A stretch of 64,000 nt of DNA, taken from NCBI GenBank assembly GCA_964571845.1, contig CAZNDM010000087.1:16376-80375 (forward strand). Direction: 5' to 3'. Shown here piece after piece: positions 1 through 64,000 of the stretch. Made by a program: the position numbers and the translations under genes. The notes below the pieces were generated by a model. The model worked only from the letters and a program-made list of their open reading frames with translations. It made no database searches and was not told the origin of the DNA. Within the stretch, counting starts at the first letter, position 1, and the number at the start of each line of letters is the position of its first letter. The stretch is from an uncultured bacterium (GTDB lineage: Bacteria; Hydrothermota; Hydrothermia; B15-G9; WFZT01).

Positions 1-1408
1 TTTCAATCTCTGGCAATCCGGTGTTAAAACCAATTGAATGATCCACATCCCTGATTGTATCATCCGGAGTTTTGTCATACTGACGGAGAAGTATCCAGGA
101 GGAATCCGCAAGTAGCTCTGATGTACCCCTGTAAATTCTGTAACCTTCGAAATCTCTTAAATGAGGAGGAGTGGGATCCCTTGCAAATTCAGGGGAATTG
201 TCGAAGTAAAGTGTTACTTTTCTGTCACCCGGGATGGCAACGAGTCTTGGCGAGGGTGGAGGCGCTGGTAGAATGTAGTTTGCCTCAAACGCCCGCTGTG
301 CCCAGTTGGCATTCTGCTGAAGCTCAACTTCGTTCATCCCTCCAACAACGGCTATAACAAACCTCAAAGAATCTCCACGCCTTAATCTCTCTATGGGACC
401 AACGGATATTAAAAATGCGGGATCAACATATCCATTGGTCGCCACATATTCATCATCCACATCCGGATCCCTCTCACCGTTGCTCATCAATACATATCTC
501 TGGCTGTCGGGGACCTGGACACTGTAGTCCCAGTGCCACCAGTTGAATGAAACAACCATTGAGTCCAGATTAATTCTGTCCGAATCATCCATAAGGCCAA
601 GAATTTTGATCCCCACCATCCCCTGCGCCAGGTAGTCGTATCCATCATTCCTTTCATAAGCCATACGAAGAGAATCCAGGTAAAATAGCCTCTTGTGCTG
701 AAAAAATGGGGTCCTGCCGAAATCTTCACCCCAGAAATCCCTATTCCCTGTCACAAGCTCAGCATAGATTCCAAGATAAACCGAATCCAGGTCATATCTG
801 CCAATGTTTTTTATGGTGTAGTCAATGATAACAGCGTCATCTATGTATGAATAACTCCACGCCAGGCTCACCTGATTGACCTGGAGTCCCAGGGGATGAT
901 GATCGGGTACAATGGAAAAAGTATCGTAGTAAGTGGCATAAAAATCCTGCTCTGAAATCGCACTCAAATCGTAATAAGGTGAAGTTATCAGTGTGGATTT
1001 CTCAATGACAGAATCCTGCTCGTAAGGGGTAGGGAGAAATTCAAACCCCTGTGAAGAACCGGGAGTAACATTCAATGCATCTATAACACCAGTAGAGACA
1101 AACCTCGAATCACCGAGTTTTGCGCCCACCCAGAGACCAGCCCTGTATAGGTGCTCTGTCCTCGATCCCAGAGGATACTCACACGAAGGAAGAGGCTCAT
1201 GGGTCTGTGGATCATAAACCCTGAAGCCGTTACCGAGAATGCCGAAATTGGTAACTGTAAGGGCTATATTACCTATATTTGTATATTTGTATGGATCCGT
1301 GCGGGCAAAAACTATCAGTGGAAAAAAGAGTATAAATCCCCACAGCCTCCCGAAAGGAGACTTCCACCACCTTATCTTAAAGGTCCTTCGCCCAATCAAT
1401 ATTCTCAC
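1..1408 (-). CDS. Hypothetical secreted protein, partial. The N-terminus is in the window; the C-terminus runs off the window start.
   Basis: I translated the minus strand by hand from about 1408 down to nt 1 and found a continuous protein-like reading frame with no stop. The ORF track omits it because no stop lies inside the window. An in-frame TGA sits immediately upstream of a GTG at 1406-1408. The N-terminus (RRTFKIRWWK followed by a hydrophobic LWGFILFFPLIVFA) looks like a signal peptide. The plus-strand ORFs 55..357, 1151..1435 and 1239..1547 are antisense to it. Confidence 0.55.
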   Translation of the reverse strand, partial: MRILIGRRTFKIRWWKSPFGRLWGFILFFPLIVFARTDPYKYTNIGNIALTVTNFGILGNGFRVYDPQTHEPLPSCEYPLGSRTEHLYRAGLWVGAKLGDSRFVSTGVIDALNVTPGSSQGFEFLPTPYEQDSVIEKSTLITSPYYDLSAISEQDFYATYYDTFSIVPDHHPLGLQVNQVSLAWSYSYIDDAVIIDYTIKNIGRYDLDSVYLGIYAELVTGNRDFWGEDFGRTPFFQHKRLFYLDSLRMAYERNDGYDYLAQGMVGIKILGLMDDSDRINLDSMVVSFNWWHWDYSVQVPDSQRYVLMSNGERDPDVDDEYVATNGYVDPAFLISVGPIERLRRGDSLRFVIAVVGGMNEVELQQNANWAQRAFEANYILPAPPPSPRLVAIPGDRKVTLYFDNSPEFARDPTPPHLRDFEGYRIYRGTSELLADSSWILLRQYDKTPDDTIRDVDHSIGFNTGLPEIE

Positions 1409-1460
1409 TCAAGGTTGGTCTTTAAAAATTATTGATTTCACACACCGTATGGTCAATGAG

Positions 1461-2456
1461 CTACCCTCTCAGATGGTCGTAGCCCATATTGTCAACATAG
1501 ACCTCACTTCCGTCTTCTTTGATCAATCTAACCCCAACATGGGGTGAATGTGTAACTTCCCCGATTTCAGTTACATCGTAATTCATCCTTTTGAGCTTTT
1601 CATATTCCTCTTCACTCAGAGTAAAGGCAACCTCATACTCTTCCCCACTTCCCACAACGAGCTGGAAAAGCGGGGCACCAATCAATCTCGCAACATCCCT
1701 CAAATAGGGTTTAAAGGGGAGCTTTCTTTCGTAGATTACGATTTCTACCTGAGAACTTCTGGCTATTCTTGAAAGGTCCACTCCGAGTCCATCGGATATG
1801 TCAATTGATGCATTTATTTTCACATCGAGCAAAATTTTTTTCATAAAATCGATTCTGGGCCAGGGTTTGTAAAACTTCTCAAGGATCTCCTCAAGCTGGT
1901 CTGAGGGGATCTGCTTCTTTATCTCATGCCGGTTTATGATGTTCAGAGCGGTTCTGACCCTGCCGAGATCACCGGTAACCACGACCTTATCTCCGGGCTC
2001 TGCTCCACCACGGGTAATATTCCTCTCCCGCGGAATTTCTCCAATTACAGTGATAACGATCCCCACTCTTTCTGAGGCTGTTATATTCCCGCCTGAGGGA
2101 GATATGCAGAAGGCACTACTGAGCTCCTTAAAGCCATCGTAGATCCTGAAAACATTGTTTTCAGGGAACCTTTTCGGAATCTCGAGATTCACGAGAAATG
2201 TCAGGGGAGTTGCTCCAACTACCGCAAGGTCCGAAAGTGCACCTGCAAGAGCCCTGTGTCCCACCTGCTCGTAAGGGAGGATATCCGGATAAAAGTGCCT
2301 TCCTTCGATCGTAGCATCAACGCTTATGACCATATTCTGGGTTGGGATCTCTTTCATTATAACCGTATCGTCGCCGAACCCATTAACGATTCTTGGATGC
2401 GGCTTATAGTACTCGCGCAGTCTTTCTACCAGCTGGTCTTCTCGTATGTGTATCAT
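1461..2456 (-). CDS. thiL: Thiamine-monophosphate kinase
   Basis: 331 aa. AIR-synthase-related fold with the typical ThiL N-terminus (GDDTVIM...ISVDATIEGRHF). The ATG at 2454-2456 was verified and overlaps the stop of the upstream sigma gene as ATGA. Confidence 0.85.
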   Translation of the reverse strand: MIHIREDQLVERLREYYKPHPRIVNGFGDDTVIMKEIPTQNMVISVDATIEGRHFYPDILPYEQVGHRALAGALSDLAVVGATPLTFLVNLEIPKRFPENNVFRIYDGFKELSSAFCISPSGGNITASERVGIVITVIGEIPRERNITRGGAEPGDKVVVTGDLGRVRTALNIINRHEIKKQIPSDQLEEILEKFYKPWPRIDFMKKILLDVKINASIDISDGLGVDLSRIARSSQVEIVIYERKLPFKPYLRDVARLIGAPLFQLVVGSGEEYEVAFTLSEEEYEKLKRMNYDVTEIGEVTHSPHVGVRLIKEDGSEVYVDNMGYDHLRG

Positions 2457-3292
2457 ATCAGATTTTTCAGAAGCTCACCGTGCTTCTGTTTCAGGGTTTT
2501 GAGGGCACGCTCTTTGAGCTGCCTTACTCTTTCACGGGAAATGCCAAGCTGTTTCCCGATCTCTTCGAGTGTCTTGGGTCTTCCATCGTCAAGGCCGAAG
2601 TACATTTCCAGAATCATCTTATCTCTTGGTCTGAGATCCTGCATAGCCTCTTTGAGTCTCTCAACGAGCTCCACTTCCTCGTAAGCCTCTTCAGGTGACG
2701 GAAGTGCATCCTGGTTAACTATATCAACAAGGGTCTGCTTTTCATTGTCCGGGTATATCGGGGAGTCGAGTGACACCTCCGATGTGATCATGCTGTAAGA
2801 CTTTTTGACCTCTTCAGTAGGTATGCCAAGTTCTTCTGCGATCTCTTCAAAAGTTGGTTCAACGCCTTTCTCCTGCAGGAGATCGATCTGGGCTTCGCGG
2901 ATCTTCTTCATCTTGGCGCGCTGCTCACCGGATATCTTGATCAACCGGGACTGTTCATTGAGCGCTTTCATTATTGCCTGCCTTATCCACCAGATGGCAT
3001 AAGACAGGAACCTGACTTTTCTATTGGGGTCAAATCTTTTGAGGGCACGGAGCAGACCGAGGTTACCCTCGTTGATGAGATCCGCGAGGGGAACTCCGTA
3101 ACCCTGATAGTGTCTTGCAATACTGACAACGAATTTAAGATGTGAGTAAATGAGTTTTTCAATAGCCTCTTTGTCACCCTTCTGGGCACGAATAATAAGC
3201 TCCCTCTCCTCCTCTGGAGTGAGAGTGGGTGAATCGGCTATTTCTCTGAAGTATATTTCCAGCGATTTTTCGTCAATGTTATAAAGACTCAT
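2453..3292 (-). CDS. rpoD: RNA polymerase sigma-70 family factor, short RpoD-like. It has regions 2, 3 and 4 but no region 1.1, as in FCB-group primary sigma factors.
   Basis: 279 aa. Region 2 (FVVSIARHY...DLINEGNLGLLRALKRFD...YAIWWIRQAI) and region 4 (TLEEIGKQLGISRERVRQLKERALKTLK) are both recognisable. The ATG at 3290-3292 was verified. Confidence 0.8.
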   Translation of the reverse strand: MSLYNIDEKSLEIYFREIADSPTLTPEEERELIIRAQKGDKEAIEKLIYSHLKFVVSIARHYQGYGVPLADLINEGNLGLLRALKRFDPNRKVRFLSYAIWWIRQAIMKALNEQSRLIKISGEQRAKMKKIREAQIDLLQEKGVEPTFEEIAEELGIPTEEVKKSYSMITSEVSLDSPIYPDNEKQTLVDIVNQDALPSPEEAYEEVELVERLKEAMQDLRPRDKMILEMYFGLDDGRPKTLEEIGKQLGISRERVRQLKERALKTLKQKHGELLKNLI

Positions 3293-3578
3293 CTTTTTCG
3301 AATTCCTCCAGGGCTTTATCTATGTCAACTGTCATCTCAAGTACCATTTTGACCCCGGCGAGATTCAGCCCCTTCTCGTGGGTCAGGTACTTAATGAGCT
3401 TCAGTTTTTTAAGATCATTCAGAGAGTAAAGCCTCGTCTTCTTGTCCGTCCTCTTTGGCACAACGAGTCCCTTCTTCTCATACAGCCTCAAAGTTTGTAC
3501 ATGCAGACCGACCAGTCTTGCAGCGACGCTGATCACATAAACAGGCTCATTTGGCCCGATTTCCTTTATCATACTCAT
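3279..3578 (-). CDS. hspR: MerR-family transcriptional regulator, HspR-like (heat-shock repressor type)
   Basis: 99 aa. MerR helix-turn-helix [29 protein letters not shown]...RLYS..DL, plus the HspR-like GLNLAGV motif. The ATG at 3576-3578 is verified and has a purine-rich ribosome-binding site. The gene overlaps the sigma gene by 14 nt. Confidence 0.7.
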   Translation of the reverse strand: [99 protein letters not shown]

Positions 3579-3666
3579 CCCCCCTTCAGGTTTTTGTTGT
3601 GCTATTATTTATATAATCCCTGAGCGGGGGTTGTCAAGTTTTTTGATAAAGGAGAAGTAAACTAAT

Positions 3667-5502
3667 TTAAGCCCACTTTTCTATGAGCTCCTGATACTTC
3701 TCCCAGGGATACACATCCAGCGCCTTTATCCACTTTGATAATTTCTCAACTCTCGCCTTTGGATCATCCGGGATCTGTAACGGTCTGCCTCGACAGTCAA
3801 TGATCAGTCCGACAACTCCTCCCTCAACCTCCACTTCGTGAACCTTTCCTTTACCGGCACCTGCATCAAAATTCTTTGAAGGCTCAATTATCGCCTTTGC
3901 CTTCTCTCCTATGCCCAGCGGGACGCGCACAAGATCGCCAAAGTTAACTGTGAGCTTTTTCCTCTCTCCTCTTGGCATCTCAAGCTGAATTTTCACACAG
4001 GGTTTGCCCTCTTTATCCACACCCTTGGGTGCAATTGAGCTACCGAGTCTGATGAGACAGTCACGATCAAACACCTCTGTCGCCGCCTCCTCGTGTACGG
4101 TCGAGAGGACACCGAGATGCGGCATCATGAAAATAGAGTCAACAGTGAGCATGGTAACACCTTCGGGCTGGAAGGCATCGAGCATCATCAAAGCCGCCTG
4201 CTGACGGCGTGGAGCGTGGGACAATACCCCTCCAGAACCAATGATTAGTGCAAGTGTCATCATGTTTACCAGCGTCTCTCCAGTCATGGTCTGGGCAAAG
4301 GCATCACTTATTGTCCTCTGCTGCTGGACTCCTTTGAGTCCCACTGCCATTGCCTTGTGGTGCTGGAAAGCAAGTCTCAAAGCCTCTCTCGCAATTGCCT
4401 GCTCAATTATCAGCTCCTCCAGTGTCTGCGGGATCGTCGTGGGCCTGATCATCTTATTCCTTATCCTGTTCCTAAGGTCCGACTCCTCGATTTTAAATGG
4501 CACCCAACGCAGAATGTTTTTAATGCCCGCCTCCACCATGACGTTGGATATGGAGTAACTCATCCCCAGGTTGGCTGAAACTGTTCTGTTAAAGACCCCC
4601 TGAAAAACGGAGAATACATCTGTGGTTGCGCCGCCTATGTCAACGCCGAGAACCTCGATGTTGTTCTTGCGGGCAACCTTCTCAACGAGGAGCCCCACAG
4701 CTCCAGGTGTGGGCATTATTGGAACATCCGTCCAGCTCATGAGCTTCTTGTATCCAGGAGCATGCTGCATTACATGCTCCATAAAAAGTTCATGGATCTT
4801 ATCCCTTGCTGGACGGAGATTTTCTCTTTCAAGAACAGGTCTAATATTATCGACAATGTAAAGGGCAACTTTGTCTCCGAGAATCTTCTTTATATCCTCT
4901 CGTGCATCTTTGTTACCAGCATAAATGACAGGGAGCTTGTAGCCAACGCCAAATCTTGGTCTTGGCTCAGCTGCGGCAATCAGCTCGGCGAGCTCAATGA
5001 CATGCTTTTTCGTACCGCCATCAACACCACCGGCGAGGAGAATCATGTCGGGTCTCAGTCTTCTAATCAGTTCTACCCTCTCGTGTGGCATTCTGCCATC
5101 ATTGGAGGCAATAACTTCCATAACGATAGCGCCGGCGCCGAGAGCTGCCCTTGCCGCACTCTCAGCTGTCATGCTCTTCACCACACCAGCAACGAGCATC
5201 TGCAAGCCACCACCTGCTGAAGATGTGGAAACATAGGCATCCACACCTTCCTGCTCCTTCGCCGGCTTCAATATTTTCTCACCCTCAAGAATCTTTATCC
5301 CAGTGAGCTCCTCCACTTCCCTGAATGCATTCAGAACTCCGCGGGTAACATCCTCAAACGGCGCCTCCACCGTCGTCGGCGCCTCACCCCTCGCAATTAA
5401 CCTGTAACTCTCATCCTTCTTGCCAATTAAAATTGCCTTTGTCGTGGTACTACCACAGTCAGTTGCAATTACCCTCTTTAAAATCTCAATTTCAGCAGCC
5501 AT
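3667..5502 (-). CDS. ASKHA-superfamily ATPase, GlmL/MutL (PF13941)-like, related to EutA and DdrA B12-enzyme reactivases
   Basis: 611 aa. Two phosphate-binding motifs duplicated across the protein (DCGSTTTKAIL near the N-terminus and VDIGGATTDVFSV in the second half) plus LLAGGVDGG. The ATG at 5500-5502 is verified and has an AGGAGG ribosome-binding site. Confidence 0.5.
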   Translation of the reverse strand: MAAEIEILKRVIATDCGSTTTKAILIGKKDESYRLIARGEAPTTVEAPFEDVTRGVLNAFREVEELTGIKILEGEKILKPAKEQEGVDAYVSTSSAGGGLQMLVAGVVKSMTAESAARAALGAGAIVMEVIASNDGRMPHERVELIRRLRPDMILLAGGVDGGTKKHVIELAELIAAAEPRPRFGVGYKLPVIYAGNKDAREDIKKILGDKVALYIVDNIRPVLERENLRPARDKIHELFMEHVMQHAPGYKKLMSWTDVPIMPTPGAVGLLVEKVARKNNIEVLGVDIGGATTDVFSVFQGVFNRTVSANLGMSYSISNVMVEAGIKNILRWVPFKIEESDLRNRIRNKMIRPTTIPQTLEELIIEQAIAREALRLAFQHHKAMAVGLKGVQQQRTISDAFAQTMTGETLVNMMTLALIIGSGGVLSHAPRRQQAALMMLDAFQPEGVTMLTVDSIFMMPHLGVLSTVHEEAATEVFDRDCLIRLGSSIAPKGVDKEGKPCVKIQLEMPRGERKKLTVNFGDLVRVPLGIGEKAKAIIEPSKNFDAGAGKGKVHEVEVEGGVVGLIIDCRGRPLQIPDDPKARVEKLSKWIKALDVYPWEKYQELIEKWA

Positions 5503-5675
5503 ATTTTTCCTCCTATGCGGTTTATTTTAATGCTTTCCACACATTTCTTTCAAATTCTGGTATTACCTTAATTTCGCATTCCACCCTCACATTCCATGCT
5601 TTATCCTTCAAAAAGTCAAATCCCGGTTACCAGATTGCAATAAATCCACACCTGCCTTAGATTTTGTAAAAGGAG

Positions 5676-6116
5676 GTGGTCAAGATGAAGTGGGTAACCC
5701 GTGAACATGTACATGTTGACAGAGTAGCGTGTCCCTGGCTTATCAAAAGATTCATAGATCCTGATGCCGTGTTTGAATTCGTCCCCAGGGACACCGATCC
5801 GTCCACAATTAAGGACGGAATTCCGTTTGACATGAAAGGTGTGGAGCTCGGACACCATGGAGACAAATGCTCTTTCGATGCATTTATGGAAAAATATAAA
5901 CTCGATGACCCGGCTCTCAAAAAAATTCAGCAGATCGTCAGAGAAGCTGACACACATGTTGAAAACCCATCACCTCTCGCAATCGCACTCAAAATTCTTG
6001 CAAAAGGTTACAGAATGATCTCCAGAGACGACCACGAAACCCTTGAAAAAGAGTTCCCCTTATACGACGCACTCTACGCTTACTTCAAAGCTGAGATGGA
6101 AAACCAAGCTCCCTGA
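5676..6116 (+). CDS. ChrB C-terminal-like (chromate-resistance 'Chrome_Resist' domain) small protein
   Basis: 146 aa. The motif HVDRVACPWLIKRFIDPDAVFEFV resembles the conserved ChrB domain core. An AGGAGG ribosome-binding site lies 6 nt upstream of the ATG. Confidence 0.45.
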   Translation: MVKMKWVTREHVHVDRVACPWLIKRFIDPDAVFEFVPRDTDPSTIKDGIPFDMKGVELGHHGDKCSFDAFMEKYKLDDPALKKIQQIVREADTHVENPSPLAIALKILAKGYRMISRDDHETLEKEFPLYDALYAYFKAEMENQAP

Positions 6117-6816
6117 TCCACTCTGTCAGAATACGATTGACCTTTTTGAACTTTTCTATCATCACCATGTGTCCTGCACTGACGAAGTAGGCTTTTGCAG
6201 CCGGTACAAGTCCGATCGTTCTTTCAATCTCCTTTCTGTCCAGTAATCTGTCCTTTGTGCCGTATATGAATAACACGGGAATTTTCAGATTTCTCAGAAT
6301 AAAAGATACATCGGATCCTGCGGCTTTCAAATCCGCTTCAAGCGATTCCCTGTTGCGGCTCAAAATCTGATTTGCAGTCTTCAAGCATCGTTCTACATGA
6401 TCCGGGGAATAAAACATATTTGAACAGAATTTTTCAGGACTCTCAGGAGGGTTTAATTCTGGAAGCCTTGCCGTGGAAGACACGAGGACAACTCCCCGCG
6501 GTCTATACCCCATTTCCACGGTTTTCAACACAATGTGTCCACCAAGAGAATGACCCATTAAGACTTTATCTCCCGGAGAACTTTTCAAAAACTCCGCCAC
6601 GATCAATGCGTAATCCTCAATATTCGTGGACGGCTTTCCTCCACTTTTGCCGTGACCGGGTAAATCTGGAGCTATTGTGGTGAATGGTAGATGTTCAATT
6701 TGATAGTACCAGTTTAAGTGATTCCCTCCTGCACCGTGAACCATAATTACATCAGGACCAACCCTCCGCCTGAAGCTGTAATAAATTTCAACCCCACGGA
6801 CACGGATAAGGGGCAT
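6085..6816 (-). CDS. Alpha/beta-fold hydrolase
   Basis: 243 aa. HGAGGN oxyanion region and the GHSLGG nucleophile elbow. It converges on the ChrB-like gene with a 32-nt overlap. Confidence 0.7.
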   Translation of the reverse strand: MPLIRVRGVEIYYSFRRRVGPDVIMVHGAGGNHLNWYYQIEHLPFTTIAPDLPGHGKSGGKPSTNIEDYALIVAEFLKSSPGDKVLMGHSLGGHIVLKTVEMGYRPRGVVLVSSTARLPELNPPESPEKFCSNMFYSPDHVERCLKTANQILSRNRESLEADLKAAGSDVSFILRNLKIPVLFIYGTKDRLLDRKEIERTIGLVPAAKAYFVSAGHMVMIEKFKKVNRILTEWIRELGFPSQL

Positions 6817-7004
6817 TACTCCATCTCTTCTTCCAGTCGTTCAATCTCCTTTTTGATTTTGGAGATCTTTTTATCTATGCTCTCTTCTTTTAGATGGGTC
6901 TTCTCCATAAACTCTTCCCCTGTCCATGGGGTAACGAATAACGCAACGAGTCCCCCAAAGAGAATTCCCAGTATAAACCAGAAAATCCCTTCCTTAACTC
7001 TCAT
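6816..7004 (-). CDS. Small membrane protein with one transmembrane helix and a charged coiled-coil tail
   Basis: 62 aa. Hydrophobic helix FWFILGILFGGLVALFV followed by a K/E-rich tail. There is a 1-nt overlap with the stop of the upstream hydrolase gene. Confidence 0.4.
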   Translation of the reverse strand: MRVKEGIFWFILGILFGGLVALFVTPWTGEEFMEKTHLKEESIDKKISKIKKEIERLEEEME

Positions 7005-7016
7005 AGTTTCACTCCT

Positions 7017-7376
7017 TTAAAAAGCGTTTTCGATGTGATCTATTTTAACATCGTCCTTGTTAAATTTTACACCAATTGCGTCAAATCTCAAATCGTGATT
7101 CTGGAATTCAGGATGTGATTCCAAGTAATACTCAGCAGTTTTTATAAGTTTCTGAATCTTAAATGGGCCTATGGTCTCAACCGGGTCAATTCCAAGGGCA
7201 TCTGAAGAAAAGCTTCTTACTTCAACAAAAACGAGCATCCCTTTTCTTTCAGCGATTATGTCAATTTCCCCGCCCCGCCATCGGAAATTCCGCTCGACAA
7301 TCCTGTAGCCTTTCTTTTTCAAGTAACTGGCAGCGACCTCTTCTCCCTTCCTGCCTTTACCGCTTCTGGAAGTCAT
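7017..7376 (-). CDS. yraN: YraN-family (UPF0102) endonuclease
   Basis: YraN core: GEEVAASYLKKKGYRIVERNFR...GEIDIIAER...VFVEVR. The ATG at 7374-7376 is verified and overlaps the stop of the upstream gene as ATGA. The track ORF extends to 7529 in frame but has no support upstream of this ATG. Confidence 0.7.
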   Translation of the reverse strand: MTSRSGKGRKGEEVAASYLKKKGYRIVERNFRWRGGEIDIIAERKGMLVFVEVRSFSSDALGIDPVETIGPFKIQKLIKTAEYYLESHPEFQNHDLRFDAIGVKFNKDDVKIDHIENAF

Positions 7377-8656
7377 TGCCGGGGACTTGAAACATCCTCT
7401 TCGGGCACATACCTTCTCCAGTCCGGTACACCGGGCTCCTCTTTGTTGTTTGAATAGATCAGCTTGAAATCTCCATCGTTTCGCACATCGACGAAGATAA
7501 ACTTCCAGTTGTGTGAGTAGTAATACCACTCCTCCCTGTCCGGCTTTGGAATATCCATTGATATTCTTTTGATCTCGTCCGGCTCTCCGTACTTGATCAG
7601 GATCCTTCCACGATCAGTGTAACGGCCCTTTTTCTTACCTGTTGAAAATTTATTGTCCGCCTCTTTTACCCTGAGAATAAATTCCTCGAGGAATTCGTTT
7701 TCAGGAGTTTCAGGATCTGGATCCCTCTGACTCCAGAATTTTTTCAGAAACAGGATACGCGCCTTTTCGTCTTTTATTTTTTTAAACTGCAAAATCTCTT
7801 TTGGTGAAGCAATATAATCTATGAACGAAACATAGTCCATTAGCTCTGGAGAGACTTCCCTTTCCCCGAATGTGAAATAAAAGATCCGCTCCGCCCTCAG
7901 GTGACTTCCGTCACTTAACTTCACAAAATCGAGAACGAGTTTATACTCCCCTTCGTCCTTCAGGTCATCAAGAAGCATTGCGCCGATACCAACATACTTA
8001 CCATCAATTTTCAGAATCTCCGGTCTATTCCTGACCATAGGAGTCCCGTCCCGTGAATAGATCAAAGAATTTAATACCACTGTGGCACTATCCTGAACAT
8101 AAATCTCATAGGTGTATAGAAGGGTATCCTTTTCCGGGCTGTAAGTACGGACGGGATTGGGGATAAAACTCATCCCGTACTTGAAGAAATTCGGTATCGT
8201 ATCTTCACTGATACTCCAGAGGAGCTCAATATCTGAAACTCCGGGAATCCCCTCGTGGGTTATCACAAAAGTGGTATCAACACTGGAGGAAGTGCCGGCG
8301 TTGAGATCACTGACTCCAAATCTGAGGTGATATTTTCCCGGTGCAAGCAAAAGGGTTATCTGATCAACCAGATAATTGCTGGATTTGACGACCTGTTTCC
8401 ATTTTCTTTTCAAAGGCTTTTTACCGGGAGATTCCAGCTCGAAAGAGTATTCAATCGCCTTTTTTCCGGTTGAATCTGCCTCAAAACTTCTGAGCTCAAC
8501 GAGGTAATAGAACTCGGCTCTCTTCACACTGTCCACCTCGTTGAAAACAGAGTAGTCCAGATAGAATCTGGGAACACCAGCAGGGGTAAGTACAGCCTGA
8601 GAATGCGGAAAACTAATTAATCCTGTCAAAAAGATCAGCTGGATAATAAAGCTCAT
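7373..8656 (-). CDS. GWxTD-like domain secreted protein, paralog 1
   Basis: Signal peptide MSFIIQLIFLTGLISFPHSQA. The ATG at 8654-8656 is verified; the track start at 8674 is a GTG. The C-terminal domain carries W..RDPDPETPENEF and GRYTDRGRILIKYGEPDEI (a GWxTD-type motif with the conserved TDRG and PDE). Residues match the paralog encoded immediately upstream. Confidence 0.6.
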   Translation of the reverse strand: MSFIIQLIFLTGLISFPHSQAVLTPAGVPRFYLDYSVFNEVDSVKRAEFYYLVELRSFEADSTGKKAIEYSFELESPGKKPLKRKWKQVVKSSNYLVDQITLLLAPGKYHLRFGVSDLNAGTSSSVDTTFVITHEGIPGVSDIELLWSISEDTIPNFFKYGMSFIPNPVRTYSPEKDTLLYTYEIYVQDSATVVLNSLIYSRDGTPMVRNRPEILKIDGKYVGIGAMLLDDLKDEGEYKLVLDFVKLSDGSHLRAERIFYFTFGEREVSPELMDYVSFIDYIASPKEILQFKKIKDEKARILFLKKFWSQRDPDPETPENEFLEEFILRVKEADNKFSTGKKKGRYTDRGRILIKYGEPDEIKRISMDIPKPDREEWYYYSHNWKFIFVDVRNDGDFKLIYSNNKEEPGVPDWRRYVPEEDVSSPRQ

Positions 8657-9740
8657 AATCTCCAAAACCTCCACGATCTACAAAGATTATTGTCAAATTC
8701 CTGTCATAATAATACCACACCTGATAGGGAAGTGCATTCACATCAAATGGATGACTATCTATCTCGTCAGGTGGACCGAGCTTTATATAAACATGTCCCC
8801 TGTCAGTCAACGAACCGAGCATTCTGCCTATTGAGAAGTTCTTATTCGCATATGTCACCCTTTCGACAAACTCCTCCATCAATTCATTCTCAGGTGTTCC
8901 CGGAGTGGGATCGTGCTTTTTCCAGAATTCCTTCCAGAGGTTCATCTTCAGGGAATCAGGCGCCCTCTCAATCCTCCTGACTTCACTGTATGGTGCGATG
9001 TAAATAAGTGCAGGGATATAATTGTCGAGATTCCCGACAAGGATACTTCCACCCTTCCTGTATATAAAACGCGCCTTTCTCTCAAATTTTACTCCGTCAA
9101 CTGTAATTTTGAACCCCGTCGTGTACTCCCCTCGCGCAAGTGTGTCTGGCATGCTGAACTTTACAACAAAATTACCCCCACCCTTTCTCTCGATAATGGG
9201 AGAGAGCACGACCCCTTTAACGGGGACATCGAACCCCCGCTGATCCTCCATTAATTTTAAGGTTACCTCTATCTTCGAAGGGTCCGGGATCACCCTGAAC
9301 AGAAATGCCACGGTATCACCTTCAAAAACCGGATACCCTTCAACAGGGATTGGGTCTCCAAGAAAAATCTTATTTTTCATGTAATCCCTTAGATCGTACT
9401 TCCACTCTTTCTCAAATACTTCCTCACCTGTTATGGAGTTTGAAATCTTAAGTAAGGCTTTAAATTTCTTCCTCGTCGGGATTTTAAAACTTCTTTTGAT
9501 TATTTTCCGCAAAGAACCGCCCTTCTTGAACTTCACATACCAGAAATTTCCAAAGATCACATCCTTACCTGACCTGATCTCTACTGCAACTTCTGCGGAT
9601 CCCCTGCCTCTGAAGGTGAGAAACTTCGAAGCAGGTAATGCCGCGACAACGGTTACTTCACACGAATCAGCGGAAACGGGCGAAATATAAAAAAATCCCT
9701 GTGGCTTAAGAAGAGAGGCGAGGATGAGGAGCCAGAACAA
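8613..9740 (-). CDS. GWxTD-like domain secreted protein, paralog 2
   Basis: 375 aa. The start at 9738-9740 is a TTG lying directly after the htpX stop, followed by the hydrophobic N-terminus MFWLLILASLL. The C-terminus has W..HDPTPGTPENEL and GSLTDRGHVYIKLGPPDEI. It overlaps paralog 1 by about 44 nt. Confidence 0.55.
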   Translation of the reverse strand: MFWLLILASLLKPQGFFYISPVSADSCEVTVVAALPASKFLTFRGRGSAEVAVEIRSGKDVIFGNFWYVKFKKGGSLRKIIKRSFKIPTRKKFKALLKISNSITGEEVFEKEWKYDLRDYMKNKIFLGDPIPVEGYPVFEGDTVAFLFRVIPDPSKIEVTLKLMEDQRGFDVPVKGVVLSPIIERKGGGNFVVKFSMPDTLARGEYTTGFKITVDGVKFERKARFIYRKGGSILVGNLDNYIPALIYIAPYSEVRRIERAPDSLKMNLWKEFWKKHDPTPGTPENELMEEFVERVTYANKNFSIGRMLGSLTDRGHVYIKLGPPDEIDSHPFDVNALPYQVWYYYDRNLTIIFVDRGGFGDYELYYPADLFDRIN

Positions 9741-10601
9741 TCAGATCACCCCCATATTACGAGCCATGGCTTCGAGCCTTTTAATCCTTTCTTCAATGGG
9801 TGGATGTGTTGAAAACAGGGATGCGATGCCGCCACCTCTGAAAGGTGTTACAATAAAGAGGTGTGCAGTCGCCGGATTAGCTTCAAGTGGAAGTTTTTGT
9901 GCGCCATAGGCAAGTTTTTTAAGAGCGCTTGCGAGGGCAAGGGGATCACGGGATATTCTGGCTCCCGTGGCATCAGCAAGGTACTCACGGGATCTCGATA
10001 TGGCAAGCTGGATGATCGTGGCTGCAATTGGCGCAAGAATAGAAACGAGCAGAGCAACTATCATATTGCTCCCTCTGTCTTCGTCATCACCTCCGAAACT
10101 ACCAAAGATCGCTGCCCATCTCGCCATGTATGCAAGATAGGTGATGGCACCTGCAATCGTTGCAGTAACAGTCATTATCAATACATCCCTGTTTCGGATG
10201 TGTGAAATCTCGTGCGCAAGCACACCCCTCAGCTCACGAGGAGTTAGAAGATTCAATATACCCCTTGTAACAGCCACAGCAGCGTGTCCCGGACCTCTAC
10301 CAGTTGCAAATGCATTGGGATGGTCAGTGGGAATGATATACACCCTTGGCTTCGGTATCCCTGCAGCTCTGGCAAGCTCTTCAACCATTGCGTGTAGCTC
10401 AGGAGCCTCAGAAGGGCTTACCTCTCTGGCTCTGTACATTGCGAGAACTATCCTGTCACTCCACCAGTAGGACACAAAGTTCATAACCCCGGCAAGGATC
10501 AGCGCCACGGTCATTCCACTTTTCCCACCAACGAGTCCCCCTATCCAGACGAGGAGAACCGTTAAAAGTGCAAGTAAAACATAAGTTTTCAGCTTCGACA
10601 T
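9741..10601 (-). CDS. htpX: Zinc metalloprotease HtpX (M48 family)
   Basis: 286 aa. Two N-terminal transmembrane helices and the HEISH zinc motif ([11 protein letters not shown]). The ATG at 10599-10601 is verified, with a GGGAGGTG ribosome-binding site. Confidence 0.85.
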
Positions 10602-10650
10602 AATTTACACCTCCCTGGTTTCACTAATTAATAATTATACCCCCATTAAG

Positions 10651-10679
10651 TTGTCAAGTCCTGCTGTGTGGTTAATAAT
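10651..10679 (+). promoter_or_regulatory. Sigma-70-like promoter: TTGTCA, 17-nt spacer, AATAAT, upstream of the dehydrogenase gene
   Basis: TTGTCA at 10651-10656, a 17-nt spacer, and AATAAT at 10674-10679. The AGGAGG ribosome-binding site is at 10691-10696. Confidence 0.4.
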
Positions 10680-10703
10680 TTTCCAAAAATAGGAGGTCAC
10701 AAT

Positions 10704-11822
10704 ATGGCCAAATACAGGATTGCGCTTCTACCAGGTGATGGTATTGGAAAGGATGTCATGGATGCAGCGGAGATCGTTCTCCAGAAAATTGATCTTGATG
10801 CCGAATATGTTTACGGTGATATTGGCTGGGAATTCTGGAAAAAAGAGGGTAATCCTCTACCAGATAGAACACTTGAACTCCTGAGAAATTCAACATGCGC
10901 ACTTTTTGGTGCAATTACATCAAAGCCAAAGGAAGAAGCTCAGAAAGAGCTTGCACCTGAACTCCAGGGAAAAGGATACGAATACTTCAGTCCAATCGTT
11001 AGATTGAGACAGGAGTTCGATCTTTACATAAATCTGAGGCCTGCAAAGGCTTTTCCAGGCAATCCCTTAAATTTCAGAGATGATATTGACCTCGTTATTT
11101 TCAGAGAGAACACTGAAGGGATGTATGCAGGTGTGGAGTTTCATCCACTTCCTCAGGAGGTCAAGGATGTACTTCTGAAACACCATCCAAAGATGAAAAG
11201 ATTTGAAAAAGTGCCCAACGACGAGATTGCACTCTCGACGAGGATAATGACCAAAAAGGGCTGCTACAGAATTGTTAAAGCAGCTTTTGAGTATGCGAGA
11301 CAGCACGGGAGGAAATCCGTTACACTCGTTGAAAAACCGAATGTTTTGAGGGAAACTGGCGGATTGATCCTCAGAATAGCGCGTGAAATTGCAAAAGAGT
11401 ACCCTGACATCGAATACAGGGAAGCCAATGTGGATGCCATGGCAATGTGGCTTGTCAAAAACCCGCAGGATTATGATGTTCTGGTGGCAGAAAATCTCTT
11501 TGGAGACATTATATCCGACCTGGCGGCTCAACTGGTCGGTGGACTCGGCTTTGCTTCAGCGGGCAACATAGGAGACAACTTTGCAGTGTTTGAACCCACA
11601 CACGGTTCTGCTCCAAAATACGCAGGCCAGTACAAAGTCAATCCAATGGCGATGCTACTCGCAGTTAAACTCATGCTCGAATGGCTTGGAGAAAAGGAGA
11701 AGGCAGAGAGACTTGAGAACGCAATAGCAGAGGTGATAAAAGAGGGTAAAGTCAGGACATACGACATGGGTGGTAATTCATCCACCCTCGATGTAGCAAG
11801 AGCTGTAGCAGAGAGGCTTTAG
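10704..11822 (+). CDS. icd: Isocitrate/isopropylmalate dehydrogenase family protein, probably NAD(P)-dependent isocitrate dehydrogenase
   Basis: The protein begins MAKYRIALLPGDGIGKDV and ends with the C-terminal substrate/metal region typical of the IDH/IMDH fold. The ATG at 10704 follows the AGGAGG site; the track start at 10668 lies upstream of that ribosome-binding site. Confidence 0.7.
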   Translation: MAKYRIALLPGDGIGKDVMDAAEIVLQKIDLDAEYVYGDIGWEFWKKEGNPLPDRTLELLRNSTCALFGAITSKPKEEAQKELAPELQGKGYEYFSPIVRLRQEFDLYINLRPAKAFPGNPLNFRDDIDLVIFRENTEGMYAGVEFHPLPQEVKDVLLKHHPKMKRFEKVPNDEIALSTRIMTKKGCYRIVKAAFEYARQHGRKSVTLVEKPNVLRETGGLILRIAREIAKEYPDIEYREANVDAMAMWLVKNPQDYDVLVAENLFGDIISDLAAQLVGGLGFASAGNIGDNFAVFEPTHGSAPKYAGQYKVNPMAMLLAVKLMLEWLGEKEKAERLENAIAEVIKEGKVRTYDMGGNSSTLDVARAVAERL

Positions 11823-11827
11823 GGTAT

Positions 11828-11870
11828 GGTGTGGGCACGCCGGAGGCGCGCCTCCGGCGTGCCCACACCA
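11828..11870. terminator. Perfect GC-rich palindrome with a 20-bp stem, probably a U-tract-less or bidirectional terminator
   Basis: tggtgtgggcacgccggaggcgcgcctccggcgtgcccacacca. It is followed by an A-run on the plus strand, not a T-run, and lies between two plus-strand genes. Confidence 0.45.
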
Positions 11871-11907
11871 TTGTAAAAAAATCCTCACTTACCGTAAAAT
11901 TTCCACC

Positions 11908-12357
11908 ATGAGAAAAGCCATCCTCGTCTCAATCTTCCTTCTTGTTGGTGCATGCACTCAGGTACGGCAAATAGTCGCCGTTAAAGACCTGAGAATAAAA
12001 TTCCTGAACGTTGAAATCGCCAGTATCTCACTCGACGGAATTGATCTGAACCTCAACTTCAGAGCTTACAATCCCAATAAGGTAAACGCACTCCTCACGG
12101 GATTCGCCGTTGACATCTTTGCAAACAACTACAAGCTCGGTAAAGCCAGTATAAACCATCACCTCAAAATTCCAGCCGGGAAATCTGCAAACTTCACTCT
12201 TCCCCTGCACCTGAGATGGAGTGACCTCTCAAGATCGGTCTCAAGTGCCATCAAGCAGAAACGCGTTACATTTAAAGCCGTTGGATACGCGCTGATCGAC
12301 ACCCCTATCGGCAAACTCAGGTTTAAAGTGGCAGATTACACGAAGACCGTCAGGTAA
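11908..12357 (+). CDS. LEA_2 (late-embryogenesis-abundant type 2 / WHy-like) lipoprotein
   Basis: 149 aa. Lipobox LLVGAC, then repeated beta-strand motifs (IDLNLNFRAYNPNKV...ANFTLPLHL) typical of LEA14-like bacterial lipoproteins. Confidence 0.5.
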   Translation: MRKAILVSIFLLVGACTQVRQIVAVKDLRIKFLNVEIASISLDGIDLNLNFRAYNPNKVNALLTGFAVDIFANNYKLGKASINHHLKIPAGKSANFTLPLHLRWSDLSRSVSSAIKQKRVTFKAVGYALIDTPIGKLRFKVADYTKTVR

Positions 12358-12360
12358 ACT

Positions 12361-14724
12361 TTAAAAGGCTTCTTCAAAGTTGTTAGGTTCCTCAAAGCGC
12401 TCCCGTTGCTTTTTGTACATGTTATAACTGTATTGAACACTCAACGAAACCATTAAAGGATCTCGACTGAAACTCTTTCTGGCGTAATAATCGGGACCTT
12501 CGGAAAAATATTCCCATTTGAAACCACCGTCAATGTTTTGCAGTCTAAGTGAGAGCGAGAGATTTCTCCCTATTTTCTTCCTCAATCCAAGATCAACGGT
12601 GTGGAATCCTGCTCTTTCTCCCTGCAAAGTGGCAACAGGGCTCCTGTAGCGGAAAACGACCTGCAATCTCACATCTCCTCGAAGATCAAGCTCATTTATC
12701 ATCCGCACACTCCATGAAACGCTTCGGTTCTCGTATGTTCTACCAGCAAGGGTGCCTTTTATGTAATATCTGTACATGTCAAAAGACCAGTTGACTGAAA
12801 AATTGCTAAAAAGATCCATGTTTATAAACGCCTCCACGCCTGTTCTGTAACCTGTGCCCGCATTACCGAATGTTTCAATGAACACATCCTGCGAAAGTGG
12901 TATGGTTATACGCTCAATATCGTCGTGAATGGTTTTATGATAGATGGATGCCGAAATAAATCCCCTCAGAACAGGATATTTAAAACTCGCCTCGTAACTG
13001 TCAATGTACACCGGTTTCAAATCGGGATTCCCCTTGCGTATGGTGTGAGGATCCACCCACACTCTAAAAGGTGCGATCATCCAGCCCCGGGGACGCCTGA
13101 TCCTCCTCGTGTAAGAAAACATCACCTGAGTTATATCTCCCATGGAAATGTGAAGGGAAGGGAAAAGGTCAGAAGTTTCCATGCTGAAGGTCTCCCCTGT
13201 CCTGAGGTCCTTTATCTCCCTTTTTTCAATTTCACCTCTCAATCCTGCTTGAAATCCAATTGCTCTCACACTGCCGCTCAAAAGTGAATAAACGGAATGA
13301 ATTTCCCTCTTTTGACTGTAATTTATGTCATAGGTGGTGTCTCTCACAAAGGTTGAAACTGTGGTATCGTATCTGTAGTATTCGGATAAGTCTTCCCTGT
13401 ACCTGAACTTACTCTGTGATCCGATCTCAAATTTCCACTTTTCTGAAAACGGTCTTTCATAGTTAATTTTAAAATCAACCCTGTACGAGGGACCGCCTCC
13501 CGATACCTTCCTCCCATACACGGGTGTGCCGTCGAAAAGTTTTTCAAGATAATGGGTTTCAATGTCTCTGCTTCCTCTGCCGTAACTCATGTCAGCTGAG
13601 AGTTTGTGCATGGGTGAGAACCTGTGAGTGTATCCGGCAAAGACTCCCCAGATGGGATGCTGGAGGTCAAATGTTTCCACTGTCTTTGTGTCAGCATAAT
13701 CGTTTTCGTTAATTCTCGACATTCCCCATTTGAAATAATTGCCGCCGATACTCAGCATTCCTGATCTGGAAACCTTAAAATTCAGGCCACCGCGGAAACT
13801 TATGGGATTTCTTGAAAACTCTGAGTTACCGGTTGAGCTTATGACAACAGTGTCAGAATCGCTGAAATACTCTTTGAATACGGTTATTTCGCCGGGAAAG
13901 TTCCTCTTTGACGCGTTCAGGGAGAGAAAGATATCCAGTTTATCGGTCCTTTTCGTATAAAGGAGGTTTGCTCCATAGTTATCGTATCTCCCAGCGGATA
14001 CGGAGATTGTGTAACCGGAGCGTCTTTTCTTCCCTTTTTTCAACACGACATTGATGATACCCGCCTCACCTTCGGGATCATACTTTGCCGAAGGGTTTGT
14101 AATGATCTCTATTTTGTCTATCATGGCAGCTGGCATCTGCTGCAGTACCTCTGAAGGATCAGCAAGTGTGGGTCTGCCATCGATCAGGAGGGTAAAACTG
14201 GAGCTGCCCCTGAGTTTGACATTGCCTTCAATGTCAACCTCAATAGAGGGGACATTTTTCAGCACATCAACTGCGGTTATGGCTTCAGATGAGAGCTCCT
14301 TTCCCACCTGAACCACCTTTCTGTCGATCTTGAATGTGATCTGAGGAGCACGGGCTTTGACCTCAACAGGTTTTGCTTCAATATACGCAGGTTTCAGGTA
14401 AATTTTGCCAAGTCTCACGAAAGATTTGCTCGGTGTCAGCTTCACCGGCTTTATCACCTTCTTTTTGTATCCCAGGAAATCAACCTCGATATAGTACTCG
14501 CCAAACGGGAGATTTCTGAGGGCAAATCTTCCAAGAGAGTCGGTTGCTATTCCTCCGGCTTTAGTACTATCTGGCAGACGATAGGCAATAACCGTGGCAT
14601 ACTCAAGGGGCGTCCCGGTCTCGGAATCCAGCACCTTACCCACGATTAGCGTTTTAAACTTTCCTCCGGGACGCATGGAAAATAGAAAAAACGGTAATAA
14701 ACAAAACAACAAAATCCTCCTCAT
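12361..14724 (-). CDS. TonB-dependent outer-membrane receptor with an N-terminal carboxypeptidase-regulatory-like domain
   Basis: Signal peptide and a CarbopepD_reg-like domain (VGKVLDSETGTPLEYATVIAY...DSLGRFAL), followed by a plug and beta-barrel region. The C-terminal aromatic residue (EEAF) is typical of outer-membrane barrels. The ATG at 14722-14724 has a GGAGGTG ribosome-binding site; the track start at 14730 is a GTG. Confidence 0.75.
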   Translation of the reverse strand: MRRILLFCLLPFFLFSMRPGGKFKTLIVGKVLDSETGTPLEYATVIAYRLPDSTKAGGIATDSLGRFALRNLPFGEYYIEVDFLGYKKKVIKPVKLTPSKSFVRLGKIYLKPAYIEAKPVEVKARAPQITFKIDRKVVQVGKELSSEAITAVDVLKNVPSIEVDIEGNVKLRGSSSFTLLIDGRPTLADPSEVLQQMPAAMIDKIEIITNPSAKYDPEGEAGIINVVLKKGKKRRSGYTISVSAGRYDNYGANLLYTKRTDKLDIFLSLNASKRNFPGEITVFKEYFSDSDTVVISSTGNSEFSRNPISFRGGLNFKVSRSGMLSIGGNYFKWGMSRINENDYADTKTVETFDLQHPIWGVFAGYTHRFSPMHKLSADMSYGRGSRDIETHYLEKLFDGTPVYGRKVSGGGPSYRVDFKINYERPFSEKWKFEIGSQSKFRYREDLSEYYRYDTTVSTFVRDTTYDINYSQKREIHSVYSLLSGSVRAIGFQAGLRGEIEKREIKDLRTGETFSMETSDLFPSLHISMGDITQVMFSYTRRIRRPRGWMIAPFRVWVDPHTIRKGNPDLKPVYIDSYEASFKYPVLRGFISASIYHKTIHDDIERITIPLSQDVFIETFGNAGTGYRTGVEAFINMDLFSNFSVNWSFDMYRYYIKGTLAGRTYENRSVSWSVRMINELDLRGDVRLQVVFRYRSPVATLQGERAGFHTVDLGLRKKIGRNLSLSLRLQNIDGGFKWEYFSEGPDYYARKSFSRDPLMVSLSVQYSYNMYKKQRERFEEPNNFEEAF

Positions 14725-14820
14725 AGGCACCTCCAGATTTTATTAGATTCGGGAACCTTCAGAATAGTTCCCATCTGATTTAAAAACCCGGGAATAGGTC
14801 TTGCTCATCGTCCGGAGAGA

Positions 14821-16077
14821 TCAGGTACCTTCTTCCCAGCTCGAAAGATACTTAATCTGTTCCTCAGTAAGGGTGTCAATCGAAATATTCATGGACCTGA
14901 GCTTTAGAGAGGCGATCTGCCGGTCAATCTCATCCGGAAGGGTGTAAACTCTATTTTCAAGGTTTTCCCTGTTGTCCATAATGTATTTCACTGCCATAGC
15001 CTGATTGGAAAAGGACATGTCCATGACAGTGGGCGGATGACCTTCTGCCGCTGCAAGGTTGACAAGTCGCCCATCAGCGAGGAGGAAGACACTTTTACCA
15101 TCTGGCAGGACGAACTTTTTGACATTTGGTCGCACCTCTTCAGATTTTACGGCTATTTTCCTGAGTCCCTGGACATCTATTTCCACATCGAAGTGCCCCG
15201 AATTTGCAAGAATTGCTCCATTTTTCATGAGTTTGATATGATCTATGGTGATAACATTCTTATCGCCTGTCACTGTCACGAAGAAGTCACCAATCTTTGC
15301 GGCATCCTCCATTTTCATGACTTCAAAACCGTCCATGACCGCCTCGAGGGCTCTGATCGGGTCAACCTCGGTTACAACCACTCTGGCACCCATACCCCTC
15401 GCCCTCATTGCCACACCTCTGCCACACCATCCGTAACCCGCAACTACAAATATTGAGCCTGCAATGAGGAGGTTCGTCGCTCTCAGTATCCCGTCAAGCG
15501 TGGACTGACCTGTACCGTATCTGTTGTCAAAAAGATACTTTGTCTTTGAATCGTTAACTGCGATTATTGGATATTTCAAAACCCCGTCTCTTTCCATTGC
15601 TCTGAACCTGATGACACCTGTGGTGGTCTCCTCTGTTCCTCCCCATACCTTCTCCGCCATTTCTGGCAGTTCCCTGTGGAGATATGCTGTGAGATCCCCA
15701 CCGTCATCCAGGGTGATGTGTGGCTCTATCTCAAGTACTTTCTGGATGTTGTGATAGTATTCCTCCGAAGAGTCTCCGTGAACTGCAAATACTTCAATGC
15801 CGTAATCTGACACAAGTGAAGCTGCCACATCATCTTTCGTACTCAACGGGTTTGATGCCGACAATCTCACATGAGCCCCACCTTTCTTCAGTGTTATCAT
15901 CAAAGCTGCTGTCTCTGGTGTAACATGCAGACATGCTCCAATCCTCACACCTCGAAAAGGTTTCTCCCCGGCAAATTCTTCTCGCAAAATCGAAAGCACG
16001 GGCATGTGCTCCATCGCCCACTCGATTTTCCTCTTCCCGGATTCACGCAGTGCAATGTCTTTAACGCGATAATCCAT
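14821..16077 (-). CDS. ahcY: Adenosylhomocysteinase
   Basis: 418 aa. Diagnostic motifs [30 protein letters not shown] and the NAD-binding GYGWCGRG. The ATG at 16075-16077 is verified, with a GGAGG ribosome-binding site. Confidence 0.9.
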
Positions 16078-16217
16078 AACAAAGCCTCCAATACTTTTTG
16101 GTTAATTATATCGGTGCAGGACCGGAATGGAAAAATCTGCTTTTCTTTTCCTCAACATGCTCAAAAATTTTATAACAATTTTTGCCAAACACGCCCACTT
16201 TCGGGAATTGAAAAAAG

Positions 16218-17246
16218 ATGGTGCGAGAAGTATTATGTAAGACCATGAAAAGGATCTTCGTCAAAAATTTGAGAGAACATGTCAACGAAGAGATAGAAGA
16301 CTACTTCCTCGTTCTGAATGTCAAAATCAAGAAGAAAAAGGATGGGGGAGATTACATCGACCTTGTCCTGTCAGATGCAACGGGATCGGTACCGGCAAGG
16401 GTTTTCGACAATGTTCAGGAGAATCTCAACCATCTGAAAGAGGGGCAGGTTGCACTCGTAAAGGGTTATGTTGACCAATTCAGGGATGAAATAAATTTGA
16501 AAATCCTTGAGGCAACGCAGAAAGAGGATTTTGAAGTAAAGGATTTTATCCCCACAACAACGAGGGACATAGAGCGGATGGTGCTCGACCTGCACAGAAA
16601 CATTGAGCGTGTAACAAATCCCCACCTCAAGGAGCTTCTCAGGAGATTTTTCAACGATCCGGAGTTTATGGAAAAATTCAAAATGGCACCTGCTGCAAAA
16701 GCAAACCATCACGCGTACATAGGTGGATTGCTCGAACACACTCTCAACGTGACCGAACTTTGCGTCAGCATAGCCTCGAGGTACAGAGAGGTAAACTTCG
16801 ATGTTCTTATTACGGGAGCCCTGCTGCACGACATTGGCAAAGTTGAAGAATACTCGTATTTTCCAAAAATTGATCGCACCGACATCGGCAGATTGCTCGG
16901 TCATCTCGTCATCGGTTACGAAATGATCATGAGGAAAATACGGGAAATGAAAAACTATAGAGGCGGATTCCCTGAGGACCTGAAACTCCAGATTCTTCAC
17001 CTCGTTATTTCACATCACGGTGAGCTCGAATGGGGCTCCCCGGTGAGACCCATGACACTCGAAGCTCAGATCCTGCATTTTGCTGACAATATGGACTCAA
17101 AGGTGTGGATGTTTATTGACGCACGAAGAAAGAGAAGAGATCCTTACTCCCGCTGGTCAGAGTATCTGCAAAGCCTCAAACGGTATGTATATCTCGGAGA
17201 ACCAGAGGCGGAAACAGAAGACATCACCGATGAACTCTTCCAATAG
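16218..17246 (+). CDS. yhaM: OB-fold plus HD-domain phosphohydrolase, YhaM-like 3'-5' exoribonuclease family
   Basis: N-terminal OB-fold followed by an HD domain (HHAYIGGLLEHTLNV...LLHDIGK). The start could instead be the Met at 16245. Confidence 0.65.
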   Translation: MVREVLCKTMKRIFVKNLREHVNEEIEDYFLVLNVKIKKKKDGGDYIDLVLSDATGSVPARVFDNVQENLNHLKEGQVALVKGYVDQFRDEINLKILEATQKEDFEVKDFIPTTTRDIERMVLDLHRNIERVTNPHLKELLRRFFNDPEFMEKFKMAPAAKANHHAYIGGLLEHTLNVTELCVSIASRYREVNFDVLITGALLHDIGKVEEYSYFPKIDRTDIGRLLGHLVIGYEMIMRKIREMKNYRGGFPEDLKLQILHLVISHHGELEWGSPVRPMTLEAQILHFADNMDSKVWMFIDARRKRRDPYSRWSEYLQSLKRYVYLGEPEAETEDITDELFQ

Positions 17247-18348
17247 AATCAGGGTTCTTTTTAGACTGAGCTTCCTCTATCACCGGGCATCCCTTGATCC
17301 CATTTATGAAGTTATGAAAAACAACCCGATCTTCGATATCTATTTTTCCTGTGAGGATGAAAAAGAGCGGAAATTTCTGTTCTTCACAAGAAGTTTAAAA
17401 AGGGAAATCCACGAGAAACTCAAAAAAGAGGGACTAAAAGTAACTGAAGAGAAATCCGGTTTTGACATAGTAATCACAGGGGACACCATCAGGGATGCCG
17501 GAAAGTACGGCAAAACCATCCTCGCCTTTGTAAATCACGGAACAGGAATAAAGACCATACTTTACAGAAATCTGAAAAGTCAGCCAGACACGAAGTATAT
17601 CATCTTTGTCGAAGGACCTTACAGAAAAAGAAAAATAATCGAGGAGGGTGCCCTTCTCAATAACGAAGTATATGTCGTTGGATATCCAAAGCTGGATCCA
17701 ATTTTTCAGGGTAAATTAAACAGAGAGGAGATTTTGAGGAAATGGAATCTTGATCCCGAGAAAAAAACTATTCTCTATGCTCCAACATACAAGCCAACGA
17801 GCATATATGACCTGAAGGATGCAATTTTTGAATATACCCGAGATTTTAACCTGATCATAAAACTTCACCCATATTCGTGGAGGGGTAAGTACGCACCGCA
17901 TTCACAGCACAGGATCTTTGAAAAGAGGGTAAAAAAATATACTCACGCAGTCCTAATCCCACCTGATGAACACAGCATCCTGCCGTTTATCCATGTTGCA
18001 GACACAATGGTGACAGAGGCGTCGAGCACGATGTTCGAATTCCTCGCCATCGGTAAATTTGGAATTATTTATAACCTGCCATACGAGAAACTGAAACACC
18101 ACGACGGTACACCCATATTGAGTGAGGACAATAGAGAATTTTTGAAAGACGCTTTTGTGCACATCAATTCACCTGAAGAGCTCCCAGCAGCAATCGAAAA
18201 AGCCCTCAATCCAGACGATCGGATGATTCAGGCAGCTGAAGATTATAAGAGGGACCTTTTTTACGGGCTTGACGGAAAGGCTTCTGAAAGAATCGTAAAC
18301 ATACTGCTTGAACTGTACAGAGAAGGGGGCCATGAAAACATTCCCTGA
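17230..18348 (+). CDS. CDP-glycerol glycerophosphotransferase (TagB/TagF 'Glyphos_transf') family protein
   Basis: C-terminal Glyphos_transf-like region (LYAPTYKP...IIKLHPY...VADTMVTEASSTMFEFLAIGK). The track ORF starts at 17080 inside yhaM. I place the start at the internal Met at 17230, MNSSNRIRVLF, which overlaps yhaM by 17 nt. Confidence 0.55.
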   Translation: MNSSNRIRVLFRLSFLYHRASLDPIYEVMKNNPIFDIYFSCEDEKERKFLFFTRSLKREIHEKLKKEGLKVTEEKSGFDIVITGDTIRDAGKYGKTILAFVNHGTGIKTILYRNLKSQPDTKYIIFVEGPYRKRKIIEEGALLNNEVYVVGYPKLDPIFQGKLNREEILRKWNLDPEKKTILYAPTYKPTSIYDLKDAIFEYTRDFNLIIKLHPYSWRGKYAPHSQHRIFEKRVKKYTHAVLIPPDEHSILPFIHVADTMVTEASSTMFEFLAIGKFGIIYNLPYEKLKHHDGTPILSEDNREFLKDAFVHINSPEELPAAIEKALNPDDRMIQAAEDYKRDLFYGLDGKASERIVNILLELYREGGHENIP

Positions 18349-19060
18349 CATTGTATATGGCAGGAATCCCGTTTTTGAGCTCATAAAAACTCAGCCAGAA
18401 AAGATCCAGAAAATCTACATTCAGAAGGGAATAAGGATAGACCGTAAAATCTGGAGGCTGATTCAGGATCTAAAGATCCCGGTGAGTCAGGTATCGAGGG
18501 AAAAACTCACCCAGCTTGCGGGAAATCATCATCAGGGAATAGCTGCAAGGATAATGCCTGTTGAACCTGTGCACTACAGAAAAATTATTGAGGATGTCGT
18601 TTCCAGAAAAGGTATTTTAACTGTAATCGACCGGGTTGAGGACCCGGGGAATCTTGGTAACATCATTCGAACAGCTGAAGTTCTCGGAGCCCAGGGCATA
18701 GTTATCCCTGGCAGAAGGAGTGCACCTCTGAGTGAGGCGGTCGTAAAAGCCTCGGCGGGAGCTATTTTTCACATACCCATTTCGATTATCTCCAGTGTCG
18801 GAAACTTTCTTAAGGAATTTAAAAAGGCAGGGGGTTTTGTCGTGTCCATAGAAATTGGTGGTGAAAATATTTTCGATTTTGACTTTCCATTTCCTCTTGC
18901 ACTCGTGATCGGCGGCGAGGATCAGGGAGTGAGTCGTCTCGCCCTTAAAGAGAGCGATTTTGTCGTAAGCATTCCGATGAAGGGGAAGACGGGATCACTC
19001 AACGCATCGAGTGCATTCGCCATTGCCCTCGCTTTTGCCGTTAGATCAAAAAAATCCTGA
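18332..19060 (+). CDS. rlmB: 23S rRNA (guanosine-2'-O)-methyltransferase RlmB (SpoU/TrmH family)
   Basis: RNA 2'-O-ribose methyltransferase motifs (DRVEDPGNLGNIIRTAEVLG, LVIGGEDQGVS, GKTGSLNASSAFAIAL) preceded by a substrate-binding N-domain. Confidence 0.8.
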   Translation: MKTFPDIVYGRNPVFELIKTQPEKIQKIYIQKGIRIDRKIWRLIQDLKIPVSQVSREKLTQLAGNHHQGIAARIMPVEPVHYRKIIEDVVSRKGILTVIDRVEDPGNLGNIIRTAEVLGAQGIVIPGRRSAPLSEAVVKASAGAIFHIPISIISSVGNFLKEFKKAGGFVVSIEIGGENIFDFDFPFPLALVIGGEDQGVSRLALKESDFVVSIPMKGKTGSLNASSAFAIALAFAVRSKKS

Positions 19061-19158
19061 ATCCCCGGTTCAAAAAGCTTGTAAATTTTCAGGGTCACCA
19101 CGGTACCAAAAAATTATCCAAAAGTCTGGAATACCGTTATGGGAGTTTGACCGTGCTA

Positions 19159-19187
19159 TTTACAGGGATTAGGCTGAATTTTATAAT
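19159..19187 (+). promoter_or_regulatory. Sigma-70-like promoter TTTACA, 17-nt spacer, TATAAT, ending 7 nt before the psiE ATG and suggesting a leaderless mRNA
   Basis: TTTACA at 19159-19164, a 17-nt spacer, and TATAAT at 19182-19187. The psiE ATG is at 19195, positions verified by hand. Confidence 0.45.
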
Positions 19188-19194
19188 TTTATCG

Positions 19195-19647
19195 ATGAAA
19201 AGGATTGTAAGAGTACTTGAGATCTTCGATGACATAGTTTACACGGCAATCTCCGGATTTCTCATCCTCATATCCATCACCATCTTCTCCTACGCCTTCG
19301 TTAACTTCCTCATAGGGCTTTTTCAGCACACCTCTGTGGTCCATCTAACGCTGAAAGTCCTTGAGGATATGCTTCTTATTCTCATTCTTCTTGAGATCAT
19401 CTGGCTCGTTTTGAATTATCTCAAATCTCGCACCCTGACGGTGGAACCATTCCTCTTCATAGGCATTATTTCTGGTGTCAGAAAGATCCTGATTATAGGC
19501 GCACACTCGGTGGAAGAGATAAGTCTCGACAAAATCAAGATATATGAATTTGAGACCATCATCTCCCTGATTGTTGTGGTTGCCCTCGTTGTTTCCCTTT
19601 ACCTGATACGAAAGAGTCGCAGTCTTTATCTCCAGAAAAGGGATTGA
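19195..19647 (+). CDS. psiE: Phosphate-starvation-inducible PsiE-family membrane protein
   Basis: The protein begins MKRIVRVLEIFDDIVYTAISGFLILI and has four hydrophobic helices, the PsiE pattern. The track start at 19147 is a TTG lying inside the promoter. Confidence 0.6.
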   Translation: MKRIVRVLEIFDDIVYTAISGFLILISITIFSYAFVNFLIGLFQHTSVVHLTLKVLEDMLLILILLEIIWLVLNYLKSRTLTVEPFLFIGIISGVRKILIIGAHSVEEISLDKIKIYEFETIISLIVVVALVVSLYLIRKSRSLYLQKRD

Positions 19648-19650
19648 TAA

Positions 19651-20478
19651 ATGTCTGAAGAAATCCACAGAGAAATCCTGAAACTTTACGAGGAAGGCGG
19701 GGAAGGGGTACTCATCACTGTAATTGAAAAAATAGGCTCAGGTCCAGCAACAGTCGGTAAAAAACTACTTTTAACCCACGACGGTAAAAAGATCGGGACT
19801 GTCGGAGGCGGCTCACTTGAAACTCTTGCCATCCAGAAAGCCCGTGAATTCATGAAAAAGAGAGAATCCGGAATCATTACATTTGCCCTTGATGAGGATT
19901 TTACTGCGAGAGAGAAGCTTCCTACAGGACTCATCTGCGGTGGGGAGGCAAGGCTGTTCTTTGAATACATAGGACCCCTTCTGAGACTTTACATCTTTGG
20001 GGCAGGCCATGTCGGCCGTGCAATCGCTGAATATGCGAGAAACCTGAAGTATTTCGTCACGGTCGTTGACAGCAGAAAGGAAGTTCTGAACGGTATTACT
20101 GCTACGAAAGTTATCCATTCACGATACGACACAGTATTTAAAGACGATCCCCCACCGGACGGAGGTTTCTTCGTCATCACCACCCATTCTCACATCCTTG
20201 ATCTCCAGATTCTGAGAAGGGTTTTTGACTGGAAACCTTCCTATGTCGGGATTCTCGCATCGCGAAACAAGGGAGAAACTCTTCTCAATGCTCTTTACGA
20301 GGAAATCGGGGACAGAATTAACTGGGATGTTATCTACACACCCATGGGGCTGGACATTGGCGGCAATTCACCCCACGAAATCGCAATATCAGTCCTTGCC
20401 GAAATTCAGGCAATTCGAAACGGGAAGGTCCCTGTAAAACACAAGCGTCAGCTGTTCCAACCGCTCCATAAGAAATGA
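19651..20478 (+). CDS. xdhC: XdhC/CoxI-family molybdoenzyme maturation factor
   Basis: 275 aa. XdhC_CoxI N-domain followed by a Rossmann-like XdhC_C domain (LYIFGAGHVGRAIAEYARNL). Confidence 0.75.
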   Translation: MSEEIHREILKLYEEGGEGVLITVIEKIGSGPATVGKKLLLTHDGKKIGTVGGGSLETLAIQKAREFMKKRESGIITFALDEDFTAREKLPTGLICGGEARLFFEYIGPLLRLYIFGAGHVGRAIAEYARNLKYFVTVVDSRKEVLNGITATKVIHSRYDTVFKDDPPPDGGFFVITTHSHILDLQILRRVFDWKPSYVGILASRNKGETLLNALYEEIGDRINWDVIYTPMGLDIGGNSPHEIAISVLAEIQAIRNGKVPVKHKRQLFQPLHKK

Positions 20479-21116
20479 TCGGCGGAATCGTCCCTGTGGC
20501 AGGTATCTCCAGCAGGATGGGTAGATGGAAGCCCGGAATTGATATTGGCGGAAAACCTCTCATCCTGAGGACAATTGATCCACTCATGAAAACCGCGGAT
20601 CTGATCGTGATTGTGGGTGGCTACAGATTCACTGATCTGCTCCGGATTCTGGAAAACGCTTTTAGCTGCCATTCTAAGTTACAGGCTGTTCCGGGAACCT
20701 CCACGATTTTATTTGAAAAATCGTGCGGAGACAAAAGTCTCCTCGTGGTCAAAAATTCCCGATACCACACAACAGACATGTTCCACTCCATCCGCCTGGG
20801 AGCAAAATTTCTGCCGGAAGACACAGAAAAATTCTTTATTCTTCCGGGAGATTATCCATTTCTGCAAAAAGAAACTTTTATCAGGTTACTCAATGTGGAT
20901 GCAGACATCGTGATCCCCTCATTTCAGGGCAAGAAGGGACATCCTGTTCTTTTAAAAGGGGACCTGCTCGAAGACCTGAAAAACTTCTCTGACGGTAATT
21001 TGAGGGATTTCACGAAAAAGTTTAAAATTGAGCTGGTTGAGGTAAACGATCCCGGAATTATCAGGGATACAGATACACCGGAGGATCTCGAATGGCAGAA
21101 ATTTCAAAGCCGGTAA
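20475..21116 (+). CDS. mocA: MobA-like NTP transferase, probably molybdenum cofactor cytidylyltransferase MocA
   Basis: 213 aa. The N-terminal GIVPVAGISSRMG nucleotide-binding loop and the sequence overall are MobA/MocA-like. It overlaps xdhC by 4 nt. Confidence 0.7.
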   Translation: MIGGIVPVAGISSRMGRWKPGIDIGGKPLILRTIDPLMKTADLIVIVGGYRFTDLLRILENAFSCHSKLQAVPGTSTILFEKSCGDKSLLVVKNSRYHTTDMFHSIRLGAKFLPEDTEKFFILPGDYPFLQKETFIRLLNVDADIVIPSFQGKKGHPVLLKGDLLEDLKNFSDGNLRDFTKKFKIELVEVNDPGIIRDTDTPEDLEWQKFQSR

Positions 21117-23248
21117 AGCGCGTGGACTTTGAGGAGAAAGTAACCGGAGCCGCTAAATTTGTCGCCGATGTGGATATTCCGGGAATGCTGACAGGAAAGC
21201 TCTTTTTGTCCACCAGGCCAAGGGCACGAATTGAAAATGTGATTTTTCCCGAAATTCCAGAAGGTTACTACATTTTCTCTCACAGGGACATACCGGGCTC
21301 AAACAGGCTGGAGATCGTCATTGACGACATGCCGTTTCTTGCCGAAGATGAAGTCAACTATTTTGGCCAGCCTGTTTTTCTTGTCGTAGGTGAAGACCCT
21401 CAAAAAGTTGAAGAAATCCGAAACTCAATAAAGGTTGAATACAGAGACATCCCCCCAATTCTGAGCATAGAGGATGCCGAATCGGGTCGTTTTCCACCAG
21501 TTTATGGCGACAATAATGTTTTTGCGGATTATTCTTTTTCAAAAGGAGATCCGGATCGCGCCTTTAGCGAAGCCGATGAAATCGTTGAGGAGGTTTACAG
21601 AACCGGTTATCAGGAACATGTTTATCTCGAAACACAGGGTGTGGTCGCTACATTTGAGGATGGGATACTCACTGTATTTGGATCAATGCAGTGCCCCTTT
21701 TATGTAAAGGACGCTGTTTTACGAATCACAGGGTTAACTGAAGAAAAGGTCAGGGTGATCCAGTCTCCAACAGGCGGGGGTTTTGGCGGTAAGGAGGACT
21801 TCCCTTCCCTAATCGGTGGTCTTGCAGCGCTCGCTACGCTCAAAACGGGTAAGCCCGTTAAAATCCTTTTGAACAGAGAGGAAGACATTGTTGCAACGAC
21901 CAAAAGGCACCCATCAATCTTGAAATACCGAACTGCGATAAAAAATGGCAGGATAATCGCAATTGACATCGATGTGAAACTCGACGGGGGAGCCTATGCC
22001 ACTCTTTCAGCGATTGTTTTAATGAGAGCAGTGATTGCTGCCACAGGAATTTACCGATTCCCAAATCTGAGGGTCAGAGGCAGGGCTTTTGCGACGAACA
22101 AACCGCCTTCCAGTGCATTCAGAGGGTTCGGTGCTCCTCAGGTCTTCTTTGGCATTGAAATGCACATGAATTCTCTATCCGAAAAACTGGGTTACAACCC
22201 GATGGAATTCAAGAAATTGTACGCGCTCAGAAAAGGTGATACTACGTCAACTGGAGGCACGATGCGGTCTGAAGTTAAAGTGCCTGAAATGATCGATCTT
22301 ATTGATAGAATGTCAAACTTTCGAGAAAAGTACACTCACTATAGACGCAGGAAGAAGTTTGACCTCAATGAGATAACAGATAAGCCTCTCAAAGGTATAG
22401 GATTTTCAATTTTCTTCCGAGGATGTGCACTTACAGGTAAGGGAGAGGACAAGGTAAAGGCAACTGCGGGTCTGAAAAAATACCCTGACGGTAGAGTTGA
22501 GATACTCGTCGCAAATACAGAGATAGGACAGGGGGCTCGCACGGCACTGACGAAGATCGTCTCAAGTATCCTAAACATACCGGCGGAAAAAGTTATTTAC
22601 AACTATCCAGACACATCGAGGGTGCCGGACTCGGGTCCGACAGTTGCATCCAGAACCACCATGGTGGTTGGTAAGCTTCTCGAAAAGGCAGCAAGGAAAA
22701 TGCTCGACATGTGGGACAGAAAACAGGAATTTGCAGTTTTTGAGACCTACACAAGACCAGAAGGGCTGAACTGGGATGAGAAAAATTTCAAAGGTGATCC
22801 TTACCTTGACTATTCATGGGGCGCCAATGTGGCTGAAGTTGAAATTGATCCCCTGACATTTGAAGTCAGAGTAAAGAAAATATGGGCAGTTTACGATATT
22901 GGGGTCCCAATTGACGAGAGGATGATGAGAGGTCAGATTGAAGGAGGTATCGCCCAGGGTCTGGGTTATGCCACTCTCGAGGTTCTCGAATTCAAAAACG
23001 GGGTTCCCATGCAAAAAAGTCTAACAGACTACATCATACCGACAAGCCTTGATGTTCCTGAAATAGAGAGCAGGGTAATCGAAAATCCATCGAGGCTTGG
23101 TCCATACGGTGCAAAATGTGCAGGCGAAGTGCCATTTGTTGGAGTTGCTCCTGCAATCGCTGCTGCAATCTCCCTTGCCATCGGCAAAAATATCAATAAG
23201 ATACCCGCAACACCTGAATACATTCTGGAGGTGCTGAGTGAAGATTAA
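21092..23248 (+). CDS. Xanthine dehydrogenase/aldehyde oxidase family molybdopterin-binding large subunit
   Basis: 718 aa. a/b-hammerhead N-domain and a MoCo-binding domain (GGGFGGKE, and a C-terminal active-site Glu region AKCAGEVP). It overlaps mocA by 25 nt. Confidence 0.8.
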   Translation: MAEISKPVKRVDFEEKVTGAAKFVADVDIPGMLTGKLFLSTRPRARIENVIFPEIPEGYYIFSHRDIPGSNRLEIVIDDMPFLAEDEVNYFGQPVFLVVGEDPQKVEEIRNSIKVEYRDIPPILSIEDAESGRFPPVYGDNNVFADYSFSKGDPDRAFSEADEIVEEVYRTGYQEHVYLETQGVVATFEDGILTVFGSMQCPFYVKDAVLRITGLTEEKVRVIQSPTGGGFGGKEDFPSLIGGLAALATLKTGKPVKILLNREEDIVATTKRHPSILKYRTAIKNGRIIAIDIDVKLDGGAYATLSAIVLMRAVIAATGIYRFPNLRVRGRAFATNKPPSSAFRGFGAPQVFFGIEMHMNSLSEKLGYNPMEFKKLYALRKGDTTSTGGTMRSEVKVPEMIDLIDRMSNFREKYTHYRRRKKFDLNEITDKPLKGIGFSIFFRGCALTGKGEDKVKATAGLKKYPDGRVEILVANTEIGQGARTALTKIVSSILNIPAEKVIYNYPDTSRVPDSGPTVASRTTMVVGKLLEKAARKMLDMWDRKQEFAVFETYTRPEGLNWDEKNFKGDPYLDYSWGANVAEVEIDPLTFEVRVKKIWAVYDIGVPIDERMMRGQIEGGIAQGLGYATLEVLEFKNGVPMQKSLTDYIIPTSLDVPEIESRVIENPSRLGPYGAKCAGEVPFVGVAPAIAAAISLAIGKNINKIPATPEYILEVLSED

Positions 23249-23696
23249 TTTTGTACTCAACGGAAAATCCGTAGAACTCGATTCCAGGCCCGACGCCAGA
23301 TTACTTGACATTTTGAGAGAAAAACTCGGGATAAAAAGTGTCAAAGAGGGGTGCGGAGAGGGCGAATGTGGTGCATGCGCGGTTATTCTCGATGGAAAAG
23401 TTGTCAATTCCTGCCTCGTCCCGGCAGTTGCAGTACACGGAAGCAGGATCACAACCCTTGAGGGCATCCTTGAAACCCCGGAGAACATGAGAATAAAAAG
23501 AGCCCTCGAAGAAGCGGGAGCTGTCCAGTGCGGATTCTGCACCCCCGGGATAGTTCTTGCAATATATACCTACTTGAAAAATGGGGGCACAGCAGATGAC
23601 ACTTCCATAAGGAAATACCTTGCCGGTAATCTTTGCAGATGCACAGGCTACAACATGATCATAGAAGCTGTGAAACTTGCCATTGAAAAGGGCTGA
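23238..23696 (+). CDS. (2Fe-2S)-binding small subunit of the xanthine dehydrogenase family (CoxS-like)
   Basis: 152 aa. Plant-ferredoxin-like CGEGECGAC cluster and a second CGFCTPG...CRCTGY cluster. Confidence 0.85.
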   Translation: MKINFVLNGKSVELDSRPDARLLDILREKLGIKSVKEGCGEGECGACAVILDGKVVNSCLVPAVAVHGSRITTLEGILETPENMRIKRALEEAGAVQCGFCTPGIVLAIYTYLKNGGTADDTSIRKYLAGNLCRCTGYNMIIEAVKLAIEKG

Positions 23697-23705
23697 TTGT
23701 ACTTT

Positions 23706-25103
23706 TCAGCTAATCTGACGGTTCAATTTTATCCATTCGATCGCCTTCTCTATCCTCCGGATACATTCATCCTTACCGATAACAGCCATCAGTTCAAAGA
23801 GTCCGGGACCAAAGGTCCTTCCTGTAACTGCGAGTCTTGTCGGATGTATCAACTTTGCTGCACTGATGCCGAGCTCCTCAGCAAGCGAGCGAACAGCACT
23901 CTCAATACTTTTTTCGTCAAAAGAATCGAGTTTTTTTAACCTCTCGACCAGCAAAGCCAATCTCTCTTCGACTCCCTCCTTAAAGTGCTTTCTCACACCC
24001 TTTTCGTCATACTTCTCGACATCCCTGAAAAAGTACTCTGAGAGCTCGACAAAGTCTTTGAGTAGCCTGACTCTTTCTTTCAGTAGTGGCACAACTTTTC
24101 TGAACTTTTCCCTGTCTCTGTCAGATTTTACCAGGCCCGCCTTTTCGACAAATGGCAGGGCGAGTTCATAAAGCTCCTCATCTGATTTCATCCTGATGTA
24201 TTCTGAATTTATCCAGTAGAGCTTATCAAGGTCAAAAACAGCCGCACGCTTGCCCACCCGCCTGAGATCAAAGAGCTTAATCATCTCTTCCTTTGACACA
24301 ATTTCCCTGTTTTCGCCCGGAGACCATCCAAGCAGAGCGAGAAAATTAAATAGCGCCTCCGGGAGAATCCCGATGTCGCGGTACTCAAGCACTGATGTGG
24401 CACCGTGACGCTTGGAAAGCCGTTTTTTGTCCGGTCCGAGGATCATGGGCAAGTGAGCGAACTCCGGAACATCCCAGCCAAACGCCCTGTAGATAAGAAT
24501 TTGCTTGGGTGTGTTGGATATGTGGTCTTCACCCCTTATGACATGGGTTATTCCCATGTAGTGGTCATCAACGACAACGGCAAAGTTGTAAGTTGGTATG
24601 CCATCAGATCTTACTATGACAAAATCCCCGATGTCTCTGTTGCGAAAACTTATGTGTCCTCTGATTATGTCGTCAAACTCTGTTGTCCCTTCATCCGGGA
24701 CGCGGAACTTTATGGCAAGAGGTTTGTCACTGTACTTTTCAGGATCAACTTCATAGCATTCCACGCCGCCACCCTCTTTCTCCAGTTCCTCTGGCGGTGT
24801 ATAGCAAAAATAGGCAAGTCCCTTATCAACAAGCTCCATCGCGTATTTTCTGTAAATCTCAAGTCTATCAAGCTGGTAAACTATATCCTCATCCCAGTTG
24901 AGACCGAGCCAGAGCATAGCCTCTTTGATGTACTCCTCCATCTCCTTGCTGGATCTTTTTACATCAGTGTTCTCAATCCTGAGCAGAAACTTTCCGCCTT
25001 TGTTGCGTGCAAAAAGCCAGTTATACAGGGCTGTCCTCGCACCACCGACATGCAAATATCCCGTTGGAGATGGTGCAAATCTTACACGAACTTCCTTTCC
25101 CAT
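23706..25103 (-). CDS. gltX: Glutamate--tRNA ligase
   Basis: Class I HIGH (FAPSPTGYLHVGGA) and KMSKS-type (KLSKR) motifs. The ATG at 25101-25103 is verified, with a GAGGAGG ribosome-binding site. The track start at 25118 is a TTG that overlaps the stop of the upstream kinase-helicase gene. Confidence 0.9.
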   Translation of the reverse strand: MGKEVRVRFAPSPTGYLHVGGARTALYNWLFARNKGGKFLLRIENTDVKRSSKEMEEYIKEAMLWLGLNWDEDIVYQLDRLEIYRKYAMELVDKGLAYFCYTPPEELEKEGGGVECYEVDPEKYSDKPLAIKFRVPDEGTTEFDDIIRGHISFRNRDIGDFVIVRSDGIPTYNFAVVVDDHYMGITHVIRGEDHISNTPKQILIYRAFGWDVPEFAHLPMILGPDKKRLSKRHGATSVLEYRDIGILPEALFNFLALLGWSPGENREIVSKEEMIKLFDLRRVGKRAAVFDLDKLYWINSEYIRMKSDEELYELALPFVEKAGLVKSDRDREKFRKVVPLLKERVRLLKDFVELSEYFFRDVEKYDEKGVRKHFKEGVEERLALLVERLKKLDSFDEKSIESAVRSLAEELGISAAKLIHPTRLAVTGRTFGPGLFELMAVIGKDECIRRIEKAIEWIKLNRQIS

Positions 25104-25114
25104 TTTTGTCCTCC

Positions 25115-27805
25115 TCAAGTGTTTCTCTCTTCTCTTACATACATTTCGTAAAGGAACCTTGAAGGCTCCTGATAGTACCTGAATCTCTTCTTGGGGTAAG
25201 TAAGGTAAAGGGTCTCAGAAGCCCTTGTCAAAGCCACATAGCATAGTCTCCTCTCTTCTTCAAGTCCTGATTTTTCAGCGACTGATCTGAAGAGCGGAAA
25301 AACTCCCTCCACGAGTCCCACAAGGAACACGACCGGGAATTCAAGACCTTTTGCCTGGTGGATTGTGATAATCTGGACGCCTCCGACTGACCGGAATTCC
25401 TCTCCAAGATGCTGCATCATCGCCACATGACTCAAAAATTCCCTTACTTCGCCTTTTTTAAAAGATCCTGCAATACCAAGAAGCTCGTTTATGTTGTCCT
25501 TCTCCACGAGTCTCGACGGAGTGTCCTTCTCTTCAAGATACTTCATGTAACCCGTAACATCATAAACTTCCTCAAGGAGCTCCTGTGGAGAGCGCACCCT
25601 CAACTGTTCCGGTGTAAAAGAATTGAGATACTCCCAGAATCTCTCAAGAGTTTTGAGCTGTTCCTCTGTAAACTTCTTTGAAAATGTGGGTTTCCCGGTC
25701 TTTGAAAAATACCTGACAGCCGTTTTTGCGTCCTTCGGATGCCATCTGAGGAATTTTATCAACATACTCTGCAGATCAGAGGCGGACCCTTTGCCTGTGA
25801 GGAATTTTAAAAAGCCAATTGAAGCCTTTATCTCTTCCCTCTCATAAAAGCCGCCGATACCAAGAACATTAAACGGAATTTTCTTTTTGCTAAAAACTTC
25901 CTCAAACGGGCGCGAAAGTGAGTTTAATCGGATAAGCACAGCAATGTCATCAAAGCTCCTCCCCCTTTCCCGCTCTTCGAGGATCTTCTCGGCAACAAAC
26001 TCCGCCTCGTCTATCTCATTTCTTGCAGCGTAAAACTTTATGGACTCCTGTCCGGACTCCCTGAGGGGTATTACAAGCTTGTCTATGCGGTCCTCATTAT
26101 GAGAAATTAAAGTATTTGCCACATTCAGGATCTCATCCGGGGAGCGGAAGTTCTGGGTCAACCTTACTTCTCTATGATCTGGATAATACTTCCTGAAATC
26201 CATGAGGAATTTACTCGACGCTCCCCGAAATCCGTAGATCGATTGATCGTCGTCACCTGTAACAAACAGGTTTTTATGCCTTGAAGATAGTATCTGCATC
26301 AGCACAAATTGTCCCCTATTTATGTCCTGAAATTCGTCAACGAGGATGTACCGGAATCTCTCGCTAAAAAGCTCTTTGATGTCATCGTACTGCCTCAGAA
26401 GTCTCACTGACAGAAAGATAAGATCATCGAGATCGATAAAACCGTTAAAGAAGAGTTCTTTCTGGTACTTTTCATAGGCTTCAGCGACTTCCCGTCGCCA
26501 CTTGTGTTTCACATGTTCGAGCAAGTATTCCGGAGAAATGAGGTTCCCCTTGTATCTCGAAATTTCTCTCAAAATGGCACGAGCCTTTTCTTTTGACCTT
26601 ATACCCGTTGCCTTTTCAAAAAGCTCTTCCTGAGCATCCCGGGTTATGAGCTGGAATTCCGGTGGGTATCCCAGCCTTTCGATACCGTATGAGACTATTT
26701 TTCGCCCGAGATAATGGAATGTCCCCGTCCACAAATTTTTTGTGTTTCCCTCACCAATCAATTTTTCCACTCTGTCTTTCATTTCACCTGCAGCTTTACC
26801 TGTAAAGGTTACGGCAAGGATGTTTTCCGGTGGCACACCTTTCTCGTGGATCAGGTAGGCAATCCTGTGGACAAGTGTGGTCGTCTTACCTGTCCCCGCT
26901 CCACCGATGAGGAGAAAGTAACCGTCCCCGTTGACAACAGCTTCCCGCTGTTCTTCTGTGAGACCTTCGAGAATAGGTGAGGACTTTTTTCTGACATGGA
27001 CTGTCTTCAGTGAAAGCTCACCCCCGCCTTTTCGGACATAATCCTGCAATGCCTGCTTCATCTCTGAGGCAGTCCTGTATCTCTCTGAGGGCACCTTCCT
27101 CAAAGCTTTTTTTATTATCTCAAATAACTGGGGGGTCATCCTCGCGGGTTTTTTTAACTTCCCTTTGAATATCTGATTTCTCAAGTCCTCAATGGTTTCT
27201 GCGAAAAATGGAGGGTAGCCGGCAATAAGTTCGTAAAGAACGCAGGCAACGGACCAGATATCTGACTCTTTCCTCATCTTTCCACTCCAGGCTTCTGGTG
27301 CCATGTAGATAGGGGTACCTGCCATGGAGAAACTCAAACTGCTCGAGAGTATAACCGCAAGTCCAAAATCTGTGAGCTTTACCTCCCCGTCTTTTGTTAT
27401 CATTATGTTTTCGGGCTTTATATCCCTGTGAAGCACACCCCGCGAATGGGCATAGGATAAAGCTTCAAGAACATCGTTGATAATGGAAATTGCGCGGGTC
27501 TCATCAATTGGAGCCTCATTTTCAATCACATCTCTTAAGGACTGACCATCAACATACTCCATGACAATGGCAAGTTTACCTTCAATAAGCTCGGCAGTGT
27601 AAAATCTGACGATATTCGGGTGTTCAAGAGAGGCGAGGAGTTGAGCCTCTCTTTTGAGCATTTCTATGTCCCGCTCACGGGTTCTTGAGACCTTCAGTGC
27701 AAATTTTTTCTCCGTTATTGTGTCAAAAACGAGAAAAACATCGGCAAACTGCCCCCCTCCTATCCAGGATTCAACCCTGTATTTGCCGAGATTCTTTCTT
27801 ATCAT
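25115..27805 (-). CDS. Fusion protein: N-terminal Hanks-type Ser/Thr protein kinase domain and C-terminal UvrD/PcrA-like superfamily-1 DNA helicase
   Basis: 896 aa. Kinase motifs sit in residues about 1-265: glycine loop WIGGGQFADV, VAIK-like ALKV, HRDIKPEN, DFGLA and the APE loop GTPIYMAPE. Helicase motifs sit in residues about 285-896: Walker A GGAGTGKTTTL, motifs II-VI (LVDEFQD, FVTGDDDQSIY), and a UvrD C-terminus CYVALTRA. There is no transmembrane segment between the two domains. The ATG at 27803-27805 is verified. Confidence 0.8.
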   Translation of the reverse strand: MIRKNLGKYRVESWIGGGQFADVFLVFDTITEKKFALKVSRTRERDIEMLKREAQLLASLEHPNIVRFYTAELIEGKLAIVMEYVDGQSLRDVIENEAPIDETRAISIINDVLEALSYAHSRGVLHRDIKPENIMITKDGEVKLTDFGLAVILSSSLSFSMAGTPIYMAPEAWSGKMRKESDIWSVACVLYELIAGYPPFFAETIEDLRNQIFKGKLKKPARMTPQLFEIIKKALRKVPSERYRTASEMKQALQDYVRKGGGELSLKTVHVRKKSSPILEGLTEEQREAVVNGDGYFLLIGGAGTGKTTTLVHRIAYLIHEKGVPPENILAVTFTGKAAGEMKDRVEKLIGEGNTKNLWTGTFHYLGRKIVSYGIERLGYPPEFQLITRDAQEELFEKATGIRSKEKARAILREISRYKGNLISPEYLLEHVKHKWRREVAEAYEKYQKELFFNGFIDLDDLIFLSVRLLRQYDDIKELFSERFRYILVDEFQDINRGQFVLMQILSSRHKNLFVTGDDDQSIYGFRGASSKFLMDFRKYYPDHREVRLTQNFRSPDEILNVANTLISHNEDRIDKLVIPLRESGQESIKFYAARNEIDEAEFVAEKILEERERGRSFDDIAVLIRLNSLSRPFEEVFSKKKIPFNVLGIGGFYEREEIKASIGFLKFLTGKGSASDLQSMLIKFLRWHPKDAKTAVRYFSKTGKPTFSKKFTEEQLKTLERFWEYLNSFTPEQLRVRSPQELLEEVYDVTGYMKYLEEKDTPSRLVEKDNINELLGIAGSFKKGEVREFLSHVAMMQHLGEEFRSVGGVQIITIHQAKGLEFPVVFLVGLVEGVFPLFRSVAEKSGLEEERRLCYVALTRASETLYLTYPKKRFRYYQEPSRFLYEMYVREERNT

Positions 27806-27814
27806 GTGTTAAAA

Positions 27815-29839
27815 TTAATACTTCATCCTTTCTATGACAATCCAGGAATCCCGCTGACGCGCCATCCCCTCAACGATCTTTCTGAAGTCCTTGTAAAGTG
27901 ATTTGTCGTATATTCCTCCCTTCCTTCTGACCTCATCACTGTAATGAACAGTATCTTTCGAGGAGTAAACGAGTGATTTGAACTCCATAAACTTCACCTG
28001 TCCGGAAAAACCCTCGGGGATGTGTCTTACCCTGAATCCGGGAGGAAGCTTGATCACAATATCTTTGATACTCCTGTAGTTTCTTTCAAAAAATAGAGGA
28101 TTCAACCTGAATGTGGCTCCGACCTTCTCTGCCGTGTAGTCTGAAAGATCCGGCATCTTCAGGAGAATGAGGTTGTCTGCGACTATCGCGTATCCGGGAA
28201 CACGGTAAAAGAGAGTTAACTTCGGTGGTATCGTCAAATCTCCAAGGTCAGAAAGCCTGAAAGAGTCAAGTGTTATGCCAGGAGCCCAGTTGAGATTCTG
28301 CTCGAGTATCTTCTGTAGCTCAATTTTTCTGAATTTCTTGAGCGCCCTCACAGTAGCTTCGTCATAACCCCGAAACAGCACATTATCTTCAATAACAAGG
28401 TCCCCTGTTCTTGTAACAGCGATATTCATAAACTCAATCTGACCCTCTCTCTCCACCGGCGTGAAGGGGATATATGTTTCATCACCGTTGAGTGATATAC
28501 CATGTGTCCCCTGAAATTCGGGCCTTATGTAACCAAATGGCATTCTGTCATTGACAGGATCAAGATAAATTGTATCGAGCCTTACAACCATTCCTGTAAA
28601 CAGGGATAGGTTCCAGTTCTCAGGCAAAAACCAGGAGCTTTTTGAAACTGTTAGCACAAGGTCAGCCGGTATCCCGACTTTCCTGTAAAGTGAATATAGT
28701 AAGAACGCCTTATCAACTTCGCTTCCAGAAAATTTATTGAGAATAAGATCAGGGGATTTCGGGAAAATGCTGTAACTTTCACCATCAACAGGTATCCTCT
28801 TTATGTCCTGAGCAACGAATCTATAGATAGAAAACAGCGTGTCCTCACGACTCTGTGCCTTTGAGAGAAGGCCATCAAGAAGACTGTCGGGTTTAAAGCT
28901 GTCCACAAGGGAATCAATGTAGGTTCTCAGGCTATGGATATCCTCCCCGGTTTTCAACCCACATGTAAAGGCTGGAAGAATGTAGTAAAGAGGCGGCATG
29001 TAGGGTTCCTCAATATAACCTTTGTGATCCCTGACTATGAAAGAGTTTCCTTCACTCTCAATTCCCCCGGTGTTCCTCGCTGTGATAAGCAAAAGGTCTT
29101 TGTTCCCCTCAATTTCGAGCTTTTCATAGTATGTCGGCTCTCTGTCACCCATCAAAATCCTTCTCAATGGGGGATGTTTGGGGTCAAATTTACCGGTGAT
29201 TTTTATCTCGTAATCAAGCACATTTCCTGGTGAGCCTTCAGGAATGGCAAATTTTACCTGATGGAGATCATCATACTCAGGATATCTCGAAAAAACAGAT
29301 GCATCCTCAATGGCATTGTCCATAATGGAGACTACTCGATCGTCATGTGTTACTGTTCTTGCAAATACGATTTCTCCCCTTTCAAATGAGCTCATATACT
29401 TGAAGACTCTGTTTGCTGCTCTCTTACCCCGTTCCTTCAGAATCCTGATAATTCTCCTTTCCGTGTAAGAATAGGAACTATCAGTATTCAGCGTAAACTT
29501 CTTGATCACATAAACATTGACATATCCTGCCATGGGGTAAAGAGAGTCAACAGGAACTTTCAGGGCTTTAAGAAGCAAAGAATCGTCTATGTCGGAGATA
29601 TTTTCCCACATGTCACCGGGTCTTCTTCTGGACGACTCTATGCTCAAAACTTCTGTTCGTGCAACGGCGATTCTGCCGTGTGGAGTCGAGATATAAACAG
29701 AATCCTTTCCAATTTCCAGAACAGAACCGTTTATTTCCTCACCGTTTTTTAGATACACAATATCTCTTGTGAGATTCCGTGGCGCCTTTCCCATACCCCA
29801 TAGTGAAAACGCCGTTAAAAGGACAAGAAGGTATTTCAT
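27815..29839 (-). CDS. DUF3857/DUF3858-type transglutaminase-like secreted protein, catalytically dead paralog
   Basis: Signal peptide MKYLLVLLTAFSLWG. The ATG at 29837-29839 is verified, with a GGAGG ribosome-binding site; the track start at 29857 is a TTG. The region aligns with the active paralog, but the catalytic Cys is replaced (GSEVDKAFLLYSLYRKVGI versus GDCTDKSILFSTLLRSVGI) and the His is replaced (FTGMVVRLD versus FQGNHAITEI). Confidence 0.6.
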   Translation of the reverse strand: MKYLLVLLTAFSLWGMGKAPRNLTRDIVYLKNGEEINGSVLEIGKDSVYISTPHGRIAVARTEVLSIESSRRRPGDMWENISDIDDSLLLKALKVPVDSLYPMAGYVNVYVIKKFTLNTDSSYSYTERRIIRILKERGKRAANRVFKYMSSFERGEIVFARTVTHDDRVVSIMDNAIEDASVFSRYPEYDDLHQVKFAIPEGSPGNVLDYEIKITGKFDPKHPPLRRILMGDREPTYYEKLEIEGNKDLLLITARNTGGIESEGNSFIVRDHKGYIEEPYMPPLYYILPAFTCGLKTGEDIHSLRTYIDSLVDSFKPDSLLDGLLSKAQSREDTLFSIYRFVAQDIKRIPVDGESYSIFPKSPDLILNKFSGSEVDKAFLLYSLYRKVGIPADLVLTVSKSSWFLPENWNLSLFTGMVVRLDTIYLDPVNDRMPFGYIRPEFQGTHGISLNGDETYIPFTPVEREGQIEFMNIAVTRTGDLVIEDNVLFRGYDEATVRALKKFRKIELQKILEQNLNWAPGITLDSFRLSDLGDLTIPPKLTLFYRVPGYAIVADNLILLKMPDLSDYTAEKVGATFRLNPLFFERNYRSIKDIVIKLPPGFRVRHIPEGFSGQVKFMEFKSLVYSSKDTVHYSDEVRRKGGIYDKSLYKDFRKIVEGMARQRDSWIVIERMKY

Positions 29840-29840
29840 C

Positions 29841-31895
29841 TTATCTGCCTCCTTCAAAAATTACGGGTTTTCTCATGTGTTTCAAAAGTTTGAGCAGATC
29901 TTTTTTGTAAGTCTCATAATCTTCCAGCGGCACGATTCGATCCCATCTTCTGAAAACATCGTGAAATTCGATACTCTTTGCACCGTCACTTTTGAAGTAC
30001 GCAACATAAGAGAAGTGTTTATTTTTAATATCAATGGAATCTGGCAGGTATTTCAGCTTTAACTTTTCAAATTCGATGTAAAAATCGTGTGAGACTTTGT
30101 AAGATGTCCGATACACGATATCGTAGTGCCTGTCTTTGACAGTGATTTCGGGGAATCTGTACCTGTTTTTCAGATCAGGAAGCTCAAGAAGATAAAGGTC
30201 TCCAATGTTTTTTAAATATCCGGGAATTTCGAAAACTATCTTCAGGTAAAATTGTCTGGAAAGGTCGTACAGGGGTCCAAGCTCAAAGGAGATAAGCTTT
30301 GAGCCGGGTGCAGTCATCTGGATCATTTCTTCCATACGGTTTTTTCGTTCTTCTTCCTTCACATGTTGCCAGAACCACCGAACGCCAGCCTCAAAATCGC
30401 CCGTGTATTCACCGAGAAACTCGACTCTCGTGCTACCATCGGGTTTGATCTTCAACTTATATGTGTATTTTCTCCAGTTGTGTTCAGGTGGAGGTACCTT
30501 GATAAAGGAAATTTTCCTGAGCTGTGCATTGAGTGCCCAGACACCGTGATCAGCAGACCAGAAATAGGGATAACGGCTTGTTGAACCCGTGGCATCGAGA
30601 TAAAAATCCCTTCCATCTCTCGTAACAATCTCAGTAATGGCATGATTCCCCTGAAAAGACGGAACATCCACGAGGAAAGTTCCGGCATCGTTGGTCTCAA
30701 TGTAAACGGGGTAACCCATTATTCCAACAGAACGAAGCAGGGTTGAAAATAATATTGATTTATCCGTACAGTCCCCGTATCCCTTTTTCAGAGTCTCTGA
30801 TGCAGGGTGTCCGGAGACACCAGACGAGGCTCCACCTTTAATGGAAATGTAACGAATGTTCTGCTGGACCCAGTAGTATATCCTGGCTATGGAGTCGTCG
30901 AGGCTCGTCGCCCCTTTCACGATGCTGTCGGCAAGTGCTTTGATCTCAGGTGTAATGACCATCCTCTTCTTCTGGAATTTCGCATACCAATCGTAAAGAT
31001 AATCCCACGACTTCTGATTCGTAACAGCTAACATGGGGATAACATCAGGTAAAGGTGGCATAACAGGCTCATCAACCACTGGATCCACTGTATCCATTGA
31101 GAATTTGTAAAATTTGTAGGGACCGACCACTCTCTCCTCGTACTTCACACGGGAAGGATCAGTATTCCTGACGAGATATTTAAAAAACTCATTCTCCGGA
31201 AGTTTAAATGTTACCTCTGAATGAAGTACGGGTTTTTGCCCTCCGAAAAACCATCTTTCTGAAAAGACCTTTTTGTCCCAGGGATTGAAGATGTGATACT
31301 CGTAAACATACTCCACAATATCCCCGACCTCTGCGCCGGGAATAGAAAAACTCATGACCTTACTTTTGCCAAAAAATTCAAGTCCGGATTTGGGTTTTGT
31401 AATTTTAACATTTTTTGGATCGAGATAAATAACCCTGCCATCAGGTTTTATACATCTTGCAGCGAGAAGGCGTGCTTTTAGCATATCTTCATAAATGTAG
31501 ATTCTTACATCCGCCCAGTCTCTTGCGTCATCCTTCATTATGAGACCCTGGAAATGGTACCTATTGTACTGGGTAGAATCGGGCTCCATTGAGAAGAAAC
31601 CCTGATCAAGAAGCACGACACCACTGGCGTCAGGATACAGACGGCGAGCCTCTTTTGCCTTCTCAAGTACCTTTTCAGGAGACTCAAGTCTGTACTTAAC
31701 AGGGAGATACGCCCTCTCTTCGCCTTCAAAGATGATCTTTTTTACATCGAGACGGCTGACCACCGTGTCGTCCAGAATGTAGGCACCACCCTTCAGTTCA
31801 AGACGATGTGTCTTTATCACCCTTCCACCAAAAAGTTCGACCTTGTGGGCAAAAACCCACGAAAATAGTGCTATAGCAACTAAAAACTTCTTCAT
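29841..31895 (-). CDS. DUF3857/DUF3858-type transglutaminase-like secreted protein with an intact Cys-His-Asp triad
   Basis: 684 aa. Signal peptide MKKFLVAIALFSWVFA. Transglutaminase-like core GYGDCTDKSILFSTLLRSVGI...GNHAITEI...YLDAT. The ATG at 31893-31895 is verified, with a GGAGG ribosome-binding site. Confidence 0.65.
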   Translation of the reverse strand: MKKFLVAIALFSWVFAHKVELFGGRVIKTHRLELKGGAYILDDTVVSRLDVKKIIFEGEERAYLPVKYRLESPEKVLEKAKEARRLYPDASGVVLLDQGFFSMEPDSTQYNRYHFQGLIMKDDARDWADVRIYIYEDMLKARLLAARCIKPDGRVIYLDPKNVKITKPKSGLEFFGKSKVMSFSIPGAEVGDIVEYVYEYHIFNPWDKKVFSERWFFGGQKPVLHSEVTFKLPENEFFKYLVRNTDPSRVKYEERVVGPYKFYKFSMDTVDPVVDEPVMPPLPDVIPMLAVTNQKSWDYLYDWYAKFQKKRMVITPEIKALADSIVKGATSLDDSIARIYYWVQQNIRYISIKGGASSGVSGHPASETLKKGYGDCTDKSILFSTLLRSVGIMGYPVYIETNDAGTFLVDVPSFQGNHAITEIVTRDGRDFYLDATGSTSRYPYFWSADHGVWALNAQLRKISFIKVPPPEHNWRKYTYKLKIKPDGSTRVEFLGEYTGDFEAGVRWFWQHVKEEERKNRMEEMIQMTAPGSKLISFELGPLYDLSRQFYLKIVFEIPGYLKNIGDLYLLELPDLKNRYRFPEITVKDRHYDIVYRTSYKVSHDFYIEFEKLKLKYLPDSIDIKNKHFSYVAYFKSDGAKSIEFHDVFRRWDRIVPLEDYETYKKDLLKLLKHMRKPVIFEGGR

Positions 31896-31967
31896 TCTTG
31901 ATTAACCTCCGGGGAGTTTTTTGAAATTATAAATCGTGTACAGAATAATGTCCGCCAGAAAGGAGGA

Positions 31968-32402
31968 TTATTTTTTCAATGCCTCCTGTAGCTTTCTCTT
32001 CTGGATATCTATTAAGTCCTTCAGGGTATATCCTCTGAGAAAGGTCCGGATATTTTCTGCGAGCTCCTTCCAGACATCGTGAGGGGCACAGATTGGCACC
32101 TTATCACAGCTCGTTTCATCCTCGACGCACTCCACAAGACTGATCCTGCCTTCCACAGCCTCGACGATCTCAAGTAGCGTAATCTCTTCAGGCGATCTGG
32201 CGAGCATGAAACCACCGCCTCTTCCCTTTGCACTATCCAGGATCCCTGCTCTCTTCAGTTGAAGAAAAAGATTCTCGAGATACCTCTCGGACAGCCCTTC
32301 TCGCTCGGCGATCTCTCTGATAAAAATCGGTCTTCCATCTATATTCATTGCAAGGTCAAGTATTGCCCTTACTGCATATCTGGATCTTGTTAGCAGTCTC
32401 AT
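31968..32402 (-). CDS. Rrf2-family (IscR-like) transcriptional regulator with three cluster-ligand cysteines
   Basis: 144 aa. The wHTH GLSERYLENLFLQLKRAGIL and the CVEDETSCDKVPIC Cys triad. Its ATG overlaps the stop of the aminotransferase gene as ATGA, verified. Confidence 0.8.
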   Translation of the reverse strand: MRLLTRSRYAVRAILDLAMNIDGRPIFIREIAEREGLSERYLENLFLQLKRAGILDSAKGRGGGFMLARSPEEITLLEIVEAVEGRISLVECVEDETSCDKVPICAPHDVWKELAENIRTFLRGYTLKDLIDIQKRKLQEALKK

Positions 32403-33562
32403 TTTCTCTCCTCAAGATATTTTTTAATCCTCTCCAACGCCTCCTCGATATTTTCGAGGGAATTGGCATAGGAGAACCTTATATAATGATTTGTCCTGTT
32501 GGAGCCAAAGTCAACTCCCGGTGTTACCGCAACGCCTGCATTATCGAGGATCTCATGGGCAAATTTAAATGAGTCGTCGGAAAATCTCGAAATATTGGCA
32601 AAAACATAGAACGCACCTGCAGGTGTGGATTTTATACCAAAACCAAGCTTTCTGAGCCCTTCAACCATAACTCTCCTTCTACGATCGTACTCTCTCCTCA
32701 TGCTCTCGACAAAGCTCCAGCTCTCCTCAAAGGCATACAGGGCAGCATACTGGGCAATTGAGCTTGGACAGATAAAGAGATTCTGAGCGAGTTTGTGAAC
32801 CGTGCTGAGCAAACTTTCCGGTACTATCATCCATCCGAGTCTCCACCCTGTCATGGCAAAGAGCTTTGAAAATCCGTTTATCACGATCACATCATCTGAA
32901 AACTCGAGAGCTGTGTGCTCCTTTCCTTCATAAACGAGGCCATGATAAATCTCATCTGAGATGAAGAAAGGTGTTATTTCGATAGCCTCTCTTATCTTAT
33001 CACCGGCTGTCAATGTACCAGTTGGATTCGCAGGTGAGGCGATCAACAGTGCTTTGGTCCGTTCCGTTTTCCTCTTTTTAACCTCCTCAATTGAGATTTC
33101 AAAATTCTCTTCCTCGAAAACGGGCACAAAAACGGGCCTGGCATCAAATGCCCTTGCAAAGTTGGGGTAACAGGGATAACCGGGATCTGTAAAAATGATC
33201 TCGTCACCGATGTCCATTATTGCTGCCATGATCAGGATAAATGCTCCGGATGTACCATTGGTTACAACAACCCTTTCAGGTGATATCTCTATGCCGTAGT
33301 AAAAATTGTAGAATTCGGCTATTTTTTCACGCAATTCAGGGATACCGAGACTGGGTGTGTAGTGTGTCCTGCCTTCCTTTATCGCCCTGATTCCAGCCTC
33401 TCTTATCGGTTCAGGTGTATCAAAATCCGGTTCACCTATTTCGAGATGTATGATACTTCTACCCTGCCTTTCGAGACGATGAGCCTTTTCAAGGATCTCC
33501 ATTACAATGAAGGAGGTAATTTCTTTATTTCTTGTAGCAATCAGGCTTTTTTGAAAATCCAT
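32399..33562 (-). CDS. PLP-dependent class I/II aminotransferase (aspartate aminotransferase family)
   Basis: 387 aa. Motifs NPTGT and SKLFAMTGWRLGW with the PLP lysine. The ATG at 33560-33562 is verified. Confidence 0.8.
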   Translation of the reverse strand: MDFQKSLIATRNKEITSFIVMEILEKAHRLERQGRSIIHLEIGEPDFDTPEPIREAGIRAIKEGRTHYTPSLGIPELREKIAEFYNFYYGIEISPERVVVTNGTSGAFILIMAAIMDIGDEIIFTDPGYPCYPNFARAFDARPVFVPVFEEENFEISIEEVKKRKTERTKALLIASPANPTGTLTAGDKIREAIEITPFFISDEIYHGLVYEGKEHTALEFSDDVIVINGFSKLFAMTGWRLGWMIVPESLLSTVHKLAQNLFICPSSIAQYAALYAFEESWSFVESMRREYDRRRRVMVEGLRKLGFGIKSTPAGAFYVFANISRFSDDSFKFAHEILDNAGVAVTPGVDFGSNRTNHYIRFSYANSLENIEEALERIKKYLEERK

Positions 33563-33611
33563 ATCCGCTCCCTTAAACTTTCCAAAATTTTTTGAAAAGG
33601 AGGTTTTTGAT

Positions 33612-36359
33612 ATGATAAAGTATCTGATCTTTCTTTTTCTATCGTTAAATCAGGGGGGTACTCTTGGCCTATATTACCCATCGATATCCCCTGATGGCAC
33701 AAAAATAGCATTCTCATTCAGGGGGGACATCTGGGTTTATGATACAGTAGAAAAGCAGGTCCAGCGAGTAACCCTGCACGAGGCAACGGACACGAGACCT
33801 GTATGGTCACCAGATGGCAGGGAAATCGCTTTTGCATCAATGAGAAGTGGCAACTATGACATCTGGATCGTTCCAGCAAACGGGGGCACTCCAAGAAGGA
33901 TTACTTTTAACCCCTCAACTGACATTCCAACAGACTGGAAAGGCGACACCATCCTTTTTTATTCCTACAGAAACAGGAGATTTTACACAATTTTCAAAAT
34001 ACACAAAGATGGGGGAATGCCCCTCAGTGTTACAAACTTCGACTCACATAGTGGTGTATTTGCACCAGATGGATCCATTTACTTTGTAAAAAACGGTGTC
34101 TCGTATTTCCGAAAAGGCTACAAAGGCTCGGCAAATGGCGAAATTTTCCGCCTGAAGAATAACAAATTTGAAAGAATTACAAACTATGAGGGAACTGATA
34201 GGGACCCTGCCGTTGATGCAAGTGGAAACCTGTATTTTATATCTGAAAGAGACAGTGGACTGCAAATCTACAGATTTGACGGTACACCTGTTAGAATTTC
34301 ACACCTCGATAGGGGAGACGCCCTTCATCTCGCAGTTTCGAAAGATGGAAAGTATGCCGTAATTGAACATAAACTCACACTTTACAGAGTTGACCTCAAA
34401 ACCGGTGAGGCAAAGCCTCTTGGTATAAACATCCAGACTGACAATAAACTTCCAGAAGAGTTTACAAGGGAATTTACAGATGTCGTAGAGTCTCCTTCCA
34501 TGTCTCCTGATGGCAAATGGATAGCCTTTGCTATGAGAGGGGACATCTGGATAGTCTCTTCGAATGGTGGAGAGGCGAGAAAGATCACAGATGACACTTT
34601 CGAGGATGCATGGCCCCGCTTCTCACCTGACGGCAAAAAGATCGCTTTCTATTCGAACAGGGAAGGCAACAACGACATTTTTATCGTACCTGTTGAAGGC
34701 GGGGAACCGAAAAGGATCACAAAAGACAAGGCTGATGACTTCTTCGAAAGCTGGTCCCCCGATGGCCAGTACATCGTATTTACCTCCACGAGAAAAGGTA
34801 ACAAAGACATTTTTGTCATCCGACTCAAAGATCACAAAGTCTTCCAGATAACAAAGCACGAGAAAGCAGACGACGATCCGGTCTTCTCCCCTGATGGAAG
34901 ATGGATATACTTTGATTCGCAGAGAAGTGGTAACGGCGAGATATACCGAATTCGTGTAAAGGACGGAAAACCTGTAGGGGAACCCGAAAGGCTGACACAT
35001 GGGCCGGGTTACAAACAGATCCCCACGCTCTCACCGGATGGGAAACTCGTTGCCTACGAAGTCTCATCTCGCCAGTCACCACCTAAAATTTTTGTCATGG
35101 ATGCCGATGGAAATCAGCATATCCAGCTAACTGAAGGGAGAACACCGAGCTGGGCAGGTGATTACATCGTATTCACAAATCGAGGTAAACTTCAGAAGAT
35201 CCGGGCACCCAGAGAGCTGATCTTACCTGAAACAGTTGAGTTTACTGCAAAAGAAGTCGTCAAAAGACATGAGGACTTCAAGAAGATCTTCGATATGGCA
35301 TGGTTGAAACTGAAAACGCGTTTTTACGACTCAACGATGCACGGAATAGACTGGGAATCAGTCAAAGAGTACTACCGCCCCCTGCTCGATTATGCAGAAA
35401 CATACGGCGAGTTGAGAAAAGCTATTCTCTTTATGATGGGCGAGCTCAGGGCATCCCATATCGGGATCCAACCACCAAGAAAAGAGAGAAAAATTAAAGC
35501 CTTCACCGGATTTGAGATCGAAATCACAGAAAATGGGGCAAGAGTAACAAAAGTTTACAAAAATTCACCAGCAGAAAAGGCTGGACTGAAACCCGGTGAC
35601 ATTATCGTAAGTATTGACACTTTCAGCACAAAAGACCCCCACTTCAATCTTTACAGAGTTGTCTATCAGAAAGACAGCATAAAAATCAGTACAGTAGATG
35701 AGGAAACCCTCACAATAAAGGTTTTACCATGGGATACTTTGAGGACATTCGTATGGGAGGAATGGGAGGAGAAAAACAGAGAAATTGTTGACAAAGCCAC
35801 AGATGGAAAGGTGGCATACCACCACATAAGGGCGATGAACGAAGATGAGCTTGCACGATTCAAAAAAGCGATTATGAGATTCCTGAAGGAGGGAAAAGAA
35901 GGTCTCATACTCGATGTGAGATACAATCCTGGAGGCAGAATCCACGAGGCACTGCTGGATATTTTAACAAAGAAAGCTTATGCAAAATTTGTTCGCCGCG
36001 GACAAAAACCCCAGATCCAGCCGTCATTGAGATGGGGAAAACCTCTTGTGGTGCTCATCAACGAATTTTCATTCTCGGATGCAGAGATTTTCCCCGCTGC
36101 TGTTAAATATCTCGGTATCGGTAAACTCGTGGGTGTACCAACGGGCGGCGGTGTGATTGGAACAGATCATGTAAAACTGCCTGACGGCTCCTCCCTCAAT
36201 GTGCCTTATGTGGGATGGTATCTACCAGATGGAACCAATCTCGAAGGCTACGGTGTTAAACCCGACTACTACATTGACAACGACCCCAACAATCCAGAAA
36301 AAGATCTTCAGCTCGAGAAGGCAATTGAAGTGATCCTTGAGGAGATCAAATCAGAATAG
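33612..36359 (+). CDS. Tricorn-protease-like peptidase: TolB/PD40 beta-propeller repeats, a PDZ domain and an S41 catalytic domain
   Basis: 915 aa. Signal peptide, then repeated PD40 motifs (SPDG.KIAF.S.R.GN.DI...). PDZ region KVYKNSPAEKAGLKPGDIIVSID. S41 region ILDVRYNPGG...LVVLINEFSFSDAEIFPAAVK. Confidence 0.7.
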   Translation: MIKYLIFLFLSLNQGGTLGLYYPSISPDGTKIAFSFRGDIWVYDTVEKQVQRVTLHEATDTRPVWSPDGREIAFASMRSGNYDIWIVPANGGTPRRITFNPSTDIPTDWKGDTILFYSYRNRRFYTIFKIHKDGGMPLSVTNFDSHSGVFAPDGSIYFVKNGVSYFRKGYKGSANGEIFRLKNNKFERITNYEGTDRDPAVDASGNLYFISERDSGLQIYRFDGTPVRISHLDRGDALHLAVSKDGKYAVIEHKLTLYRVDLKTGEAKPLGINIQTDNKLPEEFTREFTDVVESPSMSPDGKWIAFAMRGDIWIVSSNGGEARKITDDTFEDAWPRFSPDGKKIAFYSNREGNNDIFIVPVEGGEPKRITKDKADDFFESWSPDGQYIVFTSTRKGNKDIFVIRLKDHKVFQITKHEKADDDPVFSPDGRWIYFDSQRSGNGEIYRIRVKDGKPVGEPERLTHGPGYKQIPTLSPDGKLVAYEVSSRQSPPKIFVMDADGNQHIQLTEGRTPSWAGDYIVFTNRGKLQKIRAPRELILPETVEFTAKEVVKRHEDFKKIFDMAWLKLKTRFYDSTMHGIDWESVKEYYRPLLDYAETYGELRKAILFMMGELRASHIGIQPPRKERKIKAFTGFEIEITENGARVTKVYKNSPAEKAGLKPGDIIVSIDTFSTKDPHFNLYRVVYQKDSIKISTVDEETLTIKVLPWDTLRTFVWEEWEEKNREIVDKATDGKVAYHHIRAMNEDELARFKKAIMRFLKEGKEGLILDVRYNPGGRIHEALLDILTKKAYAKFVRRGQKPQIQPSLRWGKPLVVLINEFSFSDAEIFPAAVKYLGIGKLVGVPTGGGVIGTDHVKLPDGSSLNVPYVGWYLPDGTNLEGYGVKPDYYIDNDPNNPEKDLQLEKAIEVILEEIKSE

Positions 36360-36416
36360 AAACGAGCCCGGGGCTGTTTGGGAAAGTTGTTAATCATTTT
36401 AATGGGAAAACACTGT

Positions 36417-36446
36417 CTTTATCCCCTTCCGCTTTGCGGGAGGAGA
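36417..36446. repeat. Copy D of the GC-rich hairpin repeat family (CCTTCCGC, loop TTT, GCGGGAGG)
   Basis: ctttatccccttccgctttgcgggaggag. It shares tttatcccct(c/t)ccgc with copy B and ccgctttgcgg with the hairpin at 56190-56212. Confidence 0.5.
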
Positions 36447-36588
36447 TGATGAAGATCTTTATACCTCTTCAAGGCATAAAGAGGAATAGGTGGGGCAGTG
36501 CAAAACATTGTGGAGGTTGAAATCCCATTTGTATTTTCTCAAAGGAATCAATTGACCTGTTCAGGGAAAATGAGTTAGAATAAATCTG

Positions 36589-37842
36589 ATGAGAAAAATC
36601 ATCGGAACACTCATAAAAATTTCACTCATCACTCCGTTTGTTCTGTCAGGAAAATTGTATTTTCTTTCAACCCAGCTCGTACCGGTGGAAGAGTCAGAAT
36701 GGTTTAGAAAGAATGTGCTATCCAGCTTCGAGACGAAATATGGGATAAAAACAGTCTTCATCGGATCGAGCTACGGTGAATTTCAGGACAGGATTACATC
36801 TGAATACAGGTCGGGCCGTGGCAAAATCGATCTTACTGCCGGTCTTTCAAGTGACTATGAAGGGATTTCCGATGCGTTCCTCCCCATGAACGATTTCATG
36901 AGGAAACTCCAGGTAAACTTCGTCCCATCTGCAATCCGGTACTTAAAAGTGGACGGGAAAGTGGTTTATGTCCCGTGGCTCCAGACAACCTATATTTTTG
37001 TATGCAACAGGAAGGCACTCAAATACCTGCCCAAAGGAGCGGATATCAACAATCTGACATACGAGGAGTTGCTCCAGTGGGTAAAAAATGTGGAAGATGC
37101 AACCGGGAGAAAGCTTTTTGGCTTACCTGCAGGTCCCCGTGGACTGCTCCACAGGTTTATACACGGGTACCTTTACCCCTCTTTTACGGGAGCACAGATC
37201 CTGCACTTTGATGACGCATCAGGTGTGAAGATGTGGCTGTATTTTCAGAATCTATGGAAACACACAAATCCAGGCTCTTCCGTATGGGAGAAGATGGATA
37301 CCCCCTTACTTAGCGAAGAGGTGTGGATAGCCTGGGACCACATATCGAGGCTTAAAAATGCAATTATAGAGAAACCTGACCAATTTGTTATTTTCCCTGC
37401 GCCGGCAGGACCCGCTGGAAGAGGAATACTCCAGGTCCTCGTTGGGCTGGGTGTTACTTCATACTCAGACAGGAAAGACGAAGCCAAAAAACTGATTGAA
37501 TACCTCCTGACTCCTGAGATTCAGAAGAAGATGCTCGAAGGCACGGGATTTATGCCGGTTATAACCGATGTCAAATTTGAAGAAAAGAATACACCCACAG
37601 CCATGATCTACAGAGGTGTCTCTGTACAGAGTGCGAAGAAGGATTTGATAGTCTCCTTCATTCCCGGAGGTCTTGGCCAGAGAAGTGGCGAATTTACAAA
37701 GATTTACCGCGATGCGTTTAGAGAGATCGTCCTCAAAAAGAAAAACCCCTCGAGTATCCTGAAGTTTTATGGTGAAAAATTGAGGAAGCTCTACAGGGAA
37801 ACAGGGGCACGACTCCCATACCCCGATTATGAGATCAAATGA
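36589..37842 (+). CDS. ABC transporter substrate-binding protein (solute-binding protein family 1, sugar type)
   Basis: 417 aa. N-terminal signal/anchor. The MalE-like SBP_bac_1 fold is my reading from overall similarity; the gene sits immediately upstream of two MalFG-type permeases and a MalK-type ATPase. Confidence 0.65.
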   Translation: MRKIIGTLIKISLITPFVLSGKLYFLSTQLVPVEESEWFRKNVLSSFETKYGIKTVFIGSSYGEFQDRITSEYRSGRGKIDLTAGLSSDYEGISDAFLPMNDFMRKLQVNFVPSAIRYLKVDGKVVYVPWLQTTYIFVCNRKALKYLPKGADINNLTYEELLQWVKNVEDATGRKLFGLPAGPRGLLHRFIHGYLYPSFTGAQILHFDDASGVKMWLYFQNLWKHTNPGSSVWEKMDTPLLSEEVWIAWDHISRLKNAIIEKPDQFVIFPAPAGPAGRGILQVLVGLGVTSYSDRKDEAKKLIEYLLTPEIQKKMLEGTGFMPVITDVKFEEKNTPTAMIYRGVSVQSAKKDLIVSFIPGGLGQRSGEFTKIYRDAFREIVLKKKNPSSILKFYGEKLRKLYRETGARLPYPDYEIK

Positions 37843-38668
37843 GACCCCTTATCTGTTACTCGCACCATTAATTCTATACATCCTTTTTTTCTTTTTGAGT
37901 CCATTCGGTAGCGCCATAAAACTCGCATTTTTCAACGATTCAGGTAGCTTTACCCTGAAGTATTTCTCTGAGACCTTAAAAGACATAAGGTTTTATGCAG
38001 CTCTCAAATATACCGTCCTCTTTGCACTAACCATAATTCCCTTACAGCTTGTAACTGCATTCTTTGTTGCACTTTTTATAACAAAAAGCGGGAACAGCTG
38101 GCTCATGTTCGTTGCATCGATCCCCCTTGCCATATCAGACCTTGCCGCAGGCCTTATTTTCCTTGCCATATTTAGCGAAAGTGGATTTCTGAATTCCTTC
38201 CTTTATACACTCGGTATAATTGACAAACCTTTTTATTTTCTATCCTTTCAGAATACCTGGCTTCTTTTTTTAACAGTTGTGATAGCTGAACACTGGAGAG
38301 CTACATCGATTGTGCTCCTGATCCTCGTTGCAGGGCTTCAAATGATCGAGAAGGATTTCAACGACGCTGCAAGTATATTTGGGGCAAATTTCTTTAAAAA
38401 GACCTATTTTGTAACACTACCCCTCCTGAAGCCCTCAATACAATCTGCACTTATCATCAGAACGATCTTTGCGTTTCAGATGTTCGCAGTTGTACTTGCC
38501 CTTGCAGGTGATATGATCCCGGTTTTATCAGGTGAAGCTTACTTCTGGTATTCTCTTTACAGGAACCCGCACATCGCCTCTGTCTATGCGCTCATAATCA
38601 TCTTTATCTCTATCCTTTTTACTCTCATCTATCTCAGGCTATTGAGACACAGGGAGGTACTTCGATGA
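37829..38668 (+). CDS. ABC transporter permease (MalF/UgpA type)
   Basis: 279 aa. Six transmembrane segments and an EAA-like loop. It overlaps its neighbours by 14 and 4 nt. Confidence 0.75.
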   Translation: MRSNETPYLLLAPLILYILFFFLSPFGSAIKLAFFNDSGSFTLKYFSETLKDIRFYAALKYTVLFALTIIPLQLVTAFFVALFITKSGNSWLMFVASIPLAISDLAAGLIFLAIFSESGFLNSFLYTLGIIDKPFYFLSFQNTWLLFLTVVIAEHWRATSIVLLILVAGLQMIEKDFNDAASIFGANFFKKTYFVTLPLLKPSIQSALIIRTIFAFQMFAVVLALAGDMIPVLSGEAYFWYSLYRNPHIASVYALIIIFISILFTLIYLRLLRHREVLR

Positions 38669-39477
38669 AAGTCCTGAAAAAGGTAGCGGAACTAATCTTT
38701 GCAGCTTCAGTTGCCCTGTGGATCCTGCTCCCGATCTATTTCATCACAGTCCTTTCCCTGACGACAAAAAGGGAAATTTTTTCATTTCCCAAGCGTTTTA
38801 TACCTTCTGAGTTTTCCCTTGAAGTGCTCAGATTTTTCGTGGAATCCCATGGAACAGTTCGCTCTTTATTAAACAGCGTTATCGTAGCGTTATTCACAAT
38901 AGTCGTTGTCCTCGTTATCTCTCTTCCTGCCGCTTACGGGCTTTCAAGGTACAGGTTTAAGGGAAGAGACTCCATAATGCTTTTTATCCTGACATCGAGA
39001 ATGCTCCCCATACCACTTCTCGCCATACCATTAACCAATCTTTACATAGCCATAAGACTCTACGACAATCTTCTCGGAGTTGCATTCCTCCATGCAGCCA
39101 TGGCAATGCCATTTGCAATAATCATTTTGACGGGCATATTCGTAAAAATATCATCAGACTATGAAGAGGCTGCCTGGATTTTCGGAGCTTCAAAAATGCA
39201 GACTTTTATCAGAGTTACCCTTCCCCTCGCCCTTCCGGGAATAACAGCCATGCTGATTTTCACTTTTATCACTTCCTGGAACGAGGTTTTTGCCGCGAGT
39301 ATCCTGACAGTAGAAAATAGAACCCTTTCAGCCCATGTTCTTAATGTGATGCAGGCATCCCCTATTTATTTCAAGTATGCAGCAGGATTTTTCCTCTCAA
39401 TTCCAGCAATAATTTTTATATTTCTCATCAGAAACTATCTGTTCAACATGTGGGGAGGTTTTCAGAGTGAAAAGTAA
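38665..39477 (+). CDS. ABC transporter permease (MalG/UgpE type)
   Basis: 270 aa. Multi-transmembrane protein with the EAA motif region ASKMQTFIRVTLPLALPG. Confidence 0.75.
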   Translation: MKVLKKVAELIFAASVALWILLPIYFITVLSLTTKREIFSFPKRFIPSEFSLEVLRFFVESHGTVRSLLNSVIVALFTIVVVLVISLPAAYGLSRYRFKGRDSIMLFILTSRMLPIPLLAIPLTNLYIAIRLYDNLLGVAFLHAAMAMPFAIIILTGIFVKISSDYEEAAWIFGASKMQTFIRVTLPLALPGITAMLIFTFITSWNEVFAASILTVENRTLSAHVLNVMQASPIYFKYAAGFFLSIPAIIFIFLIRNYLFNMWGGFQSEK

Positions 39478-40537
39478 AGGTATTAGACTTCAAAATGTCT
39501 TAAAAAAGTTTGGTAAAAATGTCGTCTTGAAAAACATAAACCTTGATGTCAAACCCGGCGAATTTCTTGTTCTGCTTGGTCCTTCAGGATGTGGAAAAAC
39601 AACGACTCTCAGACTCATTGCAGGTGTCGAGAAAGTGGATTCGGGCAGAATATTCATTGGCGAAAGAGATGTAACAGACCTCCCTCCACAGAAGCGTAAT
39701 GTTTCGATGGTTTTCCAGAATTATGCCATCTTCCCTCACATGAATGTGTATGACAACATTGGTTTTGGATTGAAAATGCGGGGTGCTGACAAAGAGACCA
39801 TAAGGGAAAAGGTCATTGAGGTCTCAAAGTTATTGAAGATAGAAGATCTGCTCGACAGGTTTCCCTCACAATTATCAGGTGGTCAGAGACAGAGGGTAGC
39901 AGTTGCCCGTGCCCTTGCAACACCTTTTGATGTCCTCCTCATGGATGAGCCCCTTTCCAACCTCGATGCACTCCTGCGGGCAGAGATGAGAGCTGAGCTC
40001 AAAAAACTTCATCAAAAGTTTATGCACACGGTGGTTTATGTAACCCACGATCAGGTTGAAGCCCTCACTCTTGGAAACAGAATTGCGGTAATGTTCGATG
40101 GAGAAATCCATCAGGTAGGGACACCTGAAGAAATCTACGAATTCCCCGAAAACACCCGTGTGGCGCGTTTCATTGGAACTCCACCCATGAACCTACTCAG
40201 TGCCAGAATCACCGACAATGTCATGGTGGGCAAGACCACTTTCCCCCTTTCGAAAAAAATCGTGGATCTTTTGAAAAGTCTCGGGGTAAAGGAATTTGTC
40301 ATTGGATTCAGGCCGGAATATGTGAGGTTTGATGAAAAGGGGATAAGAGGGAAAATTGTGCTAAAAGAAAATATCGGCCACAACGAAATCCTGAACATCC
40401 AGTTTGAAAACAATGTAATCAAGGCAATTACAAGAAGGGGAGAGATAACGAGAGAAGAAATAAATTTCCACATCCCGGAGGAAAATCTAAGAATATTCAT
40501 CAACGGAAAACTTCTCAAATCCCCTCACACTTCTTGA
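39467..40537 (+). CDS. ABC transporter ATP-binding protein (MalK/UgpC type with a C-terminal TOBE-like domain)
   Basis: Walker A GPSGCGKTT, signature LSGGQRQRVAVARAL, Walker B LLMDEPLSNLDA. Confidence 0.85.
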   Translation: MKSKGIRLQNVLKKFGKNVVLKNINLDVKPGEFLVLLGPSGCGKTTTLRLIAGVEKVDSGRIFIGERDVTDLPPQKRNVSMVFQNYAIFPHMNVYDNIGFGLKMRGADKETIREKVIEVSKLLKIEDLLDRFPSQLSGGQRQRVAVARALATPFDVLLMDEPLSNLDALLRAEMRAELKKLHQKFMHTVVYVTHDQVEALTLGNRIAVMFDGEIHQVGTPEEIYEFPENTRVARFIGTPPMNLLSARITDNVMVGKTTFPLSKKIVDLLKSLGVKEFVIGFRPEYVRFDEKGIRGKIVLKENIGHNEILNIQFENNVIKAITRRGEITREEINFHIPEENLRIFINGKLLKSPHTS

Positions 40538-40982
40538 AAGAACAATTCACCTATACCATAAATGACAGGGGAACGGCTCAAGATTAAGAAAACTCAATGA
40601 TGGTTCTCTTCCTTTGATCTGCTCATTCCCGGAACGGGAACCGATGCTTAAAGACTTTTCATTTTACCTGAAAAGCGGGAAATAGACTCTACTCACGATT
40701 TCACAAACCTCGCTCACGCTCTGATACTGAAATCCATAGAGGTTGCAAAAGGGCTCCAACTCCTACTTACTTTGAAATATTTGTAGGAAATCCCCAGTTG
40801 AGATCATCCGTAAAATGCTATGGGGAAAGGAGGGATTGAAATTTTTTTATTTTCACATCGAAGTGAAATGGCATTGTGTAAGAGGCTCCATTAATCTCCG
40901 TCCCCGCTCATGTAAATGTTGTGGCGGAGGATAAAGGTGAAAGCAAAAGTCAGATTTGACGGGGAAGCAATGAGTGCCTTTT

Positions 40983-41026
40983 CACCCTCTCCTCAATCCT
41001 TTCCCCGCGCCGGGAGGGGAGGTTGT
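40983..41026. repeat. Copy A of the GC-rich hairpin repeat family
   Basis: caccctctcctcaatcctttccccgcgccgggaggggaggttgt. The 16-mer cgggaggggaggttgt is identical to copy B at 56015-56030. Confidence 0.5.
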
Positions 41027-41270
41027 CGATACACTTTGCAGTCAAAGTACAACAAAAAAATTCTTCTCCCACTTTGTGGTTAAAGCGATTGCCTGCTCCA
41101 AAGAGGGAGAAAACCGCAGGTGGCTGAAAGTGACGGAAGAATTGTGAGTGAGTCATGTAAACCTTCCGATACAACAGGATTGAAATTGTAGGTGAATTTC
41201 CGTGAGCAGAAAGTGAAAAATAAGTTTGTAAATAAAAAATACTTAATTTTCAACACCATCAGTAAGGGGG

Positions 41271-41299
41271 TTGACAGTGCGAGGCCTCCAATTTAGAAT
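41271..41299 (+). promoter_or_regulatory. Sigma-70-like promoter TTGACA, 17-nt spacer, TAGAAT, for the peroxiredoxin gene
   Basis: TTGACA at 41271-41276, a 17-nt spacer, TAGAAT at 41294-41299. The AGGAGG ribosome-binding site is at 41325-41330 and the ATG at 41338. Confidence 0.5.
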
Positions 41300-41337
41300 A
41301 ATTCCAGATTAAAAAACATTAAAAAGGAGGTTGTAAA

Positions 41338-41982
41338 ATGGAGGCAAGAATCCCTCTTATCGGAGAAAAGTTCCCTGAGATGGAAGTCGTAACAACTCAC
41401 GGAAAGATTAAGTTACCTGAGGCTTACGAGGGGAAATGGTTCATTCTCTTCAGCCACCCTGCTGACTTCACACCTGTTTGCACAACTGAGTTCGTCGCAT
41501 TCCAGAAAAGGTACGATGAGTTCAGAAAGCTCAATACAGAGCTCATCGGTCTGAGTATTGACCAGGTCTTCTCACACATTAAATGGGTCGAGTGGATCAA
41601 GGACAATCTTAATGTGGAAATCCAGTTTCCAATTATTGCAGACGACACAGGCGCTGTTGCCAACAAACTCGGACTCGTCCATCCAGGTAAGGGCACAAAC
41701 ACGGTGAGAGCCGTCTTTATTGTGGACCCCAAGGGGATAATCAGGGCTATCCTCTATTATCCTCAGGAGCTGGGCCGTAACATGGACGAAATTCTCAGAA
41801 TGATCAAAGGCTTCCAGGTTTCTGACGAACATGGTGTGGCTATTCCAGCAAACTGGCCAAACAACGAGCTCATTGGTGATGAGGTAATTATACCTCCAGC
41901 AGCAGATGTGAAAACAGCTGAGGAGAGACCCAAACAGTACGATTGCTACGACTGGTGGTTCTGTCACAAGAAACTTTCATAA
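41338..41982 (+). CDS. Peroxiredoxin (Prx6/1-Cys or archaeal-type with C-terminal resolving cysteines)
   Basis: 214 aa. Peroxidatic Cys motif FTPVCTTE, and the C-terminal CYDWWFC. Confidence 0.85.
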
Positions 41983-42001
41983 GTAAAGATTGAAAATCGA
42001 A

Positions 42002-42040
42002 GGGGGGGGCGGGGCGCGCGGCACGCGCGCCCCGCCCCCC
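42002..42040. terminator. Long perfect GC hairpin (stem about 18 bp, 3-nt loop) downstream of the peroxiredoxin gene, with no U-tract
   Basis: ggggggggcggggcgcgcg gca cgcgcgccccgcccccc. It lies 20 nt after the stop codon and no T-run follows it on the plus strand. Confidence 0.4.
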
Positions 42041-42149
42041 AATTCTATCCCCCTCCCACCATCCTCCCTCACACACCTTTTTGCCCCGCTTGACATCATC
42101 CCTTGTAAAATTTTAAACTTGCCTTTGTCACTCAAAAGGGAGGTCGGTT

Positions 42150-44228
42150 ATGAGAAAATTGTTGTATATGTTATTAATAACAGGAGGGATTCTATTTGCT
42201 CAAACTAACCTTGCTCCCAATCCGGGTTTCGAAAACTGGGCGGATGAAAACACACCTGAAAACTGGTCTTATGAGAGTGGAATAACTGTTTCACGCTGTA
42301 ATGTTACAGATTCTGTATATTCAGGATCATACTCCGCAAGAGTTTTGTTAACTACAGATAATCAAAGTAACACCGATTTTGTATCCGATTCTATAGACGT
42401 TTTGCCAAACACCGAATACACATTCAGAGTTCATATTTTTGACAATGATCCAGCTGGTAGAGTCAGATTGGTAGTTCATTGGTTTGATTCCAATATGCAA
42501 GCCCTTCAATCTTCTTATGGAACTTACTCGTCGGATAATTCTGACTGGCAGGTGGTAGAATACACGGTAACATCTCTCGCAGATGCAGCTTTTGCAAAGC
42601 TTGGTTTCCGATTTTATGACTCAAACAGCTGGGATGGAGATGCTCTCTTTTACCTCGATGAGATGAGCTTCACTTCTCAAAATGATCCTCCCTCCATTTC
42701 AAATATTTCGCACTCACCTTCAAATCCCACATCATCTGATGATGTTACTGTAACGGCAGATATTTCTGATCCTGATGGCGACAATATAACAACTGATTAC
42801 CTTAGCTATTCCACAGACGGAGGTAACAACTGGACACAGGTAAATCACTCAAGCGTTTCGGGAAACACATACACTTATATCATTCCTGCACAGTCTGACG
42901 GGACAAATGTCCGTTATTACATTTATGCAGAAGATGAACACGGCGCCGGGACAACATCCTCAACATACTCATACACTGTAAGTGATAATCCTCTTCAAAA
43001 CCCTATAATCAATGAAATAATGTATCATCCAGTGCCGGATGACATCTCTTTCGAATATGTGGAGATATACAATCCCAACAATGTAAGCTTTGATGTCAGT
43101 AACTGGGTTTTCACAGATGGAGAAAGTGATTTCACGATCCCTGACGGTATCCAGATTCCGCCTTATGGATTCCTGGTGATCGCCAGGGATACCTCGCAGA
43201 TCAGGTCTCAATACGGTCAGGCAGGTCTCAAATTTCTTGGTGATGGAGACGACATACTTCTTGGAAATGCCGGATTCGCTCTCTCAAACAGTGGTGAAGA
43301 AGTTTCATTACTGGATGATAACTCAAACACAATCGATCAGGTTGCTTATGACGATGGAGATCCATGGCCCACCGAGCCAGACGGTGATGGTCCTTCACTT
43401 GGATTGAAGAATCCGGAGCTTGATAACTCTGTTTCAGTGAACTGGTGTTCTGAGGCAGGAGATGATCCTGTATATGGTGGAACACCGGGAGCTGCTAATG
43501 AGTGCAATAATACCGTTGAAAATGGCGGCTTTGAGTCATGGAACAATGGGATCCCTGTTTCCTGGAATCTTGAAACCAATGTTACAGTTGCGGAGGAAAC
43601 CGGTACAAAGCATCGTGGAAACAGTAGTGTAAAAATTTCGGTGGGTAATGACGGTGAAGGGATTTATGAAAATATAGAACAGGTATCAAGTGGTGAAAAA
43701 TACCACTTCCATGCCTGGCTTTATGCACTTGGAGAAGTTTCTGGACATGCCAGTGTAGGCGTGGAGCTGAGGTTTTACAATAGTTCATGGAATTATATCG
43801 AATCACATGGTCCCTACTATCCCAGCGGCACGGGAACCTGGAAAAGGGTTGCTGTTAGAGACACTATACCCAATAATGCGACGAAAATGAGAATCTATAT
43901 TATTGGTTACTCAACCGGGAAGGGAGATGCCGGGTATGCTGATGATATTACCTTCATCTCACAGGGAGCTGTTGCAACGGGAGTCAACGAAGAAACGGGT
44001 TATACAGGCAGCATCGTAATTACTCAGAGTCCGGGTAAGTTAACCTTTGTCATTCCGGGAAAATGCGCCTCAAGGCTTGAGATCTTTGATATTACCGGGA
44101 GAAAGATTAAAGTGTTAACCGTCCGTGGAAAGAAAACCATATCGACAGGATCGTTTTCACCCGGTGTTTACTTCGCTGTGTTGAAAGACAGGAAGGTTAA
44201 AAGCGGGAAGTTTGTGATAATCAGGTAG
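42150..44228 (+). CDS. Secreted T9SS cargo protein: two CBM4/9/22-like carbohydrate-binding modules, a lamin-tail domain and a T9SS C-terminal sorting domain
   Basis: 692 aa. Signal peptide. PNPGFENW and NGGFESWNNG are CBM-like starts. The lamin-tail region is INEIMYHPV...YVEIYNP...VSNWVFTDG. The C-terminal sorting domain is LEIFDITGRKIKVL...GVYFAVLK...GKFVIIR. The codon usage is visibly more A/T-ending than in neighbouring genes. Confidence 0.65.
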   Translation: MRKLLYMLLITGGILFAQTNLAPNPGFENWADENTPENWSYESGITVSRCNVTDSVYSGSYSARVLLTTDNQSNTDFVSDSIDVLPNTEYTFRVHIFDNDPAGRVRLVVHWFDSNMQALQSSYGTYSSDNSDWQVVEYTVTSLADAAFAKLGFRFYDSNSWDGDALFYLDEMSFTSQNDPPSISNISHSPSNPTSSDDVTVTADISDPDGDNITTDYLSYSTDGGNNWTQVNHSSVSGNTYTYIIPAQSDGTNVRYYIYAEDEHGAGTTSSTYSYTVSDNPLQNPIINEIMYHPVPDDISFEYVEIYNPNNVSFDVSNWVFTDGESDFTIPDGIQIPPYGFLVIARDTSQIRSQYGQAGLKFLGDGDDILLGNAGFALSNSGEEVSLLDDNSNTIDQVAYDDGDPWPTEPDGDGPSLGLKNPELDNSVSVNWCSEAGDDPVYGGTPGAANECNNTVENGGFESWNNGIPVSWNLETNVTVAEETGTKHRGNSSVKISVGNDGEGIYENIEQVSSGEKYHFHAWLYALGEVSGHASVGVELRFYNSSWNYIESHGPYYPSGTGTWKRVAVRDTIPNNATKMRIYIIGYSTGKGDAGYADDITFISQGAVATGVNEETGYTGSIVITQSPGKLTFVIPGKCASRLEIFDITGRKIKVLTVRGKKTISTGSFSPGVYFAVLKDRKVKSGKFVIIR

Positions 44229-46449
44229 ATGGAAGCAGGACTTTGATGTCCTTTGGTGAGAATGTTTTTTTGCAGGAGGGGCACTGGTAGTAGAATTTTT
44301 TGCCCCGACGCACTTCCATGATGAGTGGATAACCACATTCGGGGCATTTAACGGGCACGGGCTTGTGAGGAAGGGTGAATTTACATTCAGGATAATTTGA
44401 GCAGGCGTAAAAAACCTGTCCTCTCTTATTACTTCTTTCAACAATGTCACCGCCACACTCAGGGCACTTAACTCCAGTTGAAATGGGTTTCACGCCGGGA
44501 CACTTCGGATAGTCAACGCAGGCAAGAAACCTGCCGTATCGACCTTTGCGGATGACCATGGGTTTGCCGCAAACCGGGCATTTCTCACCTTCCACCGTCT
44601 CCTGCTCCAGTGGTCTTGTGTATTTACATTCAGGATACCCTGAGCAGGCGATAAATTTTCCGTATCTGCCCCATCTGATAACAAGGGGTCTGCCGCAGAG
44701 AGGACACTTTTCGTCCAGGACCTCGGTGTTTTCCTTTTTGATGTTGGGGATATCTTCTGAAGCTTTTTCAAATTCCTCTTTGAATCTCCTGTAGAATTCT
44801 TTCAGGAGCTCCTGCCAGGAGAGTTCACCGAGTTCGACTTTATCAAGTTCATTTTCCATTTTGGCGGTAAACCCGTAGTCAAAGATCTCCTTGAATCGAG
44901 GCACCAGGATGTCGCTAACGAGTTCACCGAGCTCTGTAGGTTTAAGAAATTTCCCCTCTTTTTCCACATAGCCTCTTTCAAAGAGTGTGGAGATTGTGGG
45001 GGCGTAAGTAGAAGGTCTTCCAATTTCACGAGCCTCGAGGGTTTTAATAAGTGTTGCCTCTGTGTATCTTTTGGGAGGCTCGGTCTGCTTCTCTTCCATC
45101 TTCAACTCAACAAGCTTGAGCTCCTCGTTTACATCGAGATCAGGAATGGGATTTTCTCTCGGTGAATCTCCAGTAATTTTGTAAAAACCCGGAAATTTCA
45201 GTGTTTCACCTTCTGCCTTGAATTGAAAGCCCTGATTTTCAATGATTGCCCTATTAACTTCAAAAATAGCGTCCTTTGCCTGCGATGCTACAGCCCTTTT
45301 CCAGATCAGGTTATAGATAGCAAACTGTTCACCTGTGAGATAATCTCTTACACTTTCAGGAAATTCAAAGCCTGTGGGTCTAATGGCTTCGTGGGCATCC
45401 TGAACAGCGGATCCCCTGGTCTTGAAGGTCCTCGGTCTTGAGGGAAGGAACTCGTTTCCAAAGTTGTCCTTGATTATTTTGCGGATAGTCTCAACCGCTT
45501 TATCAGACATCCTGAGAGAGTCTGTCCTCATATAAGTGATGAGTCCCTTGCGTTCGCCCCCAAGATCAATACCTTCGTAAAGCTCCTGAGCCACTTTCAT
45601 TGTCCGCTTTGGAGGATATCCAAGTCTTGAAGAGGCATCCTGCTGTAATGTGGATGTTTTGTAAGGTGGCGGTGGACTCTGTTTTCTGTCGCGGGTTTTG
45701 AATTCTTTAACCGAGAAAGTGCCATTTTTTAGCGTCTCAAGAATACTTTGAACATACTCTTTGTCTTTGATCTTTTGCAGGTTTTTTCCGTCAGGACTTT
45801 TAATGAGCGTCGCGGTAAACTTTTCTCCGTTCTTTTCAAAGACAGCTTTAACCACATAGTAAGTCTCGGGTTTGAATGCCCTGATTTCACGCTCTCTTTC
45901 GACGATAAATCTCAGAGCAACGGTCTGGACCCTACCTGCGGACAGACCTTTTCTTACCGATTTCCACAGAAGAGGGCTAATCTTATAACCGACAATTCTA
46001 TCGAGTATTCTTCTCGCCTGCTGAGCGTTGAACTTATTGAGATCTATCTCACCCGGATTTTTTATGGCTTCTTTAACAGCTTCACGCGTAATTTCGAAGA
46101 AAAGAACCCGCTTGATGTCTTCGGGCTTCTTTATTCTTTTGATGATGTGGGAAATATGATAGGCAATAGCTTCACCTTCTCTGTCAGGGTCACTACCGAT
46201 GTAGATTTCGGAAGCTTCTTTTGCTGCTTTCTTGATCTCCTCGACGACATCACGCTTTTCTTTCATTATCACATAGCTCGGTTTAAAACCCTCATCGTCA
46301 ATTTTAACACCAAATCTATTGGGTGGGAGATCTCTGATATGTCCTTTGGAGGCAATAACAGAGAAATTTCTCCCGAGATACTTGCTGAGAGTCCTTGCTT
46401 TTGTGGGGGACTCGACTATAAGTAATTTTTTGCCTTTTTCTTTTGCCAT
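44221..46449 (-). CDS. topA: DNA topoisomerase I (type IA) with four C-terminal zinc ribbons
   Basis: Toprim start LLIVESPTKARTL, the catalytic Tyr region, and four repeats of CP.CG..L....GR.G.F.AC..YP.C. The ATG at 46447-46449 (MAKEKGKK) is verified. The track start at 46500 is a GTG and has no homology upstream of that ATG. Confidence 0.9.
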   Translation of the reverse strand: MAKEKGKKLLIVESPTKARTLSKYLGRNFSVIASKGHIRDLPPNRFGVKIDDEGFKPSYVIMKEKRDVVEEIKKAAKEASEIYIGSDPDREGEAIAYHISHIIKRIKKPEDIKRVLFFEITREAVKEAIKNPGEIDLNKFNAQQARRILDRIVGYKISPLLWKSVRKGLSAGRVQTVALRFIVEREREIRAFKPETYYVVKAVFEKNGEKFTATLIKSPDGKNLQKIKDKEYVQSILETLKNGTFSVKEFKTRDRKQSPPPPYKTSTLQQDASSRLGYPPKRTMKVAQELYEGIDLGGERKGLITYMRTDSLRMSDKAVETIRKIIKDNFGNEFLPSRPRTFKTRGSAVQDAHEAIRPTGFEFPESVRDYLTGEQFAIYNLIWKRAVASQAKDAIFEVNRAIIENQGFQFKAEGETLKFPGFYKITGDSPRENPIPDLDVNEELKLVELKMEEKQTEPPKRYTEATLIKTLEAREIGRPSTYAPTISTLFERGYVEKEGKFLKPTELGELVSDILVPRFKEIFDYGFTAKMENELDKVELGELSWQELLKEFYRRFKEEFEKASEDIPNIKKENTEVLDEKCPLCGRPLVIRWGRYGKFIACSGYPECKYTRPLEQETVEGEKCPVCGKPMVIRKGRYGRFLACVDYPKCPGVKPISTGVKCPECGGDIVERSNKRGQVFYACSNYPECKFTLPHKPVPVKCPECGYPLIMEVRRGKKFYYQCPSCKKTFSPKDIKVLLPST

Positions 46450-46521
46450 TTCTGTCAGGTAGAGAATGATACAAGAATAGCACGTATTGCACAAGGGCAC
46501 GGGGTCAATTTTTCGAAATAC

Positions 46522-46545
46522 CGGTCAAAAATTGACCGCAAGTCA
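46522..46545. promoter_or_regulatory. Overlapping palindromes GGTCAA-aaa-TTGACC and TTGAC-cgcaa-GTCAA, plus an extra GGTCAA half-site at 46502-46507, in the trmI-topA intergenic region: candidate operator
   Basis: Read directly from gggtcaatttttcgaaataccggtcaaaaattgaccgcaagtcaattaac, which lies just upstream of topA on the minus strand. Confidence 0.35.
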
Positions 46546-46597
46546 ATTAACATTACAGCTCTCCCCCGAAAATTTGAGATCAGAATATCGGGCACTT

Positions 46598-47362
46598 TTA
46601 TCCTTTGTCTATTTTTACCTTCCAGGCAAATGTGAGATACCCTGTGTGGGAGATCATTCTCTCCTTTGGTCGAGTCTTGCCCGGTCTGATGAGCATTTCT
46701 CTTTCAAGTATCTCGACGCACTTCAGTCTGATGAATCCCGCCTCTTTCAAAGCCTCATGGGTCTTTTGAACCTGTTCGATCGTGGGCGAAAGAGAAACCC
46801 ACACATGCCCGGGTTTTAAAACCTCGTAAACCGGTTCCACAAGCGTCCAGGGTTCAGGTACATCAATAAAAGCAGCGTCAACAGGCTCGATGTCAAATCC
46901 CTCTTCTGCCGGATCTTTATGATGGAATTCGACCCGATCGTCGAGTCCGGCATCAACTACATTTTTAATCGCATTGTTGAAGAACTCCTCCCGTCTCTCA
47001 AATGTGTAAACCTTCCCCTCTGGTCCTACTATGGTAGCAAGAATTATTGTCAGGGCTCCTGATCCGGTGCCGGTTTCGAGAACTTTAGAACCTGCTCCTA
47101 TACCTGTCTCAATAACCATGTAACCTGCATCCTTCGGATAGATTATCGTGGTTGTCCTCTTCACACGCATTGACAGCTCCCGCGTTGTCGGAAAAAGGAC
47201 AAAAAAGCTCTTTCCTATGTGAGTTTCAAGTTTTTCACCGTACTCGAGATTCTCGGGGAGGGTTAGTACACCAAGATGTGTCTGAATCCTCTTGCCGGGC
47301 TCGTAATTAACCAGATACTCAGCCTTTTTTCCTCCGTAGAGGAGAATTTTCTTTTTTGTCAT
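46598..47362 (-). CDS. trmI: tRNA (adenine-N1)-methyltransferase TrmI (Gcd14 family)
   Basis: 254 aa. SAM-binding VLETGTGSGALT motif and the TrmI-like N-terminal beta domain. There is a 1-nt overlap with ribH. Confidence 0.7.
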   Translation of the reverse strand: MTKKKILLYGGKKAEYLVNYEPGKRIQTHLGVLTLPENLEYGEKLETHIGKSFFVLFPTTRELSMRVKRTTTIIYPKDAGYMVIETGIGAGSKVLETGTGSGALTIILATIVGPEGKVYTFERREEFFNNAIKNVVDAGLDDRVEFHHKDPAEEGFDIEPVDAAFIDVPEPWTLVEPVYEVLKPGHVWVSLSPTIEQVQKTHEALKEAGFIRLKCVEILEREMLIRPGKTRPKERMISHTGYLTFAWKVKIDKG

Positions 47363-47823
47363 TAAATATTCTCGACAACCGAAAGGGTTTCCAGAAGCGA
47401 CAGGACAGCGTCTCTTCCTTTGTTACCGAGTTTGCCCCCTGCTCTATCTTCAGCCTGATCAAATGTATCAGCAGTGATCACACCATAGGCAATGGGAATG
47501 TTTTCATCAAGCATAACGCGGGCAATACCTTTTGTTACCTCTGCTGCAACATAATCAAAATGGGGAGTCTCGCCTCTGATAACAGCAGAGAGCGCGACAA
47601 GACCGTCGTATCTACCCGACTTTGCAAGCTTTTTCAAGACAAGTGGAACTTCAAAAGCTCCGGGAACCCAGAAGATGTCCACGAGATCCAGGTCACCACC
47701 AAACTGTTCAATTGCCTCAAGTGCACCATCAACCAGTCTGGATGTGATAAAATCGTTAAATTTGGAGGCAACTATTCCAATTCTTTTACCTGCTGCACTA
47801 ATTTTCCCTTTGTATTCAGCCAT
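47362..47823 (-). CDS. ribH: 6,7-dimethyl-8-ribityllumazine synthase
   Basis: 153 aa. Sequence is RibH-like throughout (GIVASKFN...VPGAFE...[13 protein letters not shown]). Confidence 0.9.
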
Positions 47824-49072
47824 TTTCTTTCTCCTTCAGGACTTTAAAGCCCCCTCTCTTTTCAATCTCACCGAGGAGATGACCAAGCTTATCCCTTTTT
47901 ACCTTTAAATAAAACAGGTTCACATCATTGGGCTCGATGATAAGTGGAACTCTCTCAACCACCTTCAGTCCATACCCTTCGAGCCCCACAATCTTCCTGG
48001 GATTGTTTGTAATCAGCCTGATGGTTGAGAGACCGAGATCAACAAGGATCTGAGCCCCTATGCCATAGTCCCTGAGATCAGGCGGAAATCCGAGCTTTTC
48101 GTTGGCTTCAACCGTATCATATCCCATGTCCTGAAGCTCGTAGGCTTTGAGTTTATTCACAAGTCCGATCCCTCTTCCCTCCTGTCTCATGTAAAGGAGC
48201 ACACCCAGCCCTTCCCGGTCAATCATCTGCATGGCAGTGTGCAACTGATCTCCACAGTCACATCTTAAAGAGCCAAAGACATCTCCGGTCAAACATTCGC
48301 TGTGAACCCTGACAAGAACATTTTGCTTGCCTCTCACATCACCTTTAACAAGTGCAACATGAACTTCACCTGTGATAATGTCCTGGTAAGCATGGAGTCT
48401 GAAGTGTCCGTATTTTGTTGGAAGATTTGTCTCCGCAACTTTCTTGATGAGCTTTTCCCTCTGAATCCTGTATCTGATGAGGTCCCTGATACTGATGATC
48501 TTCATGTTAAACTTCTTTGCAAGCTCAATAAGCTTCGGCAATCGGGCCATGTGGCCATCGTCGTCGAGGATCTCACAGAGCACCCCGGCTGGTTTCAAAC
48601 CTGCGAGTCTTGCAAGGTCTATTGACGCCTCGGTGTGACCCGCTCTTCTCAAAACACCACCCTCTTTACCCATCAATGTGTACACATGACCGGGGCGTGC
48701 AAAATCATCAGGACCCTTTGACGGATCCACTGCCTGCAGGATAGTTATCGCTCTATCAAACGCCGAAGATCCTGTGGTCGTCCCTTTCTTTGCATCTATG
48801 GGTACACCAAAATTCGTCCCATGTTTCGATGTATTTGTCAGTGGCATCTCCAGCTCAAGCTCGTGGAACCTCTTCTCGTCAAGTGCAAGACATATCAATC
48901 CTCTGCCATGAGTCGCCATAAAGTTTATGATCTCCGGGGTTATCTTCTCAGCCGCTGCGATAAAATCTCCCTCATTCTCCCGATCTTCATCATCCACAAC
49001 TATGACCATCTTCCCTCTCTTTATATCCTCTATTGCCTCTTCAATCGGCGAAAAAATCTTTTCTTTCTCCAT
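47816..49072 (-). CDS. ribBA: Bifunctional 3,4-dihydroxy-2-butanone-4-phosphate synthase / GTP cyclohydrolase II
   Basis: 418 aa. A RibB N-half ([10 protein letters not shown]) and a RibA C-half with the CxxC zinc motif ([17 protein letters not shown]). It overlaps ribH by 8 nt. Confidence 0.9.
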
Positions 49073-49202
49073 TATCCAATCCTCGTTCTGGTTTTTTAAA
49101 ATTATACTTCATTGTGGATTTTTTCTCAAAAATGCAGTTACAGAGAGATTAGCCAGAATGAAAAGGCTTCCTGCAAAGCTGTCTCGATTCCTCTGAATAT
49201 GC

Positions 49203-50408
49203 TCAGAAGTTTCTCTCTCGTTCCGTGAGTCTAAAAATTTCCTCCATCATTTTTCTGTAAGCGTCTCGAAGATCAACTTTTCTCCTCGCCATAACCCGCC
49301 TGGCCGTCTCTATGGCTTTATCGAGCCTGTAGGTAACAAATCCGCCACTTCCGCCCCAGGCAAACGAAGGGATAAATTTCGGAGGGAAATCTCCACCGTA
49401 AACATTACTTGAGAAGCCCACAACCGTGCCGGTATTAAACATCGTATTAATCCCGCTCTTCGAATGGTCCCCCATCATCAGTCCCACAAACATCTCGCCC
49501 GTGTTGACCCACTCGCCATCAATGAATATCTTCACACTGGAATAATTATTTTTTAGATCACTGTTGTTCGTATCAGCACCAAGATTAACCCACTCACCAA
49601 GATACGCATGACCGAGAAATCCATCGTGCTGCTTATTGGAAAATCCCTGAATCACTGACTCTTCGACCTCGCCACCCACCTTGCAAACTGGTCCTATACT
49701 CGTGCCTTCGTAGATCTTCGCCCCCACTTTTATCCGTGACTTCCTGCCTATATAAACTGGTCCAATAACTGTTGCATTGGGCATAATAACCGCATCTCTA
49801 TCGATCACAATGGGTCCCTCAAGCCCATCGAGCACAACTCCGGGATAAACAGTTGCTCCCTCCTCGATCACCACATGACCAAGAATGTGCACACCGTCAA
49901 ATACCTTGCCTCTCACTCCTTCTTCAAAATACCTCGAATCATTAACAATTTCACCAGAATTGGCATGAACGAGCTCGTAAAGATAGGTAAAGGTTTTCAC
50001 ACTCCCCATTTCCCTCTCATTCAGAGCTTTGCACCCGGAGAAGACACCTTCGTCATCAAAAAAGCCGTCAACTGACTCCACCCTGCAAGCAAGAATTTCT
50101 CCATTTTTCGTAATCGCTTCTCCAGTTTTTAACGAATTAATGAGCTCTACAAATTGGGAATCCGGTATAACCCTTGAGTTGACAAGTACAACATCCCTGA
50201 TTCCATAGTCATTGACCTGATAATCGGGAAAGTTTTCTCTAACAACCTCCTCGAGATACTTACGCGTGAAAAGAGCGGGTTTTCCCGTTAGTTTCTCGTA
50301 TTTCTCAAATATCCTGAAAATTCCCACTCTCAGCTCCCAGACAGGGTGGCTGAGGCTCAACGGATACAACTTTCTCCATTTTTGATCTTCAAACAACGCT
50401 ATCATCAT
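49203..50408 (-). CDS. Left-handed beta-helix (hexapeptide-repeat) protein, putative sugar nucleotidyltransferase/acyltransferase of the 'alternative GlmU-like' type
   Basis: C-terminal hexapeptide repeats (VIGPVYIGRKSRIKVGAKIYEGTSIGPVCKVGG). It sits adjacent to nagB and overlaps it. The ATG at 50406-50408 is my preferred start (there are also ATGs at 50414 and 50405); the track start at 50426 is a TTG. Confidence 0.45.
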   Translation of the reverse strand: MMIALFEDQKWRKLYPLSLSHPVWELRVGIFRIFEKYEKLTGKPALFTRKYLEEVVRENFPDYQVNDYGIRDVVLVNSRVIPDSQFVELINSLKTGEAITKNGEILACRVESVDGFFDDEGVFSGCKALNEREMGSVKTFTYLYELVHANSGEIVNDSRYFEEGVRGKVFDGVHILGHVVIEEGATVYPGVVLDGLEGPIVIDRDAVIMPNATVIGPVYIGRKSRIKVGAKIYEGTSIGPVCKVGGEVEESVIQGFSNKQHDGFLGHAYLGEWVNLGADTNNSDLKNNYSSVKIFIDGEWVNTGEMFVGLMMGDHSKSGINTMFNTGTVVGFSSNVYGGDFPPKFIPSFAWGGSGGFVTYRLDKAIETARRVMARRKVDLRDAYRKMMEEIFRLTERERNF

Positions 50409-51150
50409 ACTCATACTCCCTTTCAAGTAAAGATGCTGCCTCCTGATCCAGAACCAGAATGGCTTTCGGATGAAGCTGCATAATCGAGGCAGGGACCATC
50501 GCTGTTATGGGTCCCTCCACTGTCTTCTTAACTGCTTCTGCCTTTTTCTTCCCTGAGGCAAGAAGTAGTAACATTCTTGCCTCCATAATTGTCCCCACAC
50601 CCATGGTTATCGCCTGTCTTGGAACTTTGTTTACATCACCGCCAAAAAATCTTGCATTGTCCTCTATCGTCTCTTTTGCAAGTGTTTTTATCCTTGTCCT
50701 TGAGCCAAGCGAGGAGCCCGGTTCGTTGAATCCGATGTGTCCATCTCTCCCAATACCGAGAATCTGAAGGTCTATGCCACCGAATTTCTTTATTCTCTCC
50801 TCATACCACTGACAGTAAGCCTCAACATCCGGGACTGTTCCATCCGGTATATGGACATTTGAAGGATTAACATTGATGTGTTTGAATAGATTTTCCCACA
50901 TAAATGTGTGATAGCTCTGGGGATGATCTTTTGGAAGTCCTATGTATTCATCAAGGTTAAAAGTTACTATCTTCGAGAAATCGAGCCCTTCTTCCCGGTG
51001 CATTCTGATGAGTTCCTTGTAAAGACCGATTGGGGTAGAACCTGTGGCGAATCCAATGACAGCGTCTGGCTTTCTCTCAATAAGTTCTCTGACAAACTGC
51101 GCCGCCCTCCTGGACATTGAATCATAGTCTCTGGTAATGATCACTCTCAT
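50389..51150 (-). CDS. nagB: Glucosamine-6-phosphate deaminase
   Basis: 253 aa. NagB motifs (GSTP, LDEY, GIGRDGHIGFNEPGSS). The ATG at 51148-51150 is verified, with a GGAGGTGA ribosome-binding site. Confidence 0.9.
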   Translation of the reverse strand: MRVIITRDYDSMSRRAAQFVRELIERKPDAVIGFATGSTPIGLYKELIRMHREEGLDFSKIVTFNLDEYIGLPKDHPQSYHTFMWENLFKHINVNPSNVHIPDGTVPDVEAYCQWYEERIKKFGGIDLQILGIGRDGHIGFNEPGSSLGSRTRIKTLAKETIEDNARFFGGDVNKVPRQAITMGVGTIMEARMLLLLASGKKKAEAVKKTVEGPITAMVPASIMQLHPKAILVLDQEAASLLEREYEYDDSVV

Positions 51151-51199
51151 GGTCTCACCTCCGCTCTCGGATTTTAATTATTCTCTATTTTGCAAATTG

Positions 51200-51736
51200 T
51201 CAAGAAGACCTGCGGATCATGCTGGCTGGGCACCTATCCCTCATCTTGCATGTCTTACATGAAACTTTGTGGAAATACACAACAAATGGTGTCATCATGG
51301 TGAAAAGAATCCACAGAAGAAGTACCCTCCTGTCCACAACAATAGCAAAAATACCAAGTATTAATGGCAGTAGAGTCCCTATCCCCCATGTCAACCCTGC
51401 AAGCTTTATCCCGAGATCATAATCCCCGCTTTTCTCCCGAAAAAATAGTGATGAAAGTTTACCCCATCCTGTCGAGCACCACCTGCCATAGTAATAACAA
51501 TGTGTACAGAGATGTTTTCTCAGTACAAAAACGAGCATCACATAGAGAAACAATAAATACACGGCTGCGACAAGTGGAAAGCCAGAAATCTTTAAAGGAC
51601 TCATCACAAAATATCCAACCAAAAAGTAAACAATAAAGAGGACATTTTGCCCCACAATCCACCACCAGGGATAACTTTCATAGATTTTCATTTGTAATCC
51701 TCCACATTTTTTATTAGAATTATACGGATTTTCCAA
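51200..51736 (-). CDS. Cys-rich integral membrane protein (four transmembrane helices; CTHCYYYGRWC and CKTCKMRDRC motifs)
   Basis: 178 aa with hydrophobic helices. Two CxxC-containing clusters are predicted on the same face, suggesting metal or disulfide chemistry. The start may instead be the internal Met at MKIYESYPWWW. Confidence 0.4.
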   Translation of the reverse strand: MENPYNSNKKCGGLQMKIYESYPWWWIVGQNVLFIVYFLVGYFVMSPLKISGFPLVAAVYLLFLYVMLVFVLRKHLCTHCYYYGRWCSTGWGKLSSLFFREKSGDYDLGIKLAGLTWGIGTLLPLILGIFAIVVDRRVLLLWILFTMMTPFVVYFHKVSCKTCKMRDRCPASMIRRSS

Positions 51737-51750
51737 TTCGGAGGAAAGAC

Positions 51751-53097
51751 ATGATTTTACTTAAAAATTGCAAATATATTGCCACATTTGACGACAGCGG
51801 CACCGAGCTGGTTGATCATGACATTCTTATCGATGGAAATGTTATAAAAAGGATTGATAAAAACATTGAAGTCCAGGGAGAGACTATTGATTGCAGTCGC
51901 CACATCGTCATTCCTGGCCTCGTCAACACCCATCATCATTTCTTTCAGATATTAACGAGAAATCTCAAGGGTGCCCAGAATGCAAAGTTGTTTGACTGGC
52001 TCGTTTACCATTATCCCATCTGGAAAAATATCGATGAAGAGGCAATCTACTATTCCACAAAACTGGCAATCGTTGAGCTGATGAAAACGGGGACGACAAC
52101 CACATCGGATCATCATTACCTCTATCCTGCAGGTGTTTCAGGTGATGTGATGTCCATTCAGATAAATGCGGCAAAGGAGCTTGGTATCAGATTTGCACCC
52201 ACCCGTGGATCCATGACAATGGGAGTAAAACAGGGCGGTTTGCCACCTGAGGAACTCGTTGAACCTGACGACAGGGTCATCAAAGACATGCAGAGGGTAA
52301 TAGAAGACTTCCACGACCCATCAGATTTCTCAATGACCCGCATTATTCTCGCTCCATGCAGTCCCTTCAATGTTACCCTCGACCTTATGAAGGAAACAGA
52401 GAAACTTGCCCGTTCCTACGGCGTATTTTTACACACCCATCTTGCAGAAACCCTTGATGAGGAAGAGTATTGCCAGGAAAAATACGGGAAAAGACCCCTT
52501 GCCCTTATGGAAGAATTGAACTGGCTTGGTCCCGATGTCTTTTTTGCACACGGTATATGGTTTAATGACGATGAACTTACGCTCCTGAAGGACACGAAAA
52601 CCGGAGTCTCCCACTGCCCATCTTCCAATATGAGACTCGGCTCTGGGATTGCAAGGATTAGAGAAATGATCGATATGGGCATCAGAGTAGGCCTCGCTGT
52701 TGATGGATCAGCGTCCAATGACTCATCTGACATGATTGGTGAAGTGCGTAACGCACTGCTTCTCCAGCGGGTAAAGTACGGACCTGGTGGACTTACGGCA
52801 AGGGAAGCCCTCCAGATTGCCACACGGGGTGGCGCAAGTTTGCTCGGTTTTGACAAAATCGGACAGATTAAGGAAGGTTTTGCCGCTGACCTCGCTCTCT
52901 TTGACCTAAGCCGTCTCCAGCATGCAGGCAGCCTTAATGATCCCGTTGCCTCCATCATCTTTACTGGCTTCAACCATGAGGTGGATTACTTAATCATCAA
53001 CGGAAAGGTACGCGTGAAAAACGGCAGGGTCACAGGTATAGACGAAGAAGAGCTCACAAACAGGGTAAATGAGATTTCAAAAAAACTGGTTGAATAA
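51751..53097 (+). CDS. Amidohydrolase-superfamily deaminase/chlorohydrolase (guanine/8-oxoguanine deaminase, SsnA/MtaD-like)
   Basis: 448 aa. Metal-ligand pattern HHH near the N-terminus (LVNTHHHFFQ), then HTHLAET and AVDGSASND with the C-terminal Asp. The sequence resembles MtaD/8-oxoguanine deaminase. Confidence 0.65.
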   Translation: MILLKNCKYIATFDDSGTELVDHDILIDGNVIKRIDKNIEVQGETIDCSRHIVIPGLVNTHHHFFQILTRNLKGAQNAKLFDWLVYHYPIWKNIDEEAIYYSTKLAIVELMKTGTTTTSDHHYLYPAGVSGDVMSIQINAAKELGIRFAPTRGSMTMGVKQGGLPPEELVEPDDRVIKDMQRVIEDFHDPSDFSMTRIILAPCSPFNVTLDLMKETEKLARSYGVFLHTHLAETLDEEEYCQEKYGKRPLALMEELNWLGPDVFFAHGIWFNDDELTLLKDTKTGVSHCPSSNMRLGSGIARIREMIDMGIRVGLAVDGSASNDSSDMIGEVRNALLLQRVKYGPGGLTAREALQIATRGGASLLGFDKIGQIKEGFAADLALFDLSRLQHAGSLNDPVASIIFTGFNHEVDYLIINGKVRVKNGRVTGIDEEELTNRVNEISKKLVE

Positions 53098-53204
53098 TCA
53101 GACTGCCACAGAAAAAAGCAAACTACCACGAACTGTTGATTTCAACTTTAATAAGGTTTAAACCGTTAACCAAGGTGGTTTTCAAAACACCTGTTATATT
53201 TGAT

Positions 53205-53233
53205 TGACAAGTTGTAAAAGGTCAATGTAAAAT
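53205..53233 (+). promoter_or_regulatory. Sigma-70-like promoter TTGACA, 17-nt spacer, TAAAAT
   Basis: TTGACA at 53205-53210, a 17-nt spacer, TAAAAT at 53228-53233. The GGAGG ribosome-binding site is at 53251-53255 and the ATG at 53262. Confidence 0.5.
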
Positions 53234-53261
53234 GACCTGCAACATAAAAAGGAGGTAATCT

Positions 53262-55412
53262 ATGTGGCGTAAGTTGTTGGTAGTAACACTTGTGCTGGCA
53301 GTTGCCGGCATAAGTAAAGCAGAAGTAAAGAGTGTAAAAAGGGCAGTAATAACAAGCGCCAGAAGTGCTGACAACTGGACACCAGGGAGCCATGGAGTAC
53401 TACCTGAGGGTCAGGCTAAAGGTGACACACTTTATTACTATACCTCTGTTGATAACGACGCAATTGGATTAACAAATGGTGGGACATACCAGGCAGCAAT
53501 TAAGCTCACCCCAACAGAGCTCGGTCAGTATGGAGGGTGGTCAGTAACACAGGTTCTCTTTTATCATCACGAGTCAGGTACACATTCAGGACAGGTAATT
53601 GTTTATGCCGCAGGTACAGATACAACGCCAGGCGACATTCTTGCAACAGCGCCATACACGGCAACTGGTAACGGGTGGGTCGTTGTGGACCTCCCGGTGC
53701 CTGGTGTTATGATTGATCCTGCAAGTGACCTCTGGATCGCTGTCGAGGTAACTCACGCTCAGGGCGAATACCCGATCTCAGTTGACGCTGGACCAGCAGT
53801 TGCTGGCAAGGGCGACTGGGTCTATGCCCCGGGCGCCATTCCGTGGGCAGAACTCATTGATTATGGTTTAAACTACAACTGGAATATTGCAGCAGTCGTC
53901 GAGCAGGCAGGCGATTCTCTCGATCCTCTACCCCCAACAGATCTTACAGCTTACTCTGACTACACAATGCCCACATCCATGGCTGTCTCCTGGACAGATC
54001 CTTCACACTACTTCGGTGGAGACACTTTAACTGACTTCTATATCGAGATCTGGGTTGCCGGTGGAAAAGACACGACATTTGCTGACTCAGTACCAGCAGG
54101 CACGCAGGCTGACACTATCTCTGGACTGACAGACGGCACCCTCTACACAATTCTCTTAAGAGCCGTCGATGCCAACGATTCAGCCAGCCCATTTGTTAGC
54201 ACAACATGGTATGCTGGCGGTTCACCATATCCCGCACCCCCGCAGAATCTCGTTGCAAATGTTGTTGATGAAAGCCATGTCGAATTAACATGGATTAACC
54301 CTGCAACCCAGGCTGATGGCACACCACTCGATGACCTTGCAGGTGTCAATATCTATGTTGACGGTTCCCTTGCATATACCCATCCCACGACAGCAGTGGG
54401 TATGCCCGAAGTTGACACAATAGAGGTTGTACCCGGAAGTCACAATATTTATGTAACCGCCTATGACAACGAGACACCGGTCCATGAGTCCGATCCTTCC
54501 AACCAGGTCCATGTGGTCACCAATGTTCACGCAGGGGGACCTGATGGATATGGATATATTTTCAGAGATTCGGATTATCCCGGTGGCCCAACATTCAACT
54601 GGATTGACATCACACAGGTGGGAACACCCCATTCACTTGGTGATGACGATAATGTCCTTGTTCAGCTCCCGGCTCCTTTCCCCTTCTACGGCCAGAATCT
54701 CACCCAGCTCTACATCGTGTCTAATGGATTTTTATCCACGGACAACACTACTGAGTTCAGCAATGATTCTCTACCAACGGATGACCCAGTAAACCTGATT
54801 GCTCCTTTCTGGGATGATTTGAATCCATCTTCTGGCGGAATGATTTATTCATACCACGATACCACAAATAATGCCTTCATAGTGGAATGGTATCAGGTAC
54901 CTCATTATGGTAGTGGTGGTCCTTATACCTTTGAAGTGATCCTTTACTTCAACACAGGTGACATCCTCTGTCAGTACCTCGATCTTGATGAGGGACGCGT
55001 AAACTCTGCTACCATAGGAATTCAGGCAAATCAGGGTGCAAATAACTATTATCTCCTCTATACATACAATGGAAATCCTCTTGAGCCCCATGACAGTCTT
55101 GCTCTCCTCTTTACCTATCAGACGAGTGTCGGCGAGGACAACAATGTGGGTAAGTACATGCTGATGGGTACGGCAACAAATCCTGTGAGAGGATTTTCAA
55201 CAATAACATTCGCCGTTCCCAGGTCTGGAAATGTGAATCTTTCACTTTACGACATCATGGGTAGAAAGGTAAAAGACATTTTCAGCGGCAGAGTGAACGC
55301 AGGTAAGCATACAGTGAGATTTGACGCAACCGGTCTTGCAGGCGGAGTTTACTTTGTGAAGATGGTGGCTGGAGATTACACAGGTGTGGCAAAGGTTCTT
55401 GTTGTGAAGTAA
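53262..55412 (+). CDS. Secreted T9SS cargo protein with fibronectin-III-like domains and a T9SS C-terminal sorting domain
   Basis: 716 aa. Signal peptide LVVTLVLAVAGISKA. FN3-like segments (PPTDLTAY...WTDP; PAPPQNLVANVVDESHVELTWINP). The C-terminal sorting domain is NVNLSLYDIMGRKVKDIFSG...GGVYFVKMVAGDYTGVAKVLVVK. Codon usage is biased towards A-ending codons. Confidence 0.65.
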   Translation: MWRKLLVVTLVLAVAGISKAEVKSVKRAVITSARSADNWTPGSHGVLPEGQAKGDTLYYYTSVDNDAIGLTNGGTYQAAIKLTPTELGQYGGWSVTQVLFYHHESGTHSGQVIVYAAGTDTTPGDILATAPYTATGNGWVVVDLPVPGVMIDPASDLWIAVEVTHAQGEYPISVDAGPAVAGKGDWVYAPGAIPWAELIDYGLNYNWNIAAVVEQAGDSLDPLPPTDLTAYSDYTMPTSMAVSWTDPSHYFGGDTLTDFYIEIWVAGGKDTTFADSVPAGTQADTISGLTDGTLYTILLRAVDANDSASPFVSTTWYAGGSPYPAPPQNLVANVVDESHVELTWINPATQADGTPLDDLAGVNIYVDGSLAYTHPTTAVGMPEVDTIEVVPGSHNIYVTAYDNETPVHESDPSNQVHVVTNVHAGGPDGYGYIFRDSDYPGGPTFNWIDITQVGTPHSLGDDDNVLVQLPAPFPFYGQNLTQLYIVSNGFLSTDNTTEFSNDSLPTDDPVNLIAPFWDDLNPSSGGMIYSYHDTTNNAFIVEWYQVPHYGSGGPYTFEVILYFNTGDILCQYLDLDEGRVNSATIGIQANQGANNYYLLYTYNGNPLEPHDSLALLFTYQTSVGEDNNVGKYMLMGTATNPVRGFSTITFAVPRSGNVNLSLYDIMGRKVKDIFSGRVNAGKHTVRFDATGLAGGVYFVKMVAGDYTGVAKVLVVK

Positions 55413-55438
55413 GGGAAGTAGAAATTAAAGAAAATAAA

Positions 55439-55480
55439 GGGGGGCCGCGCCCGTACGGGCGCGGCCCCCCTTATTTTTTA
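55439..55480 (+). terminator. Rho-independent terminator: a 15-bp GC stem followed by a T-tract
   Basis: ggggggccgcgcccg ta cgggcgcggcccccc, then ttatttttta. It lies 27 nt after the stop of the 53262..55412 gene. Confidence 0.75.
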
Positions 55481-55987
55481 CACCCTTCCAAATCCATTTC
55501 TTACACTACTCGCAAATTTGAATTTGAAAAACGTCTTCTACTTTCATATGGTGAAATCTCACAAAGGCAGTAATAAAGCTGTCCCATAAAATTGCTCTGA
55601 ATGTAAGGGCAGATTTTTGACTTCCTCCCCACAGTAGCACAGGGAAAATCCTTACCATTTCCCTTGCACAAGAGGGGTATCCGGCGGAAGTTTCCACTGC
55701 CTATTCCGCAAACACATGTCCATGAGGGCTTCTACAATTCTCCCTCCCATAAACGGGAGATGGCAGGTGGATATTTCCATAAAGCAGTATTGGGTGGATA
55801 CCCACTCCTTACATCAGTCTCTTTAATGGGTGAGGAGGGGGTTCGAAAAAGCAATGTGATTTTTAACCTCACCCCGCAGTGTGTTAGCATTGTGGGGTGT
55901 TTTCCCAATGACCTTCTTCCTCACAAAGTTGGAAAGAACTGAGGAGGGGGAAAAATTATCGGAAAAAGCGGTGAATGTTTTTTTTCT

Positions 55988-56031
55988 GCCCTCCCCTTTA
56001 TCCCCTCCCGCAAAACGGGAGGGGAGGTTGT
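55988..56031. repeat. Copy B of the GC-rich hairpin repeat family: a perfect 10-bp stem TCCCCTCCCG, loop CAAAA, CGGGAGGGGA
   Basis: gccctcccctttatcccctcccgcaaaacgggaggggaggttgt. Confidence 0.55.
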
Positions 56032-56189
56032 GGGTGGACTCCCGCAAGACGGGCGGCGGCTGGAAGTGTCCTCATGCAGAGTGGTGGAGGTTTGGATGGA
56101 TTCTCTGACACATAGTTAGAGGTTGTAGGTAATCCCTTTTACTCGTGGGAAGTTAATCTTTCCGAATTTGCATGAGGGTAATGCAACCT

Positions 56190-56212
56190 CCCACGCCGCT
56201 TTGCGGCGTGGG
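56190..56212. repeat. Related GC hairpin CCCACGCCGC, loop TTT, GCGGCGTGGG (10-bp stem) that shares ccgctttgcgg with copy D
   Basis: cccacgccgctttgcggcgtggg. Confidence 0.5.
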
Positions 56213-56267
56213 GAAGGATTAAGGAGAGGGCAGAATGGGCCCAGGGAAAAGCAGGAGAGCTCTCTTC

Positions 56268-56333
56268 GCCCTCCCCTTTGTCCCCCCGAAAGCGGGAGGA
56301 GAGTTGAAAGCATCCCTCCCGCAGGCGGGGAGG
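56268..56333. repeat. Copy C of the hairpin repeat family, followed by a second hairpin CCCTCCCGC-ag-GCGGGGAGG
   Basis: gccctcccctttgtccccccgaaagcgggaggagagttgaaagcatccctcccgcaggcggggagg. It shares gccctccccttt(a/g)tcccc with copy B. Confidence 0.5.
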
Positions 56334-56624
56334 CAGCTGAAAGCGTTCCCTCTCATATAACAGTAGGGAAAGTTGAGTGTAATCTTTCCCACAAAATGGG
56401 ATTTCGAAATCAGGAGGGGAAATAAGGAATTTTTTTCCAGAGTGAAAGCGAAAATGATCAAAATATTTTTCGAACAGTCTCTTTGATGTACGGTGAAGGG
56501 AAATGCCACAATGCAGGGCGTTTCAGATGGGAAATTTTATAGACCCCCTTACTTCCAGCTGACTTAATATCACTTCCACAGTTCGTGCCACATCCATTAT
56601 AAAATTCCCAAAAAGGAGGTTGCC

Positions 56625-56999
56625 ATGCTCGTGAAAGATCTTAAATCCTGCCCCCAATTTGTTGCCGGTGATAGATCTTTGATCAGAGAAGTTCTTCACC
56701 CCAAGAACGACGGAATTGAATCCGGATTCAGTCTCGCACATGCAACAGTGAAAAAAGGAGGAAAGACTGTTCCCCACAGACTTAAAAAGAGCGTTGAAGT
56801 GTACTACATTCTGCAGGGAGAGGGACTCATGCACATAAACAACGAGGTCAAAATTGTGAGAGAAAATCAAGCCGTTTTCATACCACCCAATAGTCTTCAG
56901 TGGATTGAAAATACTGGCAATAAGGATCTTGTGTTCCTCTGTGTTGTAAGTCCCCCATGGTCTGAAGAGGACGAGGAAGTATTAGAAGGTGAGATCTAA
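56625..56999 (+). CDS. Cupin-domain protein
   Basis: 124 aa. Cupin motifs (H-rich G(X)5HXH-like region, ...VYYILQGEG...VFIPPNSLQWIEN). An AGGAGG ribosome-binding site lies 6 nt upstream. Confidence 0.6.
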   Translation: MLVKDLKSCPQFVAGDRSLIREVLHPKNDGIESGFSLAHATVKKGGKTVPHRLKKSVEVYYILQGEGLMHINNEVKIVRENQAVFIPPNSLQWIENTGNKDLVFLCVVSPPWSEEDEEVLEGEI

Positions 57000-57709
57000 A
57001 GTTCGTATGTAACCCGATTGTTCTCTGTCTCCATTACTTCAATTTTCTTTACCTGAAACTCCTCGCCCAGGATTTTTGCGATATGGAGTGCAAGATACTC
57101 ACTTGTGGAAAAGGGCAAAACCGCATCGAGGTCTTTGAAATTTAGCTCGTTGAGCAATTCTCTTATCTTTTGAAAGTCTGCCCTCCCTTTTAACCAGATT
57201 GTTATGGAGTAATCATGGCCATGCTTTTCCTTTCCACAGATGCCATATACATCGCTACTCTTTACTCTCTCTTCTGGCAACCTGTGAGACGCAGAAATCC
57301 TGTGAGTAAAACCACTTAACACATCATCTCTGGTACAGACTGCAAACTCGTCCTCTCCGGTTTTAACGAGAACAGATGATATTCCCGGTAGTTTTTTAGA
57401 TGCCTCGCTGAATATGTACATTGCTATATTTTCGAGTGTGGGAAGTTTTTCCTTGAATTCATCAAGATCGTTCAGACATTTGTGATCAAGCCGGTCAACT
57501 ACAGGTGCGACTATTTCTTTCAGTTTCTCAAGATTGATAACCATTCCCGTCTCAGGATTTACCTCACCCTCGACTGTCACAAAGACTTCAAAGTTGTGCC
57601 CGTGGGGATTTACCGATTTTCCAAATACTTCTTTGTTTTTATCTTCAGTCCAGTTCCTGTTTACAAGGTAATGACACGCAGAGAACCTGAACCTTCTCGT
57701 TACCTTCAT
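56996..57709 (-). CDS. Tandem-domain 6-pyruvoyl-tetrahydropterin synthase / QueD-like protein (two T-fold PTPS domains)
   Basis: 237 aa. Domain 1 has FSACHYL...NPHGHNF. Domain 2 has ISASHRL...KHGHDY. Each half therefore carries the Cys/His...HGH zinc and catalytic motif. Confidence 0.6.
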   Translation of the reverse strand: MKVTRRFRFSACHYLVNRNWTEDKNKEVFGKSVNPHGHNFEVFVTVEGEVNPETGMVINLEKLKEIVAPVVDRLDHKCLNDLDEFKEKLPTLENIAMYIFSEASKKLPGISSVLVKTGEDEFAVCTRDDVLSGFTHRISASHRLPEERVKSSDVYGICGKEKHGHDYSITIWLKGRADFQKIRELLNELNFKDLDAVLPFSTSEYLALHIAKILGEEFQVKKIEVMETENNRVTYEL

Positions 57710-58059
57710 TTTACGAAAAACCTCACCGGCGGGCTGATCCCCCAGTTATCCCATTCGTCTCTGGCTCGAATAACGAGGGTGTGAGGAATTGTATCAGATA
57801 ACTCCCCGGTTGAAAAAAATAAACTATCTGTATCATGTGTGGTAAGAATGGACTGCCCATCGAGAATCAGCTGAATTTCTTTTATTCTGGAAGAGTCCTT
57901 GATAGAAGTTTTCACCTTTATTGTGTCACCCGAGAGTGTATCTCCATTTTCCGGATAGATTATCTTAACGATCGGTGGAGAAATATCCGGCTTGCCTGGT
58001 GGAGGAGCCTTGTGTCCGCACGCAGTAATAAGAATTGCAATTATGGCAAACTTCTTCAA
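57706..58059 (-). CDS. Small lipoprotein with an Ig-like (BIG-type) domain
   Basis: 117 aa. Lipobox ILITAC. The P-rich linker and beta-rich domain are my reading from the sequence. Confidence 0.4.
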   Translation of the reverse strand: MKKFAIIAILITACGHKAPPPGKPDISPPIVKIIYPENGDTLSGDTIKVKTSIKDSSRIKEIQLILDGQSILTTHDTDSLFFSTGELSDTIPHTLVIRARDEWDNWGISPPVRFFVK

Positions 58060-59549
58060 TATAATTTCACTCCTTTAACACCCGGAAAGTAATGGATGAG
58101 TATGTCTTTCATTTTAAATCCTTTTTCAGCCAGAATTCCAGCTCCAACCTGGCACATTCCGACACCGTGACCGGAGCCTCCTCCAAAGATAATGACCTTC
58201 TCTATATCCCCCTTTTCGTTTCTCTCGTAATCAACATAAAAGAGAGAGCTTTTGAGACCACCAAACAGTCTCCTTATCCTGTACTCACCATTTATCACAA
58301 TGTTCTTTTTTGACCCCGAGATCAAAAGTTCTGTGATCCTCCCTGACACTCCTCTTGTTAACGGTACTATTCCTTTTAGCTTTCCGATCTTTTCTCCTGT
58401 AAATTTTTTTACAAGTCTCTCAACATCCCTTCTCCCAAAAGCTACCTTCCACCTGAAATTTTTCCTGACATACCTCAGTATCACTGGATTTTCAACATTT
58501 TTACAGATTAGAGAATCGGGCGGGTATTTAATAAAAAGTCTGATTTCTACCGGATCCCGAAGATCAAGGTCAAAATTACCTTCTTTGACGCCCTTAAGGT
58601 AGGGAATCTCCGGGGTATTCCAGATGCAGGAAATGCTTTCTGTGTGTCCACCGCATGTTGAATGATAGAAGACTTTAGCAATTTTGTTCTGATAGAAAAG
58701 AACAATACCGCGTGTGGCATCAACAGCACTGTCTGAGATCGGAATCCTCTTGGAGGAAAACGCCTGTGATATGACAGAGGCAACAAAGTCATAAGGCTGG
58801 TATCTGAAGGACTTGCCAAGATGAGCAAGGGTAAAGGTTCTTGCCACCACAGCCTGGGCTTTTAAAGCTTCGAATGGGAATGCCGGTGGCATCTCCGCAG
58901 GTAAAACATGCCTTATGTAATCTTCAAGATCCTGTACGAGAACAACCACACCTTCTGCACCTGTGTTGACTGTAAAAACTACCTTTCCCGTTATACTGTC
59001 ACCCCTGCGAATGTAAAAGTAGCCCCATTCAGGCTGGAGAGTGAGGGAGTCATCCGACTCGACAATCCTGTTCCCCTTTGAATCCAGAAGTTCAAATTTC
59101 CCTCTCTGTGGCACATAGGGCTCCCTGTAGATATTTCCTTGAATACTTTCCTTTCTGTAAGGACCCTCAAGAATGTAGAAATCTCTATTGTCAACTGTAA
59201 ATCCGTTGAAGTGGATGATAGCCCCAACATCAACATAAAAAAGTCCTGCTGGAACATTTTTGATCGGTTCATCTGACCTGTCCACGATTTTGTAATAAAG
59301 GAACCTGGCTTTCTGAGGGTTTTTGAGACGGATTGTGTATCCTCCCGATGAAAGCCTGATCGTATCATTTACAGTGAAGCTCCCTTTAATTCCAAATGTC
59401 AGGGAGTTTTTGAAAGTTAAGACTTTAACCCTGATTTTAACAGGGTGTCTTAGAACCTTTACCCGTCTTACAGGTGGAATAGGGGGAGGGGGTTTTGTGA
59501 TCCTGTGGCAGGAGGAGAGCAACAGGAAAAATATTACAAATTTTCTCAT
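58056..59549 (-). CDS. SpoIID/LytB-domain protein
   Basis: 497 aa. SpoIID signature KAQAVVARTF...YHSTCGGHTE. Confidence 0.75.
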   Translation of the reverse strand: MRKFVIFFLLLSSCHRITKPPPPIPPVRRVKVLRHPVKIRVKVLTFKNSLTFGIKGSFTVNDTIRLSSGGYTIRLKNPQKARFLYYKIVDRSDEPIKNVPAGLFYVDVGAIIHFNGFTVDNRDFYILEGPYRKESIQGNIYREPYVPQRGKFELLDSKGNRIVESDDSLTLQPEWGYFYIRRGDSITGKVVFTVNTGAEGVVVLVQDLEDYIRHVLPAEMPPAFPFEALKAQAVVARTFTLAHLGKSFRYQPYDFVASVISQAFSSKRIPISDSAVDATRGIVLFYQNKIAKVFYHSTCGGHTESISCIWNTPEIPYLKGVKEGNFDLDLRDPVEIRLFIKYPPDSLICKNVENPVILRYVRKNFRWKVAFGRRDVERLVKKFTGEKIGKLKGIVPLTRGVSGRITELLISGSKKNIVINGEYRIRRLFGGLKSSLFYVDYERNEKGDIEKVIIFGGGSGHGVGMCQVGAGILAEKGFKMKDILIHYFPGVKGVKLY

Positions 59550-60412
59550 CTCGTGAGGATATTCAATCTGTCTCTTGCTCTCGTTGCATACGGTGATCTT
59601 TTGTAAAATACAATGAGTTTTTCGTATGTCTCAATAGCCTTGTCAAATTCTCCAATCTGCTCATACGATAGACCGAGATAAAAAAGGGCATCATCCATTA
59701 TCGTGTAGGGCTTGTTAAAATCAAGCACCCTTTTGAAGTAAGCTATGGCTGAGTCATAGATTTCCGTTTCGTAGTACATCTTTCCGATCTGGAATAGCGA
59801 GTTTCCTACTATCCAGTCCCTTTCAACAAACTTTGGATCAGCAGAATTTATCACCTCAAGAACATCCTGGTATCGCCCAACTTCATAAAGGCATTTTGCA
59901 TATGGAGCTGCAACATCCTTCAGGTCACCGCCTCCAAGAGAGATGTAGTTCTCGTAGTTCTCAACCGCTCTTTTACAATCACCTTTTTTATAATAATAAT
60001 CGCCAAGAATTTTGAATCTATGACCAAGATTAAAAAGCGGGTCAAATTGGATAACCTTTTCAAGGGCATAAATAGCGAGTCTTTTTTCCCCTTTTGAATA
60101 AGCACTATCCGCAATCTCTATGAGGAGATCTATGTAGTTTTTGCGGTCTTTTCCATAAATATTTCCGTTCATTGAATATAGGGTTTTGAGCGCCTTTGGA
60201 TACTTCCCCCACGCAAAATATACCTTTGCAAGGAGAATTCGGTATTTTGGCGGCAATCCGGAAGTTTCCTCCTGCTCAAGTATCAATGCCTCTGCTTTTT
60301 TAAACTGCTTTTCCTTTATCAGCTCCTCAACTTTTGATTCAACTGACCCTCCGAAGTTGCACGACTGAGTGAGGAAAAATATGGCAAATAGCGTAATTAC
60401 CGTCTTTTTCAT
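59546..60412 (-). CDS. Tetratricopeptide-repeat lipoprotein/secreted protein
   Basis: 288 aa. Signal peptide with a Cys (LTQSC), then multiple TPR-like W-LG-Y-A-F-P repeats. Confidence 0.65.
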   Translation of the reverse strand: MKKTVITLFAIFFLTQSCNFGGSVESKVEELIKEKQFKKAEALILEQEETSGLPPKYRILLAKVYFAWGKYPKALKTLYSMNGNIYGKDRKNYIDLLIEIADSAYSKGEKRLAIYALEKVIQFDPLFNLGHRFKILGDYYYKKGDCKRAVENYENYISLGGGDLKDVAAPYAKCLYEVGRYQDVLEVINSADPKFVERDWIVGNSLFQIGKMYYETEIYDSAIAYFKRVLDFNKPYTIMDDALFYLGLSYEQIGEFDKAIETYEKLIVFYKRSPYATRARDRLNILTR

Positions 60413-60464
60413 GGATTTTATTATAATCTTTGACCTGCGTGAGTAAAAGTTTTAAATTTTTAGC

Positions 60465-61199
60465 ATGTGTGAGATGAAATTTGTTTCCGAAGGTCCATAT
60501 CTTGTCCTGTTTATACACGGATTTTTTGGCAGCATAGAAACTTTTCGCGAGCAGGGTGAATTTTTAAAAAAACACGGCTTTTCGTACGCCCTTGTAACTT
60601 ATCCATCCACGGAATTCACCTTTGAGGACTTCATTGACTGTGTTGTTGAAAAACTTTTAGACCGGGGAGTAGAGAAATTCTCCGTAGTGGGAACCTCAAT
60701 GGGTGGGTTCTGTGCCCAGCTGTTTGCTTCAAGGTACAACAACAGAATAGACTCTCTTGTGCTTACAAATACATTTTCATCAACTTCTTATTTTAGAAGA
60801 AAAAACAGGCTCATTACTGCAATCGCGCCACTATTACCGGAAAAAGCGATAAAGTTTTACTTAAAAAGTGTGGTAAAAAAAGAATACGGCGGCTACAAAC
60901 AGGTCGGGAAATTGTTCGAAATGGTTGATTCACTCACGAAAAAAGATGTCCTTGTGAGGGTCAAAGCCCTGATGTCAATTGAAAGCGTAAGTTTTGACAA
61001 AAAATTCCCCGTAGCAGTATTTGACTCTGCTGATGATGTTACAATTCCCGATTTTTTAAAGACTGAACTGAAGTTTACAGCACAGCCAGATTTTGAATAC
61101 ACATTCCCGGAGGGAGGACATTTCCCTTACATTTTCAGAAAAAACGAGTTTAATCAGATTTTACTTCAGTTTCTTAAGGATGTTTACGCCCTCGAATAA
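60465..61199 (+). CDS. Alpha/beta hydrolase
   Basis: 244 aa. HGFFGS near the N-terminus and the nucleophile elbow GTSMGG. The start is uncertain, as there is no clear ribosome-binding site. Confidence 0.55.
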   Translation: MCEMKFVSEGPYLVLFIHGFFGSIETFREQGEFLKKHGFSYALVTYPSTEFTFEDFIDCVVEKLLDRGVEKFSVVGTSMGGFCAQLFASRYNNRIDSLVLTNTFSSTSYFRRKNRLITAIAPLLPEKAIKFYLKSVVKKEYGGYKQVGKLFEMVDSLTKKDVLVRVKALMSIESVSFDKKFPVAVFDSADDVTIPDFLKTELKFTAQPDFEYTFPEGGHFPYIFRKNEFNQILLQFLKDVYALE

Positions 61200-61704
61200 G
61201 ATTTCGCACCTTTTCAATCATCTTTCTATGCGTTGAAAAAGGTATTTCAGGCAGAGAATCGAGCGGGAAAAATCTGACATCAGCAGCATCGTCTCCAGCC
61301 TTTGGTTCTCCGGCAATCCACCTGAGCCTGTAACCAATGCTTATTATCCATCTGTACTTCAAACTTGACTGGCCATATATCCCGACAATTTCTTCAACTT
61401 CACCCTTTATTCCTGTCTCCTCAAGGAGTTCTCTTGTGGCAGTTTCTTCTGGCTGTTCTCCAATTTCCATAAAACCGGATGGAAGTGCCCACATACCTTC
61501 AGCTGGCGGCACACCCCTTTTCACGAGAAGGATCTCATTTTTATCATTTAAAACCACGCACGCAACCACGGGCACAGGATTTTCCCAGATTATCATGTCA
61601 CATGTGGGGCAATACAGCCTTTTCTCACCGTCGTGCAACTTCTTCTCAAGTCTGGTGCCACACAGAGGGCAATATTTGAACGGATAAAAGGGCTTTATTT
61701 CCAT
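61174..61704 (-). CDS. NUDIX hydrolase with an N-terminal C4 zinc ribbon
   Basis: Zinc ribbon CPLCGTRL...CPTCD, and Nudix box GMWALPSGFMEIGEQPEETATRELLEETGI. The ATG at 61702-61704 is verified and overlaps the sppA stop (TGATG). Confidence 0.75.
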   Translation of the reverse strand: MEIKPFYPFKYCPLCGTRLEKKLHDGEKRLYCPTCDMIIWENPVPVVACVVLNDKNEILLVKRGVPPAEGMWALPSGFMEIGEQPEETATRELLEETGIKGEVEEIVGIYGQSSLKYRWIISIGYRLRWIAGEPKAGDDAADVRFFPLDSLPEIPFSTHRKMIEKVRNLIRGRKHP

Positions 61705-63854
61705 CAATTTAGCTCCAGTTTGTATGGCATCATGTAAAGATACGGTGCCGTCAGTAAATTCATGTAAGTGCTTATACCGGCTCCAGGCAAATTAAAGGAA
61801 AACCTTCGCTCCGGATAAACTTTTACTTCAAAATCACCTTTAATACCCGCAAGCTTCGCCGCCTCCCTTATAGCCTCTGATAAACCACCAATTCTGTCAA
61901 CAAGCCCGATCTCCTTCGCTCTTCGCCCGCTCCAGATCCTTCCCCTTCCGATCACATTGACTGAATCCTTTGATATTCCTCTACACTCTGAAACACGAGA
62001 GATAAACATATCGTATCCCCATTGAAGCTCCTTTTCGAGGATTTCCCAGCCACGCGGAGAAAATTTCCTGAATAGAGAGTATTCATCTGCAAGTTTATTG
62101 GTCTTAAGAATCTTTGTGTTAACACCTATTTTCTCTGTAAACTCCTTAAAAACGAGCTTGCCACCGAGAATACCGATAGAGCCGGTTATTGTATTATTGT
62201 CTGCATAGATGAGGTTTCCAGGCGCTGCAATGTAGTACCCCCCTGAAGCAGCAAGCCATCCCATTGACACAACGAGTGGCTTCTCTTTTCTCAGTTTCAT
62301 CAGCTCCTGCCAGATCATCTCCGACGCAATTGCATCACCACCGCCTGAATTGATTCGAAATACCACTGCCTTGACATGCCTGTTTTCCCGAAGTTCCCTT
62401 ATTACTTTCACCATTGTAAGTGATCCGATGGTTTTACCTAAAATGCCATCTGAACTTTCGCCATTTACAATTGAACCTTCAGCTGTCAAAACGGCGATCA
62501 CAGGTTTCACCCACCCCTCGTCAACATATCTTCTTGTCCCGTATTCGGCAAACTCCTGTTCTTCGAGGTCAGTCTGATGTAGTATGCTATCAACGAGACC
62601 GTACTTCAGAGCCTGTTCAGAATTGAAATACCCAATTTCATCCATGAGCCTTCTCAGGCTGTCTTCAGAGATTTTCCTCGATTTAGACACCCGGGCAAGG
62701 AAATCGCTGAGAAAATCTTTGAGTAACTCTTCTGTCTGGATACTGTCGTATTCGGAAATATTCGATCTTGTGAAAGGCTCTACAGCACTTTTGTACTCTT
62801 TGATGTGGTACATTTCTGCCTCGACACCGAGTTTTTTCATGAGGTCAAGAAAATAAAACTTTGTGGCAACGAATCCGGGGATCAAAACTCCGCCCATCGT
62901 CTGAATAAACACCTTACTCCCCGCTGAAGCAAGGTAGTAAGTAATTGGATTGTAAATACTTGAAAAGAAATAGACTTTTTTCCCGCGAAATTTGAGTCTT
63001 TCGACCTCTTTTCTCAACTCCTCAGCCTGATTGTATGTGAGCTTCGGATTTTCGAGCTTTATAAGAATCTCTTTTACAAACACATCCTTTTCCAGACTTT
63101 CAAACTGCCTGAGCAGGTCAAAGAAACTTGTCTGACGTCTGAGAAAACGCATTTTGCCCACCTCAGGGTATGATCCTTTTAAGGTTAATTCAACCTTTCT
63201 CTTTTTCGGAAGTGAAATCCTCGAAGGATAGGTCTCCGATGATACGATAAGGCTGTAATCCGACGAATTTTCTCGACCTCTGTAACCAAGACCAAAATTG
63301 GAGGAGAAAACTCTCAGTCCTATACCCAGTTCCCCGGATCTGTTCATATCAAACGCAAACTGCATTCCCTTTATAGGTTCGAAAATCAATCCGCCGCCAT
63401 AATCTTCAATGGAATCAGAGTAAGAAATGTTTGCATAAATTCTGGCAATGCCTCCGAGAAGTCTCACACCTGTGCCACCTCTGACGACATAATCGTCTTC
63501 ACTTGCCCTTATGTATGTGTTGAATGTCAGAATGGTCCCGATTCTCTTGATCACGCCTGCCCTGAATGCGTAATTATCGCCTCTGGATAATCCAAATCCG
63601 ATAAAAGTGCCGTCAGCTATTTTAAAACCCGTGGCGTAGTGGAAAGTTTTTGTACTGTCAGTCAGAGAAACACCGATTCCGTAAAACCCGGCAAGCAGGC
63701 TGATATCTTTTTCCGCAGAACGAGATTCGAGGAGTAACTCAAATCCCGGCGTAAATCCTAAAGACGCAGGATTACCTGCTACACCTTCAGCCCTGAAGGG
63801 AAAAGCAGAGTTCCCATAAAAGCTTATCATTAGAATCATGCTAAAAATATTCAT
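61704..63854 (-). CDS. sppA: Signal peptide peptidase SppA, 67K type (tandem S49 domains), with an extra N-terminal domain of about 220 aa
   Basis: 716 aa. Signal peptide. Two S49 ClpP-like domains (…VVFRINSGGGDAIASEMIWQEL…SMGWLAASGGYYIA…). The ATG at 63852-63854 is verified, with a GGAGGTG ribosome-binding site. Confidence 0.75.
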   Translation of the reverse strand: MNIFSMILMISFYGNSAFPFRAEGVAGNPASLGFTPGFELLLESRSAEKDISLLAGFYGIGVSLTDSTKTFHYATGFKIADGTFIGFGLSRGDNYAFRAGVIKRIGTILTFNTYIRASEDDYVVRGGTGVRLLGGIARIYANISYSDSIEDYGGGLIFEPIKGMQFAFDMNRSGELGIGLRVFSSNFGLGYRGRENSSDYSLIVSSETYPSRISLPKKRKVELTLKGSYPEVGKMRFLRRQTSFFDLLRQFESLEKDVFVKEILIKLENPKLTYNQAEELRKEVERLKFRGKKVYFFSSIYNPITYYLASAGSKVFIQTMGGVLIPGFVATKFYFLDLMKKLGVEAEMYHIKEYKSAVEPFTRSNISEYDSIQTEELLKDFLSDFLARVSKSRKISEDSLRRLMDEIGYFNSEQALKYGLVDSILHQTDLEEQEFAEYGTRRYVDEGWVKPVIAVLTAEGSIVNGESSDGILGKTIGSLTMVKVIRELRENRHVKAVVFRINSGGGDAIASEMIWQELMKLRKEKPLVVSMGWLAASGGYYIAAPGNLIYADNNTITGSIGILGGKLVFKEFTEKIGVNTKILKTNKLADEYSLFRKFSPRGWEILEKELQWGYDMFISRVSECRGISKDSVNVIGRGRIWSGRRAKEIGLVDRIGGLSEAIREAAKLAGIKGDFEVKVYPERRFSFNLPGAGISTYMNLLTAPYLYMMPYKLELN

Positions 63855-64000
63855 AGAACACCTCCTGAATTAATGACGAAGTAAAAACCCCCCACCCCCA
63901 ATTGTCAACCATTGGACAAGGGCATCAAAAAATGCTTTTGGGAAGAGGAGAAATATAATTTTCAACTTCTTTCCTTTGTAGTGAGTATAGCTGTGTGGAG

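Follow-up and report, generated by a model that had tools for sequence, protein, structure and literature searches.

Tandem GWxTD-domain paralogs encoded behind htpX in a candidate division WOR-3 bacterium, and their possible role in the cell envelope

Genes and features of the locus

The window, meaning the whole stretch of 64,000 nucleotides that was analysed, comes from a candidate division WOR-3 bacterium. Within it, the genes htpX, gwA, gwB and yraN are tightly packed on the minus strand, and two further genes follow in the same direction. All coordinates were read from the sequence, and the features are listed below from the 5' end of the block.

9741 to 10601, minus strand: htpX, first gene of the operon, an M48 membrane zinc metalloprotease of 286 aa with the motif HEISH
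9746 to 9753, minus strand: Shine-Dalgarno-like GGGGGTGA, within the 3' end of htpX and 5 nt upstream of the gwA TTG
8613 to 9740, minus strand: gwA, A-type GWxTD protein of 375 aa, whose TTG start abuts the htpX TGA in the same frame
8613 to 8656, minus strand: overlap of exactly 44 nt between the gwA 3' end and the gwB 5' end, in different frames
7373 to 8656, minus strand: gwB, B-type GWxTD protein of 427 aa, with ATG at 8656 and TGA at 7373-7375
7017 to 7376, minus strand: yraN, UPF0102, predicted PD-(D/E)xK nuclease of 119 aa, whose ATG at 7376 overlaps the gwB TGA as ATGA
6816 to 7004, minus strand: YtxH-like small membrane protein of 62 aa, starting 12 nt past yraN
6085 to 6816, minus strand: alpha/beta-fold hydrolase of 243 aa, overlapping the YtxH-like gene by 1 nt and ending the co-directional block

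The sequence-only reading had placed the locus elements at these coordinates with a gwA/gwB overlap of about 44 nt, and the sequence agrees. The lengths of 375 and 427 aa were reproduced by independent gene calls on three public contigs; the former had been given correctly, and the 428 aa assigned earlier to GwB is one residue too many. The flanking genes were also named rightly. The htpX product scores 386.6 bits against the NCBIfam equivalog model NF002826 (cutoff 369), matches Pfam Peptidase_M48 with an E value of 2.7e-40 and carries the HExxH zinc motif, so that the equivalog model and the motif both place it in HtpX. YraN, with its ATGA overlap, lies above all three cutoffs: NF009150 (95.9 vs 81 bits), TIGR00252 (71.4 vs 69.05) and PF02021 (91.6 vs 23.6). 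The YtxH-like protein reaches 24.1 bits with PF12732 YtxH, under the cutoff of 37.5; its gene is also called on public contigs and has a homolog in locus L005. The hydrolase is matched by Pfam Abhydrolase_1 and Abhydrolase_6, and its downstream position is kept in loci L004-L006. On the 5' side of htpX lies an isocitrate/isopropylmalate dehydrogenase family gene on the opposite strand (10668-11822). Promoter and terminator consensus scans over 5600-11000 gave no excess over the shuffled expectation.

As the TGA alone stands between htpX and gwA in one frame, a read-through or fusion product was considered. It was rejected: close relatives keep a TGA or a TAG, and in other clades htpX and gwA overlap by 4 nt as ATGA and are read in different frames. 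The junction 'atgggggtg' itself is retained in L004-L007, where the stop is TGA or TAG.

The tandem pair and its conservation

Both proteins carry the GWxTD domain, as had been recognised from the sequence. GwA and GwB score 99 (aa 244-345) and 95.4 bits with TIGR04514 (cutoff 28), and 39.6 and 48.3 bits with PF20094 (cutoff 26.9). The C-terminal motifs that they share are real and not low-complexity coincidences: BLASTP aligns 177 C-terminal residues at 37% identity (E 2e-28). The paralogy, however, had been confined to the C-terminal domains, and this limit did not hold: the A and B profiles align across 351 columns (hhalign E 7e-55), and GwA and GwB are full-length paralogs. GwA is the shorter protein, and the A profile has a gap of ~20 columns at FxKxG....PNP of the second beta-sandwich; the alignment with the B profile otherwise runs from one end of GwA to the other.

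As family members the window genes are unremarkable, the family having been catalogued before. A full-library profile search yielded 21,005 GWxTD clusters at 50% identity. Of these ~21,000 family clusters, the 150 best have profile matches that span positions 1-441. GwB fits the canonical length and architecture of ~430-480 aa, with a predicted export signal, two beta-sandwiches and the C-terminal domain; an identical protein (P0001) exists in public data, and 188 homologs were found. The earlier view of the family as found mainly in Bacteroidota, Ignavibacteriota, Calditrichota and related candidate phyla was too narrow. Its range covers most of the FCB superphylum and Acidobacteriota, the latter with many paralogs per genome, and also includes WOR-3/Hydrothermota, Zixibacteria, Marinimicrobia and Coatesbacteria. 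That the family is little studied was borne out, with no mention of GWxTD, TIGR04514 or PF20094 in the literature searched. The pair in the window scores far above the curated cutoffs, yet it differs from the typical family member in more than the PNP segment missing from GwA. In this WOR-3 lineage the tryptophan of the family consensus GWxTDRG is replaced by Arg in GwB (GRYTDRG...GEPDEI) and by Ser in GwA (GSLTDRG...GPPDEI), with G, T, D, RG and PDE kept, and the pair sits in an htpX operon, an arrangement seen only in WOR-3.

GwA orthologs are present at 31 WOR-3 loci. At every one of the 31 WOR-3/Hydrothermota pair loci, gene 1 matches GwA best and gene 2 matches GwB best, even at ~30% identity, where one example gives A-type/B-type scores of 120/82 for the first gene vs 84/192 for the second. 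The ends of gwA and gwB overlap or abut in all WOR-3 pair loci. Pairs in the same A-then-B order were also found outside WOR-3, in L083 and L084. Among 80 metagenome loci, 23 have such a pair, and locus L090 holds an independent recent duplication with copies 44% identical. The A/B pair is ancient and its order is fixed. Repeated retention of two adjacent copies suggests that A and B act jointly.

The linkage to htpX is conserved within WOR-3. The order htpX-gwA-gwB occurs in 21 of the 28 assessable pair loci, down to ~30% identity, while the genes around the trio differ from clade to clade; htpX is missing from the other 7. Where the genes adjoin, htpX and gwA either overlap by 14-29 nt or are spaced by 0, -4 or +3 nt. 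Linkage to htpX was found only in WOR-3, and none of the 79 other metagenome loci has it. A single transcript carrying htpX, gwA and gwB, with translational coupling between the genes, is proposed.

The same cannot be said of yraN, whose coupling to the pair had been stressed by the sequence-only reading. The gene follows gwB in only 12 WOR-3 loci, and its place in sister clades is taken by MurJ-ScpB, an ABC ATPase, GcvT or other genes. Thus, of the order htpX-GWxTD-GWxTD-yraN that was to be surveyed, the first three genes stand and the last does not, and a functional coupling of the nuclease to the pair was rejected because the adjacency is limited to part of WOR-3. In E. coli MG1655, yraN belongs to the cluster lpoA-yraN-diaA-dolP and overlaps the lpoA 3' end by 43 nt, compared with the 4 nt shared with gwB in the window. 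LpoA is unrelated to GWxTD proteins, and the parallel shows that a position of yraN behind an envelope gene is ordinary.

The role favoured in this study is that of an exported pair assisting outer-membrane biogenesis or envelope quality control, and two other explanations bear directly on the conservation of the locus. According to the first, GwA and GwB serve HtpX specifically, as its periplasmic modulator or adaptor. HflK/HflC are a tandem paralog pair on FtsH that gates access to membrane substrates, and the genetic layout is alike: two diverged paralogs stand side by side in fixed order, tied genetically to a membrane zinc protease of membrane-protein quality control, and the coupled unit has been kept at three quarters of the assessable WOR-3 loci despite changing surroundings. 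However, the GWxTD proteins lack an SPFH/Band-7 domain by Pfam, the protease is M48 and not M41, and HflK/HflC have N-terminal anchors, in contrast to the predicted cleavable-type signal peptides of GwA and GwB. Moreover, E. coli HtpX exposes very little to the periplasm, so by analogy a direct contact between HtpX-type proteases and a periplasmic partner is not obvious. The WOR-3 pair loci without htpX also speak against an HtpX modulator, and outside WOR-3 neither A/B pairs nor single genes ever adjoin htpX; therefore the ancestral function of the family cannot be HtpX-specific. A dedicated HtpX modulator is accordingly considered unlikely.

According to the second, there is no joint function, and paralogs of possibly unrelated role merely share a compact housekeeping operon in a small, gene-dense genome. 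The whole block from htpX to the hydrolase is indeed tightly packed, overlapping genes are common in compact genomes, and clades differ in what lies downstream, yraN and the hydrolase included. Nevertheless, the three-gene core persists at low protein identity amid reshuffled surroundings, and the A-then-B order recurs in other phyla, which leaves chance packing about as improbable as the modulator.

Predicted architecture and conserved residues

The two proteins are each predicted to consist of a signal peptide, two Ig/FnIII-like beta-sandwiches and a C-terminal alpha/beta GWxTD domain. The segments are as follows.

9669 to 9740, minus strand: predicted GwA signal peptide MFWLLILASLLKPQGFFYISPVSA, followed by D; the hydrophobic N-terminus is kept in GwA orthologs
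8706 to 9011, minus strand: GwA GWxTD domain core, aa 244-345, from the TIGR04514 envelope
8594 to 8656, minus strand: predicted GwB signal peptide MSFIIQLIFLTGLISFPHSQA, followed by V; the hydrophobic N-terminus is conserved family-wide, and residues 1-12 have pLDDT <50
8261 to 8566, minus strand: GwB beta-sandwich 1, aa 31-132, from AlphaFold2 secondary structure
7874 to 8227, minus strand: GwB beta-sandwich 2, aa 144-261, with family-wide SDIEL and PNP motifs, the PNP segment being absent in GwA
7451 to 7849, minus strand: GwB C-terminal GWxTD alpha/beta domain, aa 270-402, five helices and then a four-stranded sheet

The N-terminal hydrophobic stretches end in A-x-A-like sites, VSA before D in GwA and SQA before V in GwB, and both the small-x-small sites and the hydrophobic N-termini are conserved among orthologs. 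From these predicted signal peptides we infer that GwA and GwB are exported. Lipoprotein status was rejected for both: no cysteine occurs within the first 30 residues of GwB, and Cys27 of GwA (ADSC) misfits the lipobox and is missing in the L004 ortholog. Type IX secretion (T9SS) cargo status was likewise rejected, as Pfam gives the GWxTD domain only in GwA and GwB, and no Por_Secre_tail. A genuine T9SS cargo protein is encoded elsewhere in the window (53262-55412).

The AlphaFold2 model of GwB (pLDDT 90.8) displays the two beta-sandwich domains and the alpha/beta GWxTD domain, and a model of the latter alone reaches pLDDT 91.7 and pTM 0.85. A fold search with this domain-only model returned nothing significant in PDB (best E 0.22) or BFVD (best E 0.038), and PDB sequence and profile searches returned nothing relevant. 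The C-terminal half of the GWxTD domain was also considered as a BamE/OsmE-like module, a reading that was rejected, with an hhalign probability of 0.2% against a BamE alignment, no SmpA_OmlA match at E<=10, and a Foldseek E of 2.1 (probability 0.09) for OsmE 4dm5. The idea had been prompted by a resemblance to BamE, noted by eye, of the helix-GxP-strand pattern and 'W-Y-Y'.

For full-length GwB, the top Foldseek matches are RbmA chains 4be6 and 4kkq (E 4e-10 to 3e-9), with other beta-sandwich arrays ranking next; the Foldseek hits for beta-sandwich 1 are to RbmA (tandem FnIII), transglutaminase C-terminal barrels and A2M-type domains. RbmA, a biofilm scaffold protein of Vibrio cholerae, resembles GwB in its two consecutive beta-sandwiches, and weak matches to the T9SS sorting domain PF18962 and to Y_Y_Y domains occur in some family members. 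GwA and GwB could on these grounds be secreted structural or matrix proteins, adhesin- or scaffold-like, for which the proximity of htpX would reflect only shared envelope-stress regulation. Yet the similarity to RbmA is generic (TM 0.2-0.4, RMSD ~11 A, 13% identity), and RbmA has no third domain like GWxTD. No T9SS C-terminal domain is detectable by Pfam in the window proteins, conservation is highest in the C-terminal domain and not in the sandwiches, and tight coupling to Omp85, LpxB and htpX is atypical of matrix proteins. A matrix function is thus judged quite improbable.

Over 21 GwA orthologs, W269, F272, W273, D277, N285, E286, G315, Y318 and G322 are invariant, as are P324, D325, Y339, W342, Y344, F353, G360, Y362 and L364; positions T and D of the GWxTD motif vary. 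Among 59 diverse members of the family, the invariant or near-invariant residues are W, F, Y, G, P, D, E, R and one S, and no conserved His, Cys or Lys was found. In GwB numbering, the invariant or near-invariant acidic residues of the family are D312, E318-N319-E320 (the ENE of the TPENE motif), D348, D360-E361 and D390. They lie mostly in loops beside prolines, a position typical of structural or metal-binding sites. It is very improbable that the domain is a hydrolase or transferase acting on an envelope polymer through these Asp/Glu residues with GwA as a degenerate regulatory copy, for although the absent PNP segment and variable T/D of GwA would be expected of an inactive partner, and LD-carboxypeptidase, M23 peptidase, LpxB and LpxL occur among the neighbours, the domain has no enzyme fold match, no Pfam/PDB profile similarity and no conserved nucleophile or general base such as His, Cys or Lys.

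Gene neighbours in other lineages and proposed role

Outside WOR-3, the GWxTD genes are found in various contexts, many of which concern the envelope. In 13 of 14 Ignavibacteria-type loci the next gene downstream is an Omp85/POTRA gene, mostly with an overlap of 4-19 nt, and this adjacency is supported by independent gene calls. In Coatesbacteria, BamD is two genes downstream of the GWxTD gene. LpxB is adjacent in three loci, where it shares 4 nt (L047, L050) or 13 nt (L044) with the GWxTD gene, and in L090 the pair is followed by LpxL, a GT9 heptosyltransferase and an M23 peptidase. Upstream genes include PorV/PorQ-family barrels (L088, L090) and, in 3 + 9 loci, TolC, an MFP adaptor and two MacB-type permeases ahead of the pairs. 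TonB-dependent-receptor-like outer-membrane proteins adjoin GWxTD genes in L037-39 and L042, and LD-carboxypeptidase is also among the family neighbours. MurJ is downstream in Hydrothermus-type WOR-3. The neighbourhoods are heterogeneous, however: Marinimicrobia show an SMC-GWxTD-ROK context, and housekeeping neighbours (RimO, CdsA, an IDH-family gene, RlmN, SucA) occur at many loci. The envelope theme covers roughly 9 of 16 context types, which were not chosen blind.

From this context it is suggested, as a tentative reading with somewhat less than an even chance, that GwA and GwB form an exported pair assisting outer-membrane biogenesis or envelope quality control. The two proteins would work jointly, probably assembled into an A/B hetero-oligomer, and would reside either in the periplasm or on the inner face of the outer membrane. 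Their part there would be that of accessory or scaffold factors without enzymatic activity. An envelope ligand or partner may be bound by the SDIEL/PNP site of sandwich 2 and by the GWxTD domain with its conserved surface of aromatic and acidic residues; an Omp85/Bam-type machine, LPS intermediates and exported substrates are all candidates for what is bound. In WOR-3, GwA and GwB would be co-expressed with HtpX, and HtpX clears damaged membrane proteins. Export, heteromer formation, a binding and not a catalytic role, and an outer-membrane function are what we infer here. The lack of a conserved His, Cys or Lys speaks for the non-catalytic reading; on the other side, Pfam/PDB profile and fold searches support no specific known binding module.

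Comparison with known systems gives partial parallels. In their coupling to Omp85/POTRA genes and their proximity to BamD, the GWxTD genes resemble those of Omp85 accessory factors of the BamD, BamE and TamB type; no sequence or fold relation to Bam or Tam components was found. The M48 proteases BepA, YcaL and LoiP serve outer-membrane quality control, and the neighbour in the window is also of M48, but of the inner-membrane HtpX type and not BepA.

A wider proposition, which is held to be rather doubtful, is that GWxTD proteins are an unrecognised and widespread accessory of outer-membrane biogenesis in FCB and Acidobacteriota. Typically they would be A/B heterodimers whose C-terminal domain, for which no related structure has been solved, docks on Omp85/Bam-type or LPS-assembly machinery, and in WOR-3 they would be wired to HtpX as a dedicated envelope quality-control operon.

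For this large family, absent from the literature searched and with a signature domain that has no PDB relative, the ancient A/B pair and the phylum-wide HtpX coupling in WOR-3 provide the first workable leads on function. Other phyla add further leads, as GWxTD genes are directly coupled there to Omp85, BamD, lipid A/LPS genes and TolC-MacAB-type exporters. If these leads hold, the GWxTD proteins would be a lineage-specific piece of outer-membrane assembly in groups where the accessory factors of Bam, Lpt and Lol are poorly known, and Ignavibacterium, Melioribacter, Bacteroidota and Acidobacteriota would be indicated as tractable test organisms.

Layout and family membership of the htpX-gwA-gwB locus

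As seen in the following list, the two GWxTD genes, gwA (A-type) and gwB (B-type), lie directly behind htpX.

9741-10601, minus strand: htpX
9740 (TTG start) to 8613, minus strand: gwA, 375 aa
5 nt upstream of the gwA TTG, within htpX, minus strand: Shine-Dalgarno-like motif GGGGGTGA
8656 (ATG start) to 7373, minus strand: gwB, 427 aa
7376 (ATG start) to 7017, minus strand: yraN, 119 aa
6816-7004, minus strand: YtxH-like gene, 62 aa, after a 12-nt gap behind yraN
6085-6816, minus strand: alpha/beta hydrolase gene, overlapping the YtxH-like gene by 1 nt

The TTG of gwA is the codon right after the htpX TGA, in the same frame as htpX. The overlap of gwB with gwA is exactly 44 nt, in different frames, and the yraN start and gwB stop are joined as ATGA. 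The upstream neighbour of htpX is divergently oriented; therefore, the block from htpX to the hydrolase is a compact co-directional unit of six genes. The boundaries of GwA and GwB were reproduced by independent gene calls on 3 public contigs with identical proteins. The sequence-only reading had correctly given the flanking genes, the ATGA junction, the 44-nt overlap and the length of GwA, but had placed GwB at 428 rather than 427 aa. The divergent gene upstream of htpX (10668-11822, plus strand) belongs to the isocitrate/isopropylmalate dehydrogenase family. Eight unrelated metagenome loci (L093-L097, L129, L130, L147) also have a gene of this family, there placed immediately after an A-type GWxTD gene and in the same orientation; residual synteny or coincidence could account for this.

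The assignment of both proteins to the GWxTD family, first made from motifs, was confirmed by TIGR04514 (GWxTD_dom; 99 bits for GwA and 95.4 for GwB, cutoff 28) and PF20094 (39.6 and 48.3 bits, cutoff 26.9). The C-terminal motifs noticed in both are borne out by 37% identity across 177 C-terminal residues (E 2e-28). HtpX (NF002826, 386.6 against a cutoff of 369, with the HEISH motif) and YraN (NF009150, 95.9 against 81) are also genuine, and the original observation therefore stands. Within this catalogued family of unknown function, GwA and GwB are ordinary members, and the novelty is modest. When 1.84 billion representative proteins were searched with a profile, 21,005 clusters matched at E<=1e-3 and 5,742 at E<=1e-30; each of the 150 top-ranked ones is 414-487 aa long and matches the profile end to end. 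Named carriers are WOR-3, Zixibacteria, Marinimicrobia, Coatesbacteria, Bacteroidota, Ignavibacteria, Melioribacteraceae, Kapaibacteria, Chlorobiota and Acidobacteriota, the last with many paralogs per genome. A full-text literature search returned no paper naming GWxTD, TIGR04514 or PF20094.

Elsewhere, the window is rich in envelope and protein-turnover proteases, including a tricorn-like protease (33612-36359, plus strand; PD40 repeats, Tricorn_C1, PDZ, S41) and a long SppA (61704-63854, minus strand; S49, 716 aa). An fn3/NIDO protein with a T9SS C-terminal sorting domain (53262-55412, plus strand) and a TonB-dependent-receptor-like outer-membrane protein with a CarboxypepD_reg N-terminus (12361-14730, minus strand) both point to a diderm envelope of FCB type with type IX secretion. 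Another pair of tandem paralogs (27815-29857 and 29841-31895, minus strand; about 680 aa each, overlapping by 17 nt) carries DUF3857 in both proteins and a transglutaminase-like core in the upstream one. An uncommon domain pairing is found in an 896-aa ORF (25115-27805, minus strand), in which a Ser/Thr protein kinase domain (aa 9-249) is fused to a complete UvrD/Rep-type helicase (aa 282-872). Neither tRNA genes nor Rfam families at the gathering threshold were found in the whole window (1-64000).

Conservation in WOR-3 and Hydrothermota

A genome scan with one genome per species yielded 79 related loci, in each of which ORFs were called and searched with the window proteins. The nearest come from MAGs assigned to candidate division WOR-3 and to Hydrothermota. 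Besides that of the window, 31 loci have a GwA-like gene with a GwB-like gene behind it, and in all 31 the first gene matches GwA better and the second GwB better, even at about 30% identity. The duplication is therefore older than the split between these lineages, and the gene order is fixed.

Among the 28 pair loci with upstream sequence available, htpX is immediately upstream in 21; there it meets gwA at a spacing of 0, -4 or +3 nt or overlaps it by 14-29 nt. In contrast, yraN follows gwB in only 12 loci; MurJ-ScpB takes this place in Hydrothermus-type genomes, and an ABC ATPase, GcvT, a PLP enzyme or CheW in others. Thus the conserved unit is htpX-gwA-gwB and not gwB-yraN, and the early emphasis on coupling to YraN is not sustained. 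In E. coli, yraN likewise overlaps the end of an envelope gene, lpoA, by 43 nt, and in Ignavibacteriales it lies three genes downstream of a GWxTD gene, behind rnhB.

The recurrent position behind htpX brings to mind a dedicated HtpX modulator, as HflKC is to FtsH, a role that is unlikely for GwA and GwB. The 7 remaining loci have unrelated genes upstream: Asp/Asn-tRNA ligase, an MBL-fold protein, a sigma-54 response regulator, DUF5362, a weak BNR-repeat-like match, or a VWA protein on the opposite strand. An arrangement of gwA and gwB without joint function is likewise improbable.

Fold and conserved residues

The AlphaFold2 model of GwB, based on 59 homologs (mean pLDDT 90.8), displays a hydrophobic, disordered N-terminus at residues 1-12. 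Two beta-sandwich domains span about residues 31-132 and 144-261, and in the C-terminal domain (residues 270-402) five helices precede a four-stranded sheet. The GwA profile (21 orthologs) aligns with the GwB profile (17 sequences) over 351 columns (probability 100%, E 7e-55); therefore, the two proteins have the whole architecture in common. Missing from GwA are about 20 columns of the second sandwich, including the FxKxG....PNP segment found throughout the family.

With the whole GwB model, Foldseek recovered only generic beta-sandwich arrays, namely RbmA (E 4e-10), transglutaminase C-terminal barrels and A2M-type domains. A secreted scaffold resembling RbmA is rather improbable. The last 166 residues, modelled on their own (pLDDT 91.7, pTM 0.85), gave nothing significant against the PDB, where the best match had E 0.22 and probability 0.10, or against BFVD (best E 0.038), and profile searches of PDB sequences and Pfam gave no match beyond the family's own model. 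In a set of 59 diverse members, the positions that vary little or not at all hold aromatic residues, Gly, Pro and acidic residues, with one Arg and one Ser, and no His, Cys or Lys is conserved. This pattern argues for a putative binding module over an obvious enzyme, and it is unlikely that the GWxTD protein is an unrecognised enzyme with a degenerate partner.

Gene neighbourhoods and a possible role

Because the fold gives no function, gene neighbourhoods were surveyed in other lineages. In three distant lineages including Zixibacteria, genes for a TolC-like protein, an MFP adaptor, an ABC ATPase and two MacB-type permeases precede a GWxTD-GWxTD pair, which is followed by an ABC-2 transporter; in the L083 and L084 pairs, the first gene is A-like and the second B-like. 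Nine additional metagenome loci have two MacB-type permeases immediately upstream. At locus L090, the pair lies between a TonB-dependent-receptor-like protein, an 1179-aa protein and a PorV/PorQ-family barrel upstream, and LpxL-like, GT9 heptosyltransferase, M23 peptidase and bactofilin genes downstream; the large protein and the PorV-like barrel also occur on one Bacteroidota contig. Two distant lineages (L088, 2-2311; L090, 1315-4854) share a protein of about 1170 aa without a Pfam match, encoded upstream of such a barrel and GWxTD genes and 41% identical over the C-terminal 136 aa.

In Coatesbacteria, GWxTD is followed by a 214-aa protein, with a lipobox-like LVAC motif at its N-terminus as read by eye, and then by BamD (TIGR03302, 118.8 bits against a cutoff of 81.4). 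In other WOR-3 clades, the lone GWxTD gene shares 4 nt (L047, L050) or 13 nt (L044) with lpxB, or adjoins a TonB-dependent-receptor-like outer-membrane protein gene. The largest group, of Ignavibacteria/Ignavibacteriales type, has Rce1-like, an unknown gene, CdsA and RimO before GWxTD, and Omp85/POTRA, UbiA, RNase HII and YraN after it. RimO is upstream in 28 loci and Omp85 downstream in 14, directly so in 13 and mostly overlapping by 4-19 nt; the arrangement was reproduced by independent gene calls.

A conserved protein of about 256 aa, Gly/aromatic-rich, with a signal peptide and no Pfam match, occurs in Ignavibacteria, Chlorobiota and Kapaibacteria (L051, L053, L072, L074, L078-L081) and may be an outer-membrane barrel. 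It lies directly upstream of a second-type GWxTD gene in 7 of the 8 loci, the exception being L053, where gene calling gave no GWxTD gene; in six, a SucA-like 2-oxoglutarate dehydrogenase fusion comes next. Acidobacteriota chromosomes (L055-L073) each carry several GWxTD paralogs of 540-600 aa, often beside a 576-aa family without a Pfam match, VWA-related proteins and FG-GAP/ASPIC proteins, a context unlike that of the FCB lineages.

By our count, an outer-membrane or envelope-biogenesis gene lies within 2 genes in about 9 of 16 context types; because the sampling of contexts was not blind, the count is a hint and falls short of proof. SMC-GWxTD-ROK in Marinimicrobia is a counter-example, and several loci have housekeeping neighbours only.

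The best-supported reading, held tentatively and at less than even confidence, is that the putatively exported GwA and GwB jointly form a non-catalytic accessory pair. Working together after export, they would serve outer-membrane biogenesis or envelope quality control, and in WOR-3 the pair has been brought under translational coupling with HtpX, a membrane-protein quality-control protease. The analysis adds a phylum-wide htpX-gwA-gwB unit, an ancient A/B pairing that recurs in other phyla, a signature domain without any known fold, and outer-membrane genes that recur in the neighbourhood. Taken together, they open a large orphan family to experiment.

Follow-up and report, generated by a model that had tools for sequence, protein, structure and literature searches.

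The window (the whole 64,000 nt stretch of DNA that was analysed) carries two adjacent genes on its minus strand, designated A and B, with the following layout:

29841..31895, minus strand: gene A, the catalytic paralog; 684 aa with a signal peptide, a DUF3857 domain, a transglutaminase-like core and a C-terminal domain (ORF list)
27815..29839, minus strand: gene B, the pseudo-enzyme paralog; 674 aa from the ATG at 29839, with the three-domain fold of A (ORF list)
29837..29855, minus strand: A/B junction; Shine-Dalgarno sequence GAAGGAGG (29855-29848) within the 3′ end of A, TAA stop of A (29843-29841), one base, ATG of B (29839-29837)
31926..31954, minus strand: promoter-like site, CGGACA and TATAAT separated by 17 nt, within the 72 nt gap between an Rrf2 gene and A; a consensus match only

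The mechanical ORF list starts B at a TTG (29857), giving 680 aa. The true start is probably the ATG at 29839 instead, since the resulting 674 aa product is identical to database protein P0001, and this ATG lies 8 nt past the Shine-Dalgarno sequence and 1 nt past the TAA of A. Such a layout suggests translational coupling and, as the ribosome-binding site of B lies inside the end of A, the two proteins are probably produced from one transcript. A candidate promoter for this transcript is the site at 31926..31954, one of the two top-scoring consensus matches (10/12) in the region 23500-33700.

The two genes had been described as tandem paralogs with signal peptides, and this was borne out. BLASTP aligns the proteins with 23% identity over 591 aa (E 1e-20), a similarity far above chance that establishes them as paralogs, and both have hydrophobic N-terminal signal sequences. 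These are plain signal peptides, as no lipobox Cys is present in the window copy of either A (…FSWVFA/HKVEL) or B (…AFSLWG/MGKAP). Comparison with Pfam profiles placed DUF3857 (PF12969) in both proteins (A, 72.2 bits, 6.7e-20; B, 46.3 bits, 6e-12), in each case above the gathering score of 24.6 bits. Transglut_core (PF01841, gathering score 23 bits) passes in A only (46.7 bits, E 4.4e-12), as B reaches just 15.6 bits (E 0.02); homology of the transglutaminase-like region of B is nonetheless shown by the A/B alignment and the common fold. No NCBIfam model matches A, and B has only weak matches, confined to its N-terminal domain. A PADLOC search gave no match to either protein, leaving no tie to known defence systems.

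Predicted structures and the relationship to 3KD4

The AF2 models of A (pLDDT 89, pTM 0.82) and B (pLDDT 93, pTM 0.88) are both confident and identical in topology, with the same three-domain fold. The best PDB match of each by Foldseek was 3kd4_A (E 6e-32 for A, 3e-30 for B), with TM scores, normalised to the target, of 0.82 and 0.78. This structure, 3KD4 (BDI_1141 of Parabacteroides distasonis), is the sole crystal structure of the family, a structural-genomics entry named 'putative protease', and the structure behind Pfam DUF3857 and DUF3858. Because the Foldseek alignments span 606 (A) and 593 (B) columns, the C-terminal folds of A and B are probably equivalent to that of 3KD4; 3KD4 matches DUF3858 (PF12970) by sequence, whereas neither A nor B gave a match at E <= 1 in the Pfam sequence search. 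PDB sequence searches made directly with A or B returned nothing useful and 3KD4 was reached by profiles only, with 120 bits for the B profile and 42 for that of A.

One further domain is distinguishable at the start of the mature B protein:

29635..29776, minus strand: small N-terminal beta-domain of mature B, SH3-like; approximately residues 22-68, DIVYLKNGEEINGSV..., with five beta-strands in the model

This domain matches NCBIfam Lepto_7_Nterm weakly (6e-5), and the B profile has a similarly weak match to the designed SH3 protein 7ur7 (8e-4).

Catalytic residues of A and B

The positions corresponding to the transglutaminase-like triad are encoded as follows:

30768..30770, minus strand: codon of A Cys376 (GYGDCTDKS), predicted to act as nucleophile (coordinates and family alignments)
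30642..30644, minus strand: codon of A His418 (QGNHAITE) (coordinates and family alignments)
30594..30596, minus strand: codon of A Asp434 (FYLDATGS) (coordinates and family alignments)
28718..28720, minus strand: codon of B Glu374 (FSGSEVDKA), equivalent of the catalytic Cys (BLASTP and family alignment)
28592..28594, minus strand: codon of B Gly416 (LFTGMVVR), equivalent of the catalytic His (family alignment)
28559..28561, minus strand: codon of B Asp427 (IYLDPV), where the catalytic Asp is kept (BLASTP and family alignment)

All of the motifs quoted in the initial annotation are present at verified coordinates (GYGDC376TDKS, GNH418AITE and YLD434AT in A; FSGSE374VDKA, LFTG416MVVR and IYLD427PV in B). 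The replacement of Cys by Glu in B holds, with BLASTP and the family MAFFT alignment agreeing on Glu374. The reported change of His to Val needs correction, as the column contains Gly416 (family alignments) or a Ser (BLASTP). The loss of the His stands regardless, since the aligned segment of B, PENWNLSLFTGMVVRLDTIYLDP, contains neither His nor Cys. That B keeps only the Asp is accurate for the window protein but does not extend to the family, in which this residue is kept in only about half of the B-type proteins and the His is replaced mainly by Gly or Arg.

The Cys-His-Asp triad of A is in canonical order and invariant in 30/30 and 88/88 A-type relatives, whereas the full triad occurs in none of 59 B-type proteins; the pattern of one active paralog and one pseudo-enzyme, proposed from this locus, is therefore general. 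Among the best 150 library representatives found with the B profile, 132 units are without the Cys. Some matches of 800-850 aa to the B profile, considered as N-terminally extended forms of B, proved to be a separate clade with TPR, DUF3857 and active transglutaminase domains. A displaced Cys or His lining the pocket of B, named beforehand as the finding that would overturn the pseudo-enzyme assignment, was looked for, and no conserved candidate was found in the core. The single Cys of window B (C293) is outside the core, the only core His residues (H302 and H446) are conserved in 2/60 and 1/60 B-type sequences, respectively, and no core column in these 60 sequences reaches 30% Cys or His.

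Each family has conserved positions of its own. A-type proteins have an additional invariant stretch before the Cys (R348, Y349, S351, K353, G354 ... G362, H363, A365, T368), while the B family shows the signature [GA]-N-x-[LF]-D-K, with D376 in 97% of sequences, and conserved R128, Y148, R161, Y189 and D209 in the DUF3857 domain. A qualifies as a member of the transglutaminase-like superfamily (PF01841, clan CA) by its above-threshold score and canonical triad, and its structural matches include 3ISR (a Cytophaga hutchinsonii putative cysteine protease), transglutaminase 3 and PNGase (2F4M); it differs from typical PF01841 members in that stretch and in the extra DUF3857 and C-terminal domains. 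B is unlike PF01841 members in failing both the Pfam threshold and the triad.

3KD4 carries Pro (YGTPLEIA) in place of the Cys and Ser in place of the Asp, and has no His; lacking all three residues, it is a B-type dead paralog. As with window B, its gene is closely downstream (13 nt) of one for an active-type protein, in this case a 652-aa DUF3857 and Transglut_core protein with C/H/D. It is unlike A and B in its length (527 aa), its identity of only ~13% to either, and the absence of the N-terminal SH3-like domain. A literature search found no published function for 3KD4, which is annotated as a protease despite the missing nucleophile.

Conservation of the gene pair

Of the 70 related loci whose downstream DNA extends to 2 kb or more, 59 have an A-type gene with a B-type gene next downstream, and the order is never reversed. 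The junction is tight in 58 related loci, with gaps mostly of -4, -1 or +4 nt. The loci belong to WOR-3, Hydrothermota, TA06, Cloacimonadota, Latescibacterota, Hydrogenedentota, Nitrospiraceae and Planctomycetota, and Parabacteroides distasonis also carries an A-B pair. The remaining 11/70 loci have a solo A with no downstream B, and in one genome a pair coexists with a solo A (L042 and L048), implying that some A-type enzymes work without an adjacent B. One locus (L044), with four A genes and a single B, is a poor fit to simple 1:1 pairing. An origin of the pair by tandem duplication could partly explain the tight adjacency of A and B.

All-against-all clustering of neighbouring genes in 82 loci revealed no family shared by more than 7 of them. 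In this window the pair lies next to a Ser/Thr-kinase/UvrD-helicase fusion, GltX and an Rrf2 regulator, which were ruled out as members of the unit because they are not conserved neighbours across the loci; the kinase-helicase is found downstream of B in the five closest genomes only.

Four proteins (P0137, P0154, P0169 and P0276) are A-B fusions, in which a C/H/D half is followed by a Cys-less half in one polypeptide. At the three junctions read (P0137, P0154 and P0169) the signal peptide of B is absent, indicating real fusions rather than read-through artefacts, and the linker between the A C-terminus and the mature N-terminus of B is ~5-15 residues. Signal sequences are present on nearly all A and B proteins. 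By a rough lipobox rule, uncorrected for phylogeny, the predicted lipoprotein of a pair is B in 19 cases and A in 9, with both in 1/58, a pattern that fits a putative A-B complex needing at most one anchor. Neither protein of the pair in this window carries a lipobox, so that the idea of B as a general lipoprotein anchor does not hold here.

In a neighbour-joining tree, B forms one exact clade with a long stem branch (0.93), and is ancient and monophyletic. The dN/dS comparison suggested for the paralogs was uninformative for A vs B and for most ortholog pairs, where dS is saturated (pS 0.77-0.89), and dN ratios and per-domain identities were used instead. The only genome pair with unsaturated dS (L008 vs L009) was usable and gave omega values of 0.053 (B) and 0.040 (A). 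Purifying selection acts on B, which evolves about twice as fast as A (dN(B)/dN(A) about 2). The transglutaminase core is the most conserved domain of A (identity 0.54) compared with 0.28 in B, while the N-terminal domain has a mean identity of 0.33 in B vs 0.26 in A. B thus has the attributes of a dead paralog: paralogy to an active enzyme, loss of the catalytic residues, and purifying selection.

Proposed role of B

The two genes are best viewed as a self-contained unit in which B would be the non-catalytic partner subunit of a putative A-B hetero-complex, a reading we consider somewhat probable. We infer the physical association, the role of B and the compartment, the putative complex being drawn from the gene order, the fusions and the lipoprotein pattern. 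The signal peptides would export both proteins, and the complex would most likely form in the periplasm or on the cell surface. A is predicted to be a papain-clan transglutaminase-like enzyme, for which peptide or isopeptide bond hydrolysis, deamidation and cross-linking are candidate chemistries. B may bind a substrate or ligand via its conserved DUF3857 and N-terminal SH3-like domains, may position or activate A or, in lineages where B is a lipoprotein, may serve as the membrane anchor.

Regulatory partner, scaffold and substrate-binding decoy had initially been listed side by side as possible roles for B. The invariant and coupled A-then-B order, maintained across phyla despite unrelated flanks, supports B as a partner of A, if indirectly, and the fusions speak more for a subunit or scaffold than for a freely acting decoy. 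A free-standing B, acting as a decoy or competitive inhibitor for the substrate or product of A, or as a protector of self proteins, is a reading that fits the retained fold, the conserved domains (DUF3857 and N-terminal) and the missing catalytic residues, features expected of a substrate trap; co-transcription is also consistent with an enzyme and its antagonist, and solo A genes occur. A freely acting antagonist is, however, hard to square with the short tether of the fusion proteins, and translational coupling suggests a matched stoichiometry. The cleft region of the transglutaminase core is also the least constrained part of B, which would be unexpected if it gripped the substrate of A, and we regard this explanation as unlikely.

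The B-specific signature and conserved DUF3857 residues could also point to an independent function for B, be it a new catalytic site made of other residues or a purely structural or adhesive role in the envelope, with adjacency to A reflecting shared regulation or history. A few B-type proteins (L003, P0197) even have Ser, His and Asp at the three triad columns, but these cases are isolated and without conservation, in a family where the His and Asp columns have diverged as described and the core is devoid of any conserved Cys or His. The persistence of A-then-B adjacency across phyla amid changing neighbours, together with the fusions, argues for a joint function and makes an independent one quite improbable. 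The absent catalytic residues, sub-threshold Transglut_core score and faster evolution might be taken as signs of a degenerating duplicate, a pseudogene in the making. That reading has a negligible probability and is refuted by the conservation data, as B is an intact, full-length ORF in 59 loci from many phyla, with an omega of 0.053, a model of pLDDT 93, an ancient monophyletic clade and a crystallised relative (3KD4).

Active and inactive paralogs also combine in known heteromeric peptidases, such as the mitochondrial processing peptidase (MPP) alpha/beta, bacterial M16B pairs and TldD/TldE (PmbA). Their subunits are similar in size and often encoded by adjacent genes in bacteria, with the inactive subunit forming part of the substrate chamber. 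They are unlike A-B in having unrelated folds and metalloprotease chemistry, and their complexes have been demonstrated experimentally, whereas that of A-B is inferred. In Trypanosoma brucei, according to two reports (PMC5201418, PMC3663545), AdoMetDC and deoxyhypusine synthase are activated by a dead paralog, or 'prozyme'. As described there, the prozyme resembles the proposed B in being a dead paralog retained under selection that acts through heteromerisation with the active enzyme; it differs in being cytosolic, eukaryotic and of another fold, and its activating effect was measured, whereas that of B on A is putative.

With B as the partner subunit, the A-B pair would be a deep, multi-phylum bacterial addition to the few enzymes that depend on a pseudo-enzyme paralog. 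Given the conserved pairing of enzyme and dead paralog, A and B should be co-expressed, and 3KD4 would be an inactive partner rather than a protease, the chemistry being carried by the product of its paired A-type gene. A wider proposal, possible but put forward tentatively, is that the DUF3857 transglutaminase-like enzymes of WOR-3, the other sampled phyla and Bacteroidota are obligate heteromers, the dead subunit gating the cysteine enzyme or targeting it to a cell-envelope or extracellular protein substrate; 3KD4 would then be a non-catalytic subunit, in a family mis-annotated for over a decade. If true, heteromeric exported cysteine enzymes of this kind would form a new class.

A literature search (DUF3857, DUF3858, 3KD4, BDI_1141, pseudoenzymes, WOR-3) found no functional study of the DUF3857 transglutaminase-like family, members of which are common in uncultured candidate phyla and gut Bacteroidota. 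The Parabacteroides pair, from a human-gut organism, offers a tractable model. In outer-membrane vesicles of Tannerella forsythia, a 648-aa DUF3857 protein and a 544-aa DUF3858 protein have been detected (PMC10682907), and by size alone these correspond to the Bacteroidota A and B types.

The A and B genes and their surroundings

Gene B adjoins gene A on its downstream side, and the two ORFs are co-directional:

29841..31895, minus strand: gene A, 684 aa (ORF list)
27815..29857, minus strand: gene B as given in the mechanical ORF list; 674 aa from its probable start, ATG 29839
29635-29776, minus strand: small N-terminal beta-domain of B, residues about 22-68 (from the strands of the model; counterpart in A, residues about 17-55)

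As read from the sequence, the ATG at 29839 is 1 nt past the TAA stop of A and 8 nt past a Shine-Dalgarno sequence (GAAGGAGG) lying within the 3′ end of A, and is almost certainly the true start of B. The 674 aa product is identical to a database protein (P0001). The 72 nt gap 5′ of A contains a promoter-like match on the same strand, one of the two best-scoring within the surrounding 10 kb, and this is a candidate promoter identified by its match to the consensus.

Upstream of A, on the same strand, are genes for an Rrf2 regulator and an aminotransferase, while B is followed by a Ser/Thr kinase-UvrD/PcrA-type helicase fusion and then GltX. The fusion gene (25115-27805, minus strand) begins 9 nt past the B stop and overlaps the start of gltX. 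Its 896 aa product carries an N-terminal Ser/Thr protein kinase (Pkinase, 4e-60; HRD, DFG and APE motifs) and a complete UvrD/PcrA-type helicase (UvrD-helicase, 4e-74; UvrD_C, 1e-57; Walker A GGAGTGKT and DEFQD motifs). Among WOR-3 genomes, the five closest have a gene of this class downstream of B, and it is absent from that position in more distant ones; in PADLOC the resemblance, to GajB helicases and PD-T4-6/Mad6 kinases, is purely generic. Divergent from the aminotransferase/Rrf2/A/B block is a gene (33612-36359, plus strand) for a 915 aa secreted tricorn-like protease with PD40 beta-propeller repeats, Tricorn_C1, PDZ and Peptidase_S41 domains, which suggests that the source organism has a set of proteases acting outside the cell or in the periplasm.

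Active-site residues and predicted structures

A and B had been described in the initial annotation as exported paralogs, one with an intact Cys-His-Asp triad and the other a pseudo-enzyme. Their paralogy is supported by BLASTP (23% identity across 591 aligned residues, E 1e-20), and a hydrophobic signal sequence is found at the N-terminus of each. Pfam detects DUF3857 in both and Transglut_core in A; for the latter domain B, at 15.6 bits, falls short of the 23-bit cut-off. The motifs reported for A are present (GYGDC376TDKS, GNH418AITE and YLD434AT), and their codon coordinates were verified. The B residues aligned to this triad are E374, G416 and D427. BLASTP and family alignments agree on the change from Cys to Glu. 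Loss of the His was likewise upheld but not its replacement by Val, which was off by a few columns; the error is immaterial because the whole aligned segment of B is free of His and Cys.

Displaced catalytic residues were looked for across the B family by column conservation, not model geometry. The window B protein has a single Cys (C293), ahead of the transglutaminase-like core, and only two core His residues, H302 and H446, shared by 2/60 and 1/60 B-type proteins. Cys or His stays below 30% in every column of the B-family core. The earlier reading therefore stands, and there is little room to doubt that B is a genuine pseudo-enzyme.

AlphaFold2 models of A (pLDDT 89, pTM 0.82) and B (pLDDT 93, pTM 0.88) show the same order of secondary structure: a small N-terminal beta-domain, a large beta-sandwich (DUF3857), an alpha/beta core and a C-terminal beta-rich domain. 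The best PDB match for both is 3KD4, the crystal structure of Parabacteroides distasonis BDI_1141 and the sole structure solved for the family (E 6e-32 for A, 3e-30 for B). Weaker matches were to the N-domains of M1 aminopeptidases and an OST subunit for the beta-sandwich, and to 3ISR, transglutaminase 3 and PNGase for the core. The small N-terminal domain of the mature proteins consists of five or six beta-strands with the motif hydrophobic-x-L-x-[ND]-G...G, and weakly matches NCBIfam Lepto_7_Nterm / LB_137, a Leptospira lipoprotein N-terminal domain (E about 5e-5), and the designed SH3 protein 7ur7 (E 8e-4). It is more conserved in B than in A, and is missing from the Bacteroidota B type (3KD4).

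Distribution and divergence of the pair

Close homologs of B are always found directly downstream of an A-type gene, with varying flanking genes. A scan with the A profile, using one genome per species, gave 79 loci from WOR-3, Hydrothermota, TA06, Cloacimonadota, Latescibacterota, Hydrogenedentota, Nitrospiraceae, Planctomycetota and others, at which all ORFs were scored with both profiles. Where downstream sequence of 2 kb or more was available, A was followed by B at 59/70 loci (four of them, L001-L004, were obtained via B homologs and so are biased toward the presence of B) and stood alone at 11/70. The reverse order was never seen, and the gap between the genes is mostly -4, -1 or +4 nt. 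The full triad is present in 88/88 A-type and 0/59 B-type proteins. In the latter, S, E, I, N, D or L stands in place of the Cys, and mostly G or R in place of the His; about half retain the Asp, and a single protein has the Cys without the His.

An exhaustive search of 1.84 billion representative proteins with the B profile returned 2207 matches below 1e-30. Among the best 150 of these, 132 units lacked the Cys and shared the motif [GA]-N-x-[L/F]-D-K, and the 19 units with the triad were either N-terminal halves of fusions or came from a distinct clade with fused TPRs. Proteins of that clade (P0213, P0235, P0242, P0254, P0262, P0272, P0277 and P0279; 800-850 aa) have an N-terminal TPR array, DUF3857 and a catalytically intact core with the motif GDCKDQ/K, and yet reach about 300-390 bits with the B profile.

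All 59 B proteins form one clade on a long stem (0.93) in a neighbour-joining tree, which indicates a single old duplication. While dS was saturated in most genome pairs, comparison of loci L008 and L009 gave an omega of 0.040 for A and 0.053 for B. Across the remaining 14 genome pairs dN(B)/dN(A) was about 2. By mean identity, constraint is shifted between the domains of the two proteins.

Table. Mean identity across 59 paired genomes
Transglutaminase core: A 0.54; B 0.28
N-terminal small domain: A 0.26; B 0.33

The invariant residues of A are grouped round the active site (R348 to P443), and those of B lie mostly within the N-terminal and DUF3857 domains. Judged by this conservation, B is functional rather than decaying, and the possibility that it is a degenerating duplicate is ruled out.

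A and B as a putative two-subunit module

No neighbouring gene family is common to more than 7/82 loci, and an invariant order and tight junction despite such complete turnover argue that A and B act together. Natural fusions also occur, in which a half with the triad precedes a Cys-less half: P0137 (1366 aa), P0154 (1426 aa), P0169 (1402 aa) and P0276 (1256 aa). In the first three, whose junctions were read, the C-terminus of A is joined through about 5-15 residues to the mature N-terminal domain of B, and since the B signal peptide is gone these are true fusions. The sub-clade of P0276 (GVCRDKA) is another one, suggesting that fusion arose independently at least twice. By a crude lipobox rule, and in counts that ignore phylogeny, the predicted lipoprotein of a pair is B in 19 cases, A in 9 and both in one, a pattern that fits a complex needing a single anchor.

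The evidence best fits an exported module of two subunits, in which A would be the Cys-His-Asp enzyme and B a retained dead paralog serving in binding, positioning, activation or anchoring. A might act as a protease, an amidase or a cross-linking enzyme, and the gene neighbourhood offered no hint of its chemistry or substrate. Alternatively, B might be a free decoy or antagonist, or might have taken on an independent new function; the fusions weigh against both. Functional coupling of A and B is highly likely, and a physical complex somewhat favoured. A strict 1:1 model is complicated by the solo A genes, by one genome that carries a solo A in addition to a pair, and by the A-A-A-A-B array of L044 (1351-11894; WOR-3 MAG JAFGSK010000028.1), where four tandem A-type genes, all with Cys-His-Asp, precede a single B-type lipoprotein gene. 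Two tandem A-type genes run off the contig end at L047. In such arrays one dead partner may serve several catalytic paralogs.

An enzyme with a dead-paralog subunit is an established concept, as in MPP alpha/beta and bacterial M16B pairs, and TldD/TldE is an active/inactive paralog peptidase. One metagenomic contig carries a tandem PmbA/TldD-family gene pair (L003, 1-2227) a few kb from A-B, probably a coincidence as it was seen at no other locus. Trypanosome prozymes are a further case of such an enzyme (PMC5201418, PMC3663545). For DUF3857/DUF3858 proteins, a literature search found no account of such pairing or of any function, and NCBIfam and PADLOC hold no model for A-B type proteins. The pairing is solid and general; it exemplifies a known concept, not a new principle, and helps annotation and experimental design.

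A counterpart of the pair exists in Parabacteroides distasonis. 3KD4 matches the B profile better than the A profile (120 and 42 bits), and has YGTPLEIA at the Cys site (Pro in place of Cys), no His, and Ser in the Asp column. Full-length BDI_1141 (P0283) was recovered from a sequence rebuilt out of profile alignments, and its contig examined. A co-directional gene 13 nt upstream of BDI_1141 encodes a 652 aa DUF3857 and Transglut_core protein with the triad (CGVCKD, FNHCVA, PLDP), so that P. distasonis has the same A-then-B unit (L084, 5029-8584). On these sequence features the deposited structure is that of a dead partner, and its title, 'putative protease', looks like a mis-annotation. By our own reading of Pfam domains, the L084 pair is preceded by genes resembling a menaquinone (men) biosynthesis set; it precedes a GH84/GH20-type N-acetylglucosaminidase. 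The vesicle proteome of Tannerella forsythia includes a 648 aa DUF3857 protein and a 544 aa DUF3858 protein (PMC10682907), putative counterparts whose presence fits export of both types.

Follow-up and report, generated by a model that had tools for sequence, protein, structure and literature searches.

The GC-rich palindromes found in the ORF-free spacers of the window, as we call the whole 64,000-nucleotide stretch analyzed here, are probably (we would put it at roughly 65%) copies of a multi-copy, non-coding intergenic repeat with a core architecture like that of the Escherichia coli BoxC/PIT/TM_ECO element, carried in this case by a WOR-3 bacterium. Nested and decayed composites of ~200-650 bp make up much, indeed most, of the ORF-free DNA in the three spacers R1, R2, and R3: ~635 bp of R3, ~425 bp of R2, and only a stump in R1. 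A preliminary description had recognized four short palindromic copies, A to D, and a hairpin at 56190-56212; all five are present exactly where it placed them, and the family they belong to is a structure-forming one, but it missed the mirror-repeat block, the back-to-back pairing, and the larger composites.

The presence of the motif in the window is statistically real. The blocks reported as common to the copies are exact, namely CGGGAGGGGAGGTTGT in A and B (16/16), GCCCTCCCCTTT(A/G)TCCCC in B and C (17/18), CTTTATCCCCT(C/T)CCGC in B and D (15/16), and CCGCTTTGCGG in D and 56196-56206 (11/11), and their similarity exceeds chance. The 5' box GCCCTCYCCTTWATCC, with ≤2 mismatches, has five matches in the window against 0.17 expected, a number that none of 100 shuffles reached, in a test that is partly circular since the pattern was derived from the same copies. 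Four of these matches lie in spacers and the fifth, in a coding region (57180, 2 mismatches), is not followed by a hairpin, in agreement with the claim that the family is confined to long non-coding regions. Covariance model R1, trained only on repeat units from other contigs, serves as an independent check. It matches 56002-56037 (E=1e-12), 36423-36457 (1.6e-5), and 40998-41032 (1.4e-4) and, on the minus strand, 56181-56212 (1.6e-3) and 55728-55758 (0.011), with no match at E<0.02 anywhere in the window outside the three spacers, which represent 3.5% of it. A fortuitous resemblance among C-rich tracts and G-rich tracts of the ribosome-binding-site type might be invoked, considering that the 3' box by itself (CGGGAGGGGAGGTTG, ≤3 mismatches) does not reach significance in the window (4 matches versus 1.6 expected) and that GGAGGTTG(T) is common to two real ribosome-binding sites. 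Nevertheless, this explanation, to which we accord a negligible probability, is refuted by the 5' box count, by an independent model that matches spacers only, and by the recurrence of one un-forced hairpin in dozens of copies on other contigs.

On the C-rich strand, the core reads CCCTCCCCT-N3-TCCCCTCCC-loop-GGGAGGGGA-GGTTG, that is, a Hoogsteen block, a pyrimidine arm, and a purine arm, which form a homopyrimidine mirror repeat joined to a hairpin and not a plain palindrome. On the G-rich strand, a 9-nt Y stem, a loop, a 9-nt R stem, a 3-nt loop, and a 9-nt mirror R stem follow one another (TCCCCTCCC-N5-7-GGGAGGGGA-N3-AGGGGAGGG), an arrangement predicted from its letters to fold as an intrastrand triplex. 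An ITxF-style scan detected, at 55989-56025 on the minus strand, a class II motif whose nine triplets are all perfect and whose loops measure 7 and 3 nt (40 Markov simulations produced no perfect 9-triplet motif), a motif with two mismatched triplets in copy A, and one with a single mismatched triplet in copy C, the latter in the near-identical ENA strain (L064) and not in the window version. Module B is thus the only intact triplex motif of the window, the other modules being degenerate. Changes in the mirror block go together with changes in the hairpin arm, and the block is exact in each of three stem variants (CCCTCCCCT|TCCCCTCCC, CCCCCTCCT|TCCTCCCCC, and CCCTCTCCT|TCCTCTCCC). The hairpin is likewise kept by compensatory changes, which affect 8 of the 15 pairs in the long-hairpin class, where 92.8% of cells are paired as compared with 51-64% when the partner is slid. 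Many loops contain UUCG-like or GCAA/GAAA-like (GNRA-like) sequences. The 8-10-bp G/C stem that had been attributed to every copy exists in B (10 bp, z = -2.6), D (8 bp plus extension, z = -3.6), and 56190-56212 (10 bp, z = -4.1), but the stem of copy A is poor (z = -1.3) and that of copy C is imperfect in the window.

Two unlike modules are arranged in back-to-back pairs, extended by runs of decaying hairpins and by an end that is conserved. Tandem Repeats Finder detected no array in the window, and the "tandem units" discernible there are weak (model E-values of 0.03-8). The R1 stump starts with copy D (36418-36457, plus strand), a truncated module without the first half of the 5' box that retains the spacer TTA, the hairpin TCCCCTTCCGC-TTT-GCGGGAGGAGA (36422-36446; fold of -21.2 kcal/mol), and a G/A-rich tail. 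Probable decayed hairpin units follow on the same strand (36458-36550), recognized from a weak model match at 36464-36495 (E=4.9), from GGAGGTTG at 36512, and otherwise by eye, and end just before a promoter-like TTGACC-17-TAGAAT (36552-36581). In R2, the minus-strand arm (40833-40944) contains a degenerate module, A', with a G-box (40929-40944), a hairpin (40896-40929), and a 5' box with 3 mismatches; the arm itself is A/T-rich at its end (40833-40856), where it looks like the conserved 3' end. The linker between the two modules (40945-40984, ..AAAGTCAGATTTGACGGGGAAGCAATGAGTGCCTTTTCA) is homologous to those of loci L030, L031, and L055, and alignments of the segment 40916-41026 give 75% over 102 nt with L030 and 72% over 117 nt with L031. 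Copy A (40985-41032, plus strand) is a degenerate triplex-type module, CCCTCTCCT-CAA-TCCTTTCCCC-..-GGGAGGGGA(41012-41020)-GGTTG, extended by a plus-strand arm (41033-41257) of weakly supported decayed units (GAAATTGTAGGTGA at 41182) and the conserved 3' end (41231-41257, ..AATAAAAAATACTTAATTTTCAACACC), judged by eye against L038, L043, and L061. This arm stops 13 nt before the promoter-like TTGACA-17-TAGAAT of prx (41271-41299) located by a promoter scan.

R3 houses two such pairs. In its left arm (55841-55955, minus strand), the boundary GTTCGAAAAA (55841-50) matches 56466-75 as an inverted 10-mer, one hairpin lies at 55870-55899 and another is decayed, and the G-box TGAGGAGGGGG (55940-50) is a repeated 11-mer; the 5' box found here at 55950, on the minus strand, has 2 mismatches. 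A linker between G-box and C-box (55956-55988), shorter than the ~45-nt linker of L055 and L056, leads to copy B (55989-56037, plus strand), in which the H block CCCTCCCCT (55989-97), the loop TTA, the Y arm TCCCCTCCC (56001-09), the loop GCAAAAC, the R arm GGGAGGGGA (56017-25), and the G/T box GGTTGTGGGTGG (56026-37) succeed one another. The tail behind it (56038-56183, plus strand) holds four to five decayed hairpin-plus-G/T-box units, with weak model matches at 56038-69, 56070-99, and 56109-32 (E = 1.3-7.9) and GAGGTTGTAGGTAA at 56119, and is collinear with L028, where units are fewer (about 4 versus 6). The second-type module (56184-56231, minus strand) has an exact 5' box match and reads CCCTCTCCT-TAA-TCCTTCCCC, the hairpin CCCACGCCGC-AAA-GCGGCGTGGG (plus-strand 56190-56212), and GGTTG; it belongs to the hairpin class with the 8 compensated pairs. 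The linker of the second pair (56232-56268), just right of the ENA contig start at 56213, separates it from copy C (56269-56305, plus strand), a module broken in the window by a 2-nt deletion after 56284. Decayed units (56306-56403, plus strand) with the hairpin CCCTCCCGC-AG-GCGGGGAGG (56314-56333) and model matches at 56347-82 (E=0.03) and 56313-46 (E=0.36) precede the conserved 3' end (56404-56478, plus strand), which includes the palindrome AAAATATTTT and the terminal TTTTTCGAAC (56466-75) and is 75-77% identical over 80-96 nt to L038, L043, and L061, in differing gene contexts.

The palindromes had been proposed to form a dispersed family, a proposal that was to be given up in favor of coincidence if no copies recurred elsewhere; copies do recur on many other contigs, and this refuting case thus does not hold. 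A metagenome scan yielded 38 loci in which the un-forced part of the pattern is nearly always CCTCCC-loop-GGGAGG, and similar arrays occupy unrelated gene contexts on at least nine other WOR-3-like metagenome contigs. Homology reaches past the motif into linker plus module and the 3' end. Seven matches come from a JGI sample that also holds the organism of the window, the assignment of those contigs to this genome being uncertain; six array-bearing contigs have a tetranucleotide correlation to the window of r = 0.84-0.90, and other matches belong to organisms of 53-59% GC with r<0.5. The R3 array also varies between two near-identical assemblies, far more than the flanking genes: of 16 differences between ENA and window over 3.3 kb, 15 fall within 56226-56440, and the array differs by ~7%. 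The ENA contig breaks inside R3 at window position 56213, and 56481, immediately beyond the right end of the array, is where the JGI contig begins. Part of this excess could be an artefact of assembly at a contig end bounded by a repeat.

Bachellier/Gilson in the 1990s and Hoyne & Maher in 2000 are reportedly also to be named for the E. coli BoxC/PIT element. This potential intrastrand triplex element, or "intrastrand triplex motif" TM_ECO, has the pattern 9-nt C stem, 3-6-nt loop, 9-nt G stem, 3-nt loop, 9-nt G stem, is always intergenic without strand bias, and forms inverted pairs always composed of type A and type B (Holder et al. 2015, PMC4666352); its triplex formation has been shown in vitro only, not in vivo. 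The window family shares this three-block layout and its sizes (a C-rich, a G-rich, and a mirror G-rich stem of 9 nt each, separated by a first loop of 3-7 nt and a second of 3 nt), the 3-nt loop being TTA/TAA/TTG instead of TTA or CCG. It is also strictly intergenic, multi-copy, found in either orientation, and often an inverted pair of two different module types, with loci unusually variable among close strains and competing G-quadruplex potential on the G-rich strand. By contrast, its stems are TCCCCTCCC/GGGAGGGGA/AGGGGAGGG and not CCCTCNCCC/GGGNGAGGG/GGGNGAGGG, so that they do not match the literal TM_ECO consensus and the likeness to BoxC is one of architecture, which may reflect homology or else the convergence of two low-complexity C/T and G/A patterns. 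At locus L046, a window-type motif adjoins a literal TM_ECO type B motif. Other differences from BoxC are the host, an uncultured WOR-3 bacterium and not one of the Proteobacteria, the long 15-bp hairpin of one module type, and the extension of the pairs by decaying hairpin-plus-GGTTGTGGGTGG tails and a conserved 3' end into 200-650-bp composites. Pneumococcal BOX elements, boxA-(boxB)n-boxC, are strongly structured intergenic modules with conserved ends and a variable number of tandem units, for which we know of no transposase of their own. They resemble the window family in this modularity, although there is no sequence relationship, BOX lacks a triplex-type core, and the window units are far more decayed.

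The repeat family is possibly linked to mobile DNA, as had been suggested. No transposase was found among the scanned window ORFs ≥100 aa. In another organism (assembly UOGL01), a 224-bp element encloses the same doublet between its inverted ends GTAACTAYTCAGCG, and 4 of its 7 complete copies have an 8-bp target duplication, whereas Holder et al. found no link of the E. coli element to mobile elements. Such ends and duplications match hallmarks of the IS66 family (PMC11946415), and the UOGL01 element resembles IS66-derived MITEs in its size, ends starting GTAAC.., 8-bp duplications, many copies, and contig breaks. In the WOR-3 composites, by contrast, we found no inverted ends with target duplications, and no IS66-type transposase was seen. 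The REP/BIME label given in the preliminary description, which implies short palindromes recognized and spread by a REP-associated tyrosine transposase (RAYT, Y1 domain), seems very unlikely to apply. Like REP, BIME, and REPIN sequences, the window repeats are imperfect GC-rich intergenic palindromes, clustered and alternating in orientation, and their inverted pairs resemble REP doublets, which can form long hairpins. However, no RAYT was detected in the scanned window ORFs ≥100 aa or in four scanned ORFs that neighbor arrays elsewhere, the single transposase among these four being of rve type (L038). Moreover, the conserved part is a three-block mirror repeat plus hairpin without REP counterpart, not a palindrome with a GTAG-type tetranucleotide head, and the halves of the pairs are of different types.

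Two functional readings deserve more weight than REP, although both remain improbable. The arrays might be transcribed and act as structured RNA, as a multi-hairpin ncRNA, a long 5' leader or 3' trailer stabilizing or processing neighboring mRNAs, or a sponge, which we consider unlikely. In the sponge variant, the many GGAGG/CCUCC tracts would engage ribosome-binding sites or the 3' end of the 16S. The hairpin covariation and the many UUCG- and GNRA-like loops would fit an RNA role equally well, plus-strand folding of 55975-56245 is strong (z = -6.0 versus shuffles), the well-kept modules A-D all run in the same sense as the flanking genes, GGAGGTTG doubles as the ribosome-binding sequence of both prx and the cupin gene, and pyrimidine-type intrastrand triplexes can form in RNA (PMC4666352). 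Against this, the minus strand folds at least equally well (z = -7.3), which points to DNA-level symmetry; at other loci, modules face either way with respect to genes; the arrays are not flanked by any convincing promoter or terminator; Rfam gave no match at gathering scores and no meaningful one at E<10; the ~7% difference between near-identical assemblies is also unfavorable; and the E. coli counterpart showed neither promoter or terminator activity nor an effect on RNA polymerase (PMC4666352). Still less probable are arrays of double-stranded-DNA protein-binding sites just upstream of promoters (nucleoid-protein or regulator sites, insulators). The plus-strand arms of R1 and R2 do end 1-13 nt before sigma-70-like promoter sites, and the A/T palindrome AAAATATTTT is conserved at the element end. 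However, the symmetry of a mirror repeat means nothing to a protein that binds duplex DNA, the stems co-vary without keeping their sequence, the downstream genes are unrelated (prx, cupin, solute-binding protein, tRNA, and others), and the E. coli counterpart is linked neither to gene class nor to distance (PMC4666352).

Structure-forming selfish repeat DNA is the most likely reading of this dispersed, multi-copy, intergenic family. Such a repeat would act at the DNA level, a strand left unpaired during replication, transcription, or transposition folding into a hairpin or triplex. It may persist as DNA of a selfish or structural kind, tolerated in the gap that separates a terminator from the promoter after it, and multiply through local duplication, recombination, or hitch-hiking on transposable elements. 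If this reading is true, the main consequence for the genome would be local instability, not gene regulation.

The window derives from a bacterium of candidate division WOR-3 and is gene-dense, with a GC content of about 45%. Its RibBA-anchored relatives are WOR-3 MAGs, and a placement in the FCB group fits the T9SS sorting domain found in the window. A 67.6-kb ENA metagenome contig is near-identical to it, as are Logan and JGI contigs (99.6-99.9% identity). Among its genes, a minus-strand ORF of 896 aa (25115-27805) has the unusual combination of an N-terminal Ser/Thr protein kinase domain (Pkinase, E=4e-60) and a full UvrD-type helicase (UvrD-helicase, E=4e-74; UvrD_C, E=1e-57). The minus strand also carries two tandem paralogue pairs (7373-9740 and 27815-31895), one of GWxTD-domain proteins and one of DUF3857 proteins, of which one also has a transglutaminase core. 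Within a tricorn-like protease gene, a 70-nt direct repeat with 70% identity (33665-33734 and 34481-34550) probably reflects repeated PD40 beta-propeller blades.

Three spacers, R1 (36360-36588), R2 (40538-41337), and R3 (55413-56624), are free of ORFs, and repeat arrays explain the gene-free stretches of 0.8-1.2 kb. Searches for other content in them were negative: Rfam, at gathering scores over the whole window and at E values up to 10 in R2 and R3, returned only noise, and ARAGORN found no tRNA or tmRNA in the repeat spacers. Hidden genes were rejected: in R2 and R3, ORFs of 25 aa or more are short, overlapping, and implausible; likewise, the small ORFs after GGAGGTTG (GTG at 56030, TTG at 41023) lie too close to the Shine-Dalgarno-like tract and nothing in them is conserved. 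Orthologues of R2 and R3 are absent from the RibBA-anchored loci of five WOR-3 species representatives, which share only about 77% DNA identity and lose synteny beyond the rib/topA block. Very long near-perfect GC-rich palindromes, with arms of 16-23 bp and a sequence unrelated to the repeat family, lie directly after gene ends at 11826-11871, 41996-42048, and 55431-55478. T/A runs on both sides of the palindrome at 55431 suggest a bidirectional terminator, and at 42002-42050 near-identical strains differ in the palindrome by one substitution and a 2-nt indel.

The five repeat elements of the preliminary description and the blocks that they share were found exactly as described there. We delimit them as copies A (40985-41032), B (55989-56037), C (56269-56305), and D (36418-36457), together with a hairpin at 56190-56212. 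Every copy in the window lies within the ORF-free spacers, in agreement with the proposed confinement to non-coding DNA. The stems attributed to all of them hold for B, D, and the 56190 hairpin, which fold clearly better than shuffles, and not for A; that of C is imperfect. In an alignment of the copies, which includes the 56190 region in reverse complement, a conserved 5' box precedes the hairpin and GGAGGTTG follows it. The 5' box, GCCCTCYCCTTWATCC, has five matches in the window with at most two mismatches, versus 0.17 expected; taken by itself, the 3' box shows no significant excess, and GGAGGTTG is also the ribosome-binding sequence of the prx and cupin genes. These peroxiredoxin and cupin genes have an identical 13-nt ribosome-binding context, AAAAAGGAGGTTG (41321-41333 and 56610-56622). 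Covariance model R1 (distinct from spacer R1), which was built solely from units of other contigs, matches the window at E<0.02 only within spacers R1-R3, and its matches there include B, D, A, and the 56190 hairpin. The repeats are real. A CRISPR array was discarded, with no regular repeat-spacer periodicity and no CRISPR match at Rfam gathering scores.

The consensus of the unit is CCCTCCCCT-(CAA/TTA/TAA)-TCCCCTCCC-loop-GGGAGGGGA-GGTTG. Its blocks 1 and 2 are an exact homopyrimidine mirror repeat and block 3 is the Watson-Crick partner of block 2; by standard triplet rules, block 1 would be a parallel Hoogsteen strand for the hairpin. Read on the opposite strand, the motif consists of a Y stem, a loop, an R stem, a 3-nt loop, and a mirror R stem. 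The ITxF class II (G/C-rich) intrastrand triplex is defined as a pyrimidine stem, a complementary purine stem, and a mirror (reverse-Hoogsteen) purine stem on one strand, with stems of 6-15 nt, no more than one mismatched triplet, and loops of 1-6 nt (Holder et al. 2015). Copy B conforms to this definition with 9/9 triplets; the second loop has 3 nt, and the first measures 7 nt with a 9-nt stem or 5 nt with a 10-bp Watson-Crick stem. It is the one perfect motif that an ITxF-style scan detected in the window, and 40 simulated windows had none. In the same scan the degenerate copy A qualifies only at two mismatched triplets, while copy C has one mismatched triplet in the ENA strain and is broken in the window by a 2-nt deletion. 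Judged by base-triplet rules alone, the window module is a candidate intrastrand triplex. G-quadruplex, DnaA-box, and CsrA-sponge readings were also considered from the sequence and found no supporting evidence.

A second type of module, class 2, combines the box CCCCCTCCT with a hairpin of 15 bp. Its ten copies show compensatory changes in 8 of the 15 pairs, and 92.8% of the cells are paired versus 51-64% with the partner slid, a level of covariation reached by no shuffle. The mirror block follows the arm in three variants (CCCTCCCCT/TCCCCTCCC, CCCCCTCCT/TCCTCCCCC, and CCCTCTCCT/TCCTCTCCC). For class 2, the mirror relation (9/9) appears to fit far better than a direct repeat or an alternative pairing (5-6 nt), as seen in few independent lineages. 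The mirror (third-strand) block kept in three stem variants is comparative evidence that the three-block design is maintained, beyond the hairpin alone.

On WOR-3-like contigs, a class-2 module on one strand is followed, after a linker of 5 or about 37-45 nt, by a class-1 module on the other strand, a back-to-back arrangement that is also that of the E. coli pairs discussed below. Class-2 (CCCCCTCCT.., long hairpin) and class-1 (CCCTCCCCT.., short hairpin) modules are placed in this way at L038, L043, L055, and L061, all on other contigs, and degenerate pairs of the two classes occur in the window at 56184-56305 and 40896-41032. Outward of each module come 2-6 progressively decayed units. Each consists of a small hairpin, whose loop is often UUCG- or GCAA-like, and GGTTGTRGGTGR; a conserved sequence (..TTTTCCGCAAAGTGRAAGGGGAAATGATC..AAAATATTTTTCGAAC) closes the array arm. 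The composite in R3 (55841-56475), bounded by GTTCGAAAAA and TTTTTCGAAC, comprises two pairs (about 55870-56037, and 56184-56305) plus tails, and that in R2 (about 40833-41257) one pair with arms, ending 13 nt before the promoter-like site of prx. R1 contains a stump (36418 to about 36550), and the next promoter-like site follows immediately after it. At their left ends, R2 (40538-40832) and R3 (55480-55840) hold only unit-like fragments. Homology continues past the 42-nt core: linker plus module have 72-75% identity over 102-117 nt, and the 3' end, which lies in differing gene contexts, has 75-77% over 80-96 nt. Inside the window the unit-level reading is weak; Tandem Repeats Finder reported no array in R3, where the units are too diverged. 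An element of 252 nt (55984-56235) with inverted ends of about 47 nt and nested long-range helices was first read as a MITE or an RNA domain, a reading that we dropped since its ends belong to two neighbouring back-to-back pairs, as other loci show. Beside the R1 stump, within 36552-36591, a promoter-like TTGACC-17-TAGAAT ends only 7 nt before the ATG (36589) of a solute-binding protein gene that lacks a Shine-Dalgarno sequence, other genes using strong GGAGG sites; its mRNA may be leaderless or nearly so.

A metagenome scan with the pattern CCCTCYCCTYWRTCC-N12-35-GGAGGTTG yielded 38 loci, and the middle part, which the pattern did not force, was CCTCC(C)-loop-GGGAGG, the same hairpin, in about 28 of them. 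The repeats therefore recur on many other contigs, and the scenario of copies limited to this stretch, under which coincidence had been held more likely, fails. Seven loci come from a JGI sample that also holds the source organism, and six array-bearing contigs resemble the window in tetranucleotide composition (r = 0.84-0.90, the window's own 3-kb pieces giving 0.76-0.95); other loci belong to organisms of 53-59% GC with r<0.5 to the window. Outside the repeats, the new loci have zero overlap with it. Arrays are present on at least nine further WOR-3-like contigs, which are not assignable to the source genome. Assemblies break in R3. A scan of viral contigs gave a single match, probably due to chance, and the raw sequence strings retrieved only eukaryotic papers from the literature.

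The REP/BIME label of the preliminary description gives way to another class: the window repeats are best assigned to the BoxC/PIT/intrastrand-triplex-motif class, as a variant new in both sequence and organisation. The E. coli motif TM_ECO, also known as BoxC or the PIT element, has a 9-nt C stem, a 3-6-nt loop, a 9-nt G stem, a 3-nt loop, and a second 9-nt G stem, with the consensus 5'-CCCTCNCCC N3-6 GGGNGAGGG N3 GGGNGAGGG-3' (PMC4666352). Its 23 copies in MG1655 are all intergenic, without strand bias, and include five inverted pairs, each of a type A and a type B; the triplex is stable in vitro, its formation in vivo was not demonstrated, promoter and terminator activity is absent, and the loci are unusually variable, with no mobile-element link found (PMC4666352). 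The window unit shares the layout described there, and its copies in the window are likewise intergenic; other loci show both orientations relative to the flanking genes, and inverted pairs join two unlike module types. Variability between close strains is a further likeness: the window and the ENA strain show 16 differences over 3.3 kb, 15 of them within 215 nt of the array (56226-56440), a comparison in which the ENA contig ends in the repeat, and the excess could partly be an assembly artefact. That contig breaks within R3 at window position 56213, and a JGI contig has its start at 56481, immediately beyond the right end of the array; in practical terms, the arrays break short-read assemblies of the source organism. 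By contrast, the window motif TCCCCTCCC..GGGAGGGGA..AGGGGAGGG fails the literal TM_ECO consensus, its interrupting base being elsewhere and its stem letters different. In an organism of 57% GC (L046, 7023-7107), a window-type module and a literal TM_ECO type B motif (CCCTCTCCC-CCTGC-GGGAGAGGG-CCG-GGGTGAGGG) are separated by 15 nt, and in a WOR-3 relative (L004) a degenerate pair lies between convergent genes.

No transposase or RAYT (Y1, PF01797-type) was detected among the window ORFs of at least 100 aa scanned, nor any RAYT in four ORFs scanned beside arrays on other contigs. An rve (integrase core) transposase gene at L038 (527-1690, minus strand) is convergent to the conserved 3' end of the array, about 50 nt from it. 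The window composites show no target-site duplications and only the 10-nt inverted match GTTCGAAAAA/TTTTTCGAAC. In one clear case, in the assembly UOGL01 of a different organism (r about 0.7), the doublet is carried by an element that has inverted ends and target duplications. This multi-copy element of 224 bp has the ends GTAACTAYTCAGCG and a sub-terminal doublet, with one triplex-motif module close to either end; four of seven complete copies show 8-bp target duplications, and its copies lie mostly at contig ends (contigs L033, L039, L042, L045, L048, L049, L051, L060, and L063). It has the terminal inverted repeats and target-site duplication of MITEs, and its inverted ends and 8-bp duplications are hallmarks of the IS66 family (PMC11946415).

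Most likely, the repeats are selfish or structural repeat DNA. Single-stranded repeat DNA would fold into a hairpin or triplex, and the repeats would accumulate between terminators and promoters, destabilise their own locus, and spread by hitch-hiking on miniature transposable elements, a step shown in one other lineage and extrapolated here to the window. The main rival is a role of the arrays at the RNA level, and the covariation data are compatible with it. A bolder proposal, which we regard as a long shot, is that the WOR-3 composites are a distinct modular element class in which a triplex-forming doublet is the nucleus of hairpin arrays that decay outward, and that BoxC-type motifs generally travel as passengers on miniature elements mobilised by a transposase (IS66-like in one lineage).

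BoxC/PIT/TM repeats, first recognised about 30 years ago, have to our knowledge no accepted function or mode of spread. The present repeats extend BoxC-type architecture to WOR-3, an uncultured phylum of the FCB group, and, judging from composition, to several further lineages. If the bolder proposal is true, spread of this kind would account for the multiplication of BoxC/PIT elements, a long-standing question, and the exact covariation of the mirror block would mean that triplex/H-DNA formation itself is selected across phyla.
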